This document shows positions 1 through 42,119 of a stretch of DNA of 42,119 nt, in pieces (within the stretch, counting starts at the first letter, position 1; the number at the start of each line of letters is the position of its first letter). The notes beneath the pieces were generated by a model. It worked only from the letters and a program-made list of their open reading frames with translations, made no database searches and was not told where the DNA came from. The stretch comes from Actinobacteria bacterium UBA7422. GTDB taxonomy: Bacteria > Actinomycetota > Actinomycetes > S36-B12. A program made the translations under genes and the position numbers. Where the stretch lies: positions 8,217-50,335 of the forward strand of contig DKME01000129.1 in assembly GCA_002469525.1 (NCBI GenBank). The letters are read 5' to 3'.

Positions 1-24
1 AAGGAAGTTTCCCCTCACTTTTTC

Positions 25-2112
25 ATGTGGTCTGGACGTTTCCTGCGGAGGTTCCCTTCGCTACTAGTTGTGCTCGGTATCGGAATAGTCATTGTGCTGT
101 TTTGCCAGTCGATCATCCCTTTGCGCGTGGAACACCTCTTGGAAGAAGGGGAGTGGCATACCGAACCAATCGTGGCTTTGGCAGTACTGATCATTATTCA
201 ACTTGCTGTCAACTATTTGGTAATTTTACGAGCTGACAGGTTGGCTATCGCGACCGCGAGGAAAATTCGGGAGGAAATGTACGACTCGGCCCTTGTCGAA
301 AATAGTGATGAACTTTCGCGGACCGAAATTGCTATCCGGCATACCGGTGACGTTGACAACGTGCAGGTGGCGGTTGAAAAATCCTTGGCCGAAGGAATTC
401 CCGGGGTTCTTCGCATAATTTTAAGTTTGATCCTGCTGTCGTTTATTTCCCTCCCTGCGGGAATCGTCATGATTTTGGCCACCGCAGTTTTCCTCGCTCT
501 ACGATTTGTGATTTCCCGGCGTCTTTTCCAATTGGATCAGGTGCGCCTAACCGAATTAAGCATGGTGGCAACAAGTGTCGACGAGGCAATAATTTCAGCG
601 CGGCCACTCAACGGTCTTGAACTCATTAACTGGGCTAAGGACAGGTTTGATGCCCGTTTGATTGCCCTGTCGAACACTGCCCACCATGTGGGAGTGCTGG
701 CTGCTCGAATGCATACGGCTGCGCACACCGCTGGCCTACTGGGACTTTTTGTCGTAGTGGTCGTTGCGGTGGGACCTTCTGCAGAAAACGTTGGGGTCAT
801 TGCTGCCTCACTGTTGTATATCGAAGGGGTCGTTCGCGGACTTGAATCACTCCCAGGTTGGATTCGGTCGGTTCAGCTAGCGGGGGCCAGCATTGCCCGG
901 ATCCAACAAATCCTTGACTGGAAGGCAACAGACGCATTAATTGATGCAAATATGAAGTCGTTGACCCCGGAGACGATTCCTCCCGGTGTCACCGGTGTTG
1001 TGGTTCCCACTTCAATTGACGTTGAAATTGTGTTGGAAAGTATGGCTAGGACTCTGGGTGAGCACTCACTTTTTGTTCCTGCCAATCCATTGACACTTGA
1101 TGTCAGTGTTGAAGATTTGGCAGCAGGGTCCGGCTTGAAGTGCAGCGTCGAATCATTCCAGGAGATATGCGAAAAAGTTGGTTTGGACTTTGGAGACCCC
1201 CTGGACCAAGCTTCGATTTCAATAAAGACGAGTTTGTCAATGCTGACCGTCAACGATCGACAGAGGCTCGCTATCGCAATAGCGATCGGACAGGAACCAA
1301 AGGCGTTGCTGCTGGGCCCTTTGTTGGCGCTTTCAGACCCCGACTCGGACCTTCACTTGGGAGAACTGGCTGCACAGTTCAACATCCCTCGGGTCCTTTT
1401 CGCACTCAAGGTGAGTGAGCAGGTCCCTTGGACCGAATCGATAGTTTTCCACTCTCAGGCGGGCCCACTTATTGGTGAGCATCAAACCTTGCTGATCGAG
1501 CAACCTCAATATGCGGAAATCTGGGAAAGAAGGCTCAATGCGTCAGAAGTGGATCTGTCTGTGTTGGGCTTGGAAGGGGAGTCTGCCTTCGCACTACAAG
1601 CAAGGCTTGTAACGGAGAAGTACGAGGCCGGGGATTACATCTACCGCGGTGGCGAATTAGCAGATCGAATCGTGTTCCTGATCTCTGGCCGGATCGAAGT
1701 GAACGTTAACGACACAGATGGAGATGCACACCGCGTAGCCGTGATCGGACCTGGTGCCCATTGCGGCGATCTCCGGTTGACCGTAGGTGAGCGTCGCACT
1801 GAGAGCGCGATCGCGCTAGAAAACTGTGTTGTTCGCACTCTGAGCCGGGAAGCAATTGCGGTCGGGGTCACCGGACTCCTGGACCGATCCCCCGTAGAAC
1901 GGAAAATTGTGGCCGCGCTGTTGAGAAACGGACCTTCATCGGAAATTGAACTTATTCCGCTCCTTCCGGGTATTTCGCCCGAACAGATCAAGAAAGCCTT
2001 CGCTCTATTGCTCTCGGACGGAGCGATTGCCGAAGAAAATGGCAAATATCGTGTCCAGCAGAAACGCGCCATTAAGAGTGGAACGGAGTCGCTCTTTGAT
2101 CTCTTGGGTTAA
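25..2112 (+). CDS. ABC-exporter-type membrane protein with a degenerate (pseudo) nucleotide-binding domain, fused to a C-terminal cyclic-nucleotide-binding domain and a winged-helix-like tail
   Basis: 695-aa ORF. aa 1-300 look like a six-helix ABC_membrane domain. aa ~315-505 align to an ABC ATPase but every catalytic motif is degraded: Walker A region is GVTGVVVPTSID (no GxxGxGK[ST]), signature is LTVNDRQR (vs LSGGQRQR), Walker B is ALLLGPLLALSD (no D-E), H-loop is FALKV. aa ~520-615 carry cNMP-binding hallmarks (YIYRGGELADRIVFLISGRIEV ... GPGAHCGDLRL..GERRTESAIAL). The frame is open back to nt 1, so the true start could lie upstream of the window. Confidence 0.6.
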   Translation: MWSGRFLRRFPSLLVVLGIGIVIVLFCQSIIPLRVEHLLEEGEWHTEPIVALAVLIIIQLAVNYLVILRADRLAIATARKIREEMYDSALVENSDELSRTEIAIRHTGDVDNVQVAVEKSLAEGIPGVLRIILSLILLSFISLPAGIVMILATAVFLALRFVISRRLFQLDQVRLTELSMVATSVDEAIISARPLNGLELINWAKDRFDARLIALSNTAHHVGVLAARMHTAAHTAGLLGLFVVVVVAVGPSAENVGVIAASLLYIEGVVRGLESLPGWIRSVQLAGASIARIQQILDWKATDALIDANMKSLTPETIPPGVTGVVVPTSIDVEIVLESMARTLGEHSLFVPANPLTLDVSVEDLAAGSGLKCSVESFQEICEKVGLDFGDPLDQASISIKTSLSMLTVNDRQRLAIAIAIGQEPKALLLGPLLALSDPDSDLHLGELAAQFNIPRVLFALKVSEQVPWTESIVFHSQAGPLIGEHQTLLIEQPQYAEIWERRLNASEVDLSVLGLEGESAFALQARLVTEKYEAGDYIYRGGELADRIVFLISGRIEVNVNDTDGDAHRVAVIGPGAHCGDLRLTVGERRTESAIALENCVVRTLSREAIAVGVTGLLDRSPVERKIVAALLRNGPSSEIELIPLLPGISPEQIKKAFALLLSDGAIAEENGKYRVQQKRAIKSGTESLFDLLG

Positions 2113-2247
2113 TGGGCGCTTCGTGTGCCCGTGTAAACACGGTATTGCCTCTGTGCAGGGCAACATAAAATGCAGAGTAATGTTCCCAATCAATAGTTGT
2201 TCCCAGCCAATAGTGAAGTTTGCTAGCCAACATTCAAGGAGAAGCTC

Positions 2248-3012
2248 GTGACCAAGGTCGTTTCGATTCACTCATTTCGTGGTGGAACAGGTAAAAGCAA
2301 TACCAGTTCGAATATTTCGGCGCAATTAGCTGCTATGGGCAACCGGGTTGCAGTGGTTGACACCGACATCCAAAGCCCCGGAATCCACGTGCTCTTTGGT
2401 TTCGCGGACGATCTGGACAACACCCTCAATGACTATTTGTGGGGCAAAATCCCGATCAAAGACGCTGCACATGAGGTCACCGACCGAATTGCGCCCAATG
2501 TAACCGTCGCAGACGGTGGTGCGCTGTACCTGGTCCCTTCAAGTATGAAGTCCGGTGACATTGCCCGCGTGCTGCGTGAAGGCTACGACGTGGGAACCCT
2601 CAACGACGGTTTCCGTGATCTGGCAAAAGATCTTGATTTGGACTATTTGATTATTGACACTCACCCGGGTCTGAACGAGGAAACATTGTTGTCAATCACG
2701 ATCAGTGACGTTCTCCTTCTTCTGATGCGCCCAGATCGCCAAGACTTCCAAGGCACAGCGGTCACCGTTGATGTTGCGCGCAAACTCGGAGTCCCTGAGC
2801 TTTACTTGATCATCAATAAAGTTCCCTCCAATATTGACAAGGAAGACCTACGCGAGCAAATGAAACAGGTCTACGCAGCGGACGTCGCCGCCGTCCTTCC
2901 CCTCGCGGAAGAAGTAGTGCAAAACGCCTCGGAGGGCCTGTTCTCAATCACAAGCCCAGATCACCCATGGTCTGCCGAGATTCGCGCGGCAGTGGAAGTA
3001 ATTTCACAGTAG
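2248..3012 (+). CDS. MinD/ParA-family (SIMIBI class) P-loop ATPase
   Basis: 254-aa ORF with a GTG start 6 nt after AAGGAG (2236-2241). Deviant Walker A is SFRGGTGKSN. Switch region is VVDTDIQSPGIHV. Walker B is YLIIDTHPGL. Arg (codon 2278-2280) sits where MinD/ParA/NifH-type ATPases have the signature Lys. Confidence 0.75.
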   Translation: MTKVVSIHSFRGGTGKSNTSSNISAQLAAMGNRVAVVDTDIQSPGIHVLFGFADDLDNTLNDYLWGKIPIKDAAHEVTDRIAPNVTVADGGALYLVPSSMKSGDIARVLREGYDVGTLNDGFRDLAKDLDLDYLIIDTHPGLNEETLLSITISDVLLLLMRPDRQDFQGTAVTVDVARKLGVPELYLIINKVPSNIDKEDLREQMKQVYAADVAAVLPLAEEVVQNASEGLFSITSPDHPWSAEIRAAVEVISQ

Positions 3013-3052
3013 AGGAATATTGACATGGCCCAAGCCAAAGGAATCTGCGTTA

Positions 3053-3343
3053 ATGAGTAACAGTGAAGAGTTGCGATTCTACAACCGGATGGCAACGAGT
3101 CCACTTTTCTCAGAGGCCATAAGCGGTGCAACGAGCATTGAGTCGGCCATTGAAATTGCAGCAAATCACGGATTCGATGTCGATGAAAGTGCAATTCGAG
3201 TTGCAGCCGGAATCCAATTGACCGGATCGCGAGCGAATAATGCCAACGCTGACCCGAATCCTGAGCTATCGGAATCTGACCTTGAAGCAGTAAGTGGAGC
3301 AGGGGATTGGTGGAAGACTAACTGTGGCCCAATTAGCATGTAG
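3053..3343 (+). CDS. lanA: Nif11-like-leader lanthipeptide precursor (LanA); predicted core DWWKTNCGPISM or GDWWKTNCGPISM
   Basis: 96 aa counted from ATG 3053, with AAGGA at 3038-3042 (10-nt spacer). The N-terminus SEELRFYNRMATSPLFSEAISGATSIESAIEIAANHGFDVDESAI follows the Nif11 domain pattern. ELSESDLEAVSGAG matches the ELSDEELEGVAGG-type double-glycine leader end. The C-terminal 12-13 aa (3305-3340) hold one Thr, one Cys and one Ser. The gene sits directly upstream of a C39-ABC exporter and near a LanM. Confidence 0.7.
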   Translation: MSNSEELRFYNRMATSPLFSEAISGATSIESAIEIAANHGFDVDESAIRVAAGIQLTGSRANNANADPNPELSESDLEAVSGAGDWWKTNCGPISM

Positions 3344-3354
3344 TCCATCGGTTC

Positions 3355-3390
3355 GTATTCCCGCACTAAGTAGAATACCCGCACTATGTA
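3355..3390. repeat. Two tandem 18-nt direct repeats between the precursor gene and the exporter genes
   Basis: gtattcccgcactaagta (3355-3372) is followed directly by gaatacccgcactatgta (3373-3390); 15 of 18 positions are identical by my count. It lies in the 68-nt gap between lanA and the HlyD-like gene. Confidence 0.8.
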
Positions 3391-3411
3391 AGCGAGCAGA
3401 AAAGATCTCAC

Positions 3412-4236
3412 ATGGCTGACCAGAGTGAAGGAAACGGCAGACGTCAATCAGACGTGTTAAACGCGATCTTTGATGCCGTCGAGGAAAAACCGGAACAAGG
3501 GCCAAGAGCCGGATCAAATCTCTTTAGAGTTAAAGCGTTGGAACAAATTGATATTCCAACCCAATTGGACAACCTGCTCCCGATCACTTCCCGCAAATTG
3601 TGGATTTCACTCATCGCTGTCGTGCTGGTTCTAGCAGGTGGACTGGTTTACGCGGGAGGGGTTACTCAGATCTCTTCGGTTTCCGCCGCTGGGAGGGTTG
3701 TGCAGTCGGACGGGATCGCTGTCGCTGCGGCTCCAACTGACTTATTGCTCGCGCAAGTTCTCGTGAACGAAGGACAATTGGTCGCTGAAGGACAAGTTCT
3801 CGGTCAAGGGGTAATTCCCGGTGGTGACCAAGTGTCGATTGTGGCACCCGTCGACGGAACCGTGTGGCAAATCCTTGGAACATTGGGCCGCGTGAGCCCG
3901 GCGGGAGAAGCCGTCATGAGCATCTTGCCCGCTGGAAGTGAAAGCAATGTGCTGATTGCTCTGCCAGAGAGCGATGCAGCCGGGGTTGCTCTTGGTCAAG
4001 TAGTTGAGATTTCCAGTTCGGCGGGAACTCGGACTGGTGAGGTGTCCCACATTGATAGTGCGCCAATTCCCGCGGAAATCGCATCCGAGCGCACGGGATC
4101 GGAGTTTCCCGCGGAGACACCCATGATCATGATTGACGTCACTTTAGACGAACAACTCGATGCTGGATCCTCCGTTAACGCCGAGATTATTGAGTCCGAA
4201 CGCACGCTACTCAATCAGCTGGTGAATGTGGGGTGA
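3412..4236 (+). CDS. HlyD-family membrane-fusion/secretion adaptor (NHLM-type bacteriocin secretion protein), short form
   Basis: 274 aa. N-terminal FRVKALEQIDIPTQLDNLLPITSRKLWISLIAVVLVLAGGLVY (cytoplasmic tail plus one TM helix) is typical of bacteriocin HlyD proteins. It is followed by lipoyl-like half motifs (VNEGQLVAEGQVL ... IVAPVDGTVWQI) and a beta-barrel-like C-terminus. The stop overlaps the next gene's start (GTGA at 4233-4236). Confidence 0.65.
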   Translation: MADQSEGNGRRQSDVLNAIFDAVEEKPEQGPRAGSNLFRVKALEQIDIPTQLDNLLPITSRKLWISLIAVVLVLAGGLVYAGGVTQISSVSAAGRVVQSDGIAVAAAPTDLLLAQVLVNEGQLVAEGQVLGQGVIPGGDQVSIVAPVDGTVWQILGTLGRVSPAGEAVMSILPAGSESNVLIALPESDAAGVALGQVVEISSSAGTRTGEVSHIDSAPIPAEIASERTGSEFPAETPMIMIDVTLDEQLDAGSSVNAEIIESERTLLNQLVNVG

Positions 4237-6377
4237 GCGCTCCACGAAACCACCGGGTGAAAGTACCCACAATGCTCCAAATGGAGTCAACCGAGTGTGG
4301 TGCCGCAAGTTTAGGCATGGTGCTTGCTCACTACGGCCGATTTGAACGACTAGATGCTTTACGCGTTGCCTGTGGCGTCTCACGGGACGGAGCCACAGCC
4401 AAGAACGTTGTATCTGCAGCCCGCAGTTTTGGGCTACAGACTCGTGCGCTGAAGCGCGAACCAGAGGCCCTGAAGACTCTGACATTTCCTTTGGTCGTTC
4501 ACTGGAAGTTCTATCACTACCTGGTTGTCGAAGGCTGGTATCCCGGCGGTTGGTACGTAAATGATCCCGCTAAGGGAAGTGTCAAGATTTCCGCAGACGA
4601 ATTTGATAAGAGTTTCACCGGAATCGCTCTGGAACTGACGCCAGGTGAGGAGTTTGAAAAGTCTGGCGAACGCCCGGGTGTATTGGGCCGCCTGGTAGCA
4701 GCGTCAGGTCACATAGTGCCAGCGGTATTCGCCGCAGTAGTCATTGGACTATTGCTACTCATCCCTACACTTTTGATGCCACAAGTATTGACCTTGTACG
4801 GGAACAATCTCAACGGACTTGTGGGCATAACCGCGGTTTCAACTTTGATCGGACTGGTCCTTGCACTCGGTATTTCTTCAACGTTGCAGGCGCTGCAAGG
4901 TGCTCTCTCAATTCGGCTCTCGACAAAAATTAGCCTAAGGCTCACCGCTTCAATGGTACAGCGGCTCCTCCAACTTCCGGCTTCATTTCACGCGCAAAGG
5001 GGTGCGGCTGTAACCACTCAGAGAGCCTTGCTCATTGACGGAATGAGCGCTGGTGTCAGCGCCTTGACCCTGACCTTGGGAACGGCAGTGTTGACAAGTT
5101 TGGCTGCACTCACTGTTCTATTCCTGATCAACGTTCCCATTGGCGCAACAGCATTAGTGATTGGGCTTCTGACGTTGGTGCTCATTCGTGGAACGTTGAA
5201 TAAGGCAAAAGACGAAGCCGCAAAAGTTGTCGTAGAAACCGTGGAGGCTGGAGCGGTAATGGCTTCTTCCCTTTCCCAAATTGAGTCCATTAAGGCTGCG
5301 GGCTCAGAGGACGGGATGATCGCGCGTGGTGTTGCCGCGACTAACCGGCAATTGGAGGCTGAGCAAAAGGTAGCCATGCGCATGTTGGTCATAAGTTCAG
5401 TACCCACGTTCCTCATTGCACTGGCAAACATTGTGATCATGGGTCTGGCTGTATTTGAGATTTCCCAAGGTCGGCTAGAGCCGGGTGCACTCTTCGCGGT
5501 TATTGCTTTGACCGCAATGTTGGTGGGTCCACTCGCCCAAATCGTCAGCATGCTCGCACAGGTTCAACTCCTTCGCCCAGCGCTTGACCAAGTCGACGAC
5601 GTACTCGACTCCCCACTTGCATTGAGGCCGATTCCCACTGGGCTCGTGCCCGCCGACATTGTGGGCGATGTGCAATTGCGGAATATCAGTTTTGGTTACA
5701 GCTCCCTAGCACCGATGGTGATCAAGGGCCTTGACCTTCATCTACCAGTTGGAGGTCGGGTTGCGTTGGTGGGTCCCTCGGGCTGTGGAAAGTCCACGAT
5801 CTCCAAATTGGTCAGTGATTTATACCAACCGTGGTCAGGGGAAATCCTCATTGATTCCCTTCCACGCGAGGAACATTCTCAGGCGGTTCTCACTGACTCA
5901 ATTGCCCTCGTTGACCAAAACTTAACAATTTTTGCCGGCACAATTCGAGACAACGTCACGTTGTGGGACCCCGAAGTCACGGACGAATCCGTGATTCAAG
6001 CACTCGCCGACGCACAACTCTCACAAGACGTACTTGCTAGGCCGGGGGGACTTGAGGCGGTGCTCTCCGAGGGTGGGGCTGACCTTTCAGGTGGCCAACG
6101 TCAGAGACTTGAGATCGCTAGAGCCCTGGCTCGCAATCCGCGGATTTTGGTGCTCGACGAAGCAACAAGTGCATTAGATCCGCCAACGGAAACCCTCATT
6201 GATCAAGCTATTCGGCGCCGTGGAATCTCCGTCTTGGTAATCGCGCATCGCCTTTCCACAATTCGAGACAGTGACGAAATCGTTGTTCTGGAAGTTGGCG
6301 AAGTTGTTGAGCGAGGAACACATGAAGAACTCATGGCGGCAGAGGGCACGTATTTCGCTTTGGTGAATTCCGGATGA
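4233..6377 (+). CDS. lanT: Bacteriocin/lantibiotic ABC exporter with N-terminal C39 double-glycine leader peptidase domain (LanT / NHLM ABC1 type)
   Basis: 714 aa. C39 motifs are intact: Q16, catalytic Cys22 in STECGAASLGMVLAHYG (codon 4296-4298), His in KFYHYLVVEG and Asp in YVNDPAKG. There is a six-helix TMD. The NBD has GPSGCGKST, LSGGQRQRLEIARAL, ILVLDEATSALD and IAHRLST. Confidence 0.9.
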   Translation: MSAPRNHRVKVPTMLQMESTECGAASLGMVLAHYGRFERLDALRVACGVSRDGATAKNVVSAARSFGLQTRALKREPEALKTLTFPLVVHWKFYHYLVVEGWYPGGWYVNDPAKGSVKISADEFDKSFTGIALELTPGEEFEKSGERPGVLGRLVAASGHIVPAVFAAVVIGLLLLIPTLLMPQVLTLYGNNLNGLVGITAVSTLIGLVLALGISSTLQALQGALSIRLSTKISLRLTASMVQRLLQLPASFHAQRGAAVTTQRALLIDGMSAGVSALTLTLGTAVLTSLAALTVLFLINVPIGATALVIGLLTLVLIRGTLNKAKDEAAKVVVETVEAGAVMASSLSQIESIKAAGSEDGMIARGVAATNRQLEAEQKVAMRMLVISSVPTFLIALANIVIMGLAVFEISQGRLEPGALFAVIALTAMLVGPLAQIVSMLAQVQLLRPALDQVDDVLDSPLALRPIPTGLVPADIVGDVQLRNISFGYSSLAPMVIKGLDLHLPVGGRVALVGPSGCGKSTISKLVSDLYQPWSGEILIDSLPREEHSQAVLTDSIALVDQNLTIFAGTIRDNVTLWDPEVTDESVIQALADAQLSQDVLARPGGLEAVLSEGGADLSGGQRQRLEIARALARNPRILVLDEATSALDPPTETLIDQAIRRRGISVLVIAHRLSTIRDSDEIVVLEVGEVVERGTHEELMAAEGTYFALVNSG

Positions 6378-9214
6378 CCCCGCAAGTTCTCAACGTGTCA
6401 GGGGAGAAAACTCAAGGCGTTGAATCAGGTTTCGTTTACAAGTGTGTCTCTGGAACCATGCTGTTATTCGTTGTTAACCCAGAAGGGCGCAGGCTTCCGG
6501 TTGGTGACTTCTCCGAAGGCGAAGTGGTCATGGGGGCCGACAGGGTCCCGGGTGAATCGCACCTGCTGATCGCCGGCACCCAAGGCACAATCGTGGAGGT
6601 GCACGCCAGCTCGCAGTTCATCGAAAATTCTGGCACCGAAGCAATTTCGCATTGGTTCTATCGGGTTGGTGAGATCGCTCTGGCAGGGCGCTGGGTGCAA
6701 AAGGTTATTGCGCCCAACGGTGAAAAGCTTCGACTCGCTCCAGGTGAAAACGTTGTGACCCGAAGCGACTCGGTCCCGGCCCACAACAAAGAAATCCTGG
6801 GTTGGTTAAAAGTCACGTCGGGGACGGCAACATATTGCGGGTGGGCCTCAGGGCATATCGGGGTCCTGGATGTGGCCGTGCCGATCACCCGTGGTGTGTG
6901 GCTTACCAGCGGGCTTCGCTGCCAGATTCTGGACGCTGCAGCACCCCAGAATCCCCAGGAGTGGGTGGCCGCGAGTGACCTAATGGGAGGGTTGTTGTGT
7001 GCGGCAATAATTGATTCTCAGCGCACTCGCGACGAGAAACGACAAAGTGCCGTGCAAGAAGCAGATTTCGTTATGTCGCAGAGTGTTCAGGCTGGTATCG
7101 ACTCGCTCGCGGGCGCGGTTATTGGAGAGGTCAATTCACAGGAGATCCCACGGGGGCGCGATTACGCTGCATTGACCTGCGGTTTTCGAGTGGCTCAAGC
7201 CACCGGGCTTACGCTCACTGACGGCGCTTGGGATTCGGCAAAGATTGAAGTTGCAACCGGTCGAAACCCGATTTCGATAGTGGCCTCACATGCAGCTGCT
7301 CGCTCGCGAGACGTCACTTTGGAAGCGGGCTGGTGGGAACTTGAAGGGCCACCACTTGTGGCAAAGAGTGAACGGGGCGACTACTTCGCCTTGATTTGGC
7401 AAGGTCGAAAGTGGGAAGCATTTACTGCCGCGGAGCCACATAAGCCGATTGCGGTTGATTCCGAATTCGCTTCGGGGCTATCCCGCTCTGCCACCGAGAT
7501 CGTACCGATCCTTCCCCCTGAACCGAGTGGGCTTTCTGCATTGATTCGCTTAGCGTCCGCGCGATCACGCAGTGATCTGGTAACCCTGGTGGTGTTGACA
7601 GTCGGAATTGCCGCGATGGCGTTTTTTACTCCCTATATTTTAGGGCAGTTAGCCAATTCAATCTCGGAAGTCACCCCTACTTCAATCTTCACGGCCGTTG
7701 GCGCATTAATCCTGATTCTGTTGGCCACAACGGGTTGGGAAATAGTTCGAAGCTTGGCCTTACTTCGAATTAGGATTCGCGGTTCAGCAATTGCAATTGG
7801 TGCAGTGTGGGACCGCATGATGCGTCAGCGTGCCACTTGGCATGACAAATTTACCCTCGGTGAACGTATGACCCAGTCCACTGCTGTCTCAACTTCAGCA
7901 ACGGCCGTGCCTGATGCAACGATTATCGCCTTGATCGACACTGTCACGATAATTGGTGGCTTGGCAGCGATCGCCACGACCAGTTCAGCGCTACTGCTGT
8001 CAATCACAATCTTGTTAGTAATTCAGTTTTCGGTCAACCTTTGGTTCACCAAACTCGGGGCAAAACTCACCTATGAACGCGTTTCGGCAAGTTCAGCGGC
8101 TACCGGTCGCCTGATGGAAACTCTTGGGGCGGTTGACCGAATAAAAGTTTCCGGTGCGCAAGGCCGGGCCTTCAAAAGGTGGGCAAGTGTGCAGGCCCTA
8201 CTGACTTCGGCTGATCTGTCCCTGCGCAAACTGATGGTAATCCAAGGGATTGTATTGGCCGCCTGGCCGATAATTGGACTGATTGTGATTGTGGCAGTGT
8301 CTGGTGCGACGGGAGCAAGTTTCGGGGATTTCGTTACCGCTCAAACTGCCACGGCAATCGCCACCACGACACTGGGCGCCACCTCCATTGCCGCTAGCGC
8401 ACTGCTCAACGGACAAGCTGTTTTACGCAAAGTGAAACCAGTGCTGGAAAGCGAACCCGAAGGGTTCGGGCAGGGAGTGTCACCGGGCAGAATCAGTGGA
8501 GGAGTCAGTTTTAGTGACATAAATTTCCGCTACGATCCGGCCACTAAGCCAGTTCTGAACGGAATCAGCTTTACCGTTAACCCAGGGGAGCATGTCGCAA
8601 TTGTCGGGCCATCGGGTTGTGGGAAAACCACTCTCATGCGTATTTTGCTCGGATTGGAAGAACCAGAGTCCGGCGTTATTTCGGTGGACGGAATGGACAT
8701 GGCCTCACTGGATCGACCATCACTTCGCAGACAAATCGGTAGTGTCCTGCAATCTTCCAAATTATTACCCGGAACAATTTTTGCCAACATTGACATGGGC
8801 AGAGGGCTCAGTCGCGAGCAGGTGTGGGAAGCACTTGAATGGGCCAGCGTGGCAACAGATGTTCGCGCCATGGGGCTTGGCCTAGACACTCCAGTGGTGG
8901 ACGGATCTGGTTCAGTTTCCGGTGGTCAACGTCAGCGGATCCTATTGGCGCGAGCCTTAGCTTCCAACCCTCGCATGCTCGTTCTCGACGAAGCGACCAG
9001 TGCCTTGGACAATGTGACACAGGGTGTGATCGTGGACTTCCTGGACACCCTTCGTCTGACACGAATAGTTGTCGCGCACAGACTGTCTACTATCGCCGGT
9101 GCCGATCGAATCATTGTGTTAGTCGACGGTCACGTAGCGCAGATGGGAACCTATGAGGAACTCACGAGAATCCCGGGTCACTTCAAAGATTTAGCTGAAC
9201 GTCAACTCGCCTGA
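6374..9214 (+). CDS. ABC exporter permease/ATPase with ~390-aa N-terminal extension (NHLM ABC2-like partner subunit)
   Basis: 946 aa; ATGA overlap with the upstream gene (6374-6377). TMD starts near aa 400. The NBD is intact (GPSGCGKTT, VSGGQRQRILLARAL, MLVLDEATSALD, VAHRLST). The N-terminal region has beta-barrel-like segments and a C39-like stretch lacking the catalytic His (GDYFALIWQG). Confidence 0.8.
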   Translation: MTPQVLNVSGEKTQGVESGFVYKCVSGTMLLFVVNPEGRRLPVGDFSEGEVVMGADRVPGESHLLIAGTQGTIVEVHASSQFIENSGTEAISHWFYRVGEIALAGRWVQKVIAPNGEKLRLAPGENVVTRSDSVPAHNKEILGWLKVTSGTATYCGWASGHIGVLDVAVPITRGVWLTSGLRCQILDAAAPQNPQEWVAASDLMGGLLCAAIIDSQRTRDEKRQSAVQEADFVMSQSVQAGIDSLAGAVIGEVNSQEIPRGRDYAALTCGFRVAQATGLTLTDGAWDSAKIEVATGRNPISIVASHAAARSRDVTLEAGWWELEGPPLVAKSERGDYFALIWQGRKWEAFTAAEPHKPIAVDSEFASGLSRSATEIVPILPPEPSGLSALIRLASARSRSDLVTLVVLTVGIAAMAFFTPYILGQLANSISEVTPTSIFTAVGALILILLATTGWEIVRSLALLRIRIRGSAIAIGAVWDRMMRQRATWHDKFTLGERMTQSTAVSTSATAVPDATIIALIDTVTIIGGLAAIATTSSALLLSITILLVIQFSVNLWFTKLGAKLTYERVSASSAATGRLMETLGAVDRIKVSGAQGRAFKRWASVQALLTSADLSLRKLMVIQGIVLAAWPIIGLIVIVAVSGATGASFGDFVTAQTATAIATTTLGATSIAASALLNGQAVLRKVKPVLESEPEGFGQGVSPGRISGGVSFSDINFRYDPATKPVLNGISFTVNPGEHVAIVGPSGCGKTTLMRILLGLEEPESGVISVDGMDMASLDRPSLRRQIGSVLQSSKLLPGTIFANIDMGRGLSREQVWEALEWASVATDVRAMGLGLDTPVVDGSGSVSGGQRQRILLARALASNPRMLVLDEATSALDNVTQGVIVDFLDTLRLTRIVVAHRLSTIAGADRIIVLVDGHVAQMGTYEELTRIPGHFKDLAERQLA

Positions 9215-9250
9215 CGTGAACTCGCCTAATACTTGTCCGTGGCATGTTTA

Positions 9251-12200
9251 CTAGATGAACAAGTGACGCGCGGCGATGCGATCCTGCTTGGTCCCCGAAA
9301 TCTGATTGAGCGCGAAACCGACGCCGGCAAGTCCCTTAAACAGGCTTGGTGCTTGTAGCTCGGGGCTACCAAAGGCGGTAATGCGAAAGCCGCCAAGGCT
9401 GGCTGCGCGAGATTGAATTGCTTCGAGCAACTCTTTGCTCGCAAGATTCCATTGATCTTGGCCGGTTGAGTCACCCAAGTAACTTAGAATTAAGGCCCGT
9501 CCTAGGTTGCCGCAACAAATTGAGTCCAGTCCTACAACGCCGGTGCTTGCTGTGGTGTGGGCTGCGAGAGCTAAATCATGCCTCCACATGTGTCCGTCGT
9601 TGTGATCTGGAACAAGTTCCAGCGCGCGCATGCGTGTCAGTGCAATACCGGGTGCCCCTGCGCACCAGCCATACATAAATTTGTCTTCCGAAGCTTTTGT
9701 ATTGTGCTCTCGCAGGTCTCGCCAGTTTCCCGCGGAGGCTACGAAGTCAGCTGACTCGGTAGACATGGCTCGAGCGCCGGCATCTATGAAATCAGTGTTC
9801 TCTAAAGCAACTCCTATTTCGATTAAAGCTATTCCGATACCGCTTGAACCGTGGGCCAAGCCGTTAAGGGCACGTGATGAGAATTGCCCGATCCAATTTC
9901 CGTCTTCGGTGAGGTTCTTAATCAGGTGATGTGCGATCAATTCCACGGCGTTGCGGGTTACAGGTTCACCGAATGCGGTGAACCTACGGGCTAAGGCCCC
10001 TGCGCTGCCGGCAACACCGCTGATGACGTCAAATGATCGATCCCGTGCCACGAGTTGCTCGGTGACTAATTCACTGAAGGCATCCCAGAATATTGCAGCT
10101 TTGCCAGGTTCAAGGCTTGAATTGGTCTCGAGGTATTCATAGAGTCGAGCAACCCCACCGATACCATTAATGCCAAGCCCATTGTCTCGCACCGCTCGAA
10201 ATGCCGCCCCATCCTGTGAATGAGTAAACAGGCTCTCGACCTCGACCATCGCCTCAGTGACTTGGACGTCACTACGTTGGCTTGAGAAAAATGCCATGAG
10301 TCCGGCACGACCGCCGTACAAGTTCAACGAAATGGATTGCAGTGCAAAGTGATCTGCATTTCCTTGAGCCTCCAACACAAGCCAGGTCGGATTGCCAGCG
10401 GTGTCCTTGAGTGTCAGGTCCGTGAGTTGATTGGCAATCTGTGTAGGCGTAAGGGCAGTAAATTCAACTATTTCCGCAGACGAACTTTGCTGAGCCTGAT
10501 GAATTGAATCACGCGAAGCAAATGCGCCACGAATCAGCCGAGCTTGCCACTCTAGTTCTGAAGGGGAGAACCGCTCGAGCCGCAAGGTTGCGGCATGTAT
10601 TCCCTCACTTGAGATCACTCCTTCAATATCTCCGAAATCAGACCTAATTGAAGTCGAACCAAGGGGAAAGTCGAAATACGGTATGTCGTAGTTCTCCATT
10701 GCCCGTAGTTCTTCATGGAAAATTTTCCAATGCGCTGTCTGCTCTGTAGCGATTAACCAAGACCTCGAAAGTCTGTCAATTTCAATTCCTCGAAGCAGCG
10801 GCTGTGCCATGCACTCTGGTCGAAGTGCTCGGCTGGACAGAATGGCGTACGTACTCGTATTGCGCATGACTATTCGACGGTTAATTCCGTGAAAACGTTG
10901 AAAACGTCGCGCAATTTCAACGCGAATGTCTGGATTAAGAACCAAGTTATACACCTGTGTAAAGCCGCTGATTATCTCTTCCAAATGGTTAGACAATGGG
11001 TTAGCAACACCCAATGAGACAGGTAGTGAAGTTGGTGCACGCGCTGGTATTTCATGAGCATCAAGGTGCATCGCGTCGCTGTTGATCTTGACCCAGCCAC
11101 GGGTTTTAACGGTGGCCTTGATTGCTGAATCAATGCCAAGTGCACTCCAATCTGCCAGTGGGGCACCTACTGCAATCGAGCGCCAATTAGGAAGCATTCC
11201 GATTCGAAGTACAGAGTCTTGAAGGCCGTCAATCACTGAGGGCTCGGTCTCAATAAAATTACTAAGTTCACTGTCGAAAATAGTCTCAGCGTCAATGAGA
11301 AATAGGTCGGTTCCGTTGGCGATCAAATTTTCGGTGTGGCAATCTGAACCGTTAACCATATAAATGATTCCAAGTAGCCTGCCGGAATTTTCATAGAACT
11401 CGGGAAGTCCAGATGACTCACACGGAATGTGCTCAATGAATTCCGCGTAACCATGGGTTTCCCCTACCGCCGCAATGGTTATTTGACGGAGCGATTCTCC
11501 CGGCAGTTGCGACTTGATCCAGCCAAGGAAGTCGTTGAATTCCGCCTCAATACGCATGTCTTTGGGTTTATAAACTACTGACCAGCCGGGGTGCGAATCA
11601 GTGGAGTGCGATTCGCAGAAAAACAGAACCGCAACCTCTTGGCCACCACGGTGCGGATCACTGAGTGCCAAGGTGAGCCCGCAGAGTCCGGCATTTAGTG
11701 GAATCCCGAATGTATTCAACAGGGTGTCGCGATCCTGGTGGACTCGTTCCAGGAGTGAGCGCGTATTTTTCTCCCATTGAAGTGTGACAATTCCGAGCAA
11801 CCGACCAATCCCCGGGTACTCGGCAAGTAGTGACTCCAAAGCGTCTGACAAGGTGTCGTTGCAAAACTGCTGGTAGCTGCGTGCACCGGCTGCGGCTAGT
11901 AAAGTCCTCGAGGTCATGTGCGAAAGTCGTGAAATCAGGACTTTCACCAGTTCCTGTTCCATGAGAGCAGTGGGGATCAGTGTGGTCAGCGGATTGAGGC
12001 TGTCGAAAAATTCCCGAGTGGTCTGCTCAACCAGCGGCGCCAACACATGATAAAACGGAATCGCGCCTTCACCAACGTTGTGATCGAAATCAATCGATCG
12101 CTCTGAAAGTTGAGAGCGAATTTTCGTGAGCTTGTGCACCCATGGAGATGATCCAGCGGTATCGAGGTTCTGGGCCAACATCGCCACAGCATGACCAAAG

Positions 12201-12382
12201 TTAATTCCATCCCAGGACAGTCGACGCTCAAAATTACCTAACCCGGCCGGATCAATCAGGGCGCGCCAACTATCGAGCACTGGCGTCAAGTCTGCCGAAA
12301 GGTCCAAGGGATCCAGAGGTGCCAGTTTTGGAGCTTCCGCCAGTCGTTCATCCCATGAGGGAAAAAAGGGGCTCGAGATCAC
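9251..12382 (-). CDS. lanM: Class II lanthipeptide synthetase LanM (dehydratase/kinase domain plus LanC-like cyclase), CCG-type
   Basis: 1043 aa, GTG start. The dehydratase catalytic region is GSDCHTENLIANGTDLFLIDAETIF (DCHTEN = 11327-11344, checked against the nucleotides). The C-terminal LanC-like motifs are GLAHGSSGIGIAL, GWCAGAPGIAL and SICCGNLG (CCG = 9509-9517, checked). It is convergent with exporter module 1 and divergent from module 2. Confidence 0.9.
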   Translation of the reverse strand: MISSPFFPSWDERLAEAPKLAPLDPLDLSADLTPVLDSWRALIDPAGLGNFERRLSWDGINFGHAVAMLAQNLDTAGSSPWVHKLTKIRSQLSERSIDFDHNVGEGAIPFYHVLAPLVEQTTREFFDSLNPLTTLIPTALMEQELVKVLISRLSHMTSRTLLAAAGARSYQQFCNDTLSDALESLLAEYPGIGRLLGIVTLQWEKNTRSLLERVHQDRDTLLNTFGIPLNAGLCGLTLALSDPHRGGQEVAVLFFCESHSTDSHPGWSVVYKPKDMRIEAEFNDFLGWIKSQLPGESLRQITIAAVGETHGYAEFIEHIPCESSGLPEFYENSGRLLGIIYMVNGSDCHTENLIANGTDLFLIDAETIFDSELSNFIETEPSVIDGLQDSVLRIGMLPNWRSIAVGAPLADWSALGIDSAIKATVKTRGWVKINSDAMHLDAHEIPARAPTSLPVSLGVANPLSNHLEEIISGFTQVYNLVLNPDIRVEIARRFQRFHGINRRIVMRNTSTYAILSSRALRPECMAQPLLRGIEIDRLSRSWLIATEQTAHWKIFHEELRAMENYDIPYFDFPLGSTSIRSDFGDIEGVISSEGIHAATLRLERFSPSELEWQARLIRGAFASRDSIHQAQQSSSAEIVEFTALTPTQIANQLTDLTLKDTAGNPTWLVLEAQGNADHFALQSISLNLYGGRAGLMAFFSSQRSDVQVTEAMVEVESLFTHSQDGAAFRAVRDNGLGINGIGGVARLYEYLETNSSLEPGKAAIFWDAFSELVTEQLVARDRSFDVISGVAGSAGALARRFTAFGEPVTRNAVELIAHHLIKNLTEDGNWIGQFSSRALNGLAHGSSGIGIALIEIGVALENTDFIDAGARAMSTESADFVASAGNWRDLREHNTKASEDKFMYGWCAGAPGIALTRMRALELVPDHNDGHMWRHDLALAAHTTASTGVVGLDSICCGNLGRALILSYLGDSTGQDQWNLASKELLEAIQSRAASLGGFRITAFGSPELQAPSLFKGLAGVGFALNQISGTKQDRIAARHLFI

Positions 12383-12416
12383 TGCTTTATTAAAGTGGAG
12401 AGCGAACAGGTGGGAA

Positions 12417-12456
12417 ACCGTGCAATCACGGTAAATAATTGGTCACAAAATTGGTC
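12417..12456. promoter_or_regulatory. Candidate operator elements in the lanM / exporter-2 divergent intergenic region
   Basis: Perfect inverted repeat ACCGTG-caat-CACGGT (12417-12432), followed by two copies of AATTGGTC spaced 12 nt apart (12437-12444 and 12449-12456). CACGGT recurs at 12490-12495. The region lies between the divergent starts at 12382 and 12508. Confidence 0.3.
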
Positions 12457-12507
12457 CTAAAAAAGTGACAACTGGCATTACTGTGCTAGCACGGTAGTGA
12501 TTCACGT

Positions 12508-13341
12508 TTGCGCAAGCAAAAATCGTGTGTGAGCGATTCAGGCCCCAGCACAAAGTTCGAGGTCGAGTCCCCGATAGCCCGCCTTGACCAGGTGGTAATT
12601 TTTGGCAAACCACGCCTCTGGGTAGGACTCTTAGGGGTTATTTCACTTATTCTCGCCGGGCTCGTGTGGGGTTTATTGTCCTCTCCGCCAGTAACGGTGG
12701 GTGCTCGAGGCGTCCTCTCCACTCAAGGCGGCCCACTTGAGATTGGAACTTCCCAGAGTGGAACCGTGACCGGGCTTAACGTGGTTCTGGGGGAGAGCGT
12801 TCAACGCTTTAACGTAATTGCCGTCGTTCAAGACGACCAAGGAAATTTTTCACCCATAACCACTTCGGTATCGGGAACCGTGATTGAGATCTCAACACAG
12901 GTGGGCGACTTTGTTAGAGAGGGCGAGAGCATCGCGATAATTCAGGATTCGCGCGAGCAATTGCAAGCTATCGCGTTAATCCCTGTCTCAACTGTGGGAA
13001 CAATAGAAGTGGGTCAGCCGGTGAATATCACCGCTGTTTCTGTTCCTGTGGGACAGTTCGGATACCTCCAGGGCACCGTGGCAACTATTTCAAGTATCCC
13101 GATGAGCCGTGCCCGAGTCAATCAATTGGTGGGCAGCGTCGCGGGATATCAAGACATTGACACATTGTCCGAGCCAATCGTTGAGGTGCGTGTGGATCTA
13201 ACGCAGGATCCAGAAACCGTCTCCGGATTTGCCTGGACAATTGGAGTTGGGCCCCCATTTGGCCTGCTGGCCGGTACTCCTTGGACCGGCGACATTATTA
13301 CCGGATTTCAAAGCCCGCTCACATCACTTTTCGGTTCCTAA
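12508..13341 (+). CDS. HlyD-family secretion adaptor, short form (paralogue of 3412-4236)
   Basis: 277 aa from TTG 12508 (alternative GTG at 12529). It has the same layout as the first HlyD-like protein: a short tail, one TM helix (LWVGLLGVISLILAGLVWGLL), lipoyl-like halves (VSGTVIEISTQVGDFVREGESIAIIQ) and a beta-barrel region. The stop overlaps the next start (TAATG at 13339-13343). Confidence 0.6.
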   Translation: MRKQKSCVSDSGPSTKFEVESPIARLDQVVIFGKPRLWVGLLGVISLILAGLVWGLLSSPPVTVGARGVLSTQGGPLEIGTSQSGTVTGLNVVLGESVQRFNVIAVVQDDQGNFSPITTSVSGTVIEISTQVGDFVREGESIAIIQDSREQLQAIALIPVSTVGTIEVGQPVNITAVSVPVGQFGYLQGTVATISSIPMSRARVNQLVGSVAGYQDIDTLSEPIVEVRVDLTQDPETVSGFAWTIGVGPPFGLLAGTPWTGDIITGFQSPLTSLFGS

Positions 13342-15668
13342 TGCGTGTCTCCTTAGCCCAGGCACCCACAGATGGTGGATTGTCATGTCTGCGCATGGCT
13401 TTTGCGGAACAACGCGTGCACGTGGGAACCGAAGACTTGCGAAACGTCAGTGGGGTCGGGCGAGACGCACCCGATCAGGACACATTGATTCGTACGGCAG
13501 AATTTTTTGGATTTTCAACCAAGGTAATCGACATTTCGCAACTAATCGAGTCCGGCGTCGCAGAGGGGTCCGAGTCAGTAAGTATGCCGCTTGTGGCGCA
13601 ATGGGGAACTGCTGATCGTCGCTATTTTGTTTTAGTCACGCGAGTGGGTCCCAAGTCGATCGAAATCATTGATCCGTTTGTAGGCCGCCGGTCCTTGGAT
13701 TTTTCCGAGGCGAGGGAATTCCTCCGAGGCGAGGGTTTTCGTGTAAGAGCGGAAGCGAATGAACCGCAACGAAATTCCGAAAGTCCGGAGAGCATCTCGC
13801 GGTACTTCGTTTCTAGTCGCAATGGAACATTGTTCTTAGTTCTTGCAGGACTGGGCCTGATCGTCCCGGGAGTGATTGCTCCAGGTTTTGTTCGAGTTTT
13901 CGTCGACGACTACTTGGCTCGGGGTGACCGGGATAGTCAGTTTGCGGTACTTGGAGGGCTCACCGCCATGCTGATTCTCACCGTCACCTTGAGTGCATTT
14001 CAACTGATTGCATTAAGAAGGCTTAACACCATTGCGGTTTCGCACATGGGTTCCCGCCTGATGTGGCATTTGTTGCGAATGCCCGCGTGGTTTCTCACAG
14101 CGAGGGATGCAACCAGTCTTGGGTACCGGGTCCAAATCACCCAGCAAATCGCAGGTGTCTTATCCGGTGAGCTCGCCGTTGCCCTGATGGCTGTCTTCAC
14201 GAGTGTGTTCTTTCTCCTCGTAATGTTCATTCTTTCTCCGATCCTGGCCCTTGTCTCCTTCTTTGGTTTCATGACCGTGGTCCTATTGATTCTTCGTGTT
14301 GCTTCAGAGCGCACCCAAGTGCGCCAACGTCAGGCCAGGGAGAAGGAAGTTGGCGCGAATCTGATTGGAACTAGCATTAGAGTTTTAGACACTTTAAAAG
14401 CAACAGGCAATGAAAATATTGCGTTTGACCGCTCCTATTCTTCATTGGGAAGGTTGCTTTCTTTGGGCAACACGCACCTCTGGGCATGGATGGGAATGAT
14501 TCCGATCGCGGTCACTCTCTTCACCACAGTCTTCGTCTTGACCGTAGGTGCGCTGCTAGTGATTATTGGATCAATAACGCAAGGAACCCTTGCGGCTTTT
14601 TTCCTCTTGCTGGCTGGGTTTTTGGCGCCGTTAGTAATCCTTGTTCCAAGCATTGACTCGTTCCTGAGCCTTCGAGGTGCGCTGGAGCAGCTTGACGATA
14701 TTTTGCTGCAAAAAGTAGATCCCGCATTGAGTGATCCATATGTTGATGGTGAAAGTGAAGCGGATCTAGAAGTAGACGTGTTTGACGCTTTAGCGGCGAA
14801 ACCCGGCGTGAGTGAAGGTGATAGCGCCGAAGTTAAAGAGGGCGAAGATGAAGAGGACGCTGAGGTTGACTATTTGTCTCTCCTTGTTGCCAAAGGAGGT
14901 CGTAAGCGCGGATTGAAATCAGGTGGCGGAACGGGCTTAGTGGTTGATCCGTGGGCTGCATCTTTGGAATTAACGAACATCACGTTCGGATACAGTCGAA
15001 TTCTTCCACCGTTGCTGAGCGGCATTGATTTGAAAATCAGTCCAGGACGGGTAGTTGCTTTGGTTGGCGCCAGCGGTTCAGGTAAGTCAACGATCGGTCG
15101 GTTAGTAGCGAGCATGTATCAACCTTGGGAGGGCTCAATCGCTTTGGATGGGAAAGCATTGAGCACGATCTCCCAAGAAACCAAAGCGCACGAAATCAAT
15201 TTTGTTAATCAAGATGTCGTTATTTTCCAAGCTTCTATTCGGGAGAACATCTCGATGTTTAACCCGGATATTCCAGACCGTGACATAGTTAAAGCTGCAA
15301 AGAAGGCACTCCTGCATGACGACATAGTCGCGCGCCCGGGAGGTTATGAATCAATTTTGCAAGAAGATGGCAAGGACCTTTCCGGGGGACAACGACAGAG
15401 ATTAGGAATTGCGCGAGCACTGGTTCGCAACCCACGTTTACTCGTATTAGACGAGGCTACGAGTTCCTTAGACTCACGCACCGAGATGGAAATTGTGAAG
15501 AACCTTCGGGCTCAAGGTTGCACGTCGTTGGTCATTGCGCATCGGCTCTCCACCGTCAGGGACGCTGACGAAATAATTGTGATGGACCAAGGAAAAATTG
15601 TGGAGCGCGGAACGCACAACAGCCTTGCAGCCAATGACGGTCCGTATCGAAAGTTAATGGACTCATGA
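13341..15668 (+). CDS. ABC exporter with degenerate C39-like N-terminal domain (paralogue of the LanT-type subunit)
   Basis: 775 aa from ATG 13341. The ORF-track TTG at 13281 would add 20 atypical residues and overlap the upstream gene. The N-terminus [24 protein letters not shown] aligns to QMESTECGAASLGMVLAHYG with Gly at the catalytic Cys position (13374-13379), and [11 protein letters not shown] has Tyr where His is expected. The NBD is intact ([43 protein letters not shown]). [13 protein letters not shown] and [10 protein letters not shown] parallel LYQPWSGEILIDS and [10 protein letters not shown] of 4233-6377. Confidence 0.8.
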   Translation: [775 protein letters not shown]

Positions 15669-17875
15669 ACCAATCGCCACTAACCCAGCAGAATCAAGAC
15701 CACGAAAGCTCTGCTCGTGCGCGCAAAAAAAATCAGAGCGATCAAGCCGCAGCAACAATGGGTCGTCTGTTAAATCCAGCATTGCCCCTCCCTTCGGCCA
15801 TGCTGGGTGGCGGACGAGTTGGCGAGATTGTTGCGATTTTGGCTCGAGAGATGAATTTTACGCAAAACCCTGTGCAGGTTGATTCGTCTTTGAGCGATCT
15901 TGATCAAGTGGATCGAGCATTGGCGGCGTCAGGTGTTCGAACCCGCAGGGTCACCCTGTCTCAAGATTGGATAGAACTGACAACAATGAACATGGTGGTC
16001 CACACTTCAGGTGGGTTGACTTCAGGTGGATTGGCCGTCGTCGTTCCAGGTTCGCTGCGTAGGCCTCGAATAATTGAGGTTAATGCTGACCCTCGAGATG
16101 TCGATTCAGAGCTGGCCCGGGAAATTTCATTCACTGCCTTGGAAGTGATCCAACCCTTAAAACCCGGAACTCCTCGAAACTGGGATTTGATCAAATTGTC
16201 CGTTTCTGGGATGCGCGGCGATTTGACCTACGCCATTCTGGCTTCCGTAGCCGTCGGGCTCATAAGTCTGGCAATTCCCATTGCCACAAGCCTAATTTTT
16301 TCGAACGTTGTCCCCGAAGGAGACACCGCGCGACTTGGAATAGTTTTCGTCGTCCTCCTCCTCCTCGCCAGCGCCTCCGCGTTTTTCGTGTACCTGCGGA
16401 CTTACCAACTCATTCGCATCTATGACGGAATCGACATGAACATGTTTGGTTCGATCCTAGATCGCATATTGAGACTACCCATGAGTGGGCTGCGAGATTG
16501 GTCGAGTGCGCGCATTGCGTCCAAGGTGAGTTTAAGTGTGCAATTGCAATCAGCAATCGCGCAGGCAATCGGTGTGGGTCTATTCGCTGCACTCCTTGTT
16601 GTACTTAACGGAGTACTCATGCTCGTCTTGATCCCAAGCCTCGGTGCTATCGCGATTTTGCTCGGTGGCGCATTGCTGGGGGCCACCTGGTACCTAATTT
16701 CTCGTGAGAAACAACAAGTGCATGCGGAGCGAATCGCCAGCGACAACTTGGAAGAAGTCACACTGGATTTAGTGCGAGGCTGGGTGCCTATTCGGCTCTC
16801 TGACGGGGAAACCTCGGGCTTTGGTCGTTGGGTGTCAAGTTTTGCCCAGCATAGAAGTGCATATGACGCGCGTTGGCGCTACGAGATGCGCACTGACATT
16901 CTGCGCATCGCCTTTATCGCGATCATGTCCCTCGCATTTGTGTGGACGGCGTACCTGCTGCCGCTTGGAACGATTTCTTCCGCGAGCTTCCTCGCCTTTC
17001 TGTCCGCGTTCACGCAATTTTCATTTGGGATCGCAGGCGTCACGGTTACGATCAGGGCATTCACTCACGCCCTCGTTGATACCGAAAGGGTAAAAGAAAT
17101 TCTGTCGATTCCAGTTGAAGATTCAACGGCCAGGGAATCTCCTGGGATGCTTACTGGCGCCATTGAATTGCGGGGGGTTTCATTTCGTTATGCCGACGAT
17201 TTTCCAAAAGTGTTGAACGATGTTAATTTCACCGTCGGGCCCGGAGATTTTATTGCGATCGTAGGTAGCTCTGGTTCTGGCAAATCCACGTTGCTTCGGC
17301 TGATGCTGGGCTTTGAAGCGGCAACACAAGGTTTAGTGGCCTATGACGACACTGATCTTTCCATGATGGATCTAAACGCTGTGCGACGCCAATTCGGGGT
17401 GGTTTTGCAGTCAAGTTTACTTCTTCCGGGAACGATCCGAGAAAATATCTCTGTCACAACGGGAAGTGTCAGCGACGCTCAACTTTGGCAAGTACTCGAA
17501 CAGGTTGATCTGTACTCATTCGTTGAGGGGCTCCCACTCGGGTTAGACACCGTGATTGACGAAGGCGCGCACGTGCTTTCTGGTGGACAGCGTCAGCGCA
17601 TGCTCCTTGCACGAGCATTGGCTCACGCACCTGCTGTTCTTTTCCTTGACGAGGCAACGAGTGCTCTAGACAACATCAGCCAGAAGGCAGTCTCCGACCG
17701 AATTGAAAATCTGGGAATAACACGAATCGTGATCGCTCACAGGCTCTCTACAATTGAGGCTGCTGACAAGATCATCGTTCTGGATAAAGGTTCGGTTGTT
17801 CAGACCGGTACCTATTCCGAATTAGTGAATCAGCCGGGATTTTTTTCCCAGCTCGTGGCTAGACAGGAGCTGTAA
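15665..17875 (+). CDS. ABC exporter permease/ATPase with ~180-aa Cys-free N-terminal extension (paralogue of 6374-9214)
   Basis: 736 aa; ATGA overlap at 15665-15668. The NBD is intact ([43 protein letters not shown]). [15 protein letters not shown] parallels LQSSKLLPGTIFANI of 6374-9214. The N-terminal region ([24 protein letters not shown]) resembles a C39-like fold, but I saw no Cys in its first ~180 aa. Confidence 0.8.
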   Translation: [736 protein letters not shown]

Positions 17876-18771
17876 TGCGCTCAACCAAGTGGATCTCCAA
17901 GATAGCCATTGGTCTTTTTTTGGGCACCCTCACACTAAGCGGCTGCAGCAGCACAGATCCGTCCACGGTCAGCGAGGGCTCGAATAGTGGGTCGATTGAT
18001 AGCACGGCAATAGATGAGACACGTCCCTCGCGCCCGCTTACGGTTGCCTATTGGAATGCTGCTCCAGGAGCGTATCTCAATAGTGAAGGCGAATTGGTGG
18101 GCTGGGAAATCGAGTTAATCCAACGGGTATCCCGTGAGCTCGAGACCGAAGTTGAGTTCATCCAGATGGATTTCGCAGACATCTTGCCAGCGGTGATTTC
18201 AGGGGAAGTAGATCTTGGGGTCGGTAGTATTTTTTCCACTCCTGAGCGACAAGTGTATGTCGATTTTGTCAATTATGGACAAGGCGGGGTCTCGTGGGCC
18301 ACCCTGACCGATCGCGTGGAAAGTCCGTTTGACCCATGCGGGTGGAGGGTCGCCGGTGAAATAGACACGACGAATGTAAATGTTTCACTTCCGAATGCCT
18401 CAATTGATTGCAGGGCTGCTGGGAAGGAACCCATCACGATTGTGCCGGTCCAAGATTTGCCTGTTGCGGTGAATTTGTTGCAAAGAGAAGAGATAGACGC
18501 CTTTATCGGAGACAGTCCGACCGTTACGTACATTATTCAAGAGTCAGGTGGGCGAATTGCCCAAACAGGGGTCACGCAAGAGGTTCAGTCCTATGGAATC
18601 GCTGTCAATAAAGACGATCGAGAGTTATCAGAGTCTTTCGTTGACGCACTGACAAGTTGGTCAGCGAGCGGGGACTACAACCGCCTGTTAGGCAAGTGGG
18701 CTGTATCCGATAGTGAGGTTAGTTTTTTCACGATTAATCAATTGAATCCAAATGATGCAGAATCACAATAA
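17875..18771 (+). CDS. Family-3 solute-binding protein (amino-acid-type SBP), lipoprotein
   Basis: 298 aa; the ATG overlaps the upstream stop (TAATG at 17873-17877). Lipobox is LTLSGC with Cys24. SBP_bac_3-like core: LTVAYWNAAPGAYLNSEGELVGWEIELIQRVSRELETEVEFIQMDFADILPAVISGEVDLGVGSIFSTPERQVYVDFVNY. Confidence 0.8.
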   Translation: MRSTKWISKIAIGLFLGTLTLSGCSSTDPSTVSEGSNSGSIDSTAIDETRPSRPLTVAYWNAAPGAYLNSEGELVGWEIELIQRVSRELETEVEFIQMDFADILPAVISGEVDLGVGSIFSTPERQVYVDFVNYGQGGVSWATLTDRVESPFDPCGWRVAGEIDTTNVNVSLPNASIDCRAAGKEPITIVPVQDLPVAVNLLQREEIDAFIGDSPTVTYIIQESGGRIAQTGVTQEVQSYGIAVNKDDRELSESFVDALTSWSASGDYNRLLGKWAVSDSEVSFFTINQLNPNDAESQ

Positions 18772-20176
18772 GAAGACCTCGCGTTGGTCGACGCTGACAT
18801 ACCGATTAGCGCTGTTGATCGCCGCATTGCTGGGAATTTCCGCAATCTTAACCACGACATTTGCAGTGAAGACTGTTCAGGATTCCCTCTATGAAGAAGT
18901 AACGCAATCCATGCTCAATGTCCATAATTCTGTTGCTACCACGGTGGCACTCGAGTATGAGGCCGTACAGGCTTACCGTGAAGCAACGCTGCAAAGTCGC
19001 AGGGCTTCACTTGAAAGCATTTCGGCACCCATTGTGTCCTCATTGGATCAACTCGTGCTCCTTGCTGACCGCGGCGAATTGACTCAGGAGCAAGCGCAGT
19101 CATCAGGACTTGATCTCGTTCGTGATGTGAGATTCGGTAACGATGACTACTTTTTTGTGTACAACCGAGATCTGGTAGCAATTGGTCATCCAGATCCTCA
19201 ATTTCAGGGACAGTTTCTCGGAGACATGCAAGATCCAAATGGTCAATTTGTAGTGCGCGACTTGGCCGAAATTGCATTTGATCAAGGTTCAGGTTTCTAT
19301 AGTTACGAATGGGTAAGGCTTGGCCAGGGTGAACCTTCTCCGAAAATTGCCTATGTCTTTCACTACAAACCATGGGACTGGATGATTGGCACCGGTGTTT
19401 ACGTTGATGACATAGATCAGGCAGCCTCGGATCGACTTGAGGTTGTCAAAAGCCAATTGGGCGAATCACTGTACGACATTCGTTTTTCTGAAGGCAGCGT
19501 ATTTTTCGTTCTTGATAGCAGTGGTGAGATTGTGGTGGCACCGAGTGATCAATTTGGTGGCAGTCCAATTGAGAGTACAGATGAAGTACAGAGAATCGGC
19601 ACTTCCATCATCGCTTCCGCACCCACAACTGCTGGAGTGGTGAGTGAGCAGGTGGTGTCGGCTACGTTGCGTGACGGTGTCGCCGAGGAGTGGGTCACCA
19701 ATGTATCTGCTTTTCCCAACCTCGGCTGGTACCTCCTCTCCGCAGTGCCCGCTTCCGAATTGAGCAAAACGGGCCAGAGGATTGCAATAGAGCAAGCGAT
19801 TATGGGTGTAGTGGTCTTGATCCTAGGAATTGGTGCCGGACTGCTACTGAGTCGACGTATTATCCGTCCGGTGCAGAGTGTGACGAATGCGGCTCGGGAA
19901 CTCTCCGAGGATCGATTTGATCCAGATACTCTCAATCAAGCTGCCGAACGAAAAGACGAGGTCGGTGAATTGGCTCGTGTTTTCCAGCGGATGGGTAAGG
20001 AGCTGATCGAGCGAGAACGCAAGTTACGTGAGCAAGTGGCAAAGCTCAAAGTACAAATTGACCGCAGCAAACTAGCCGAAGACATTGAAGAGATTACTGA
20101 GACCGATTACTTCAAACGAATCAAAGCGCAAGCTGATGAGATGCGAAAGAACAAACCGAGCAAGGAAACAGAATGA
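18752..20176 (+). CDS. Membrane sensor with periplasmic/extracellular Cache-like domain and cytoplasmic HAMP domain, no recognisable output domain
   Basis: 474 aa; overlaps the SBP gene by 20 nt. TM1 is LALLIAALLGISAILTTTFAV. A ~300-aa extracytoplasmic region carries a Cache-type motif (DDYFFVYNRDLVAIGHPDPQFQGQ ... YSYEWVR ... KIAYVFHYKPWDWMIGTGVYVDD). TM2 is AIMGVVVLILGIGAGLLLS. HAMP is RRIIRPVQSVTNAARELSE...DEVGELARVFQRMGKEL. It ends in a ~55-aa charged coiled-coil tail. Confidence 0.7.
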   Translation: MMQNHNKKTSRWSTLTYRLALLIAALLGISAILTTTFAVKTVQDSLYEEVTQSMLNVHNSVATTVALEYEAVQAYREATLQSRRASLESISAPIVSSLDQLVLLADRGELTQEQAQSSGLDLVRDVRFGNDDYFFVYNRDLVAIGHPDPQFQGQFLGDMQDPNGQFVVRDLAEIAFDQGSGFYSYEWVRLGQGEPSPKIAYVFHYKPWDWMIGTGVYVDDIDQAASDRLEVVKSQLGESLYDIRFSEGSVFFVLDSSGEIVVAPSDQFGGSPIESTDEVQRIGTSIIASAPTTAGVVSEQVVSATLRDGVAEEWVTNVSAFPNLGWYLLSAVPASELSKTGQRIAIEQAIMGVVVLILGIGAGLLLSRRIIRPVQSVTNAARELSEDRFDPDTLNQAAERKDEVGELARVFQRMGKELIERERKLREQVAKLKVQIDRSKLAEDIEEITETDYFKRIKAQADEMRKNKPSKETE

Positions 20177-20183
20177 GGTTCAT

Positions 20184-20939
20184 GTGAAAAGCACCAAGGC
20201 AACTGTCAAGATTATTGCAGCATTTGTGGGTCTTGCGTTTGTCGCCACAATTTCAGTTGGTCCTGTGTCGGTCCAAGCAGACACTTCACGGGCGGGCGCT
20301 CCTTTTGTGCAGCAAATTGGCACCTATGACTATCTCGCAGGGCCGAACTATCAAGGCTTACTCCCTATTAAGGAAATCTCAGAATCTGCCGATATTGGTT
20401 TAGGAACATTTAATAACCTCGATGGCGAAATGGTCGTACTTGATGGAACCGTCTACCGGGTGGGAACCGATGGGGTACCAAAGAAAGTTTCGACCAAGCG
20501 GCTTACCCCCTTTATGCAGGTCGTGGACTTTGATCCCAAGGCATCTATGCGAGTGGCCCCAAACACAGCATGCAGTGCCTTGCCGGAGATTGTTGACACG
20601 CTCGTTAAGTCAACCCAAGGAATTGTGTCGGTCAAGCTCAGCGGGGTCTTCTACGACCTCGAACTGCGAAGTGTTCCGGCCCAGCTAGTTCCATTCCCTT
20701 CCCTCATGGACGCGGTCGGTAGCCAAGTGAAATTCCCGCTGGGAAGAATTAACGCCACGCTCGTTGGTTTCCGGCAAGGGCCCGATGCGAAAGGGCTAGG
20801 TGCACCAGGGCTGCACCTGCACGGTCTTTCCAAGTCGAAAGCTTCTGGCGGCCACGTGCTTTCCTGTGTCACCGGTCCTCGAGTCCTCCTGGAAGTCCAA
20901 CAAACTAGCGGTGCCTCGGTCCACATGCCCCACGATTAA
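20184..20939 (+). CDS. Alpha-acetolactate decarboxylase family protein with predicted N-terminal signal peptide
   Basis: 251 aa from GTG 20184, with GAGG at 20175-20178; the start is 8 nt after the upstream stop. A signal-like N-terminus (KSTKATVKIIAAFVGLAFVATISVGPVSVQA/D) precedes ALDC motifs IGLGTFNNLDGEMVVLDGTVYRV and the His cluster LHLHG...GGHVL. The ORF-track start at 20085 lies inside the upstream gene. Confidence 0.7.
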   Translation: MKSTKATVKIIAAFVGLAFVATISVGPVSVQADTSRAGAPFVQQIGTYDYLAGPNYQGLLPIKEISESADIGLGTFNNLDGEMVVLDGTVYRVGTDGVPKKVSTKRLTPFMQVVDFDPKASMRVAPNTACSALPEIVDTLVKSTQGIVSVKLSGVFYDLELRSVPAQLVPFPSLMDAVGSQVKFPLGRINATLVGFRQGPDAKGLGAPGLHLHGLSKSKASGGHVLSCVTGPRVLLEVQQTSGASVHMPHD

Positions 20940-21002
20940 AAGCAGTTTTAAAAACAGTTTCTGCCGCGAGGGCCCTCGGTGCTTCACCACATGGCGCCCA
21001 GA

Positions 21003-21584
21003 CTATTGATCACGTTGATAGGCACTTCCATGGTCGTTGATCAAAATGTGCGGGGTCACACCAAGTGCAATGATGGGCGCGGTCCCATTAAGGAAGGGCA
21101 GATCCATGATTACTGCGAAACTGATTACATGAGCTCCGGTAGATTGAACCAATTCAATTGCTGCCGCTGCTGTACCGCCGGTCGCAAGAACGTCGTCTAC
21201 GATCACAACTCGATCAGCCCGAGTGAGCGAGTCTCGGTGTAATTCCAGAGCAGCACTGCCGTACTCCAATTGGTATTCTCGGCGGTGCACGGATCTGGGA
21301 AGTTTGCCTTCTTTGCGAAGTGAGATAAAGCCGCACCCAAGCTCGTATGCCAGAGCCGCACCCAGCGGGAATCCGCGGGCCTCGACTCCGACAATCATGG
21401 TCGGAGATTCTTGGCGAACGGCGTGCGCCCATGCGTTAACCGCGATGCGCAAGGTCGCGGGATTTGCAAGGATTCCTGACAGATCTTTGAAGGAAATTCC
21501 AGGAGTGGGAAAGTCTTGAACAACGACAACTTCACTCCACAGGGCGGCGAGGTCGGGCGTGGTGGATCCATGTGAATTTGTCAT
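21003..21584 (-). CDS. apt: Adenine phosphoribosyltransferase
   Basis: 193 aa. Motifs are DFPTPGISFKDLSGILANP, the PRPP loop VVIVDDVLATGGTAAAAIELV and GVEARGF. Confidence 0.9.
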   Translation of the reverse strand: MTNSHGSTTPDLAALWSEVVVVQDFPTPGISFKDLSGILANPATLRIAVNAWAHAVRQESPTMIVGVEARGFPLGAALAYELGCGFISLRKEGKLPRSVHRREYQLEYGSAALELHRDSLTRADRVVIVDDVLATGGTAAAAIELVQSTGAHVISFAVIMDLPFLNGTAPIIALGVTPHILINDHGSAYQRDQ

Positions 21585-21694
21585 GTTTGTTGCCTCACCA
21601 AGACAAGTCTAATGGCATGCTTTGGAGTGGAACCCGGCGGAGATTGTGGTGCACACCCCCCCGTTGCATCTGCTTCGTCGGGTTTCACTCTTAT

Positions 21695-21733
21695 GGCCTG
21701 ACCCCTAGGCCTGACCCATAGGCTGGACCCATG
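21695..21733. repeat. Three tandem 13-nt repeats abutting the xylB start codon
   Basis: ggcctgaccccta (21695-21707), ggcctgacccata (21708-21720) and ggctggacccatg (21721-21733). The last copy contains the ATG at 21731. Confidence 0.8.
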
Positions 21734-23137
21734 TCAGAAAAACAGTCGCTGGTCGCGGGAATTGATTCCTCAACGCAGTCGGTCAAAGTTGTCGTTCGTG
21801 ACGCCTACACCGGTGCGTTGGTGCGTGAAGCACGGGCACCTCACCCGGAGGGCACTGAAGTTGATCCACGCGCATGGTGGAGTGCGCTCGAGTCAATCCT
21901 TCCCCAGGCACTTGATGGTGTCTCGGCGATAAGTGTTGCAGGTCAGCAGCACGGCATGGTGGCCATGGATTCACAAAAAGAAGTTGTCCGTGACGCGATG
22001 TTGTGGAATGACACTCGGTCTGCTCAAGCGGCTGAAAACTTAGTGCAGGAACTTGGTGGCCCTTCCGCGTGGTCGACCGCTGTTGGGAGCGTGCCTGTTG
22101 CTGCATTTACAGTTTCAAAGTTGAAGTGGATGGCTCAACACGAGCCGGAGAATGCCAAGCGCACCGATAGTGTGTTGTTGCCGCATGACTACTTGACCTG
22201 GCTGTTGGCGGGAAAACCGACAGATCCAACGACTGACCGGGGCGATGCCAGCGGAACTGGCTACTGGTCACCGATCTCGGGTGAATACCGAACTGACCTC
22301 GTTGAACTTGCAATTGGGCACACGCTTTCCCTGCCCAGGGTCGCAGGGCCAAGTGAAATTGTCGGAACCGCGATAGGGATTGGACGGCCAGACATTGTGA
22401 TCGGGCCAGGAACCGGAGACAACATGGGAGCGGCCCTTGCCTTGGGTGTTCAGCCTGGTGACGTTGTCGTGTCACTGGGTACTTCAGGAACGGCATTCGC
22501 CGGGTCAAGTACCCCGACGCAGGATTCCACCGGGTTTGTAGCTGGCTTTGCAGACGCAACGGGACACTTCCTGCCATTGGTGTGCACCCTCAACGCTGCT
22601 CGGATTCTCACCGCCACAGCGGCAATGCTCAATGTCGATTTTAACGAGTTCGCGCGTCTCGCGCTGACGGCAGCGCCAGGTTCTGGCGGGTTGAGTTTCA
22701 TTCCTTACCTTGACGGTGAACGAACACCGAATCTGCCTGACGCTCAAGGCTCCCTGCACGGCATGACGAGAACAAATATGACCCCCGGGAATCTTGCGCG
22801 AAGTGCGATTGAAGGAATGTTCGGCGGATTGGCAGACGCTGTGGACGCTTTGACTCGTGCCGGTGCCCCGGTTAATCGGGTGATGTTGATTGGTGGGGCA
22901 GCCGCGAATCCCGCTGTCGGGGAAGTAGCAGCAACCATGTTTAGCGCACCGGTTGAGGTGCCACCCGCTGGTGAATATGTAGCCGATGGCGCGGCCAGAC
23001 AAGCAGCGTGGGTTCTCACCGGTGAGTTGCCGAACTGGACGGACAGCGGTTCTGGGAGCACACGATATTTCGAGCCCGATTACCACGGCGAGATTCGCGC
23101 GAACTTTCGCGGTGCGTGGGAGCGTATGTACGGCTGA
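21731..23137 (+). CDS. xylB: Xylulokinase (FGGY carbohydrate kinase family)
   Basis: 468 aa. The N-terminus is LVAGIDSSTQSVKVVVRDAYTGALV, with GQQHGMV, LWNDTRS and GTGDNMGAALALG; these are typical actinobacterial XylB-type FGGY kinase motifs. The sugar specificity is inferred only. Confidence 0.75.
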   Translation: MSEKQSLVAGIDSSTQSVKVVVRDAYTGALVREARAPHPEGTEVDPRAWWSALESILPQALDGVSAISVAGQQHGMVAMDSQKEVVRDAMLWNDTRSAQAAENLVQELGGPSAWSTAVGSVPVAAFTVSKLKWMAQHEPENAKRTDSVLLPHDYLTWLLAGKPTDPTTDRGDASGTGYWSPISGEYRTDLVELAIGHTLSLPRVAGPSEIVGTAIGIGRPDIVIGPGTGDNMGAALALGVQPGDVVVSLGTSGTAFAGSSTPTQDSTGFVAGFADATGHFLPLVCTLNAARILTATAAMLNVDFNEFARLALTAAPGSGGLSFIPYLDGERTPNLPDAQGSLHGMTRTNMTPGNLARSAIEGMFGGLADAVDALTRAGAPVNRVMLIGGAAANPAVGEVAATMFSAPVEVPPAGEYVADGAARQAAWVLTGELPNWTDSGSGSTRYFEPDYHGEIRANFRGAWERMYG

Positions 23138-23154
23138 CCCCCTAAGTTTGCCCC

Positions 23155-24015
23155 ATGGACTTCCTCACCGTGGCGCTCTTCGGATTTGTGGGAGCGGCCG
23201 CCCAGTTCGTTGACGGACTGCTTGGCATGGGGTTTGGAATTACTTCTGCTTCCCTGCTCACAATTCTTGGCTATAGCGCGGTGGCAGCCTCGGCAGGGAC
23301 TCACGCCGCAAAGGTAGGAACAACCCTGGTTTCTGGGGTGAGCCACTGGCGTGAAGGCAATGTGGACTGGCGCGTGTTGATCACGGTGGGCCTTCCTGGT
23401 GCAATCGGTTCGTTTGTCGGTGCGGTGGTCCTTGTCAATATCGCACTAGATGGCGCACGGATCTGGATGGCCGCGATCCTGTTCCTTTTAGGACTCACAA
23501 TTATTGCTCGCTTCGGTTACGGTAAATCGCTCTTTCCTGCCATGAAACTTCGCACCAGAAACTTATGGCCCATTGGTCTTTTTGGTGGTTTTGTCGATGC
23601 AACAGGTGGCGGAGGTTGGGGCCCGGTTGCGACACCTTCATTGATGACCGTCACAAAACACAAACCGCACCGGATTGTGGGAACGGTGAGCGCGGCTGAA
23701 TTCCTAGTGGCGGCTTCGGCATCTCTTGGTTTTCTATTCGGTGCGGGGGAGTCGGGAATCCCGTGGCTTGCGGTATTGGGTCTGGTGATCGGTGGCGTGA
23801 TCACAGCTCCCATTGCGGCGAAACTTGCCAAGAAAGCACCCACCGCGCCACTGGGTGTTGCTGTAGGTGGCATGGTGTTGATAGCGAACACGGCAGTGAT
23901 TGCCTCGGTGCTTGGCGTTCCGGGTGTTATCGCAGCGTCAATGGCCGCGGTGGAACTCCTTATCACCATTTTGATTGTGATTCGGGTGGTTAAGCGGGCT
24001 GCTGCACCAACGTGA
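23155..24015 (+). CDS. TauE/SafE (DUF81) family anion exporter-like membrane protein
   Basis: 286 aa, a polytopic Gly-rich membrane protein with the two-halves pattern of the TauE/SafE family (GAAAQFVDGLLGMGFGITSASLL ... GGFVDATGGGGWGPV). Confidence 0.75.
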   Translation: MDFLTVALFGFVGAAAQFVDGLLGMGFGITSASLLTILGYSAVAASAGTHAAKVGTTLVSGVSHWREGNVDWRVLITVGLPGAIGSFVGAVVLVNIALDGARIWMAAILFLLGLTIIARFGYGKSLFPAMKLRTRNLWPIGLFGGFVDATGGGGWGPVATPSLMTVTKHKPHRIVGTVSAAEFLVAASASLGFLFGAGESGIPWLAVLGLVIGGVITAPIAAKLAKKAPTAPLGVAVGGMVLIANTAVIASVLGVPGVIAASMAAVELLITILIVIRVVKRAAAPT

Positions 24016-25000
24016 ATACCTGGTCGACAATTTTCGCGACCTGAATCGATTGCCACGGACTGGGAAGCCAACCGCCGTTTCCGCGGGTAGCGTCACTGAC
24101 GTTCTCAAACATGAGTTGATATGGATCAACTGCGGCAAAACTCTCTGTGGTTGTCACCCCGTTTGACGTAATGGTCAACTCGCTCGCTTGATTGTGACTG
24201 GTGAAGGCTTGATCCCCGGGAAGGGAAATTTCACCGTGAGTTCCTTTAAGCACTAGACGCTGGGAAGAGTGCATGGCAAAAGAGGCAATAATAGCGCCAG
24301 TTCCCTTTGCGTTAGTCCCTTCAAAGCTGAACTGGGCTTTTGTCGTCAGGTCGACTCTCTCACTGTGTTTCTCCTCGCTTGCTTGAGTAACTCTGTACTC
24401 GGTTTCTTCCGCGAGTAGGGCGACAAGGCCGTGCAGCGGGTAAATGCCAACGTCGTAGAGAGCTCCACCACCCATTGCCGGATCCAATCGGTAGTTGCCT
24501 TGCGTTACTTCGTCGAATGTGAAGGTGCCCAGGTAATTAGTCGGTGAACCGATTGCTCCACCTGCAACTAGTTCCTTCACGCGTTGGGAGCGGGGATGCC
24601 ACAGCGACCAGACAGCTTCAACGAGAAGCAAGCCTTTTTCCTGTGCGTGGGCATACGCGGTGACAGTGTCTCCTGCGTTCATGACCATGGGTTTTTCACA
24701 CAGTACATGTTTGCCAGCATCGAGTGATTTAAGGATCCACGGGAGGTGCGCGTCGTTGTTCAACGAGATGTACACCGCGTCAACGTTTGGGTCTTGAATC
24801 AGTTTTTCATAGGAGTCGTACGCGACTTCGGGAGACAAACTCCGCGCCCTATTTGCATCACGCGCTGCCGCGGCGTACAACTTCCCATTCTTTGAATTGT
24901 GAAGCGACTTTGCCGTCGTACCGGTTGCAAGTCCGCCGGCGCCAATGAATCCCCAATTAACCATTGTGTTGTCAGTCATGTTCTTAGTCTCTACGATCAA
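23990..25000 (-). CDS. Gfo/Idh/MocA family oxidoreductase
   Basis: 336 aa from TTG 25000 (TTGA overlap with the upstream stop); an alternative ATG is at 24979. Rossmann start is VNWGFIGAGGLA and the EKP motif is VLCEKPMVMN. Confidence 0.8.
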   Translation of the reverse strand: MIVETKNMTDNTMVNWGFIGAGGLATGTTAKSLHNSKNGKLYAAAARDANRARSLSPEVAYDSYEKLIQDPNVDAVYISLNNDAHLPWILKSLDAGKHVLCEKPMVMNAGDTVTAYAHAQEKGLLLVEAVWSLWHPRSQRVKELVAGGAIGSPTNYLGTFTFDEVTQGNYRLDPAMGGGALYDVGIYPLHGLVALLAEETEYRVTQASEEKHSERVDLTTKAQFSFEGTNAKGTGAIIASFAMHSSQRLVLKGTHGEISLPGDQAFTSHNQASELTITSNGVTTTESFAAVDPYQLMFENVSDATRGNGGWLPSPWQSIQVAKIVDQVFTLVQQPA

Positions 25001-26064
25001 TTGTTGAGAAGCGCAGGCGATACCGGAATGCCGTTATTGGCCGCTGAAGTTTCTGCGGCTTCCATGATTGCCACGACATCCCGTGAGTCGACTGCCTGAA
25101 CCTGCATTTGTTCGCCGCTGGTCAAGAAAAGTAAAAACTCGCGGTGGAATTCGAATGGTTCAACGTAGTCAAGTTCGATTGGGGTCTTAATTCCCGATGC
25201 ATCGACAAGGAACAGCTTGGCGGGTAGGTCAGCAACGGCTGGTTCGGCGGCAGGGTCCCACTCACCAACAATCGCACCGGTGGTTCCCAGAGCGTAGAAC
25301 TTTGGCTTGCGCGCCGCTGCCAGGTCAGAGTTCACGAAACTCGCGGTTCGACCATCTGCGAAAGTAATGTCAACTTCAGCGTGGTCGGCGTTTGTCACGT
25401 GGTCCCAGTGACGTTTGTGATTGTGACCGCTGACGTGAGCAACGGTTTCTGGGAACAGGTTCACGATCTGGTCGAGGTAGTGTGAACCCCAGTCAAAAAT
25501 TGCACCGCCGGAAACATCTGCCATGGAGTGCCAGTAGTCGCACGGTCGGGAATAACCACCGACGAAAGATTCATAAGAAAATAATTCTCCGATTGCACCT
25601 TCATTGATCAAACGACGCATTGTGACAAAATCCGGATCGAATCTGCGGTTTTGGTATACAACCAAAACTCGTTTCCTCTCTGCAGCCAATGTAATGAGTT
25701 CGTCGCACTGCTTCGCGGTGAGGGCCATTGGTTTTTCCAAGATCACGTGCAGTCCACGGTTCAAAGATTCTTTTGCCCACGAGTAGTGACTGTTGGGCGG
25801 TGTGGAAATCACCACCATGTCGATCAGGCCGCTGTCGAGCATTTCCATTGAGTCGGTGAAAGGCGTTGCCTCGGGTGCGAGCTCAAGGGCCGCTGCTATC
25901 CGCTCGGAATTGAGGTCGGCGACCGCACGTAATTCGAGCCCTGGGGTGCCAGCAACCGCGAGGTTGTGCTCGTGGCCAATCGCGCCATAGGCGAGAAGCC
26001 CTACGCGTAGGGGAGTGGCCTGGGTTTGTGCGATCTGGGTACTTGTTGTGGAGGAATTAGACAC
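24997..26064 (-). CDS. Gfo/Idh/MocA family oxidoreductase
   Basis: 355 aa, GTG start. Motifs are LRVGLLAYGAIGHEH and HVILEKPMALT. Confidence 0.8.
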   Translation of the reverse strand: MSNSSTTSTQIAQTQATPLRVGLLAYGAIGHEHNLAVAGTPGLELRAVADLNSERIAAALELAPEATPFTDSMEMLDSGLIDMVVISTPPNSHYSWAKESLNRGLHVILEKPMALTAKQCDELITLAAERKRVLVVYQNRRFDPDFVTMRRLINEGAIGELFSYESFVGGYSRPCDYWHSMADVSGGAIFDWGSHYLDQIVNLFPETVAHVSGHNHKRHWDHVTNADHAEVDITFADGRTASFVNSDLAAARKPKFYALGTTGAIVGEWDPAAEPAVADLPAKLFLVDASGIKTPIELDYVEPFEFHREFLLFLTSGEQMQVQAVDSRDVVAIMEAAETSAANNGIPVSPALLNN

Positions 26065-26157
26065 GGCCTAAATTTAGTAGGTGAAAGGTAAGTGTGCAGA
26101 ACTGCGGGCAAAATGGTGCCATTCACGGTAACTTTATCTCTCACGGATCTGTGCAAG

Positions 26158-26187
26158 AACGATTCGGGTAAAAACGATCCGGGTAAT
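26158..26187. repeat. Two tandem 15-nt direct repeats in a divergent promoter region
   Basis: aacgattcgggtaaa (26158-26172) followed by aacgatccgggtaat (26173-26187). It lies between the oxidoreductase start (26064, minus) and the SDR start (26216, plus). Confidence 0.75.
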
Positions 26188-26215
26188 AATCCAAGACTCA
26201 ATGAGTGGAGTGCAC

Positions 26216-26974
26216 ATGTCTGAACAGGTTCTCGCAGGAAAAACCGCGCTGGTAACGGGTGCATCTCGCGGAATCGGTCGGGCAATTGCCCTGCGTTTCG
26301 CACATGCTGGTGCAGATGTCGCGATTGTGGCTCGAGACGCCGAGAAACTCAGCTCTCTCGCTGAGGAGATTACCTCGCTTGGGCGCACAGCTCAGGTGAT
26401 CACGGCTGATTTGTCCGCAGAGGACGCAGTCGAGTCGATCTGTTCCGCCCTTGATTTTGACTCGCTCAATATTTTGGTAAACAACGCCGGTGGCAACTCA
26501 TTCATGACCTCCACCGAAACAATGCGCCTCTCGGGTTGGCGCAAGACCCTGAATCTCAACCTCGACGCACTCGTTGCCTTAACCCAGGGTGCAATCCCTC
26601 GTCTCGTGAACTCTGGCAACGGCTCGATAATCAATGTTTCCTCGGTTGCAGGAGTTCGCGGATCACCCTTCATGTCCCACTACGGCGCTGCGAAGGCAGC
26701 AGTAATCAGCTTTAGCCGAAGTTTGGCAATTGAGCTGGCCAGTCAAGGCGTCCGCGTCAACTCACTAGTTCCCGGTTGGATCGAAACCGATCTCACTGAC
26801 TTTTTACGCACCACGCAGGAGGCCGAAGCCGGTGCACTCTCTCGGGTTCCCATGGGTCGCTGGGGTCGCGCCGAGGAGATAGCGGACGCCGCACTCTTCC
26901 TTGCGAGTGACTCCTCAAGTTTCATGACAGGGCAAGAATTGGTGATCGACGGCGGCTTGCTGGCTATGCCGTAG
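26216..26974 (+). CDS. Short-chain dehydrogenase/reductase (FabG-like)
   Basis: 252 aa from ATG 26216, with GGAG 5 nt upstream; the ORF-track ATG at 26201 lacks an RBS. Motifs are GKTALVTGASRGIGRAIA, NNAG, and the catalytic S...YGAAK. Confidence 0.85.
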   Translation: MSEQVLAGKTALVTGASRGIGRAIALRFAHAGADVAIVARDAEKLSSLAEEITSLGRTAQVITADLSAEDAVESICSALDFDSLNILVNNAGGNSFMTSTETMRLSGWRKTLNLNLDALVALTQGAIPRLVNSGNGSIINVSSVAGVRGSPFMSHYGAAKAAVISFSRSLAIELASQGVRVNSLVPGWIETDLTDFLRTTQEAEAGALSRVPMGRWGRAEEIADAALFLASDSSSFMTGQELVIDGGLLAMP

Positions 26975-27128
26975 GCCCGACGAAAAAATGCTTGCGAGTG
27001 GTTGCCGTAAAGCCTGACAAATTCGAGTTCCGGGTGCAGAATGGAGTTATGTAACAAATTGATAACTGCGCCTCACGTGGGTAGGACAATGTCTGACAGG
27101 TGAGGGCACCAACTGGGAAGGAACTGCC

Positions 27129-27629
27129 GTGAGCAACAACGTAACCAGTCGTATCAGCAGCCGTACAAGCCGGATTGAGGCTAAGTACAAGGGCCACCGG
27201 AGCGAGGATCGCTTTTTTGCGGCTCGTAACGATGCCAAACAAGCGTGCGAGAACTTACGAACGGCAATTCGAAAATCTCAGATTCATACCGTGATGCGAG
27301 ATGAACTCTTGCAAGCGGCGGACCGGGCTGAAGCATTAGTCAAAGGAGTCGAACCGACCCAGATTCACCCTGGTGCAGAAATTCGTCAGCTGGCGAAAGA
27401 GATTGAGCACCTGCAATTGGCGGAGCAGTGGGTTGCCGCAGCTGATCGAGTGTTGAATCGTCTCGGTACAGAAGGGCCGGCTGCGGCGCGAAGCGATTTA
27501 GAACAAGCTCAGGACGCTGTGATGTGGTGTGTGCGAGCTGGTGAGTGGAATGGTCAACTCACTGCCGCAGGAACACAGTTGCAGAAAGTAGTTGCCGAGG
27601 GTGAGATCCACGCAGCGCGAGTGAATTGA
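27129..27629 (+). CDS. Hypothetical protein (predicted all-helical)
   Basis: 166-aa ORF with a GTG start preceded by GGAAGGA. I recognised no family motif. It is supported only by ORF length and the lack of a competing ORF. Confidence 0.4.
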   Translation: MSNNVTSRISSRTSRIEAKYKGHRSEDRFFAARNDAKQACENLRTAIRKSQIHTVMRDELLQAADRAEALVKGVEPTQIHPGAEIRQLAKEIEHLQLAEQWVAAADRVLNRLGTEGPAAARSDLEQAQDAVMWCVRAGEWNGQLTAAGTQLQKVVAEGEIHAARVN

Positions 27630-27645
27630 GTGCTTGCTACTTGAA

Positions 27646-28005
27646 TTATCTTCGGGAGGAGGCCGCTGGGATTTTCCCGGCGGCCTTTCCTAATTTCGTG
27701 TTGCCGTGTAATTCCTCTGCCATGAATTCGCGTAAAAGATCAATGGCACGAAGGACTTTCTTGCTGCGCAGTGAATAGACAACGTTGAGTCCGTCACGTT
27801 CAGAGGACACGATCCCTCGGTCACGCAGTACGGCTAGGTGCTGGCTTGCATTTGACTGACTGATCTCTAATGCGAGGGCGAGTTCGTTCACTGACATAGG
27901 CCCGCCACGCAACTCGGTGATAAGCAGTAGTCGTTTTGGGTCGGCGATTGCTTTGCACAAGCGTGCATGAAGCTCGTGGATTTCAATTGAGAGTTCGCGG
28001 TCCAT
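27646..28005 (-). CDS. ArsR/SmtB family transcriptional regulator
   Basis: 119 aa. LCKAIADPKRLLLITELRGGPMSVNELALALEISQSNASQHLAVLRDRGIV is a classic ArsR-type wHTH. The gene lies immediately downstream of the rhodanese-MBL gene on the same strand. Confidence 0.85.
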   Translation of the reverse strand: MDRELSIEIHELHARLCKAIADPKRLLLITELRGGPMSVNELALALEISQSNASQHLAVLRDRGIVSSERDGLNVVYSLRSKKVLRAIDLLREFMAEELHGNTKLGKAAGKIPAASSRR

Positions 28006-28017
28006 GATTTGAGAAGG

Positions 28018-29184
28018 TTAGCCGAGAGTTGTTGAGGCCGCACACTGGTTCTTACCTATTTCGAGAAATTCGATTTCCTCGGCACTGACGACTTTGCCGG
28101 CATTGACAGCGCGAATCGTGTCGTAGGTATCAGGTGCACTGGGCAATGAACCGACGATTTCATGAACAAATTTCACAAGATCTTCCTCCTGCATGAGGGT
28201 GGAGGCGAAAATGTGTTCGAGGTCGGTTGAGACCAAGCCGTCAGATCCCAATTCAGCTGCCGTGGACCAGTGGGCCGGAAGCACCATGGTTGCGGGGGCG
28301 AGTGGGCGTAACCGATCGTGCACGGTATGGAACAACTCTTTTGCCAACTCGTCTGCGCTGCCGGTCAGGTCGGGTCGACCAACACCACGGACGAATACGG
28401 TGTCGCCGGTGAGTAGAAAAACCCCGGGTAGGTGAAGGCAGATGGTGCCGGGTGTATGCCCGGGCATTTTGATCGCGAATGCAGCGACCTTGGCGGTGCC
28501 TAAATCGATCTCCTCACCGTCCGCTAATGGCTCATTGGGCCAGGGAACTTTGGGACCCGCGTCCTCGATCGGTAGGTGGTAGGTGGCGCCCGTGCGTGCG
28601 GCCAATTCCGGGCCGCCAGAGATGTGGTCAGCGTGTACGTGGGTGTCCATGACATGAGTAATTTTCATGTCGTTTTGGGTCGCCAAGTTTTCGTAGAATG
28701 CAGGGAAGCGTGCCGGGTCAACAACGATCGCGTTGCCGCCCTTTGCGCCAAACATGTAGGAAATACAAGCTTTCGACGGGCGAAGAATCTGCCAACCCAG
28801 TACCGAATCCGGCATATTCGGTAGCTCTTTAGCAATTAAGAACTCCGCCCAGGCCGCCGTACCACCGTCAAGGTTGCGCACTTTTCTACCTTCGTCGGCA
28901 AGCATTTCAATGAGAAGGCTGCTGCCATTTCCGTGGGCGCAGACGACAACCGAGTCCTCAGGTATTTCAGCGGCTAAGCTTTCAACCTCTTCAACCGCAA
29001 CCCAGATTGGCACGTTTTTCATTGGTACGGGACCTGGGCCTTCAACCTGCCAGAGGGCGAATTCTTCCTGATTCCGCACGTCCAGAATGTAGGGAACGGT
29101 TCCGGTTCCGATTCCTTCGTAGAGTTCCTGGGGAGTGACGCTGCCAGGATCCTTGTGGGTTTGTGTGTGTGGTGAAGTTGTCAT
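28018..29184 (-). CDS. Rhodanese domain fused to MBL-fold metallo-hydrolase (persulfide-dioxygenase-like)
   Basis: 388 aa. The N-terminal rhodanese fold has the active-site loop VVCAHGNGSS. It is followed by the metallo-beta-lactamase motif DTHVHADHISGG and downstream His/Asp ligands (MPGHTPG, TGDTVF). Confidence 0.75.
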   Translation of the reverse strand: MTTSPHTQTHKDPGSVTPQELYEGIGTGTVPYILDVRNQEEFALWQVEGPGPVPMKNVPIWVAVEEVESLAAEIPEDSVVVCAHGNGSSLLIEMLADEGRKVRNLDGGTAAWAEFLIAKELPNMPDSVLGWQILRPSKACISYMFGAKGGNAIVVDPARFPAFYENLATQNDMKITHVMDTHVHADHISGGPELAARTGATYHLPIEDAGPKVPWPNEPLADGEEIDLGTAKVAAFAIKMPGHTPGTICLHLPGVFLLTGDTVFVRGVGRPDLTGSADELAKELFHTVHDRLRPLAPATMVLPAHWSTAAELGSDGLVSTDLEHIFASTLMQEEDLVKFVHEIVGSLPSAPDTYDTIRAVNAGKVVSAEEIEFLEIGKNQCAASTTLG

Positions 29185-29300
29185 GTTCCCTCATTTGACT
29201 GATGAACGTTTGAGTGATTAATTTTTTGATGTGAGTGAAGGCCAAGTCACTTGAAAAAAGAGTCGCTTTCGTGTGTATATGCGCAGACGCTAATACAGTT

Positions 29301-29360
29301 TCTGTTTTTTTGTAACGTTTTTGGCATTTTTTTTATTTTTTATTTTTTTTCTGTTTTCCT
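29301..29360. promoter_or_regulatory. Extreme T-rich tract in a divergent promoter region
   Basis: 43 of the 60 nt from 29301 to 29360 are T on the + strand (hand count), including runs of 7-8 T. It sits in the 262-nt gap between the rhodanese-MBL gene (minus) and the DsrE-like gene (plus). Confidence 0.5.
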
Positions 29361-29386
29361 TGTATGAAGTCGCGCGGGGGTCTAAT

Positions 29387-29411
29387 CTCACATCAGCAGC
29401 CACCGTGTGAG
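29387..29411. promoter_or_regulatory. Inverted repeat, candidate ArsR-type operator
   Basis: CTCACA (29387-29392) and TGTGAG (29406-29411) are separated by 13 nt, about 35 nt upstream of the DsrE-like start. Confidence 0.25.
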
Positions 29412-29446
29412 GACCGCTGTGAATCTGTCTACGGAATGGGGAAAGA

Positions 29447-29932
29447 GTGAGTGACGAAGCGCAAAGCATGACGATCATCGCTTTCAGCGGCGATTTAGAC
29501 AAGTTGTGGCCGACCATGATTCTCAGTTCAACAGCGGCAGCAACAGGCATGGAGGTCACCGTCTTTTACACGTTTTGGGGTTTGTTCCCCTTGGTGAAAG
29601 ACGATGTCCGCATCACGGGCAAAGACTCTATGACCAAGATGCTCTCAGGAATGAATGCACCAGGTTTTCAAGGAGCAAAACTTTCCAAAATGAACATGGG
29701 CGGCATGGGTCGTCGCATGATGCGAAAGGTTGCCAAGAAAGGCAACCTGATGCCACCTGAAGAACTCTTCGCAATCTGTGAGGATATGGGAGTCAACATG
29801 TGGCCGTGTCAAATGACCATGGACCTCCTTGGAATAAAGTCCGAGCAAATGCGACCAAATCTAGGAACACCGGTTGGTGCCGCAACGGCACTGCAGAAGA
29901 TGGCCAAATCAGACATCAGCCTTTTCATCTAA
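29447..29932 (+). CDS. DsrE/DsrF-like (DrsE_2-type) sulfur-relay family protein
   Basis: 161 aa from GTG 29447 (alternative ATG at 29468). MTIIAFSGDLDKLWPTMILSSTAAATGMEVTVFYTFWGL matches the DsrE/DsrF/DrsH-like family N-terminus. Conserved Cys residues occur near the C-terminus (FAICEDMGVNMWPCQMT). Confidence 0.7.
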   Translation: MSDEAQSMTIIAFSGDLDKLWPTMILSSTAAATGMEVTVFYTFWGLFPLVKDDVRITGKDSMTKMLSGMNAPGFQGAKLSKMNMGGMGRRMMRKVAKKGNLMPPEELFAICEDMGVNMWPCQMTMDLLGIKSEQMRPNLGTPVGAATALQKMAKSDISLFI

Positions 29933-29982
29933 TTAATCAGATCATCGAAAAATAATATTGAGTAACTAATTAAGGAGTCATA

Positions 29983-30210
29983 ATGGAGTTTGATCGCGCA
30001 GTAGATGCCAAGGGTCAGAGTTGCCCAATGCCGGTTCTTTTGACAGCCAAGGCTGCCAAGGAAATGACCTCGGGCGAGGTAATGTTCTTAGAAGCAACGG
30101 ATGCCGGTGCTCGCTCAGACATTCCAGCTTGGGCGGAGCAAACTGGCAACGAGCTTATTGAGTCTTCAGAAGAAGGCGACGTTCTATCGTTCTACATTAG
30201 AAAGAAGTAA
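29983..30210 (+). CDS. tusA: TusA/SirA-family sulfurtransferase
   Basis: 75 aa. VDAKGQSCPMPVLLTAKAAKEM contains the CPxP active-site motif; size and fold pattern are typical of the family. Confidence 0.85.
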   Translation: MEFDRAVDAKGQSCPMPVLLTAKAAKEMTSGEVMFLEATDAGARSDIPAWAEQTGNELIESSEEGDVLSFYIRKK

Positions 30211-30215
30211 CTTAC

Positions 30216-31757
30216 GTGCGCTACGGATTTGCAATTGACCAACGAACCTGTATTGGGTGTCACGCGTGTACGGTCGCTTGTAAGACCGAGCACGACGTAC
30301 CAGTCGGACAATTTCGCACCTGGGTGAAATACGTGGACAAAGGGGAGTACCCCACCACCACCCGTGAGATGGGCGTCATGCGGTGCAACCATTGCACCGA
30401 CGCTCCGTGCGTGAAGAGTTGCCCGACCCAGGCTTTGTTCATTCGCCCCGACGGGATCGTTGACTTTGACAACGAGAGTTGTATCGGTTGCAAAATGTGC
30501 ATGCAGGCATGTCCCTATGACGCAATTTATATCGATGAAAACACCCACACTGCCGCGAAGTGCAATTTTTGTGCGCACCGAATTGATCAAGGACTCGAGC
30601 CTGCCTGCGTTCAGGTGTGTCCCACTGAATCAATTTGGATGGGCGACATCGACGATCCCACGAGTGGGATCAGCAAATTTCTTTCGATCCAGCCGGTCAA
30701 CGTTCGCACACCCGAACAGGGCACCAAGCCCAATGTGTATTACGTCGGCGCTGACCACACGGTCCTAGATCCGTTGGCCGCCCCCGTGCAGGACACCTAC
30801 CTGTGGGCGGATGCTGATCCGCTCCGTTTGGAAACCGCAGCCGAACTGCCGGGGGATCCCCTCACCAATGCCCGCCTGACTTTAAACACCTCACACCCAC
30901 GGCCATGGGGCTGGCGGGTCTGGACTTACCTGTGGACGAAGTCGATTGCCGCTGGGGCATTGCTGCTCGGCGCACTTCTCGTGATTTTCACCGGAGACAC
31001 CAGCAACCTGGTGGCTACCATGGCACCGTTCACCACCGAAGCTTTCTTAGTTATTACTTCCGCTCTATTGATCTGGGACCTCAAGCGACCAGACCGGTTC
31101 TACTTCCTATTTGATCCGCGCAAGATCAACAAGACCTCGTGGCTCGCACTGGGTGGAATCTTCCTAGGACTTGGCGCCGGAATTGGTGGACTGTGGTTCC
31201 TCGCTGGCGCTGCCACTTGGCTTGAGATCGGTGACTTCTCCATGGCAATCACCTGGCTGGCTTGGCCGGCAGTTCCGGCAGCGATCATGGTCGCCGGTTA
31301 CACCGCATTTCTGTTTGGTCAAGCTGAAGGACGCGACCTGTGGCAGTCACCCGTTCTGTTCTGGCATCTGATTGCCCAAGCCGTCATGGTTGGCGCTGGG
31401 GCGCTCCTGCTCATTGGTTTTGTCGTCGCACCTGAGGACTCCACCATGATCTGGCTCACTTGGGCGCTTGTCGCTGGCGTTGCGGCTCACCTACTCATCA
31501 CGTTAATTGAGTTTGGTGGGAAGCACCCAACCCGCAATGCGCAAATTGCCGCCCATTCGATCACCCACGGTCGCTATGCACAGCAGTTCTGGTTCGGCTC
31601 GGTGTTGCTGTCATTTGTTGCCGCAGTACTTGCAGGTCTGACCCTGTTCACCGACTCACTCATATTCGTCGGAGTAGCTGCAGTGCTCGTTCAGGTCGCA
31701 CTCGTCTTCCACGAGAAAGTATTCGTCATGGCGGCCCAAGACCCACCACTGTCCTAA
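30216..31757 (+). CDS. Fusion of a four-cluster 4Fe-4S subunit with an NrfD/PsrC-type membrane anchor (complex iron-sulfur molybdoenzyme B-C fusion)
   Basis: 513 aa, GTG start. It has four Cys clusters (CIGCHACTVAC, CNHCTDAPCVKSCP, CIGCKMCMQACP, CNFCAHRIDQGLEPACVQVCP), followed from aa ~235 by about eight hydrophobic helices. There is no signal or Tat motif at the N-terminus. Confidence 0.8.
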   Translation: MRYGFAIDQRTCIGCHACTVACKTEHDVPVGQFRTWVKYVDKGEYPTTTREMGVMRCNHCTDAPCVKSCPTQALFIRPDGIVDFDNESCIGCKMCMQACPYDAIYIDENTHTAAKCNFCAHRIDQGLEPACVQVCPTESIWMGDIDDPTSGISKFLSIQPVNVRTPEQGTKPNVYYVGADHTVLDPLAAPVQDTYLWADADPLRLETAAELPGDPLTNARLTLNTSHPRPWGWRVWTYLWTKSIAAGALLLGALLVIFTGDTSNLVATMAPFTTEAFLVITSALLIWDLKRPDRFYFLFDPRKINKTSWLALGGIFLGLGAGIGGLWFLAGAATWLEIGDFSMAITWLAWPAVPAAIMVAGYTAFLFGQAEGRDLWQSPVLFWHLIAQAVMVGAGALLLIGFVVAPEDSTMIWLTWALVAGVAAHLLITLIEFGGKHPTRNAQIAAHSITHGRYAQQFWFGSVLLSFVAAVLAGLTLFTDSLIFVGVAAVLVQVALVFHEKVFVMAAQDPPLS

Positions 31758-31773
31758 AGGAAAGAGCTAACGC

Positions 31774-34686
31774 ATGAAACCACGCGACAAAGACACAGTT
31801 GAATCACACGGACCAGCAGCATCCCCGGTGGGACCGGACGCACCCGAGCATTTCGGCTTGCGCGTAAGGGAAACCGTGTCGAACTACCCGCCGGTTGAAC
31901 AGTGGGATGACGTTGTCATGTATGACGCCAAAGCCCACCCGCGCAAGGTCGGCCGTCACTACATGCTGGTGCCCACAACATGTTTCAACTGTGAGAGTGC
32001 ATGCGGCCTGCTCGCTTATGTGGATAAAGAAACAAAGGAAGTTGTCAAGATTGAAGGCAACCCGGCCCATCCAGGTTCACGTGGCCGGAACTGCGCCAAA
32101 GGACCAGCCACGATCAACCAGACCAAGGACCCTGAGCGGATTTTGTACCCGCTTAAGCGCACTGGACCTCGAGGCGGCTCAGATTTTGAGCGCATCTCAT
32201 GGGATGAAGCACTGGACACAATTGCCGGTCGGATCCGTAAAGCGATCCAAGAGGACCGACGCAATGAAGTCATGTACCACGTTGGTCGTCACGGCGAGGA
32301 TGGGTTCATTGAGCGGGTGCTCCTCACCTGGGGGGTTGACGGAAACAACACACACACCAATATTTGTTCTGGTGGTGCACGCTTTGGCTACTCGGTCTGG
32401 GGTGGTTACGACCGTCCTTCGCCCGACCACGCCAACGCCAAAGTAATCCTTTTGCTGTCAAGTCACCTTGAAGCGGGTCACTACTTCAACCCGCACGCCC
32501 AGCGAATCATGGATGCCAAGGTGCGCGGCAACGCAAAGTTGGTCGTTGTTGATCCGCGACTCTCCAACACCGCCTCCCACGCCGATGAATGGTTGTCACC
32601 GTGGCCGGGCAGTGAAGCTGCACTTCTTCTCGCGATCGCCGCGTACATCCTTCGCACCGATCAGGTTGCGTGGGACTACATCAAGCGTTGGGTGAACTGG
32701 AAGGTGTACTTGGAGAACGTGCACCCAGAGCTCGACAAGGAAGACTTTGAAGCTTTTAAGACTGCGCTGACCGCTGACTACCAGCAGTACACCTTCGAGT
32801 TCGCAGCTGACGAATGCCGGATCCCGGCTGCTCAAATCGAAAAGACCGCAAAAATCGTTGCTAATGCGCAAGGAAAACTGGCAGCACACACCTGGCGCTC
32901 GGCAACCGCTGGAAACCTCGGTGGCTGGGCTGTTGCGCGCGCATTGTTCTTCTTGACAGTTCTCACCGGAAGCGTCGGTGAAAAGGGTGGCACCAGCCCC
33001 AATGGTTGGAACAAGTTGATTCCACACGGTCCTAACATGCCCGGCGGTCACGACTCGTGGAATGAACTCCTCTGGCCAAAAGAGTTCCCCATGTCCACCA
33101 ATGAACTTTCCATTCTTTTACCACACTTCCTCTTAGAGGGTCGCGGAAAAGTAGACACGTACTTCTCGCGGGTATACAACCCTGTCTGGACCAACCCCGA
33201 CGGCTTCAGTTGGATTGAAGCGCTCAGCGACGAAGACTTGGTGGGTTGCCACGTTGCTATGACACCCACGTGGAGTGAGACCGCAATTTACGCGGACTTT
33301 ATTTTGCCGTTCGGTCACAGCACCGAACGCCATGACACTCAGTCCTATGAACAATATGCCGGCAAGTGGCTGGGCTTCCGCCAGCCCGTCACCCGTGTCG
33401 CCCGGGAGAAAATGGGTGAAACTTTCACCGACTCTCGCGACTCAAACCCCGGTGAAGTGTGGGAGGAAACCGAGTTCTGGATCGAACTCTCCTGGCGCAT
33501 TGACCCCGACGGTGAGTTGGGAATTCGCAAGTACTTCGAGTCCATGAAAAACCCGGGCACCAAAATCGGCGTGGACGAGTACTACGGGTATATCTTCGAC
33601 AACAACGTTCCTGGACTCCCGGAAAAGGCCTCGAAGCTTGGGCTGACTCCACTTGAATACATGCGCAAGTATGGCGCGGTTGAAGTCGTTGCTGACCTTT
33701 ACCGGCAAGATGAACGAGCGCTGACCCCGGCAGAGCGCGAGGGGGCTGTGCCCGATGAAAACGGTGTACTGCGCAAACCAATCACCATGGAAACCCAGAA
33801 GCCACTTGTCGGAGAGCCTGGCGCTGTTGGGGTAATCCTCGACGACGGCTCCGAGGTCGCCGGTTGGCTAACCCCTTCACGCAAGTTGGAGTTGTACTCA
33901 CCCTCCATGGCCGACTTCGGTTGGGGCGATCTGGCAACACCGTGTTACATCCAGTCACATGTTTCCCACAAGAACATCGACGAATCAAATAACGAAATGG
34001 TGCTGGTACCAACTTTCCGGCTACCCACTTTGATTCATACGCGTTCGGGTAACGCGAAGTACCTCAATGAGATCAGTAACAAGCACCCAATGTGGATGAA
34101 CACGAAAGATGCTGATCGCATGGGCCTTGTGACCGGTGACATGGTTCGCGTCAATACTGAAATTGGTCACTTTGTTGCCCGCATCTGGTCAACCGAAGCT
34201 GTTCGTCCGGGTGTCACCGCACTTTCACACCACATGGGTCGCTGGCGCACCAATGACGACGCGGGTTCACGTTGGGTAACCGGCAAAGTTGACGTTGGCA
34301 AGATGGAAGACGGTCGCTGGCGTTTGCGTTACAAGGAGGGTGTTAAGCCTTTCGTCTCCGACGACCCCGATTCAATGCGAATCAATTGGGAGGATCCGGG
34401 TGTGCACCAAAACCTCGCGTTCCCGGTTCATCCGGACACCCAGTCCGGTATGCACTGCTGGCACCAGAAAGTGCGGATTGAACGCGCCCACGAGGAAGAC
34501 AAGTACGGCGACGTCGTTGTTGACACCAAGAAATCGCGCGAGGTCTACCTCGACTGGATGTCAAAGACAAAGTCTGGGCCAAATAAGGACGGCCTGCGCA
34601 GGCCAGAATTCATGATGCGCCCAGTGATGCCAATGCGTAAGGCTTACTTCGTTGATCCACCAGAGTCAGGTTCACCGCAGGAGTAA
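31774..34686 (+). CDS. Molybdopterin (DMSO reductase family) oxidoreductase catalytic subunit, no Tat signal
   Basis: 970 aa. The N-terminal FeS-0 motif is CFNCESACGLLAYV...NCAKG. Molybdopterin-binding regions run throughout. The N-terminus MKPRDKDTVESHGPAASPVG has no twin-arginine motif. Confidence 0.85.
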   Translation: MKPRDKDTVESHGPAASPVGPDAPEHFGLRVRETVSNYPPVEQWDDVVMYDAKAHPRKVGRHYMLVPTTCFNCESACGLLAYVDKETKEVVKIEGNPAHPGSRGRNCAKGPATINQTKDPERILYPLKRTGPRGGSDFERISWDEALDTIAGRIRKAIQEDRRNEVMYHVGRHGEDGFIERVLLTWGVDGNNTHTNICSGGARFGYSVWGGYDRPSPDHANAKVILLLSSHLEAGHYFNPHAQRIMDAKVRGNAKLVVVDPRLSNTASHADEWLSPWPGSEAALLLAIAAYILRTDQVAWDYIKRWVNWKVYLENVHPELDKEDFEAFKTALTADYQQYTFEFAADECRIPAAQIEKTAKIVANAQGKLAAHTWRSATAGNLGGWAVARALFFLTVLTGSVGEKGGTSPNGWNKLIPHGPNMPGGHDSWNELLWPKEFPMSTNELSILLPHFLLEGRGKVDTYFSRVYNPVWTNPDGFSWIEALSDEDLVGCHVAMTPTWSETAIYADFILPFGHSTERHDTQSYEQYAGKWLGFRQPVTRVAREKMGETFTDSRDSNPGEVWEETEFWIELSWRIDPDGELGIRKYFESMKNPGTKIGVDEYYGYIFDNNVPGLPEKASKLGLTPLEYMRKYGAVEVVADLYRQDERALTPAEREGAVPDENGVLRKPITMETQKPLVGEPGAVGVILDDGSEVAGWLTPSRKLELYSPSMADFGWGDLATPCYIQSHVSHKNIDESNNEMVLVPTFRLPTLIHTRSGNAKYLNEISNKHPMWMNTKDADRMGLVTGDMVRVNTEIGHFVARIWSTEAVRPGVTALSHHMGRWRTNDDAGSRWVTGKVDVGKMEDGRWRLRYKEGVKPFVSDDPDSMRINWEDPGVHQNLAFPVHPDTQSGMHCWHQKVRIERAHEEDKYGDVVVDTKKSREVYLDWMSKTKSGPNKDGLRRPEFMMRPVMPMRKAYFVDPPESGSPQE

Positions 34687-34695
34687 CCTGCATCC

Positions 34696-35346
34696 ATGGC
34701 TTTTTGTGGGATTCCAGAATCAGCGCTGAAGTTTTACCACGACTTGGCGGCCAATAACACCAAGTCGTGGTGGGAACTCAATCGCGGGATCTACGACAGC
34801 AGTGTTAGAGCGCCGATCACAGAGTTGATGTCCGAGCTTGAAGCCGAGTTTGGATCTTTCAAAGTCTTTCGCCCCTATCGTGACGTGCGTTTCGGGAAAG
34901 ACAAAACCCCGATCAAGGACCACCAAGGAGCGGTTATCCAGGTCGAAGACGCGGTTGCCTATTACTTCCAGGTGAATTCTGAAGGGATCATGGTGGCCGG
35001 TGGTTGGTATTCGCCACTTGGTCCGCAACTGAATCGTTTCCGCGCAGCTGTTGACGGCCCGTTGGCGCCCGAGCTTCGTCAGATCATGAAGTCGGTTGCC
35101 AAGAGTTTTGAACTCGACGGGCGCCCCATGAAGACAAAGCCGCGAGGGATAGACGCGGACAATCCCAATCTTGATCTTTTGCGCTTCAAAGCAGTCACCG
35201 CCTCGCGCCACTACGACGACCCGGCGGTATTTGGCGTCGCTTCATTTGGCAAAAAAGTGCGCAAGGATTTCAAGGCTCTGACACCAATGATCGAGTGGTT
35301 GGCGGACGTAGTTGGTCCGGCAGAGGATCCTAGCGCCGAGATGTAA
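34696..35346 (+). CDS. DUF2461 (TIGR02453-type) family protein
   Basis: 216 aa. Family pattern: FYHDLAANNTKSWWELNRGIYDSSVRAP ... FRPYRDVRFGKDKTPIKDH. Confidence 0.8.
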   Translation: MAFCGIPESALKFYHDLAANNTKSWWELNRGIYDSSVRAPITELMSELEAEFGSFKVFRPYRDVRFGKDKTPIKDHQGAVIQVEDAVAYYFQVNSEGIMVAGGWYSPLGPQLNRFRAAVDGPLAPELRQIMKSVAKSFELDGRPMKTKPRGIDADNPNLDLLRFKAVTASRHYDDPAVFGVASFGKKVRKDFKALTPMIEWLADVVGPAEDPSAEM

Positions 35347-35349
35347 CTG

Positions 35350-36876
35350 CTAGTGGGTGAGAAAGCGCGCGGTGACAAACTCCCTAGCGCCTTCAATGTC
35401 TGGGGCGAGGAAACGGTCGGGTCCTGGTCCTTCACAACTCTTTCGAAGTTGAGAAATTGACTCGGAAATAATTTCCGATGACTCAAGTGGTGCGCGCAGT
35501 TGAATTGCTCGGGCTGCAGTCATGATTTCAATTGCAATGATCGTGGTGAGGTTCGACACTGCCGAACGTAGTTTGCGGGCAGCGTGCCAACCCATTGAGA
35601 CGTGATCCTCTTGCATGGCTGAACTGGGAATTGAGTCCACACTTGCAGGCACTGCTAGACGCTTCATGTCACTGACAAGTCCAGCCTGGGTGTATTGGGC
35701 GATCATGAGTCCGGAGTCAACCCCGGGGTCGTGTGCAAGAAAGGGTGGAAGGCCGTGGTTGCGCGCCTTGTCCAGCATGCGGTCGGTTCGTCGCTCGCAG
35801 ATCGACCCAAGGTCTGCGGCTGCAATAGCCAAAAAGTCCAAGACGTAGGCGACGGGTGCTCCATGGAAGTTTCCGTTACTGGTGACTTCACCACTTGGCA
35901 GGATCACTGGGTTGTCGATACTTGCCGCAAGTTCATTGTTCGCAACACTTTTTGCGTGGGCAATAGTGTCGCGGACCGCACCGGTTACTTGCGGGGCGCA
36001 GCGAAGGCTGTACGCGTCCTGAACTCGGTCGTCATCTTGTTTGTGACTATTCACGATCGGGGAGTTCGCGAGGGTGGCGTAAATATTTGCAGCACTCACC
36101 GCCTGTCCGGCATGTGGTCGAAGCGGTGCGTGCAGTTCCGGGCGAAATACCGCATCGGTGCCCATGAGCCCTTCAATACTCATTGCCGTTGCCAGGTCGG
36201 CGGCATCACACAAACCCTCAAGGTCCGCAATTGCCATGATCAACATGCCCAACATTCCGTCGGTGCCATTAATCAGTGCGAGCCCTTCCTTTTCATGGAG
36301 TTCGACGGGCGTGATGCCCGCGTGGGCAAGAAGTGGGGCAACCTCGACGAGTTCCCCCAGTGCGTTGCGGGCTTGACCTTCGCCCATGGCGACGAGTGCG
36401 CAGTGTGCAAGGGGCGCAAGATCTCCACTGCAACCCAGTGATCCGAACTCGTAGACCACTGGAGTGATCTCGGCGTTAAGGATTGCGGCATATGTTTGTG
36501 CAATTTCTGGACGAACACCGGTATGACCCGAAGTGAGCGTTTTTAAGCGCAGGAACATGGTGGCTCGCACAACTTCCCGCTCGACCTCATTGCCGCTGCC
36601 TGCCGCGTGGCTGCGGATCAAAGACTTTTGAAGTTGCACGCGGTCTTCATGGGGAATGTGACGGTTCGCCAGGGCACCAAATCCCGTTGAGATTCCGTAG
36701 ACGGGGGTTTCCTGGTGCGCAAGCTGCTCCACGTATGCACGACTTGTTGCCATTGCAGCAAGCGCTTCTGAGCTGATGTCAATCTGGGCATTACCGCGGG
36801 CAACAGCGACTACTTCCTCGATACTCGGTGGGGTCGTTCCCAGTATCACGGCCTGAGAACTGTGTTTCTGAGTCAT
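35350..36876 (-). CDS. hutH: Histidine ammonia-lyase
   Basis: 508 aa. MIO-forming region is [14 protein letters not shown] (CSG = 36424-36432). Aromatic ammonia-lyase motifs occur throughout. ATGA overlap with hutI. Confidence 0.9.
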
Positions 36877-38057
36877 GTGGTGAGCGCCTTTCCAGCTTTG
36901 TAGGTGTGGGCTATTTGCGGCACACCGGGTCGATACGCGAGGAAATCAATTGAAGGCGCAGTGAGGATCACAAAGTCAGCGCTCATACCCACCGCGATTG
37001 CCCCAATATCGGTTCGGGCGAGTGCTTTGGCACCGCCAAGGGTCGCGGCGAGCACAGCTTGGTCAACGGTGAAGTGCATTTCACGAACGGCGAGGGCAAT
37101 AACGAGCTGCATTGAGGTGGTGAAGGAGCTCCCTGGATTGCAGTCGGTGGCAAGTGCCAATTCAACTCCGGCGTCAATGAATCTTCTGGCGTCGGGGTAG
37201 GGCGAGCGGGTTGAAAACTCAACACCGGGAAGCAGGGTTGCCACAATTCCAGCTTCAGCCAGGAGTGCCAATTCAGAGTCGGAGGTGTAGGTCAGGTGGT
37301 CGACAGAAACAGCACCAAGTTCACACGCAACCTCAATACCGCCAATCGACTCAATCTGGTTCGCGTGCAGTTTCACCAGTAGGCCTGCATCCATGCCCGC
37401 ATGTAAAATCTTACGTGCCTGTTCAGGAGTAAATGCACCTCTGTCACAGAATACGTCTATCCAACGGGCGTAGGGAAGTGCAGCCTTAAGCATTTCCCCG
37501 CATACCAAATCTACGTAGGCGTCAGTGTTGCCAGAAAATTCAGTAGGAACGACGTGTGCGCCCAGGAAAGTTGTCTCAGGTGTGAACTCTCGTGCGATGC
37601 GAAGGCTGCGCACTTCGCTCTCAACGTCAAGCCCGTAACCGGACTTGATCTCGAAGGTTGTTATTCCTGCGCCATGGAACTCGTCAACGAGTGCTGCACA
37701 ATTGTTTCGTAACTCTGCATCAGTTGCGGCTCTTGTTGCGGCAACGGTTGAACGAATCCCTCCGGCGGCGTAAGACTCACCGGCCATACGCGCAGCAAAC
37801 TCCGCCGAACGCTGGCCGGCAAAAATCAGGTGCGAGTGCGAGTCAACAAAACCGGGAAGTATTGCCGCACCAGTTGCATCGATAATATTCTCGCAATTTT
37901 TTGGCGACTGCGATTCTGGACCGACCCACGTAATTACGCTATTTTCATAAGCGAACGCAAAATTCGCATTGCGATAAGGCCCCGAGCCGCTATTGGTGAC
38001 TAGCTCGCCAATATTGCGAACCAGGGTGCTCCCGGTCAACGACTCACCTTCTTTCAT
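36873..38057 (-). CDS. hutI: Imidazolonepropionase
   Basis: 394 aa. Amidohydrolase metal motif [12 protein letters not shown]; later KLHANQ and ATDCNPGSS. There are 4-nt overlaps with both hutU and hutH. Confidence 0.9.
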
Positions 38058-39742
38058 ATTGATTCGGTCATGGGGATTCGGACATCACGCTCGTGGGCAA
38101 CGTCGCAAGCAATGTCGTAACCAGCATCGACGTGACGGATTACACCCATGCCTGGATCGTTGGTCAACACACGACGGATCTTTTCACCCGCTAGTTCAGT
38201 GCCGTCCGCGACGGTTACTTGACCCGCATGGATCGAACGACCAATTCCCACGCCACCACCGTGGTGGATTGAAACCCATGAAGCGCCGGAAGCGACGTTG
38301 ACCATTGCGTTGAGTAGGGGCCAGTCCGCGATTGCGTCAGAACCGTCGAGCATTGACTCGGTTTCGCGGTAAGGGGATGCCACACTGCCACAGTCAAGGT
38401 GGTCTCGACCGATCACGATCGGGGCGGAGAGTTCACCGCTTGCCACCATGTCGTTGAACTTTGCGCCGGCTTTGTCGCGCTCGCCGTAGCCCAACCAGCA
38501 GATGCGCGCGGGAAGTCCTTGGAATGCAACGCGGTCCTGGGCCATGGTGATCCAGCGCCGAAGATGGTCATTCTCTGGGAAAAGGTCAAGGATCGCTTGG
38601 TCAGTTGCGTAAATATCTTTTTCATCGCCTGAGAGTGCAACCCAGCGGAAGGGTCCCTTGCCTTCGCAGAAGAGTGGGCGAATATAGGCGGGGATGAATC
38701 CGGGGAATTCGAATGCCCGGGTGTAGCCGCCTTTACGGGCTTCGTCGCGGATCGAGTTGCCGTAGTCGAATACTTCGGCTCCATCGTCCATGAAGCCAAC
38801 CATTGCTTCAACGTGCTTTGCCATTGCGAGTTGGGCGCGCTCGGTGAATTCGTCTGGCTTCTTCTCCGCATATTCGTGCGCATCGCCGAGATCAATGTCT
38901 TCGGGGATATAGCTCAATGGGTCGTGCGCGGAGGTTTGGTCGGTGACAATGTCGATTGGTACCCCGCGGCGCAACAATTCGGGGAACAGGGTGGCGGCAT
39001 TGCCAACGAGACCCACGGAGAGTGCTTTGCGGTTCTTCTTGGCGTCGAGTACGAGTTTCAAAGCTTCTTCGATGTCCTTGGCAACCACGTCAAGGTAACG
39101 GTCAACGACTCTGCGGTGCAGGCGACTGGCGTCAATGTCGACGACTAGGCATACCCCCTCATTCATGGTTACCGCGAGAGGTTGTGCACCGCCCATGCCA
39201 CCGCAACCTGCGGTGAGGGTCAGTGTTCCGGCGAGCGTCCCACCGAACTTCTTCCGCGCAACTGCTGCAAAAGTTTCATAGGTCCCCTGCAAAATCCCTT
39301 GAGTACCAATGTAAATCCAAGACCCAGCTGTCATTTGGCCGTACATGGTGAGTCCCATGTGTTCCAACCGACGGAACTCGGGCCAAGTTGCCCAGTCACC
39401 CACCAAGTTCGAGTTCGCGATCAAGACGCGTGGTGCCCACTCATTGGTTTGCATGACACCAACGGGGCGACCGGACTGCACCAACATGGTTTCGTCATTT
39501 TTCAAAGTTTGCAGGGTGCGGATCATGGCGTCGTAACTGCGCCAGTCGCGAGCGGCCTTACCGGTGCCCCCGTAGACAACCAACTTCTCTGGGTATTCGG
39601 CTACCGCGGGGTCAAGGTTGTTCTGCAGCATGCGCATTGCGGCTTCCTGCCCCCAGCCTGGGGCGGTCCGAGTAGTTCCGCGCACCGCGTGAATTTCACG
39701 GGTTGGGTCATAGGTCGGGGTGATCAGGTTCTCGGTTGTCAT
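38054..39742 (-). CDS. hutU: Urocanate hydratase
   Basis: 562 aa from ATG 39742 ([13 protein letters not shown]). The ORF-track start at 39928 adds 62 Arg/Ser-rich residues not expected for HutU. Urocanase motifs include [20 protein letters not shown] and HHGGGVGIG. Confidence 0.9.
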
Positions 39743-39782
39743 GTGTGCAGTCTGCTCCTCTTGCAAGGGTTCAGGTGGCCCA

Positions 39783-40613
39783 ATGCTAATTGCAAGTCTC
39801 ACATGCCAGACTCTCCTCGTGTCCCAGGTCCCAGCCGCACATCGCACCTTGGAGGTGCTTCTCCTACTCGCTCGTAGCGCTGGGCCAATTCCTGCGGCAA
39901 CGATGGCTCGGGAACTTGAAATCCCCAAGTCCTCGCTCTATCACCTACTTGCCGCGATGCAGTCAAAAGGATTTGTCACCTCAATCACGGCGGTGCCCAA
40001 AGAGAATTCACTATGGGGTTTGGGGGTCAGCGCATTTGAAGTGGGCTCCGCCTATGTTCGGCACGAGCCGCTAGAGGCGCGTGCCCGCCCGGTACTTATT
40101 GCGCTGCTAAATAGAGTCGGTGGGCTAGCTCCGCTCGTGGGTCACTTGGGAATCCTGCGGGGGAGTGACACGTACTACCTGCTCAAGGAGAGTTCGGGTG
40201 GACCGATCACCGTAGTTTCAGAAATAGGGGTACGGCTCCCAGCTTCTTTGACGGCTTCTGGGCGGGCAATGTTGTCCTACATGTCGGCAGCACAAATCCG
40301 CGCACTTTTTCCCAATGTGGAAGCATTCGTGGATCGAACCGGCAAGGGTCCGCTAACTCCCAAACAACTAAAAGCATTGCTTGTCACCGAACGCAAGCAA
40401 GGTTTCTCCCGGGAACTGGGCATGGTTACCCGCGGGCATTCCTCTGTTGCATCGGCTGTATTTGACCACCTCGGTGAACCCATAGCCGCAATCAATCTGG
40501 TGTACCGAGACAGCACGGTTGAAGAGTCTAAGCAAGCAACATTGATCACTGCTGTGCAAGACTCCGCTCGCGAGCTCACGAAAAGACTCGGTGGTCGTCT
40601 CCCAACAGAGTGA
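39783..40613 (+). CDS. IclR family transcriptional regulator (likely hut regulator)
   Basis: ~276 aa from ATG 39783, with AGGTGG 4 nt upstream (alternative GTG at 39819). wHTH is [44 protein letters not shown], followed by an IclR effector domain. It is divergent from hutU. The start is uncertain. Confidence 0.7.
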
Positions 40614-40623
40614 AGGGGTTTTT

Positions 40624-41508
40624 GTGAACACAGATCCAAGTTGGCCACGTGCGACAAGTCTGCTCACTAGCAATTCCGATGCACGCGTTGCCCTGATCGG
40701 GATCCCTGCACACGAAACTTCAATCAGTGCGACCCGCGCTGACACCACTCCTCCTGCCGTTCGCGAGGCAATGAATAGATACTCGACGTATTGCGCAACC
40801 CACGATCAGGAATTACTAAGTCTCGAAGTTTTTGACGCGGGCAATGTGAAAGCTCCCGACCACCCAGCAGGCGAGGCACGAGTGCACGAGAAACTCGCGG
40901 AGCTGAGTGACAAGTTTGTGATCGCGATCGGTGGTGACAACTCGATTACCTACTCGGTTGCAACAGGGTTGTGGGGCAACGAGATCGAGCGTGCAGGGTT
41001 GATCACATTTGACGCCCACCACGATCTGCGTGACGGGATCTCCAATGGTTCCCCTGTTGAACGGCTAGTGCAGGCCGGCCTGAGCGGGAAACGAATTGTT
41101 CAAATTGGAATAGCAGACTTCTCCAACTCACCCCAGTACGCTCAGCGGGCAAAGGAGTACGGAATTACCGTTATCCCGCGCAGCGAATTACGCAATCGCA
41201 CGGCCGAAAGCATTGTGGAACAAGCAATTTCGATTGCCGGTGCTCTGGGTGGGCCGATGCACGTGGACTTCGACGTTGACGTGTGTGACAGGAGTGTTGT
41301 TCCAGGTTGCCCGGCCGCTGCCCCAGGTGGAATCAGTGCAGACGAATTCAGAAACTTCGCGCACCTGATTGGCGCTAGCAATCAAGTTCGCTCCGTTGAC
41401 TTCACCGAGGTTGATGCGCAAGCTGACGCGCCCGACGGCAGAACAGTTCGACTCGTTGCAGTGTCAGTTCTCGAATTGCTGTGCGGTCTTCGCCTGTCAC
41501 GCGAATAA
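40624..41508 (+). CDS. Arginase/agmatinase/formimidoylglutamase family hydrolase (hutG-like)
   Basis: 294 aa from GTG 40624, with GAAGGGG upstream. Ureohydrolase metal motifs are GGDNSITY, FDAHHDLRD and HVDFDVDVCD. The hut gene context suggests formimidoylglutamase, but the specificity is inferred. Confidence 0.65.
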   Translation: MNTDPSWPRATSLLTSNSDARVALIGIPAHETSISATRADTTPPAVREAMNRYSTYCATHDQELLSLEVFDAGNVKAPDHPAGEARVHEKLAELSDKFVIAIGGDNSITYSVATGLWGNEIERAGLITFDAHHDLRDGISNGSPVERLVQAGLSGKRIVQIGIADFSNSPQYAQRAKEYGITVIPRSELRNRTAESIVEQAISIAGALGGPMHVDFDVDVCDRSVVPGCPAAAPGGISADEFRNFAHLIGASNQVRSVDFTEVDAQADAPDGRTVRLVAVSVLELLCGLRLSRE

Positions 41509-41516
41509 CTAATGGA

Positions 41517-42119
41517 CTAGTTGATCCGGCCAACCGGCAGGCGGGTCTCAACGACAACGCCTTCAACTAATTCAATTCGGTAGGCGGCTGCACCTTCAGA
41601 GTCGTTTGGATCCGAATCTGGAAAGTCGCTCACAACTTCAATGGGGATCGTGTCTGAGTACAGAATTCCAATTCGATCGTCAGTTGCATAAGTTGTTGGC
41701 AGTGAACCGTTAGCAACTAGTTCATGAACAAGGGGGCGTCGCTGCTTCTCCGAGTCGTAGTGCACGCCGTTGCCATAGGGCAGCAGCCCTAATCCACCAA
41801 AAGCTGGTTGCAACTCCTTTCCATAGGAGTCAGTGGGACCACCAACATGCCAGCAGATCGATCCGGCGCTGACTCCGGCGAGAACAGTTCCGTCAAGCCA
41901 CGCTTGACGTAGGAGCGAGTCAAGGTTGTGCGCTTTCCAAACTGCCAACAAGTTCACAACGCTGCCACCTCCAACCCAAATCACGTCACTATTCCCAATT
42001 ATTTCTTCGGGAACGTGATTGGGCATGGGGAAGAGTGCCAAGTGGTCGACGTCGCAGTTCAATTCTCGCAATGCGCTGTACATGAGCGAGAGATAGCCTG
42101 GGTCATCGCCTGTTGCTGT
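41517..42119 (-). CDS. Peptidase S51 (dipeptidase E-like) family protein, 5' end outside the window
   Basis: The frame stays open from the stop at 41517 to the window edge. The translated upstream codons read TATGDDPGYLSL before the ORF-track Met, matching the S51 PTASGD-type N-terminal motif. The nucleophile region is GVSAGSICW, and VIWVGGGS is also present. Confidence 0.7.
   Translation of the reverse strand, partial: TATGDDPGYLSLMYSALRELNCDVDHLALFPMPNHVPEEIIGNSDVIWVGGGSVVNLLAVWKAHNLDSLLRQAWLDGTVLAGVSAGSICWHVGGPTDSYGKELQPAFGGLGLLPYGNGVHYDSEKQRRPLVHELVANGSLPTTYATDDRIGILYSDTIPIEVVSDFPDSDPNDSEGAAAYRIELVEGVVVETRLPVGRIN

Follow-up and report, generated by a model that had tools for sequence, protein, structure and literature searches.

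A composite locus for lanthipeptide production, peptide export and putative sensing in an uncultured marine actinobacterium

The stretch of DNA analysed here (42,119 nucleotides, hereafter the window) comes from an uncultured Nanopelagicales-type actinobacterium of marine origin and carries a lanthipeptide synthetase gene between two sets of exporter genes. A preliminary description saw in these sets a duplicated exporter, of which one copy would mature and export the lanthipeptide and the other serve producer immunity, re-export or a second substrate, and took the cNMP and MinD-like proteins for a possible regulatory layer. The genes, coordinates, overlaps and peptide motifs given there were all confirmed in the sequence and translations, and its Nif11, LanM, C39, cNMP and HlyD/ABC domain assignments proved correct with Pfam and NCBIfam. 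The best reading, to which we give somewhat better than even chances, is that of a composite, co-regulated locus for peptide production, export and sensing, comprising a lanthipeptide cassette, an older exporter and a further, separate gene set; one regulon would make, export and probably sense a small peptide.

The lanthipeptide cassette

The cassette begins, 40 bp past a MinD-like gene, with a Nif11-leader precursor (3053–3343, plus strand) recognised by PF07862 (27.2, cut-off 23.8) and TIGR03798 (36.1, cut-off 32.3). Module 1 follows on the same strand, with HlyD1 (3412–4236), a short (274 aa) membrane-fusion-type adaptor of the HlyD_3 type that aligns only to both ends of HlyD models; ABC1a (4233–6377), a PCAT-type subunit with a Peptidase_C39 domain (113.9 bits), a membrane domain and an ATPase; and ABC2a (6374–9214), a second ABC exporter subunit of 946 aa. 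The genes overlap by GTGA (4233) and ATGA (6374), an alternative start of ABC1a at 4272 being the one used by gene callers. LanM (9251–12382, minus strand) is a class II lanthipeptide synthetase with DUF4135 and LANC_like domains (TIGR03897, 581.8 vs 304), and the C-C-G zinc motif at residue 956 makes it ProcM-like in the division into CCG and CHG types (PMC13509491). A Nif11 precursor with a short HlyD, an active C39-ABC, a long ABC and a CCG-type LanM is an NHLM/Nif11 cassette of a known kind. The NHLM family matches, including those of all three export proteins, lie below the NCBIfam curated cut-offs. The same combination was described by Haft et al. in 2010 (PMC2887384) and cNMP-type domains on peptide exporters are also known (PMC4558948, PMC10986499), so that for these parts the earlier suggestion of an undescribed composition is not supported.

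The precursor leader (3053–3301) ends in ELSESDLEAVSGA, in agreement with the published N11P/NHLP leader logo (PMC2887384), and the predicted core (3302–3340) is GDWWKTNCGPISM. Its allelic counterparts are IDCGPISM (L047) and IMEDCGPISI (L011, with a single Cys and a single Ser), and the three cores have only xCGPIS[MI] in common. The product should be a single-ring peptide of about 13 residues with a conserved C-G-P-I-S core. LanM would dehydrate core Ser12, and perhaps Thr6, and close one lanthionine ring from Cys8 to Dha12 (C-G-P-I-S); ABC1a and ABC2a, with the short HlyD1, would cut the leader after Gly-Ala and export the peptide of ~13 residues, which could be antimicrobial. The ABC1a peptidase aligns with LahT150 (6MPZ; E 5e-44) and keeps the catalytic Cys, His and Asp. 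For residues 1–105 of ABC2a, the predicted fold is CAP/CRP effector-like, as in 'long type' exporters (model pLDDT ~75–93 over residues 1–100); the top 50 Foldseek matches were all CRP/CLP/FNR-type cyclic-nucleotide-binding-fold proteins, and the domain, too diverged for Pfam, had no match there. It could gate leader cleavage or export.

The second exporter and its operon

Module 2 lies on the plus strand beyond LanM and consists of HlyD2 (12508–13341), again a short HlyD_3 adaptor, ABC1b (13341–15668), an exporter subunit with a weak C39 match (35.9 bits) and an ABC domain, and its partner subunit ABC2b (15665–17875), an ABC protein by Pfam and NCBIfam, joined by TAATG (13339–13343) and ATGA (15665) overlaps. 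By further overlaps, the operon runs on into a gene for an SBP_3 lipoprotein (17875–18771, plus strand, lipobox LSGC; TAATG with ABC2b) and an overlapping gene for a membrane sensor that has dCache_2 and HAMP domains but lacks an output domain (18752–20176, plus strand). These last two genes (17875–20176) had been left undescribed. SBP_3 has its best NCBIfam match in the extracellular sensor domain of StpK7, an actinobacterial kinase. The operon as a whole is hereafter called unit B.

The subunits of the two modules had been called pairwise paralogous, and the motifs cited for this are present, but the paralogues are old: identity is 50% between the ATPase domains of ABC1a and ABC1b and 23% over the rest of these two proteins, 32% between ABC2a and ABC2b, and 23% between HlyD1 and HlyD2 (E 1e-4). 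With identities of 23–50% and the modules in different, old clades, the term duplicated exporter misleads; on these comparisons, module 2 is an old exporter and not a recent duplicate. Walker A, the signature motif, the Walker B Glu and the H-loop are present in ABC1a, ABC2a, ABC1b and ABC2b. By its residues, the C39-like domain of ABC1b is catalytically dead, with Gly, Ala and Tyr in place of Cys, Gln and His, which agrees with the earlier statement that just one of the exporters possesses an active leader peptidase, and a phmmer search of this domain against PDB sequences found no C39 structure. The catalytic Cys and Gln are missing from the module 2 ABC1 clade of Actinomycetota in all protein clusters checked (38/38); ~30 more distant NHLP exporter subunits of the ABC1 type keep both.

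Among the relatives found, unit B is confined to Actinomycetota. In each of the eight lineages having downstream sequence, the gene after the ABC pair is that of SBP_3, translationally coupled to ABC2b, and dCache-HAMP usually comes next. Unit B is present without LanM, precursor or module 1 in four lineages (L013, L034, L035 and L045). The fixed SBP_3 in such genomes and the clade-wide dead C39-like domain argue against the proposal that module 2 is a lanthipeptide accessory. L042, L043 and L044 have a Nif11-like precursor (core GGTSPW, ~6 residues; E 2e-6 with TIGR03798) directly upstream of unit B, with a response regulator and a histidine kinase beside the operon and neither a protease ABC nor LanM within the sequence examined. 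The link between unit B and Nif11 peptides is drawn from this one lineage and the window lineages, because L013, L034, L035 and L045 have no detectable precursor or palindrome at their unit B loci.

These distributions bear on two other roles for module 2. Module 1 might mature and export the lanthipeptide while module 2 provides producer immunity or re-export, as would accord with an active peptidase in module 1 only, with the position of both modules around LanM with an operator motif in common, and with the retention of the pair in three lineages of 66–95% identity. We nevertheless consider this distinctly unlikely: the modules belong to different clades and are only 23–50% identical, module 2 relatives occur without any lanthipeptide genes, and in L042–L044 immunity makes little sense behind an unmodified-type precursor with so short a core. 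The immunity role proposed earlier found no support in Pfam either, since no transporter here has the LanFEG architecture. Module 2 might instead secrete an unlinked larger protein in the manner of a type I system, its dead C39-like domain serving as a substrate chaperone as in HlyB and SBP_3 and dCache being unrelated sensors. A C39-like domain without the catalytic Cys is a hallmark of RTX exporters (PMC10986499), a HemolysinCabind protein is encoded ~7 kb from the operon in L035, and four lineages have no nearby precursor. However, neither the window nor the other loci contain an RTX-type gene, the best family match of ABC1b is the NHLP peptide exporter and not HlyB (575 vs 313 bits), SBP_3 is coupled to ABC2b in every lineage and a Nif11-like precursor adjoins module 2 in L042–L044, and such a system seems improbable. 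In the composite locus that we favour, unit B would most likely still recognise Nif11-type leaders without cutting them, and its extracellular SBP_3 and dCache proteins would be binding or sensing parts.

A separate gene set and a common palindrome

Upstream of the precursor, on the plus strand, are g1 (25–2112; ABC_membrane and cNMP_binding in Pfam) and g2 (2248–3012), the MinD-like gene, encoding a ParA/MinD-type ATPase by Pfam and NCBIfam with the P-loop variant RGGTGKS. The g1 protein combines an ABC-exporter-like membrane domain with an ATPase domain that was rightly called dead, all the ATPase motifs found in the four exporter subunits being absent. It also has a cNMP-binding domain and, at the C-terminus, a predicted winged helix (CRP-like module), for which Foldseek matched CRP/GlxR/NtcA on a low-confidence model (mean pLDDT 51.6). 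It would be a membrane-anchored CRP-like protein with a dead ATPase. Its family is small and actinomycetotal (32 representatives at E≤1e-10 among 1.84 billion), and g2 is 75–87% identical across lineages where g1 is only ~40% identical. The g1, MinD-like and dCache-HAMP genes co-occur in Nanopelagicales MAGs, a dCache-HAMP homologue adjoins g1 in many of these loci, and the full set adjoins unit B in L035. Within 10 kb of most Nanopelagicales g1/MinD loci there is neither LanM nor a peptide exporter (L018 and L022 are exceptions). On this distribution, g1 and the MinD-like gene are a separate conserved gene set, which leaves the regulatory layer proposed earlier unsupported.

Ahead of the transcription units lies a palindrome, ACCGTG-N4-CACGGT, that is found again in other lineages. 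The candidate operator CCCGTGTAAACACGGT (2128–2143, 11 of 12 positions) sits ~105 bp ahead of the MinD-like gene, and the identical site occupies the identical place in L011 and the Nanopelagicales MAG L018. Two candidates lie in the divergent LanM/HlyD2 intergenic region (12417–12495), namely ACCGTGCAATCACGGT (12417–12432), a perfect match, and ACTGTGCTAGCACGGT (12480–12495), with one mismatch; L032 and L038 have two sites in the same place. Two exact copies of the core motif are present in the window (0.09 expected), and ~20 perfect 12/12 sites were found in 445 kb of related loci against an estimated ~0.03 by chance, almost all intergenic and ahead of the response regulator, g1, MinD, precursor, HlyD1, LanM or HlyD2. 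The 6-4-6 geometry is that of the ComA box, from the same regulator family (PMC4797271). The locus extends to the left of the window into genes for a LuxR-type response regulator, which probably binds the palindrome, and for a histidine kinase, which is polytopic, 694 aa long and matched by hardly any family. In some MAG loci the MinD-like gene is preceded by the site but there is no response regulator close by, a situation that would point to g1 or to a regulator encoded elsewhere as the binder; the palindrome could instead work as an RNA hairpin.

The common operator candidate suggests co-regulation of the lanthipeptide cassette and module 2. Together with the recurrence of the module pair in L041, a distant lineage (~50% identity) with no LanM between the modules in a sequence that ends after ABC1b, so that LanM is possible further on, it makes the earlier assignment of both exporters to one system probable. 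The cassette might also have been inserted beside an unrelated conserved exporter/sensor cluster and be functionally unlinked to it: L013, with syntenic flanks, has only module 2, SBP_3, g1 and dCache at the same site, the g1/MinD set mostly occurs without LanM or peptide exporters, and an IS3-type transposase separates this set from LanM in L018. Mere neighbourhood is unlikely, given one palindrome ahead of LanM/HlyD2, the MinD-precursor unit, g1 and the response regulator, both modules again in L041, the precursor directly before module 2 in L042–L044, and a window with neither a tRNA gene nor a composition shift at the cassette borders.

The genes diverging fastest between lineages are those of the precursor, LanM, SBP_3 and the histidine kinase: identity to the closest lineage is 74% for the precursor, 82% for LanM and 90% for SBP_3 (most other genes 95–100%), and to a farther lineage 45% for SBP_3, 50% for the precursor, 52% for LanM and 62% for the kinase (the rest 66–95%). 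With the palindrome on all transcription units and the response regulator probably binding it, the layout of the composite locus resembles a Gram-positive peptide-pheromone circuit (peptide, exporter, kinase, regulator and autoregulation), which suggests something closer to secreted-peptide signalling than to a duplicated antibiotic pump.

Comparison with known systems

The Nif11/NHLP and LanM clusters of Haft et al. 2010 (export families TIGR03794/03796/03797; Nostoc PCC 7120, prochlorosin-type) likewise have a Nif11-type leader with a Gly-Gly-type site, a ProcM-like C-C-G LanM, and HlyD, C39-ABC and a second ABC beside the precursor. Their hosts are cyanobacteria and their precursors many and diverse, whereas the actinobacterial locus has one precursor with a very short single-Cys core, short HlyDs, export proteins under the family cut-offs and a second, protease-less exporter set attached. 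LahT (AMS/PCAT, from a Lachnospiraceae lanthipeptide cluster, 6MPZ) resembles ABC1a in the conserved catalytic Cys and His of its C39 domain, which removes double-Gly leaders from its substrates, but is a single gene product, in contrast to the peptidase subunit, different second ABC subunit and adaptor found here.

A cNMP-type domain has been described on cyanobacterial peptide exporters, the 'long type' bacteriocin exporters with an N-terminal CAP_ED (PMC4558948) and HetC of Nostoc PCC 7120, whose domain, required in vivo, binds ppGpp in vitro (PMC10986499). The counterpart predicted for ABC2a differs in being on the peptidase-free subunit and Pfam-negative, and a second cNMP domain is on the separate pseudo-transporter g1, which, from its missing motifs, should be unable to hydrolyse ATP. 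As in HlyB-type RTX transporters, the C39-like domain of ABC1b and of all its clade lacks the catalytic Cys; module 2 differs from these transporters in having no RTX substrate nearby, two different ABC subunits, a short adaptor, an SBP_3 lipoprotein always in the operon and the NHLP exporter as its best family. Although SBP_3, dCache-HAMP, cNMP and MinD-like parts have no counterpart in ComABCDE, ComQXPA or nisin NisRK and peptide induction is putative here, the likeness to these circuits extends to a Gly-Gly-leader peptide, a C39-ABC with an accessory protein, an adjoining histidine kinase and response regulator, and a ComA-box-like 6-4-6 palindrome before the operons, including the regulator's own.

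Gene content and extent of the locus

The open reading frames coincided with the gene positions claimed in the preliminary description, and its family assignments (Nif11, LanM, C39 and others) were borne out by HMM searches against Pfam and NCBIfam. The four start/stop overlaps and every peptide motif quoted were likewise found in the sequence. The locus begins with g1 (25-2112), encoding an ABC membrane domain and a cNMP-binding domain (Pfam), and g2 (2248-3012), encoding a ParA/MinD-type ATPase, followed by the Nif11-leader precursor gene (3053-3343). Module 1 comprises HlyD1 (HlyD-type, 3412-4236), ABC1a (C39-ABC, 4233-6377) and ABC2a (ABC, 946 aa, 6374-9214), and LanM is encoded on the minus strand (9251-12382; TIGR03897, 581.8 against a cut-off of 304). 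Module 2 consists of HlyD2 (HlyD-type, 12508-13341), ABC1b (13341-15668), an ABC protein with a weak C39 match only, and ABC2b (15665-17875), the fourth functional ABC. It is joined by overlaps to genes for an SBP_3 lipoprotein (17875-18771) and a membrane sensor that has dCache and HAMP domains but no output domain (18752-20176). The motif check identified a complete Walker A, signature, Walker B-Glu and H-loop in ABC1a, ABC2a, ABC1b and ABC2b, and none of these in g1, the ATPase of which is dead, as previously noted.

In longer contigs, genes for a response regulator of the LuxR/NarL type (RR) and a histidine kinase (HK) directly precede the start of the window (6995-9877 in contig L007). 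HK (L007 7793-9877) is a histidine-kinase-like polytopic protein of 694 aa, the membrane helices of which form two distinct blocks, and its HATPase_c match is so faint (E 0.008) that it lies far from the described sensor kinase families. The tRNA scan found no tRNA gene and no shift in composition was seen, so no island boundary is evident. Promoter-like sites occurred at chance frequency (13 found, 12.1 expected) and terminator-like sites were somewhat more frequent than expected (32 versus 22.2, sd 3.8), nearly all lying within coding sequence; neither scan helped to define operons. Rfam gave no match at the gathering threshold for positions 1-21000 of the window.

Genes for alpha-acetolactate-decarboxylase-like proteins flank the locus, at 20184-20939 in the window and, on the left, at L007 3223-3939. 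The two products are ~30% identical (left copy of locus L011 compared with g13); the N-terminus of the window copy is hydrophobic and resembles a signal peptide, and in the window, L013 and L032 the right-hand copy comes after the dCache gene. Further downstream (28018-34686) are genes for a rhodanese-metallo-beta-lactamase fusion, a DsrE-like protein, a 4Fe-4S/NrfD fusion protein and a molybdopterin oxidoreductase of 970 aa, beyond which lie genes for histidine utilisation (35350-39928). These genes of the right half (28018-39928) appear unrelated to the lanthipeptide and exporter findings.

Proteins at least 90% identical to those of the locus are named in NCBI as belonging to "Candidatus Nanopelagicales bacterium" or "Actinomycetes bacterium" MAGs. 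The same locus is present on many marine metagenome contigs, including those of the SOLA and Tara metagenomes, and its proteins were found on contigs in dozens to >100 index blocks of the assembly collection.

The lanthipeptide cassette

LanM has the architecture of a class II synthetase, with a DUF4135 dehydratase (PF13575, 283 bits) and a LanC-like cyclase (PF05147, 122 bits) in a single polypeptide. Its predicted zinc motif is SICCGNLG at residue 956 (C-C-G), with WCAG at 906 and AHGSSG at 844. The ProcM-like variant is defined by CCG, as opposed to CHG, in the cyclase zinc motif (PMC13509491), and it is to this subgroup that LanM belongs on the basis of its motif.

In the ProcM-like subgroup a single enzyme acts on many diverse precursors; the 42 kb window contains a single Nif11-type ORF. 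The precursor scored above both curated leader cut-offs (36.1 versus 32.3 for TIGR03798; 27.2 versus 23.8 bits for PF07862). The end of its leader, ELSESDLEAVSGA, with a cleavage motif of the Gly-Gly type, matches positions 1-13 of the published logo (PMC2887384) position by position, so cleavage is predicted after Gly-Ala, releasing GDWWKTNCGPISM. The allelic cores of two related lineages are IDCGPISM and IMEDCGPISI; only C-G-P-I-S is common to all, and the L011 core has one Cys and one Ser. These features make a small peptide closed by a single lanthionine ring the most likely product, and a product so tiny would be of limited value for antibiotic discovery. In the spacer between the precursor gene and HlyD1, folding gave a z-score of 0.16, with no attenuator hairpin. 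This spacer also holds a tandem direct repeat (3360-3372 and 3378-3390, 18 bp apart) of the 13-mer CCCGCACTAWGTA, with the pattern CCCGCACTA[A/T]GTA, which has no conserved counterpart at this position in L011.

Module 1, beside the precursor, has the gene order and domains of the NHLM/NHLP three-gene cassette. TIGR03794, TIGR03796 and TIGR03797 were the top-scoring models for all six export proteins but HlyD1, which scored best on TIGR01843. All six scores were below the NCBIfam equivalog cut-offs: 733 and 575 for ABC1a and ABC1b (cut-off 853), 522 and 548 for ABC2a and ABC2b (709), and 29 and 125 for HlyD1 and HlyD2 (156), both HlyD proteins being short and matching the model at its ends only. 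The C39 domain of ABC1a matched the LahT150 structure (E 5e-44). In an alignment with LahT150 and ComA it shows Q...ECG, YHY and NDP, with the catalytic Cys, His and Asp retained. ABC1a is thus a peptidase-containing ABC transporter (PCAT/AMS), with Cys, His, oxyanion Gln and Asp all in place.

The extra 270 residues of ABC2a start with a predicted CAP/CRP effector-like fold (residues 1-100, pLDDT ~75-93), for which all of the top 50 Foldseek matches were CRP/CLP/FNR-type proteins with a cyclic-nucleotide-binding fold. Pfam gave no match for this extension, which was identified by the fold model alone. Its interpretation as a degenerate C39 domain was unsupported (hhalign probability 0.5%, E 0.13). 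Exporters of the "long type" occur in cyanobacterial bacteriocin clusters (PMC4558948), and the modelled CAP-like N-domain of ABC2a would correspond to theirs; it also recalls, as modelled, HetC (PMC10986499). The cNMP theme on peptide exporters is therefore already known.

Module 2 and its exporter clade

The preliminary description took the two modules for a duplicated exporter and suggested a division of labour, in which one copy could serve maturation and export and the other immunity, re-export or a second substrate. A recent duplication is ruled out by the low sequence identity between the modules: for ABC1a and ABC1b it is 50% within the ATPase domain and 23% over the rest, for ABC2a and ABC2b 32%, and for HlyD1 and HlyD2 23%. 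A search with the N-terminal 520 residues of ABC1b retrieved a distinct clade at 43-64% identity, both named members of which are labelled as Actinomycetota MAGs, and then canonical NHLP exporters at ~28%. At the C39 positions of ABC1b, Cys is replaced by Gly, Gln by Ala and His by Tyr, so that the catalytic Cys of PCAT/AMS proteins is absent. The catalytic Cys is replaced in 38/38 clusters of the clade (by G, M, L, V, T, S or A), as is the oxyanion Gln, by Ala with three exceptions (Ser or Thr), and Q...ECG is kept in ~30 more distant NHLP exporter subunits of the ABC1 type. This distribution indicates that the dead C39-like domain is old and has been maintained. A phmmer search of PDB sequences with the ABC1b N-domain found nothing. 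The existence of a protease-less clade of at least 38 clusters raises the question of how, or whether, leaders are removed.

The SBP_3 gene directly follows the ABC pair in every lineage with downstream sequence (the window, L038, L032, L013, L034, L035, L044 and L045), and the dCache-HAMP gene is adjacent in six of these eight. Locus L013, with syntenic flanks, contains only module 2, SBP_3, g1 and dCache, without LanM, the precursor or module 1. In L035 and L045, module 2 lies beside a conserved set including MinD-like, HAMP, 242-aa and MFS-like genes, with g1 and a dCache-HAMP gene additionally present in L035. Three further loci (L042, L043 and L044) have a Nif11-like precursor (TIGR03798 E 2e-6, below the cut-off; leader end ELGDISGG, core ~GGTSPW) immediately upstream of a module 2 of the HlyD2 type, with RR and HK adjoining, and no peptidase-ABC or LanM within up to 9 kb. 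A gene for a PrsW-family intramembrane metalloprotease is found at L043 4297-5400, with a perfect copy of the palindrome described below 60 bp upstream; as the exporter of this locus has no active C39, the metalloprotease is a candidate for leader processing. Both modules occur in tandem in L041, with a Nif11-like precursor, on a contig ending inside ABC1b. The place of LanM between the modules is taken there by a 278-aa gene and an NHLP-like precursor of 94 aa (7249-7533, minus strand). This precursor, which ends in LELVMGG and then LADGGDPKKSKC, matched the NHLP leader model with a score short of the cut-off (E 2.5e-7). A LanM gene may lie beyond the contig end.

Module 2 is thus not a derived copy, but the older and more widely conserved core, with extracellular partners of its own. 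The suggested role in producer immunity found no support: the four functional ABCs are exporters with a fused PF00664 membrane domain and ATPase, with no separate ATPase and ABC-2-type permeases of the LanFEG type, and g1 shares the PF00664 membrane domain, its ATPase region being dead. As concerns an RTX substrate of the HlyB type, no HemolysinCabind or similar gene was present in the window or most related loci. A large HemolysinCabind (RTX-type) protein is encoded at L035 1-2324, ~7 kb from a module 2-type operon, possibly by chance.

Conserved partners, a shared palindrome and possible signalling

The family delimited by the membrane and dead-ATPase part of g1 is small, at 32 representatives (E<=1e-10) out of 1.84 billion, with homologues (~40% identity) in Nanopelagicales and other Actinomycetota MAGs. 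Many of these loci also hold a MinD-like protein 75-87% identical to g2. The recurrent set (L018, L025, L027, L028, L035 and L045) includes g1, the MinD-like protein (RGGTGKS), a dCache-HAMP sensor, a ~480-aa MFS-like protein, a ~350-aa HAMP protein and a 231-242-aa protein without a family match; for most of its loci, neither LanM nor a peptide exporter lies within 10 kb. In the Nanopelagicales MAG locus L018, an IS3-type transposase gene (rve, HTH_21; 18496-19284) lies between this set and a LanM homologue (35% identity), a position hinting that LanM genes reach the set via mobile DNA. The P-loop of g2, RGGTGKS, departs from the deviant Walker A of MinD/ParA, KGGxxGK[ST] with its signature Lys, and g2 scored below the family cut-offs (TIGR01969, 88.7 versus 201.75; NF047398, 72.4 versus 90). 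For g1, PF00027 scored 59.6 bits, and the top Foldseek matches of the C-terminal 196 residues were full-length CRP, GlxR and NtcA; the winged-helix part was modelled at pLDDT 72-87, in a whole model that was poor (mean 51.6). The predicted topology would resemble that of CRP/FNR regulators, which are soluble dimers with a cNMP-type domain and a DNA-binding winged helix, but g1, being fused to a membrane domain, is not soluble.

Comparison of intergenic regions across lineages exposed a palindrome, ACCGTG-N4-CACGGT. The window holds two exact copies of its core (0.09 expected; 0 shuffles reached 2), ahead of the MinD-precursor unit (2128-2143) and between LanM and HlyD2 (12417-12432), where there is also a site with one mismatch (12480-12495). 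To the left of the window, sites at L007 7009 and 9916 are located ~75-90 bp ahead of the likely RR start and ahead of g1. The L011/L032 lineage has eight sites, one in the HK-g1 spacer and the others ahead of RR, g1, MinD, the precursor, HlyD1 and LanM/HlyD2; L041 has four, L043 five and L039 one, ahead of HlyD2. Four Nanopelagicales MAG loci have one site just upstream of the MinD-like gene; L018 and L025 are among the loci that carry the palindrome. About 20 perfect (12/12) sites were counted in 445 kb of related loci, against ~0.03 estimated by chance. In the right half of the window, the intergenic DNA is free of sites. We read this palindrome as a candidate common operator. It may alternatively act as an RNA hairpin, or g1 may be the protein that binds it. 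The sharing of this candidate operator, together with the recurrence of the pair in L041, indicates that modules 1 and 2 probably act in one system, the part of the proposed division of labour that can be retained.

The window was compared with the closest lineage (L047/L038) and a farther one (L011/L032). Identities, in this order, were 100% and 86% for RR, 99% and 67% for both dCache and HlyD2, 98% and 95% for the MinD-like protein, 92-96% and 66-85% for the ABC proteins, 95% and 62% for HK, 90% and 45% for SBP_3, 82% and 52% for LanM, and 74% and 50% for the precursor. The precursor, LanM, SBP_3 and HK therefore change fastest, a pattern that fits either signal-receptor co-diversification or an arms race and weakly supports a sensing role for SBP_3.

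We infer the functions of the locus from its sequence. It is conceivable, albeit unlikely in our estimation, that aquatic Actinomycetota, including Nanopelagicales-type lineages, possess an undescribed peptide signalling system jointly displaying export, recognition, feedback and a regulon. In such a system, a Nif11-leader peptide, its core no longer than 5-13 residues and bridged by lanthionine in the window lineage, would be exported by the heteromeric ABC exporter with a protease-less C39-like domain, and recognised extracellularly by the co-transcribed SBP_3 lipoprotein and dCache-HAMP sensor. Feedback would pass either through the two-component system of the LuxR type or through g1, the CRP-like pseudo-transporter anchored in the membrane, to the regulon marked by ACCGTG-N4-CACGGT. 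If so, the rapid divergence shared by the peptide, LanM, SBP_3 and the kinase would represent pherotypes. Provided that our reading of the locus is correct, a conserved system for export and sensing in an uncultured but widely recovered marine actinobacterium would have recruited a well-known RiPP biosynthesis module, a possible link between RiPPs and signalling. To our knowledge, no cell-cell communication is known in the group of the host. The operator motif, candidate regulators, peptide sequences and putative receptor defined here provide a testable regulon and a handle on such communication.

The lanthipeptide cassette itself (precursor, LanM and module 1) is of a kind already described: Nif11-type precursors adjoin LanM and a cassette of an HlyD-like protein, an ABC protein with a peptidase and one without (Haft et al., PMC2887384). 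Among the papers searched, none paired "Nanopelagicales" with "lanthipeptide", and the actinopeptin clusters (PMC13509491) differ in being of the CHG type, whereas LanM in the window has CCG. The apparently new elements are the clade of protease-less exporters, with SBP_3 as its constant partner, the association of this clade with very short Nif11-leader peptides, the CRP-like pseudo-transporter, and the candidate operator tying these parts to a ProcM-like LanM in marine actinobacteria. The canonical box of the regulator ComA, from the same family as RR, also has the 6-4-6 geometry of the palindrome (PMC4797271). The genes of a Gram-positive double-glycine signalling circuit of the ComABCDE type are all represented at the locus, as a leader peptide, a C39-ABC with an accessory protein, and adjacent HK and RR; in such circuits, the mature peptide switches on its own locus via the kinase and regulator, and the palindrome ahead of the operons here, including that of RR itself, would be consistent with a similar arrangement.

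Follow-up and report, generated by a model that had tools for sequence, protein, structure and literature searches.

An actinobacterial ABC-exporter homologue with a degenerate nucleotide-binding domain and a cNMP-binding-type module: a possible membrane signalling subunit

The window, by which we mean the whole stretch of 42,119 nucleotides of actinobacterial DNA analysed here, opens with a gene whose product joins the scaffold of an ABC exporter to a cNMP-binding-type domain and a winged helix. The gene lies between a LuxR-type two-component pair, directly upstream, and a class II lanthipeptide/NHLM export locus. The features discussed below are collected in Table 1. The listed open reading frame of 695 residues can be regarded as real, as an earlier note made from the sequence had assumed. 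Translation probably begins just beyond the edge of the window, at an ATG that precedes nt 25 by 36 nt, because nt 1-24, in frame with the gene, encode KEVSPHFF, which matches the SPxFFTW that relatives keep at this point. Forms of the protein of 707 residues are present in the database, and the ATG upstream of the gene is visible in a related locus (L024). An upstream protein of 694 residues was considered as a possible paralogue and rejected (hhalign probability 0.1%), having only a weak match to HATPase_c. Scanning the window for Rfam families and tRNA genes gave no matches, and terminator-like sites between its genes are no commoner than expected by chance.

Table 1. Features of the gene under study and of two neighbouring genes, with positions in the window and in the 695-residue protein.
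Feature	Position (nt)	Strand	Residues	Basis or observation
Gene for pseudo-ABC exporter/cNMP-domain/winged-helix protein	1..2112	+		695 aa with the ATG at nt 25 as start
Type IV ABC-exporter transmembrane domain (TMD)	25..924	+	1-300	Pfam ABC_membrane, PDB profile matches, model, Foldseek
Degenerate nucleotide-binding domain (pseudo-NBD)	937..1539	+	~305-505	ABCB1 NBD2 profile match, motif map, Foldseek, dN/dS
Walker A remnant GVVVPTSIDVEI	994..1029	+	324-335	lysine and glycines lost
Walker A core			326-334	canonical GPSGSGKST, here VPTSIDVEI
Q-loop			349-355	canonical Gln, here Pro (LFVPANP)
Signature remnant LTVNDRQR	1243..1266	+	407-414	LSGGQ lost, RQR(L) kept
Signature core			407-411	canonical LSGGQ, here LTVND
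Walker B/D-loop remnant LLLGPLLALSD	1306..1338	+	428-438	DE replaced by GP; D-loop AL.D conserved
Walker B core			429-434	canonical LLDEAT, here LLGPLL
H-loop remnant FALKV	1399..1413	+	459-463	His replaced by Lys
cNMP-binding-type beta-barrel	1615..1857	+	531-611	PF00027
Variant phosphate-binding cassette CGDLRLTVGERRTES			580-594	comparison with live-NBD relatives
ArsR/MarR-like winged helix	1891..2058	+	623-678	AF2 elements, marginal AdcR/HlyU profile matches, net negative
Conserved basic stretch and short amphipathic helix, ...KRAIKSGTESLFDLLG	2059..2109	+	679-695	alignment
MinD/ParA-like ATPase, 254 aa	2248..3012	+		deviant Walker A FRGGTGKS; Pfam and NCBIfam matches
dCache-HAMP membrane protein without output domain	18752..20176	+		Pfam; adjoins the gene under study in relatives

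The order of the parts, namely a type IV exporter TMD, a domain of NBD fold, a cNMP-binding domain, a winged helix and a basic tail, is confirmed. The earlier note had proposed the four-domain layout, and Pfam, profile searches, the motif alignment, an AlphaFold model and Foldseek all bear it out. The model, built from a 113-sequence alignment, has a pLDDT of 88.2 and a pTM of 0.74, and superposes on type IV exporters over ~575 columns that span the NBD, with a target-normalised TM of ~0.70 and an E value of 4e-17; MsbA, TM287/288, TmrAB and PCAT1 are among the matches (TM ~0.70). There is no match to the NHLM/PCAT exporter models of NCBIfam (TIGR03796 and TIGR03797) and no C39 peptidase domain in the Pfam scan, and NCBIfam holds no specific family for any tier of the relatives. 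Some sources label the protein a 'CRP-like cAMP-binding protein'.

An exporter-type TMD within the first 300 residues is indicated by Pfam, profile and structural matches alike. The Pfam ABC_membrane match (PF00664, aa 32-247, E 1e-5) scores 25.8 bits, slightly below the gathering score of 28, and the same model matches all 22 family members scanned, at best with an E value of 1.7e-15. Compared with BmrA and MsbA over the span of TMD and NBD, the family profile gives E values of 1e-14 to 1e-12. Helices extend over aa 2-297 in the model, and the ICL1 motif IRHTGDVDNV is conserved at aa 104-113.

Pfam ABC_tran (PF00005) does not match the following domain in this protein, although weak matches occur in 13 of the 22 family members. 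Its derivation from an NBD, which the earlier note had placed at aa 315-505, is nonetheless established by the match of the family profile to ABCB1 NBD2 (E 2e-16) and by the Foldseek alignment; the profile also matches full-length BmrA (E 2e-14). Mapping the motifs on the 113-sequence alignment revealed that Walker A, the signature, Walker B, the Gln of the Q-loop and the His of the H-loop are all absent. The strand-loop-helix of the P-loop persists in the model (strand 321-326, helix 333-344) and, together with the alignment, supports the position that the note had given for Walker A. A comparison of the family with a neighbouring exporter (ABC2) by hhalign aligned 'VTGVVVPTSID' with the strand that follows the helix of Walker A; this placement was rejected because the alignment and the modelled strand-loop-helix favour the P-loop. 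Also missing in the clade to which the protein belongs are the strands that begin the NBD and the segment 'YDPxxGxVxxDGxDxR', a deletion of ~45-50 residues.

The losses are a property of the family. In each of some 25 full-length clusters (at 50% identity), the most divergent at 29% identity, Walker A, SGG and Walker B are missing, and no first-tier member has Walker A. The D-loop-like 'ALxDPD' and the ICL1 motif 'SRHTxDVD' are nearly invariant, and the architecture that links TMD and NBD would therefore appear to be still in use. The earlier suggestion that the protein cannot hydrolyse ATP by itself is thus well founded in the family-wide loss of every catalytic NBD motif, and we infer that it has no ATPase activity of its own.

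Such losses could be those of a decaying pseudogene, a relic of a cNMP-regulated ABC exporter, in which every catalytic motif has gone and ~45-50 residues of the NBD have been deleted. Against this stand an intact reading frame of 695/707 aa in more than 100 contigs, a dN/dS of 0.08 for the gene (compared with a 96% relative at a dS of 0.24), retention of the same architecture down to 29% identity and a confident AlphaFold model. Separate values for the TMD (0.095), the pseudo-NBD (0.089) and the cNMP domain (0.026) are similarly low. Decay, which the earlier note had named as an outcome that would overturn its proposal, is refuted by these selection and conservation data, and we regard it as highly improbable.

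The cNMP-binding fold, expected by the note at aa 520-615, is found by PF00027 well above its curated cut-off (59.6 bits against 27.5, E 3e-16), and all 22 family members match. Where live-NBD relatives have a canonical phosphate-binding cassette, FGE[IL]AL..PRTATV, the dead-NBD family has CGDLRLT.GERRAET, so that F is replaced by C, E by D, A by R, and the Ala following R-[ST/A] by Glu. The Gly is retained, as is the cassette Arg in 19 of 22 family members, and ordinary regulation by a cyclic nucleotide may on that account have been preserved. No nucleotide cyclase was found in the 42-kb window. In vitro, the ligand of the cNMP-type domain of HetC is not cAMP but ppGpp (PMC10986499), and such domains on exporters therefore need not bind cNMP.

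The winged helix is consistent with the modelled elements (helices 623-635, 640-646 and 652-664, strands 668-671 and 674-677) and with profile matches of the C-terminal region that are marginal, to AdcR of the MarR type (E 1.2e-3) and HlyU of the ArsR type (E 2.5e-3). Its core is net acidic, with a mean charge of -1.7 (range -6 to 0), and the putative recognition helix exposes mainly A, D, E or S, at positions that are poorly conserved. The residues that follow (aa 679-695) are disordered in the monomer model (pLDDT <50). Live-NBD relatives carry the basic tail as well, and it must therefore be older than the linkage to the MinD-like ATPase described below; the idea that it serves as a MinD-docking peptide was downgraded for the same reason.

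These two domains raise the question of whether the protein is a membrane-tethered one-component transcription factor, in which the cNMP-type domain would sense cAMP, cGMP or another nucleotide, the winged helix would bind DNA to control the adjacent lanthipeptide and export genes, and the dead ABC part would be a dimeric anchor or co-sensor. The succession of cNMP domain and winged helix follows the logic of Crp/Fnr, and Crp of M. tuberculosis aligns with aa 515-676; the winged-helix profile matches (AdcR, HlyU, MarR, ArsR) are all to DNA-binding regulators, the cassette Arg is kept, the gene heads a RiPP locus, and in L024 it is closely preceded by a tandem repeat of 9 nt (x4.3). However, in place of the long dimerisation helix of Crp the model shows just a short helix (608-615) and then a loop, NCBIfam models of the Crp type reach ~14 bits against cut-offs of more than 260, the acidic core and poorly conserved recognition surface do not favour DNA binding, and the site directly upstream is already occupied by the gene for a LuxR-type regulator. 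We therefore consider regulation of transcription doubtful, whilst a membrane-tethered cNMP sensor, one of the roles that the note had put forward, is plausible, with reservations that stem from the diverged cassette and the acidic, non-Crp-like winged helix.

Genomic context is informative in a different way. All genome-assigned relatives are from Ca. Nanopelagicales or Actinomycetota metagenome-assembled genomes (MAGs), with which the window also agrees in GC content, and the taxon-labelled loci come from freshwater samples; the cyanobacterial frame of reference adopted by the note is accordingly not supported. The MinD/ParA-like ATPase, encoded directly downstream, lies within 10 kb in 12 loci and is 77-87% identical across the Nanopelagicales loci that bear the gene, compared with only ~40% for the pseudo-ABC protein itself. 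The dCache-HAMP protein adjoins the gene in six loci (L005, L017, L019, L020, L001 and L028), with gaps of 3-8 nt and apparent translational coupling in the first four, and the full module is found in L028/L029, an abundant lineage. Linkage to NHLM/LanM genes likewise recurs (in the window and in L002, L005, L010, L014 and L030). The earlier note made no mention of the ATPase or of the HAMP linkage.

Among the neighbours in the window are four intact ABC proteins, with which the note had suggested that the protein might pair. It would then be the regulatory half of a heterodimeric exporter, modulating an intact half-transporter such as NHLM ABC1 or ABC2. There is ample precedent for heterodimeric exporters in which one site is degenerate, two such proteins (TM287/288 and TmrAB) rank with the best structural matches, the potential partners are encoded nearby, and two paralogues (L007 and L010) occur in one MAG. 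The four neighbours, which score 522-733 bits on the NHLM/PCAT models, nevertheless already make up two complete HlyD+ABC1+ABC2 sets, and most loci of the family have no ABC gene within 10 kb. Furthermore, because the protein has lost both Walker A/B and the signature, both composite ATP sites of such a heterodimer would be defective. Pairing with these subunits is not supported by the distribution of the genes, and a heterodimeric role in general appears very unlikely.

A possibility that dispenses with an ABC partner is transport energised in trans by the MinD/ParA-like (SIMIBI) ATPase, in the manner of ArsA/ArsB; ArsA belongs to the same class of ATPase. Alternatively, the protein may be an ATP-independent facilitator or channel that the cNMP-type domain opens, much as happens in cyclic-nucleotide-gated channels or CFTR. 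The strong conservation of the TMD and of its coupling motifs, ICL1 being nearly invariant, speaks for transport of this kind, as does the ATPase, with intact GKS and Walker B, a good Shine-Dalgarno sequence and linkage in a dozen loci. Against it, several pseudo-ABC genes have no MinD-like gene within 10 kb (L005, L007, L012 and L013), and the core MinD module occurs without a pseudo-ABC gene in L030/L031. Given this, and a family of more than 8000 matches compared with ~60 for the pseudo-ABC family, the ATPase is evidently independent of the pseudo-ABC protein. The module abounds in signalling proteins of the HAMP type and not in components for transport, and no substrate is indicated, so that we hold this kind of transport to be unlikely.

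The reading that we favour, tentatively and with a probability of around 0.45, is that the protein is a pseudo-transporter which acts as a signalling or regulatory subunit of the membrane and not as an ATP-driven pump. Two elements of the earlier interpretation, the four-domain layout and the lack of ATP hydrolysis, are carried over into it, whereas the unusual domain order, the cyanobacterial frame and the ABC partners are not. It keeps the membrane domain, coupling region and NBD fold of an exporter but none of the motifs for binding or hydrolysing ATP, and is probably homodimeric. Its origin would lie among widespread ABC exporters whose regulatory module is a C-terminal cNMP domain, in some cases joined by a winged helix; in the branch studied here the ATPase would have died, with the ligand pocket of the cNMP-type domain changing alongside. 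The input could be the conformational state of the membrane domain, the binding of a ligand to the cNMP-type domain or both, and the pseudo-NBD, winged helix and basic tail would relay the signal to partner proteins, for which the conserved MinD/ParA-like ATPase and the output-less Cache-HAMP and HAMP membrane proteins are the best candidates. Weighing against this reading are the independence of the ATPase from the pseudo-ABC protein, the family members that have no MinD-like gene within 10 kb, a basic tail that predates the linkage, and the retained cassette Arg. Control or sensing of peptide export is the most likely setting, because of the position of the gene between the LuxR-type pair and the lanthipeptide/NHLM locus.

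A bolder version of this proposal, which we think improbable, would make the protein an ATP-independent transducer of ABC fold, its exporter TMD serving as a receptor or gate driven by the re-tuned cNMP-type domain, by the MinD-like ATPase in trans or by both. The TMD ligand might be a peptide exported by the linked NHLM/lanthipeptide system, for example, or a lipid, and switching between inward- and outward-facing states would no longer be powered by the protein's own NBD. Further parts of the machine would be the Cache-HAMP and HAMP proteins, an unannotated polytopic membrane protein of ~480 aa and a protein of 231 aa, and the whole, if this is true, would represent a previously undescribed means of membrane signalling in abundant freshwater Actinobacteria.

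Alternating access powered by ATP is the defining property of ABC exporters. An exporter family without any ATPase motif that is nonetheless under strong purifying selection would be a clear case of a pseudoenzyme amongst them, and would offer a natural system in which to ask whether an exporter scaffold deprived of ATP comes to sense, gate or scaffold. The association of a MinD/ParA-like ATPase, HAMP-only receptors, an unknown membrane protein and the pseudo-ABC protein would constitute an undescribed conserved module, and its repeated linkage to NHLM/lanthipeptide genes hints at peptide-based signalling in the Ca. Nanopelagicales and Actinomycetota that carry it. For the purposes of annotation, the protein should be named neither an active ABC transporter nor a Crp regulator. 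Fully degenerate ABC exporters, the MinD/HAMP module and lanthipeptides of Nanopelagicales were all absent from the literature that we searched.

The nearest sequence relatives outside the family are live-NBD exporters with a C-terminal cNMP domain (P0090, P0097 and P0112), which share the domain order and some of which have a MarR/ArsR-like winged helix and basic tail. They demonstrate that the order is not unusual, as the earlier note had supposed: an exhaustive search gave, within its 150 top representatives, at least 72 clusters in which an intact Walker A is combined with a C-terminal cNMP domain, and P0090 (ABC_membrane, live ABC_tran, cNMP_binding and MarR_2) reproduces it in full. Exporters of the P0090 type keep Walker A, LSGGQ, Walker B, the H-loop and the canonical cassette, all of which the protein studied here has lost, and its one distinctive trait is the dead NBD with a co-diverged phosphate-binding cassette. 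These relatives are themselves uncharacterised and are named only 'ATP-binding cassette subfamily B protein'.

The best structural matches, TM287/288, TmrAB and Rv1273c/72c, set a precedent for non-catalytic NBD motifs, but in these heterodimers degeneration is confined to a single composite site and transport continues to be driven by ATP, whereas here the P-loop and signature sides are both dead and a partner gene is usually absent. HetC of Nostoc PCC 7120 and the PCAT/NHLM 'cyclic nucleotide-regulated' exporters likewise place a cNMP-type domain on the scaffold of an ABC peptide exporter, and a context of peptide export or signalling is common to both; HetC, however, carries its cNMP domain at the N-terminus, has a C39 peptidase and depends on an active ATPase, and in all three respects the present protein differs. 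Crp/Fnr regulators share with it the succession of cNMP-type barrel and winged helix (the alignment to M. tuberculosis Crp has an E value of 1e-6). They differ in the dimer interface formed by their long C-helix; the winged helix here is closer to ArsR/MarR than to Crp (Crp matches at E ~1), the CRP, FixK and YeiL models of NCBIfam reach 14-16 bits against cut-offs of 180-300, and the protein, unlike Crp/Fnr, is anchored to the membrane through its ABC scaffold. Transporter folds have been re-used for sensing and signalling together with membrane signalling proteins in UhpC and in sensing transporters of the BceAB type. These have different folds or active ATPases, and we draw from them a functional analogy and claim no homology.

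The open reading frame at nt 25-2112 (+) encodes 695 amino acids, and nt 1-24 of the window are also open in frame, reading KEVSPHFF, with 'SPxFFTW' conserved at that position in relatives. In the window's own genome (L024 9960-10003) an ATG is found 36 nt before nt 25; the window edge probably truncates the gene, whose 707-aa form would be the real one. Close homologues in a database of 5.8 billion proteins number only 35, every one full length, with identities to the window protein of 100, 96, 78, 67 and 41-42%. HMMER, run exhaustively over 1.84 billion representatives, gave matches in three tiers: ~25 full-length clusters of 720-785 aa that constitute the family proper (tier 1), ~930-aa relatives bearing an N-terminal extension (tier 2) and many proteins of 705-750 aa (tier 3). 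No NCBIfam family exceeds its cut-off on the window protein (Crp-type models reach ~14 bits) and no NCBIfam model covers any tier; sources name members of the wider exporter class just 'ATP-binding cassette subfamily B protein' and the dead-NBD family 'CRP-like cAMP-binding protein'.

An ABC exporter membrane domain (TMD), as proposed in the earlier note, is borne out by a sub-threshold Pfam ABC_membrane match (aa 32-247, E 1e-5); Pfam gives no ABC_tran match. A profile of seven homologues, compared with solved structures, matched type IV ABC exporters over both TMD and nucleotide-binding domain (NBD), including BmrA (positions 16-523, E 2e-14) and NBD2 of ABCB1 (positions 358-508, E 2e-16), and the middle region is therefore NBD-derived. 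The AlphaFold model, made with a 113-sequence alignment, is confident (pLDDT 88.2, pTM 0.74), and Foldseek matched it to MsRv1273c/72c, TM287/288, MsbA, TmrAB and PCAT1 (~575 columns aligned, target-normalised TM ~0.70, E down to 4e-17).

This exporter scaffold lacks the ATPase motifs and is under selective constraint. The column map agrees with the degradation first read from the sequence: the canonical Walker A GPSGSGKST is VPTSIDVEI in the window protein, the Q-loop Gln is Pro, the signature LSGGQ is LTVND, Walker B LLDEAT is LLGPLL and the H-loop THRL is LKVS, and its clade has deletions of the initial NBD strands and of the stretch following the Walker A helix. The original placement of Walker A is backed by the large alignment and by a modelled strand (321-326), loop and helix (333-344), against which a different placement of 'VTGVVV' by hhalign was set aside. 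In a motif scan Walker A, SGG and Walker B were wholly absent from tiers 1 and 2 and all present in tier 3, and the NBD is predicted to be dead throughout the family.

Loss of these motifs might suggest a decayed pseudogene, but this is scarcely credible given a dN/dS, relative to the 96% relative (dS 0.24), of 0.081 for the whole protein and of 0.095, 0.089, 0.026 and 0.087 for the TMD, pseudo-NBD, cNMP domain and winged helix (wHTH), respectively. The pseudo-NBD diverges fastest at larger distances (54-62% identity versus 70-85% for the TMD), yet it is clearly constrained. Three motifs hardly vary: 'ALxDPD' (D-loop-like), 'ERQRL' and, in ICL1, 'SRHTxDVD'.

The proposed cNMP-binding beta-barrel is confirmed by Pfam cNMP_binding (aa 531-611, E 3e-16, 59.6 bits against a cut-off of 27.5). 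Its phosphate-binding cassette is the textbook FGE[IL]AL...PRTATV in live-NBD relatives and CGDLRLT.GERRAET in the dead-NBD family, where 19 of 22 members keep the Arg, 20 have Asp for Glu and 20 have Glu for the Ala after R-[ST/A]; the pocket therefore changed as the ATPase was lost. Something other than cAMP or cGMP may now be its ligand, for which HetC, a PCAT with a cNMP-type domain that binds ppGpp in vitro (PMC10986499), is a precedent. The 42-kb window has no nucleotide cyclase, no tRNA and no match to Rfam.

The ~60-aa segment that follows is winged-helix-like, as had been supposed, with modelled helices at 623-635, 640-646 and 652-664 and a beta hairpin at 668-677. A profile of 32 C-termini matches AdcR (MarR, E 1.2e-3), HlyU (ArsR/SmtB, E 2.5e-3) and other wHTH regulators, with Crp at E ~1 only; the window protein has no Crp-type long dimerisation helix. 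Such a fold would suit a membrane-tethered transcription factor. However, the wHTH core is acidic (mean net charge -1.7), helix 3 mostly exposes A, D, E or S, at poorly conserved positions, and positive charge resides in helix 1 and a conserved basic/amphipathic tail, so operator binding of the classical kind appears doubtful; we consider this reading rather unlikely.

The earlier note had framed the protein by cyanobacterial exporters, but nothing points to cyanobacteria. When one genome was scanned for each species, 17 loci (33-41% identity) emerged, all in Ca. Nanopelagicales or Actinomycetota freshwater MAGs. Proteins labelled Ca. Nanopelagicales share 81% identity with the MinD-like neighbour, and the GC content of the window (0.536) agrees with that of the loci (0.51-0.68); the gene is thus probably of actinobacterial origin.

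Features of the window around the focus gene
Feature	Position (nt)	Strand
MinD/ParA-like ATPase	2248-3012	
Nif11-leader precursor, 107 aa	3020-3343	
HlyD	3412-4236	
C39-ABC1	4233-6377	
ABC2 (ABC2a, 946 aa)	6374-9214	
LanM, 1043 aa	9251-12382	(-)
Second HlyD/ABC1/ABC2 set	12508-17875	
SBP_bac_3	17875-18771	
dCache-HAMP without output domain	18752-20176	
Ordinary metabolism	28018-41508	

Linkage of the gene to output-less signalling proteins is conserved. The MinD/ParA-like ATPase, in which Arg replaces the signature Lys (FRGGTGKS), belongs to a family with >8000 database matches that scores below NCBIfam cut-offs; in 12 loci no more than 10 kb separates it from the focus gene, and in Nanopelagicales loci it is 77-87% identical to the window copy, the focus protein there being only ~40% identical. 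Cache-HAMP adjoins the focus gene in L005, L017, L019 and L020 with gaps of 3-8 nt; other companions in relatives are a ~355-aa HAMP-only protein, a 231-aa protein and a 481-aa polytopic membrane protein. Beside the MinD-like ATPase a core module is conserved (L010 13049-16359, L028 9769-12980, L030 9775-12952) that comprises a ~480-aa polytopic membrane protein (N-terminal 'DDPWDFL', C-terminal 'NWRLRRRKQNR'), the 231-aa protein, which has no Pfam match, and the HAMP-only protein; none of these three genes is in the window. Both HAMP proteins carry a conserved C-terminal extension, 'EITESDYF...AxEMR'. An abundant lineage (L028/L029) has the full module, and in L030/L031 the MinD core module stands without the pseudo-ABC, directly beside SBP_bac_3, ABC2, C39-ABC1 and HlyD.

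Window 3020-12382 is a class II lanthipeptide locus of Nif11-leader precursor, HlyD, C39-ABC1, ABC2 and opposite-strand LanM; in the 78% relative the precursor is just 50% identical and the transporters 76-85%. ABC2a has an N-terminal extension of ~270-400 aa (window 6374-7600) with no Pfam match even at E 0.01, its TIGR03797 match starting only at aa 273. In window 12508-20176, the second HlyD/C39-ABC1/ABC2 set has no precursor gene nearby and is followed by SBP_bac_3 and Cache-HAMP; the listed TTG start of its ABC1b overlaps the HlyD2 end by ~60 nt (window 13281-13341), and the true start is probably further downstream. In L005, the locus of the 67% relative, SBP_bac_3 and Cache-HAMP flank the focus gene, which has thus moved within this neighbourhood. 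The metabolic stretch includes rhodanese-MBL, DsrE, an NrfD/4Fe-4S and molybdopterin oxidoreductase pair, and a histidine-utilisation set (HAL, imidazolonepropionase-like, urocanase, IclR regulator, arginase-family enzyme). In the window's own genome (L024/L025) the focus gene is immediately preceded, at L024 6995-9877, by genes for a LuxR/GerE response regulator and for a 694-aa protein with no more than a weak C-terminal match to HATPase_c (E 0.008); the two may form a divergent two-component system that serves the lanthipeptide locus. Between the gene for this 694-aa kinase-like protein and the focus gene, just upstream of the window start, stands a 9-nt tandem repeat, GTGATCCCC x4.3 (L024 9874-9912), which may serve as a binding site for a regulator or be DNA prone to slippage.

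From anatomy and synteny only, we infer a homodimeric pseudo-transporter that would relay the state of its membrane domain and/or a cytoplasmic ligand to the MinD-like ATPase and HAMP proteins in a setting of peptide export, a reading to which we give a probability of about 0.45. The window, L002, L005, L010 and L014 have LanM or NHLM exporters close by, but in most family loci the surroundings contain no ABC gene. That the protein forms the regulatory half of a heterodimeric exporter is very unlikely. Transport energised or gated in trans, which would give the retained TMD a transport role despite the dead NBD, is improbable. The observation of the earlier note stands, and its interpretation in part, its domain-order and cyanobacterial elements having fallen away. 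Dead-NBD exporters as a family would surprise those who work on ABC proteins, and they lead into an actinobacterial module yet to be characterised.

The window protein joins a re-tuned cNMP/wHTH module to an ABC exporter whose NBD is dead across the family, and its domain order, previously called unusual, is not so. Of the top 150 representatives with a length of 640 aa or more, 72 combine Walker A with a C-terminal cNMP domain, and another 33 have that domain without Walker A, nearly all with the wHTH. By Pfam, live-NBD P0097 and P0112 carry ABC_membrane, live ABC_tran and cNMP_binding, P0090 adds MarR_2 and P0092 has cNMP domains at both ends, while wHTH and basic tail also occur in live-NBD P0089, P0090, P0095, P0096 and P0105. 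The window protein therefore represents a dead-ATPase branch of that exporter class, which is common yet uncharacterised.

Follow-up and report, generated by a model that had tools for sequence, protein, structure and literature searches.

The short open reading frame at positions 3053–3343 (+) of the window, by which we mean the whole 42,119-nucleotide stretch analyzed here, raises the question of whether it is a real gene and, if so, what kind of peptide the cell would make from it. Its translation is 96 amino acids long, starts with MSNSEEL and ends with PELSESDLEAVSGAGDWWKTNCGPISM, followed by a stop codon at 3341–3343. The first-pass annotation had described it as encoding one Cys, a Thr two residues before it and a Ser four residues after it, all of which agree with the translation (Cys91, encoded by TGT at 3323–3325; Thr89, codon 3317–3319; Ser95, codon 3335–3337). 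We assign the start to the ATG at 3053 rather than to the upstream alternative TTG at 3020 because the homologues open with MSNSEEL, the leader profile begins at residue 1, and a conserved Shine-Dalgarno-like AAGGA (3038–3042, +) lies 10 nt 5' of the ATG and is kept in loci L001 and L007 in the DNA alignment. Comparison with homologues gave dN/dS values of 0.14–0.36, so the precursor is under purifying selection. Furthermore, a protein identical to the predicted product is present in 228 blocks of indexed public assemblies, with P0032 found on 139 contigs. Taken together with the profile matches described below, this shows that 3053–3343 is a real gene. We consider it probable that it is a structural gene (LanA, of Nif11/N11P type) whose product, carrying a Nif11-type leader, gives a minimal class II lanthipeptide, for which the sequence suggests a pathway of a single Cys91–Ser95 ring and C39-dependent export.

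The assignment of residues 1–83 (3053–3301, +) as a Nif11-like leader, already proposed in the first-pass annotation, was borne out by profile comparison, as the precursor scores above the cut-offs of both Pfam PF07862 (27.5 bits, cut-off 23.8) and NCBIfam TIGR03798 (36.7 bits, cut-off 32.3). TIGR03798 aligns residues 1–82 to profile positions 1–67 of 68, and a divergent homologue from locus L011 reaches 28.7 bits in the Nif11-like leader profile test. The leader ends in a double-glycine-type motif, G82-A83 (3296–3301, +). The peptidase LahT needs hydrophobic residues at positions −4, −7 and −12 relative to its cut site (PMC10885120). Cleavage after A83 would place V80, L77 and L72 at these positions, whereas cleavage after G84 would place Ser, Glu and Ser there, so that only the former meets the LahT rule. 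Because of these hydrophobic residues, the register of the HMM, in which the penultimate position 67 of 68 aligns to G82, and the presence of GG at the same columns in sister alleles, we favor a predicted cleavage after G82-A83 that would release the 13-residue core GDWWKTNCGPISM (3302–3340, +). An earlier proposal had been a core at 3305–3340 or one Gly longer; the longer version is the one favored here over the 12-residue alternative that starts at 3305. P0001, found on 13 contigs, carries Glu and not Gly at −2 of the cut motif (SEAG), which is a poor fit to a G-A cut and might point to A-G, and in the variant P0051 the reading frame continues past CGP. Both P0001 and P0051 could be pseudogenes, alleles defective in processing or errors of assembly.

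In order to describe the core we compared it across the precursor family. This family is small, as only a handful of relatives turned up when 1.8 billion representatives and 5.8 billion clusters were searched by profile. Contigs representing one genome per species were scanned first with the precursor alignment and then with LanM; neither scan yielded a relative, and no cultured or representative genome could be linked to the locus. The source MAGs are labeled Nanopelagicales/Actinomycetes by NCBI, with the NCBI names of the MAG proteins being the basis of this taxonomy. Seven core variants occur among cluster members. The core of the window, DWWKTNCGPISM, is shared with P0032, P0034, P0035, P0040 and P0043; DWWRTNCGPISM is found in P0036 and P0041, DWWNTNCGPISM in P0042, DWWGINCGPISM in P0033, P0037 and P0039, and DWWGFNCGPISM in P0002. 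The two remaining variants are (GG)IDCGPISM, in P0003, P0038, P0044 and P0045, and (GG)IMEDCGPISI in the P0012 cluster, which is 49% identical overall. The family can thus be written as the patterns DWW[K/R/N]TNCGPISM, DWWG[I/F]NCGPISM, IDCGPISM and IMEDCGPISI.

Across these seven variants, in family members of 49–100% identity, C-G-P-I-S (3323–3337, +) alone is invariant, with its codons varying synonymously among loci (TGT/TGC, GGC/GGA, CCA/CCC, ATT/ATC and AGC/AGT). By the same alignment Thr89 and the Trp pair are features of particular lineages. The position of Thr89 is taken by Ile in P0033, P0037 and P0039 and by Phe in P0002, the alleles IDCGPISM and IMEDCGPISI have no counterpart of it, and two clades lack the Trp pair. 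The core has the Cys and hydroxy residues expected of a class II lanthipeptide, but Thr89 is allele-specific and Cys91 and Ser95 are the sole Cys/hydroxy-residue pair common to every allele. Hence the only ring that the whole family could form is Cys91 to Ser95 (i to i+4) with Cys at the N-terminal side, and we propose it as the lanthionine ring because C-G-P-I-S alone is invariant and Thr89 is replaced or deleted in sister alleles. The lone Cys supports the previous statement that at most one thioether ring can form. The first-pass annotation had left two options for this ring, Thr89-x-Cys91 and Cys91–Ser95, of which the family conserves only the latter. The next-closest leader relatives (P0005, P0006 and P0007) are Nif11-like but have short Cys-free cores that are rich in Gly, Ser and Asp and end in Trp (...GGGW, ...MGGW and ...GDW); these presumably belong to a different RiPP chemistry.

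An enzyme that could install such a ring, the LanM named in the first-pass annotation, is encoded at 9251–12382 (−). The product matches TIGR03897 at 581.8 bits (cut-off 304) as well as PF13575 and PF05147, in keeping with a dehydratase and a LanC-like cyclase domain. It contains the motifs SDCHTENLIA, LIDAET, WCAGAPG and ICCGNLG, that is, intact kinase/lyase motifs and a CCG (ProcM-like) zinc site with its zinc ligands in WCAG and CCG, as is characteristic of a bifunctional LanM. Its solved relatives in the PDB are LicM2 and CylM. The gene is syntenic among loci and co-diverges with the precursor. The nearest LanMs outside the family are 32–34% identical, each paired with a Nif11 precursor that has an ordinary multi-Cys core. 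Nif11 leaders are known to accompany CCG LanMs (PMC10027976). Besides LanM, no other tailoring enzyme was found among the scanned ORFs of the window, which are those of at least 150 aa other than 39720–40613 and 41517–42083. Neither a six-frame profile search nor a regular expression found another Nif11 or GG-leader ORF in the window.

Directly downstream of the precursor lies an exporter set composed of an HlyD-type adaptor (3412–4236, +; PF13437, TIGR01843/TIGR03794), a C39 peptidase-ABC exporter of the PCAT, NHLM_ABC1 type (4233–6377, +; alternative start 4272) and a second ABC subunit of the NHLM_ABC2 type (6374–9214, +; TIGR03797 522.5 bits, under the 709.4 cut-off). The adaptor gene is syntenic in all loci, as is the arrangement of the triad as a whole, for which the best NCBIfam matches (TIGR03796, TIGR03797 and TIGR03794/TIGR01843) are all under their equivalog cut-offs. 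The product of 4233–6377 scores 113.9 bits on PF03412 and 732.8 bits on TIGR03796, the latter under the cut-off of 853.3. Its N-terminal domain matches LahT150 (6mpz) at 8e-44, carries the motifs QMESTECG and YHY and has kept the catalytic residues. The C39 exporter named in the first-pass annotation is therefore present with an intact Gln/Cys/His set, and its sequence predicts an active peptidase. The N-terminal extension of the 6374–9214 product, about 270 aa, matched no family.

A second set follows LanM and consists of an HlyD-type adaptor (12508–13341, +; TIGR03794 125.5 bits, under the 156.2 cut-off), an ABC exporter with a degenerate C39-like domain (13341–15668, +) and a second ABC subunit of the NHLM_ABC2 type (15665–17875, +; TIGR03797 548.4 bits, under the 709.4 cut-off). 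Alignment and translation of the C39-like domain (13341–13820), which scores only 35.9 bits on PF03412, show that the catalytic Cys is replaced by Gly and the His by Tyr. With these substitutions the domain cannot serve as the leader peptidase. In this it is similar to the C39-like domains of HlyB-type exporters, which are inactive. The window offers no evident substrate for this second HlyD/ABC/ABC set. It had been suggested that a product this small is unusual for a locus with so much export machinery. This view is not supported, as HlyD plus C39-ABC plus a second ABC subunit is the standard NHLP/Nif11 triad according to the names of the NCBIfam models, and experiments on MppE/MppM have demonstrated a single-ring core of 7 residues that follows a Nif11 leader (PMC11791876).

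On the basis of these assignments we propose the following maturation pathway, in which dehydration, cyclization and cut site are all deduced from sequence. The convergently encoded CCG-type LanM would bind the 83-residue leader, phosphorylate Ser95 and then eliminate the phosphate to give dehydroalanine; in the window allele it would probably also convert Thr89 to dehydrobutyrine. The cyclase domain would add the thiol of Cys91 to Dha95, yielding one lanthionine over C-G-P-I-S with Cys at the N-terminal side. The LahT-like C39 domain of the 4233–6377 exporter would cut after G82-A83, and the C39-ABC protein, the HlyD adaptor and the second ABC subunit would secrete a 13-residue peptide in which the ring is preceded by the variable tail GDWWKTN and followed by a C-terminal Met. 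The monoisotopic mass calculated for GDWWKTNCGPISM is 1493.643 unmodified, 1475.633 with one dehydration and 1457.622 with two; for the 12-mer the corresponding values are 1436.622, 1418.611 and 1400.601. There is direct precedent for such chemistry. The MppM substrate has a 77-aa Nif11 leader followed by the 7-aa core ACWRWSG, in which the enzyme forms a Cys79–Ser83 lanthionine (PMC11791876), and the CCG LanM SyncM makes rings with Cys at the N-terminal side, rings of either polarity and single-ring products (PMC8524650).

The Cys91–Ser95 ring has to be weighed against other fates of the same residues. Rings in which Dhb precedes Cys (N-to-C) have the commoner polarity among lanthipeptides, and both Thr89 and Cys91 are present in the window allele, which speaks for a tight methyllanthionine between Thr89(Dhb) and Cys91 (T-N-C) as the functional ring, with Ser95 left as free Dha or Ser. 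In this allele such a ring could compete with the Cys91–Ser95 ring. As the functional product it is nevertheless very unlikely in our estimate, given that Thr89 is Ile, Phe or absent in sister alleles while Ser95 is invariant. Still more improbable is a different cyclization of the conserved Cys, whether through some other cross-link or through a thiolactone with the C-terminus as in AIPs. Staphylococcal AIPs combine a variable tail, a Cys and a short hydrophobic C-terminus ending in Met or Ile, and the core bears a superficial likeness to them. However, the Cys is five residues from the C-terminus and not four, the invariant Ser would be left unexplained, and the scan of ORFs of at least 150 aa (39720–40613 and 41517–42083 left out) revealed no gene of the AgrB-like, radical SAM or halogenase kind and no other tailoring gene.

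A third outcome would be that LanM leaves the peptide unmodified and serves precursors elsewhere, with the peptide being exported in linear form or as a disulfide-linked dimer after C39 cleavage. In its favor, CCG LanMs such as ProcM and SyncM each act on many precursors dispersed in the genome (PMC10027976), unmodified peptides can have double-glycine leaders too (PMC10885120), and the visible genome comprises only 42 kb. Against this, every locus seen combines one precursor with one LanM, these two genes diverge fastest and in parallel (55% and 54% identity), the nearest outside LanMs (32–34% identity) are each paired with a Nif11 precursor too, and the invariant residues include exactly the one Cys and the one Ser that the ring requires. 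We therefore regard an unmodified product as unlikely, if less so than either alternative cyclization. Since CCG-type LanMs often act on scattered precursors and 42 kb of the genome were seen, this LanM could have other or additional substrates elsewhere in the genome. A single lanthionine between Cys91 and Ser95 remains our preferred reading.

The closest experimentally studied counterpart of this peptide is MppE/MppM from Moorena producens (PMC11791876), which likewise combines a long Nif11-type leader with a very short, Trp-containing, one-Cys core. Its lanthionine joins Cys to the Ser at +4 across C-W-R-W-S, as we predict for C-G-P-I-S, and the Mpp leader can be removed by LahT150, the closest solved relative of the C39 domain described above. 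The mpp cluster differs in that it contains a Trp brominase, arginases, prenyl/terpene genes and transporters without a C39 domain, whereas here LanM is the sole tailoring enzyme found and there are two full exporter sets. A counterpart of the flavin-dependent Trp halogenase of Mpp-type clusters is missing here, as Pfam matched no halogenase family in the ORFs of at least 150 aa (leaving out 39720–40613 and 41517–42083). The host of Mpp is a cyanobacterium, while the host here is labeled as an actinobacterial MAG. The prochlorosins and SyncA peptides, made by ProcM and SyncM, share with this family the Nif11 leader, a GG/GA cut site and the CCG zinc site. In contrast to those systems, in which one LanM acts on tens of hypervariable precursors with no conserved ring motif, the loci seen here, as far as the genome is visible, have the CCG motif together with exactly one precursor each and a ring motif that is strictly conserved.

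Nostolanthin-type clusters of Nostocales (bioRxiv 10.64898/2026.08.14.744816) are similar in having a Nif11 precursor, a LanM, three transporter genes including a C39 PCAT and a conserved, adjacent two-component system. Nostolanthin differs in its 19–24-aa core with three Cys and two rings and in that it oligomerizes; its reported role is not that of an antibiotic (bioRxiv 10.64898/2026.08.14.744816). Mersacidin resembles the predicted product at its processing site, as MrsT cleaves after G-A with Gly-Asp at P1'-P2' (GA|GD; cited in PMC10885120), but binds lipid II, has four rings and depends on a further proteolytic step, of which we see no sign here. The likeness to staphylococcal agr AIPs is functional only and consists of a short exported peptide, a constant small sulfur-containing ring, a strain-variable tail and an adjacent multi-pass histidine kinase. 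The AIP ring is a thiolactone, in contrast to the LanM thioether predicted here, and there is no homology to AgrB or AgrD; no AgrB family was matched among the scanned ORFs of the window, and the precursor is of the Nif11 type.

Collectively, the parts and the predicted chemistry, namely a Nif11 leader with a CCG-LanM synthetase, a peptidase and an export triad, are those of a known system. A short Cys-x3-Ser single-ring core was likewise already known from MppE, as were Nif11-LanM clusters with three transporters and a two-component system from nostolanthin. What is new is the family itself, from uncultured aquatic actinobacteria, and its fixed ring with a variable tail, together with a duplicated exporter that has a dead C39 domain, conserved ParA-like and cNMP-domain genes, and the actinobacterial label of the MAG. 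Single-ring lanthipeptides of 8–13 residues mark the lower size limit of the class and are attractive as minimal macrocycle scaffolds. The precursor family offers a natural series in which one fixed five-residue thioether ring, as predicted, carries interchangeable tails and is served by a dedicated LanM clade 32–34% identical to its nearest relatives. Public assemblies contain the identical peptide in more than 200 indexed blocks, so that the product could be ecologically common.

We then compared the locus among its relatives. In the most divergent one (L011), the gene order of regulator, kinase, cNMP protein, ParA, precursor, HlyD, C39-ABC, ABC2 and convergent LanM is kept, and the synteny of precursor, exporter and LanM is intact. 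Its precursor is 49–55% identical and its LanM, which retains the CCG motif, 53–54% identical. Identity between the window and L011 falls from 95% for ParA to 85% for C39-ABC, 78% for the cNMP protein, 76% for ABC2, 69% for HlyD, 55% for the precursor and 54% for LanM; the kinase, which lies outside the window, is 62% identical between L001 and L011. The precursor and LanM are the fastest-diverging genes of the locus and diverge in parallel. Parallel fast divergence of precursor and cyclase is expected for a molecule of cell-cell interaction and fits a signal and a bacteriocin alike. In L011, a 2.2-kb insert between the kinase and cNMP genes contains a small ORF (5664–5789), MNQEETKEAVPENTTPVDETEISDTELENISGG|TIRIVFS, with a double-glycine leader and a Cys-free 7-residue core, and its product may be a second, unmodified exported peptide.

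At a finer scale, contigs with the KT, RT and GI variants are near-identical, with flanking genes 99.7–100% identical and dS of ∼0–0.02. When KT contigs are paired with GI contigs, no gene is more divergent than the precursor (92.7% identity), and a tract of ∼0.6 kb with 3–6% nucleotide divergence covers the 3' half of the precursor and the 5' end of the HlyD gene. When the whole 20-kb loci of the IDCGPISM strain L001 and of L014 are compared, the flanks are 0–2% divergent and the RiPP cluster 6–24%, with maxima in the precursor and in the cyclase half of LanM. This divergence looks like allelic replacement or a long-maintained polymorphism in a near-clonal background. Between the same two loci an upstream periplasmic-binding-protein gene is also ∼10–12% divergent.

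The released peptide could act as a signal that varies among strains or as a competition factor of narrow spectrum. Loci with the same peptide place two genes immediately upstream of the window, one for a NarL/LuxR-type response regulator and one for a divergent 694-aa histidine kinase with about nine predicted transmembrane segments. This adjacent NarL-type two-component system counts for a signal, as does the fact that the precursor is the polymorphism hotspot of the locus. One reading, which we offer tentatively and regard as more doubtful than not, is that abundant, uncultured planktonic Actinomycetota use the lanthionine-cyclized peptide as a pheromone for quorum sensing or kin recognition. 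The invariant C-G-P-I-S ring would serve as the receptor-binding scaffold and the hypervariable tail (DWWKTN, DWWRTN, DWWNTN, DWWGIN, DWWGFN, ID or IMED) would set the pherotype, the adjacent kinase and NarL-type regulator would sense the peptide, and diversifying selection and recombination would keep the locus a divergence hotspot in otherwise near-clonal genomes. If true, the tail variants as pherotypes would be evidence for peptide signaling in free-living planktonic actinobacteria. Co-variation of kinase and peptide was not seen among near-identical strains, where kinase substitutions do not track the peptide variants. It is unsupported because the kinase changes D501A, Q505R and G513S are private to one contig (L014), and the other KT-peptide contigs carry the kinase allele of the GI and RT strains.

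Several further features surround the precursor. Directly 5' of it, and always syntenic, is a gene for a ParA/MinD-like P-loop ATPase (2248–3012, +), which is 95–98% identical across loci whose LanM is 54–83% identical. Before this lies the gene, also always syntenic, for a membrane protein of 695 aa (25–2112, +) that is ABC-TMD-like at its N-terminus, ends in a cNMP-binding domain and contains a remnant ABC signature and a possible wHTH. Comparisons for paralogy between this protein and the ABC2 subunit, and for domains in the ABC2 N-terminal extensions, gave nothing significant. No terminator was found in the spacer between precursor and HlyD genes, as the two terminator-like matches of the scan lie elsewhere and are not above shuffles. 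The region 3' of the precursor showed no sign of RNA structure (fold z-score +0.88), and Rfam had no match in the window. Between the precursor stop and the HlyD start there is a tandem direct repeat, ATTCCCGCACTAAGTA / ATACCCGCACTATGTA, with a spacing of 18 (3357–3390). It is kept in L007 and deleted in L001, and could be a regulator-binding site.

The second exporter set is directly followed by a family-3 solute-binding protein (17875–18771, +) and a 474-aa dCache-HAMP protein (18752–20176, +) in which no output domain was recognizable. The latter ORF overlaps the longest reading of an alpha-acetolactate decarboxylase ORF (20085–20939). We rejected the idea that the two alpha-acetolactate decarboxylase genes flanking the cluster are island-bounding repeats, as they share only 27% protein identity. 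Further along, the window contains a sulfur/molybdopterin block (a rhodanese-metallo-beta-lactamase fusion, a DsrE-like protein, a fused 4Fe-4S/NrfD protein and a 970-aa molybdopterin oxidoreductase) and, after it, a histidine-utilization set (HutH, an amidohydrolase, urocanase and an arginase-family protein). These genes span 28018–34686 and 35350–41508 and are apparently unrelated to the precursor.
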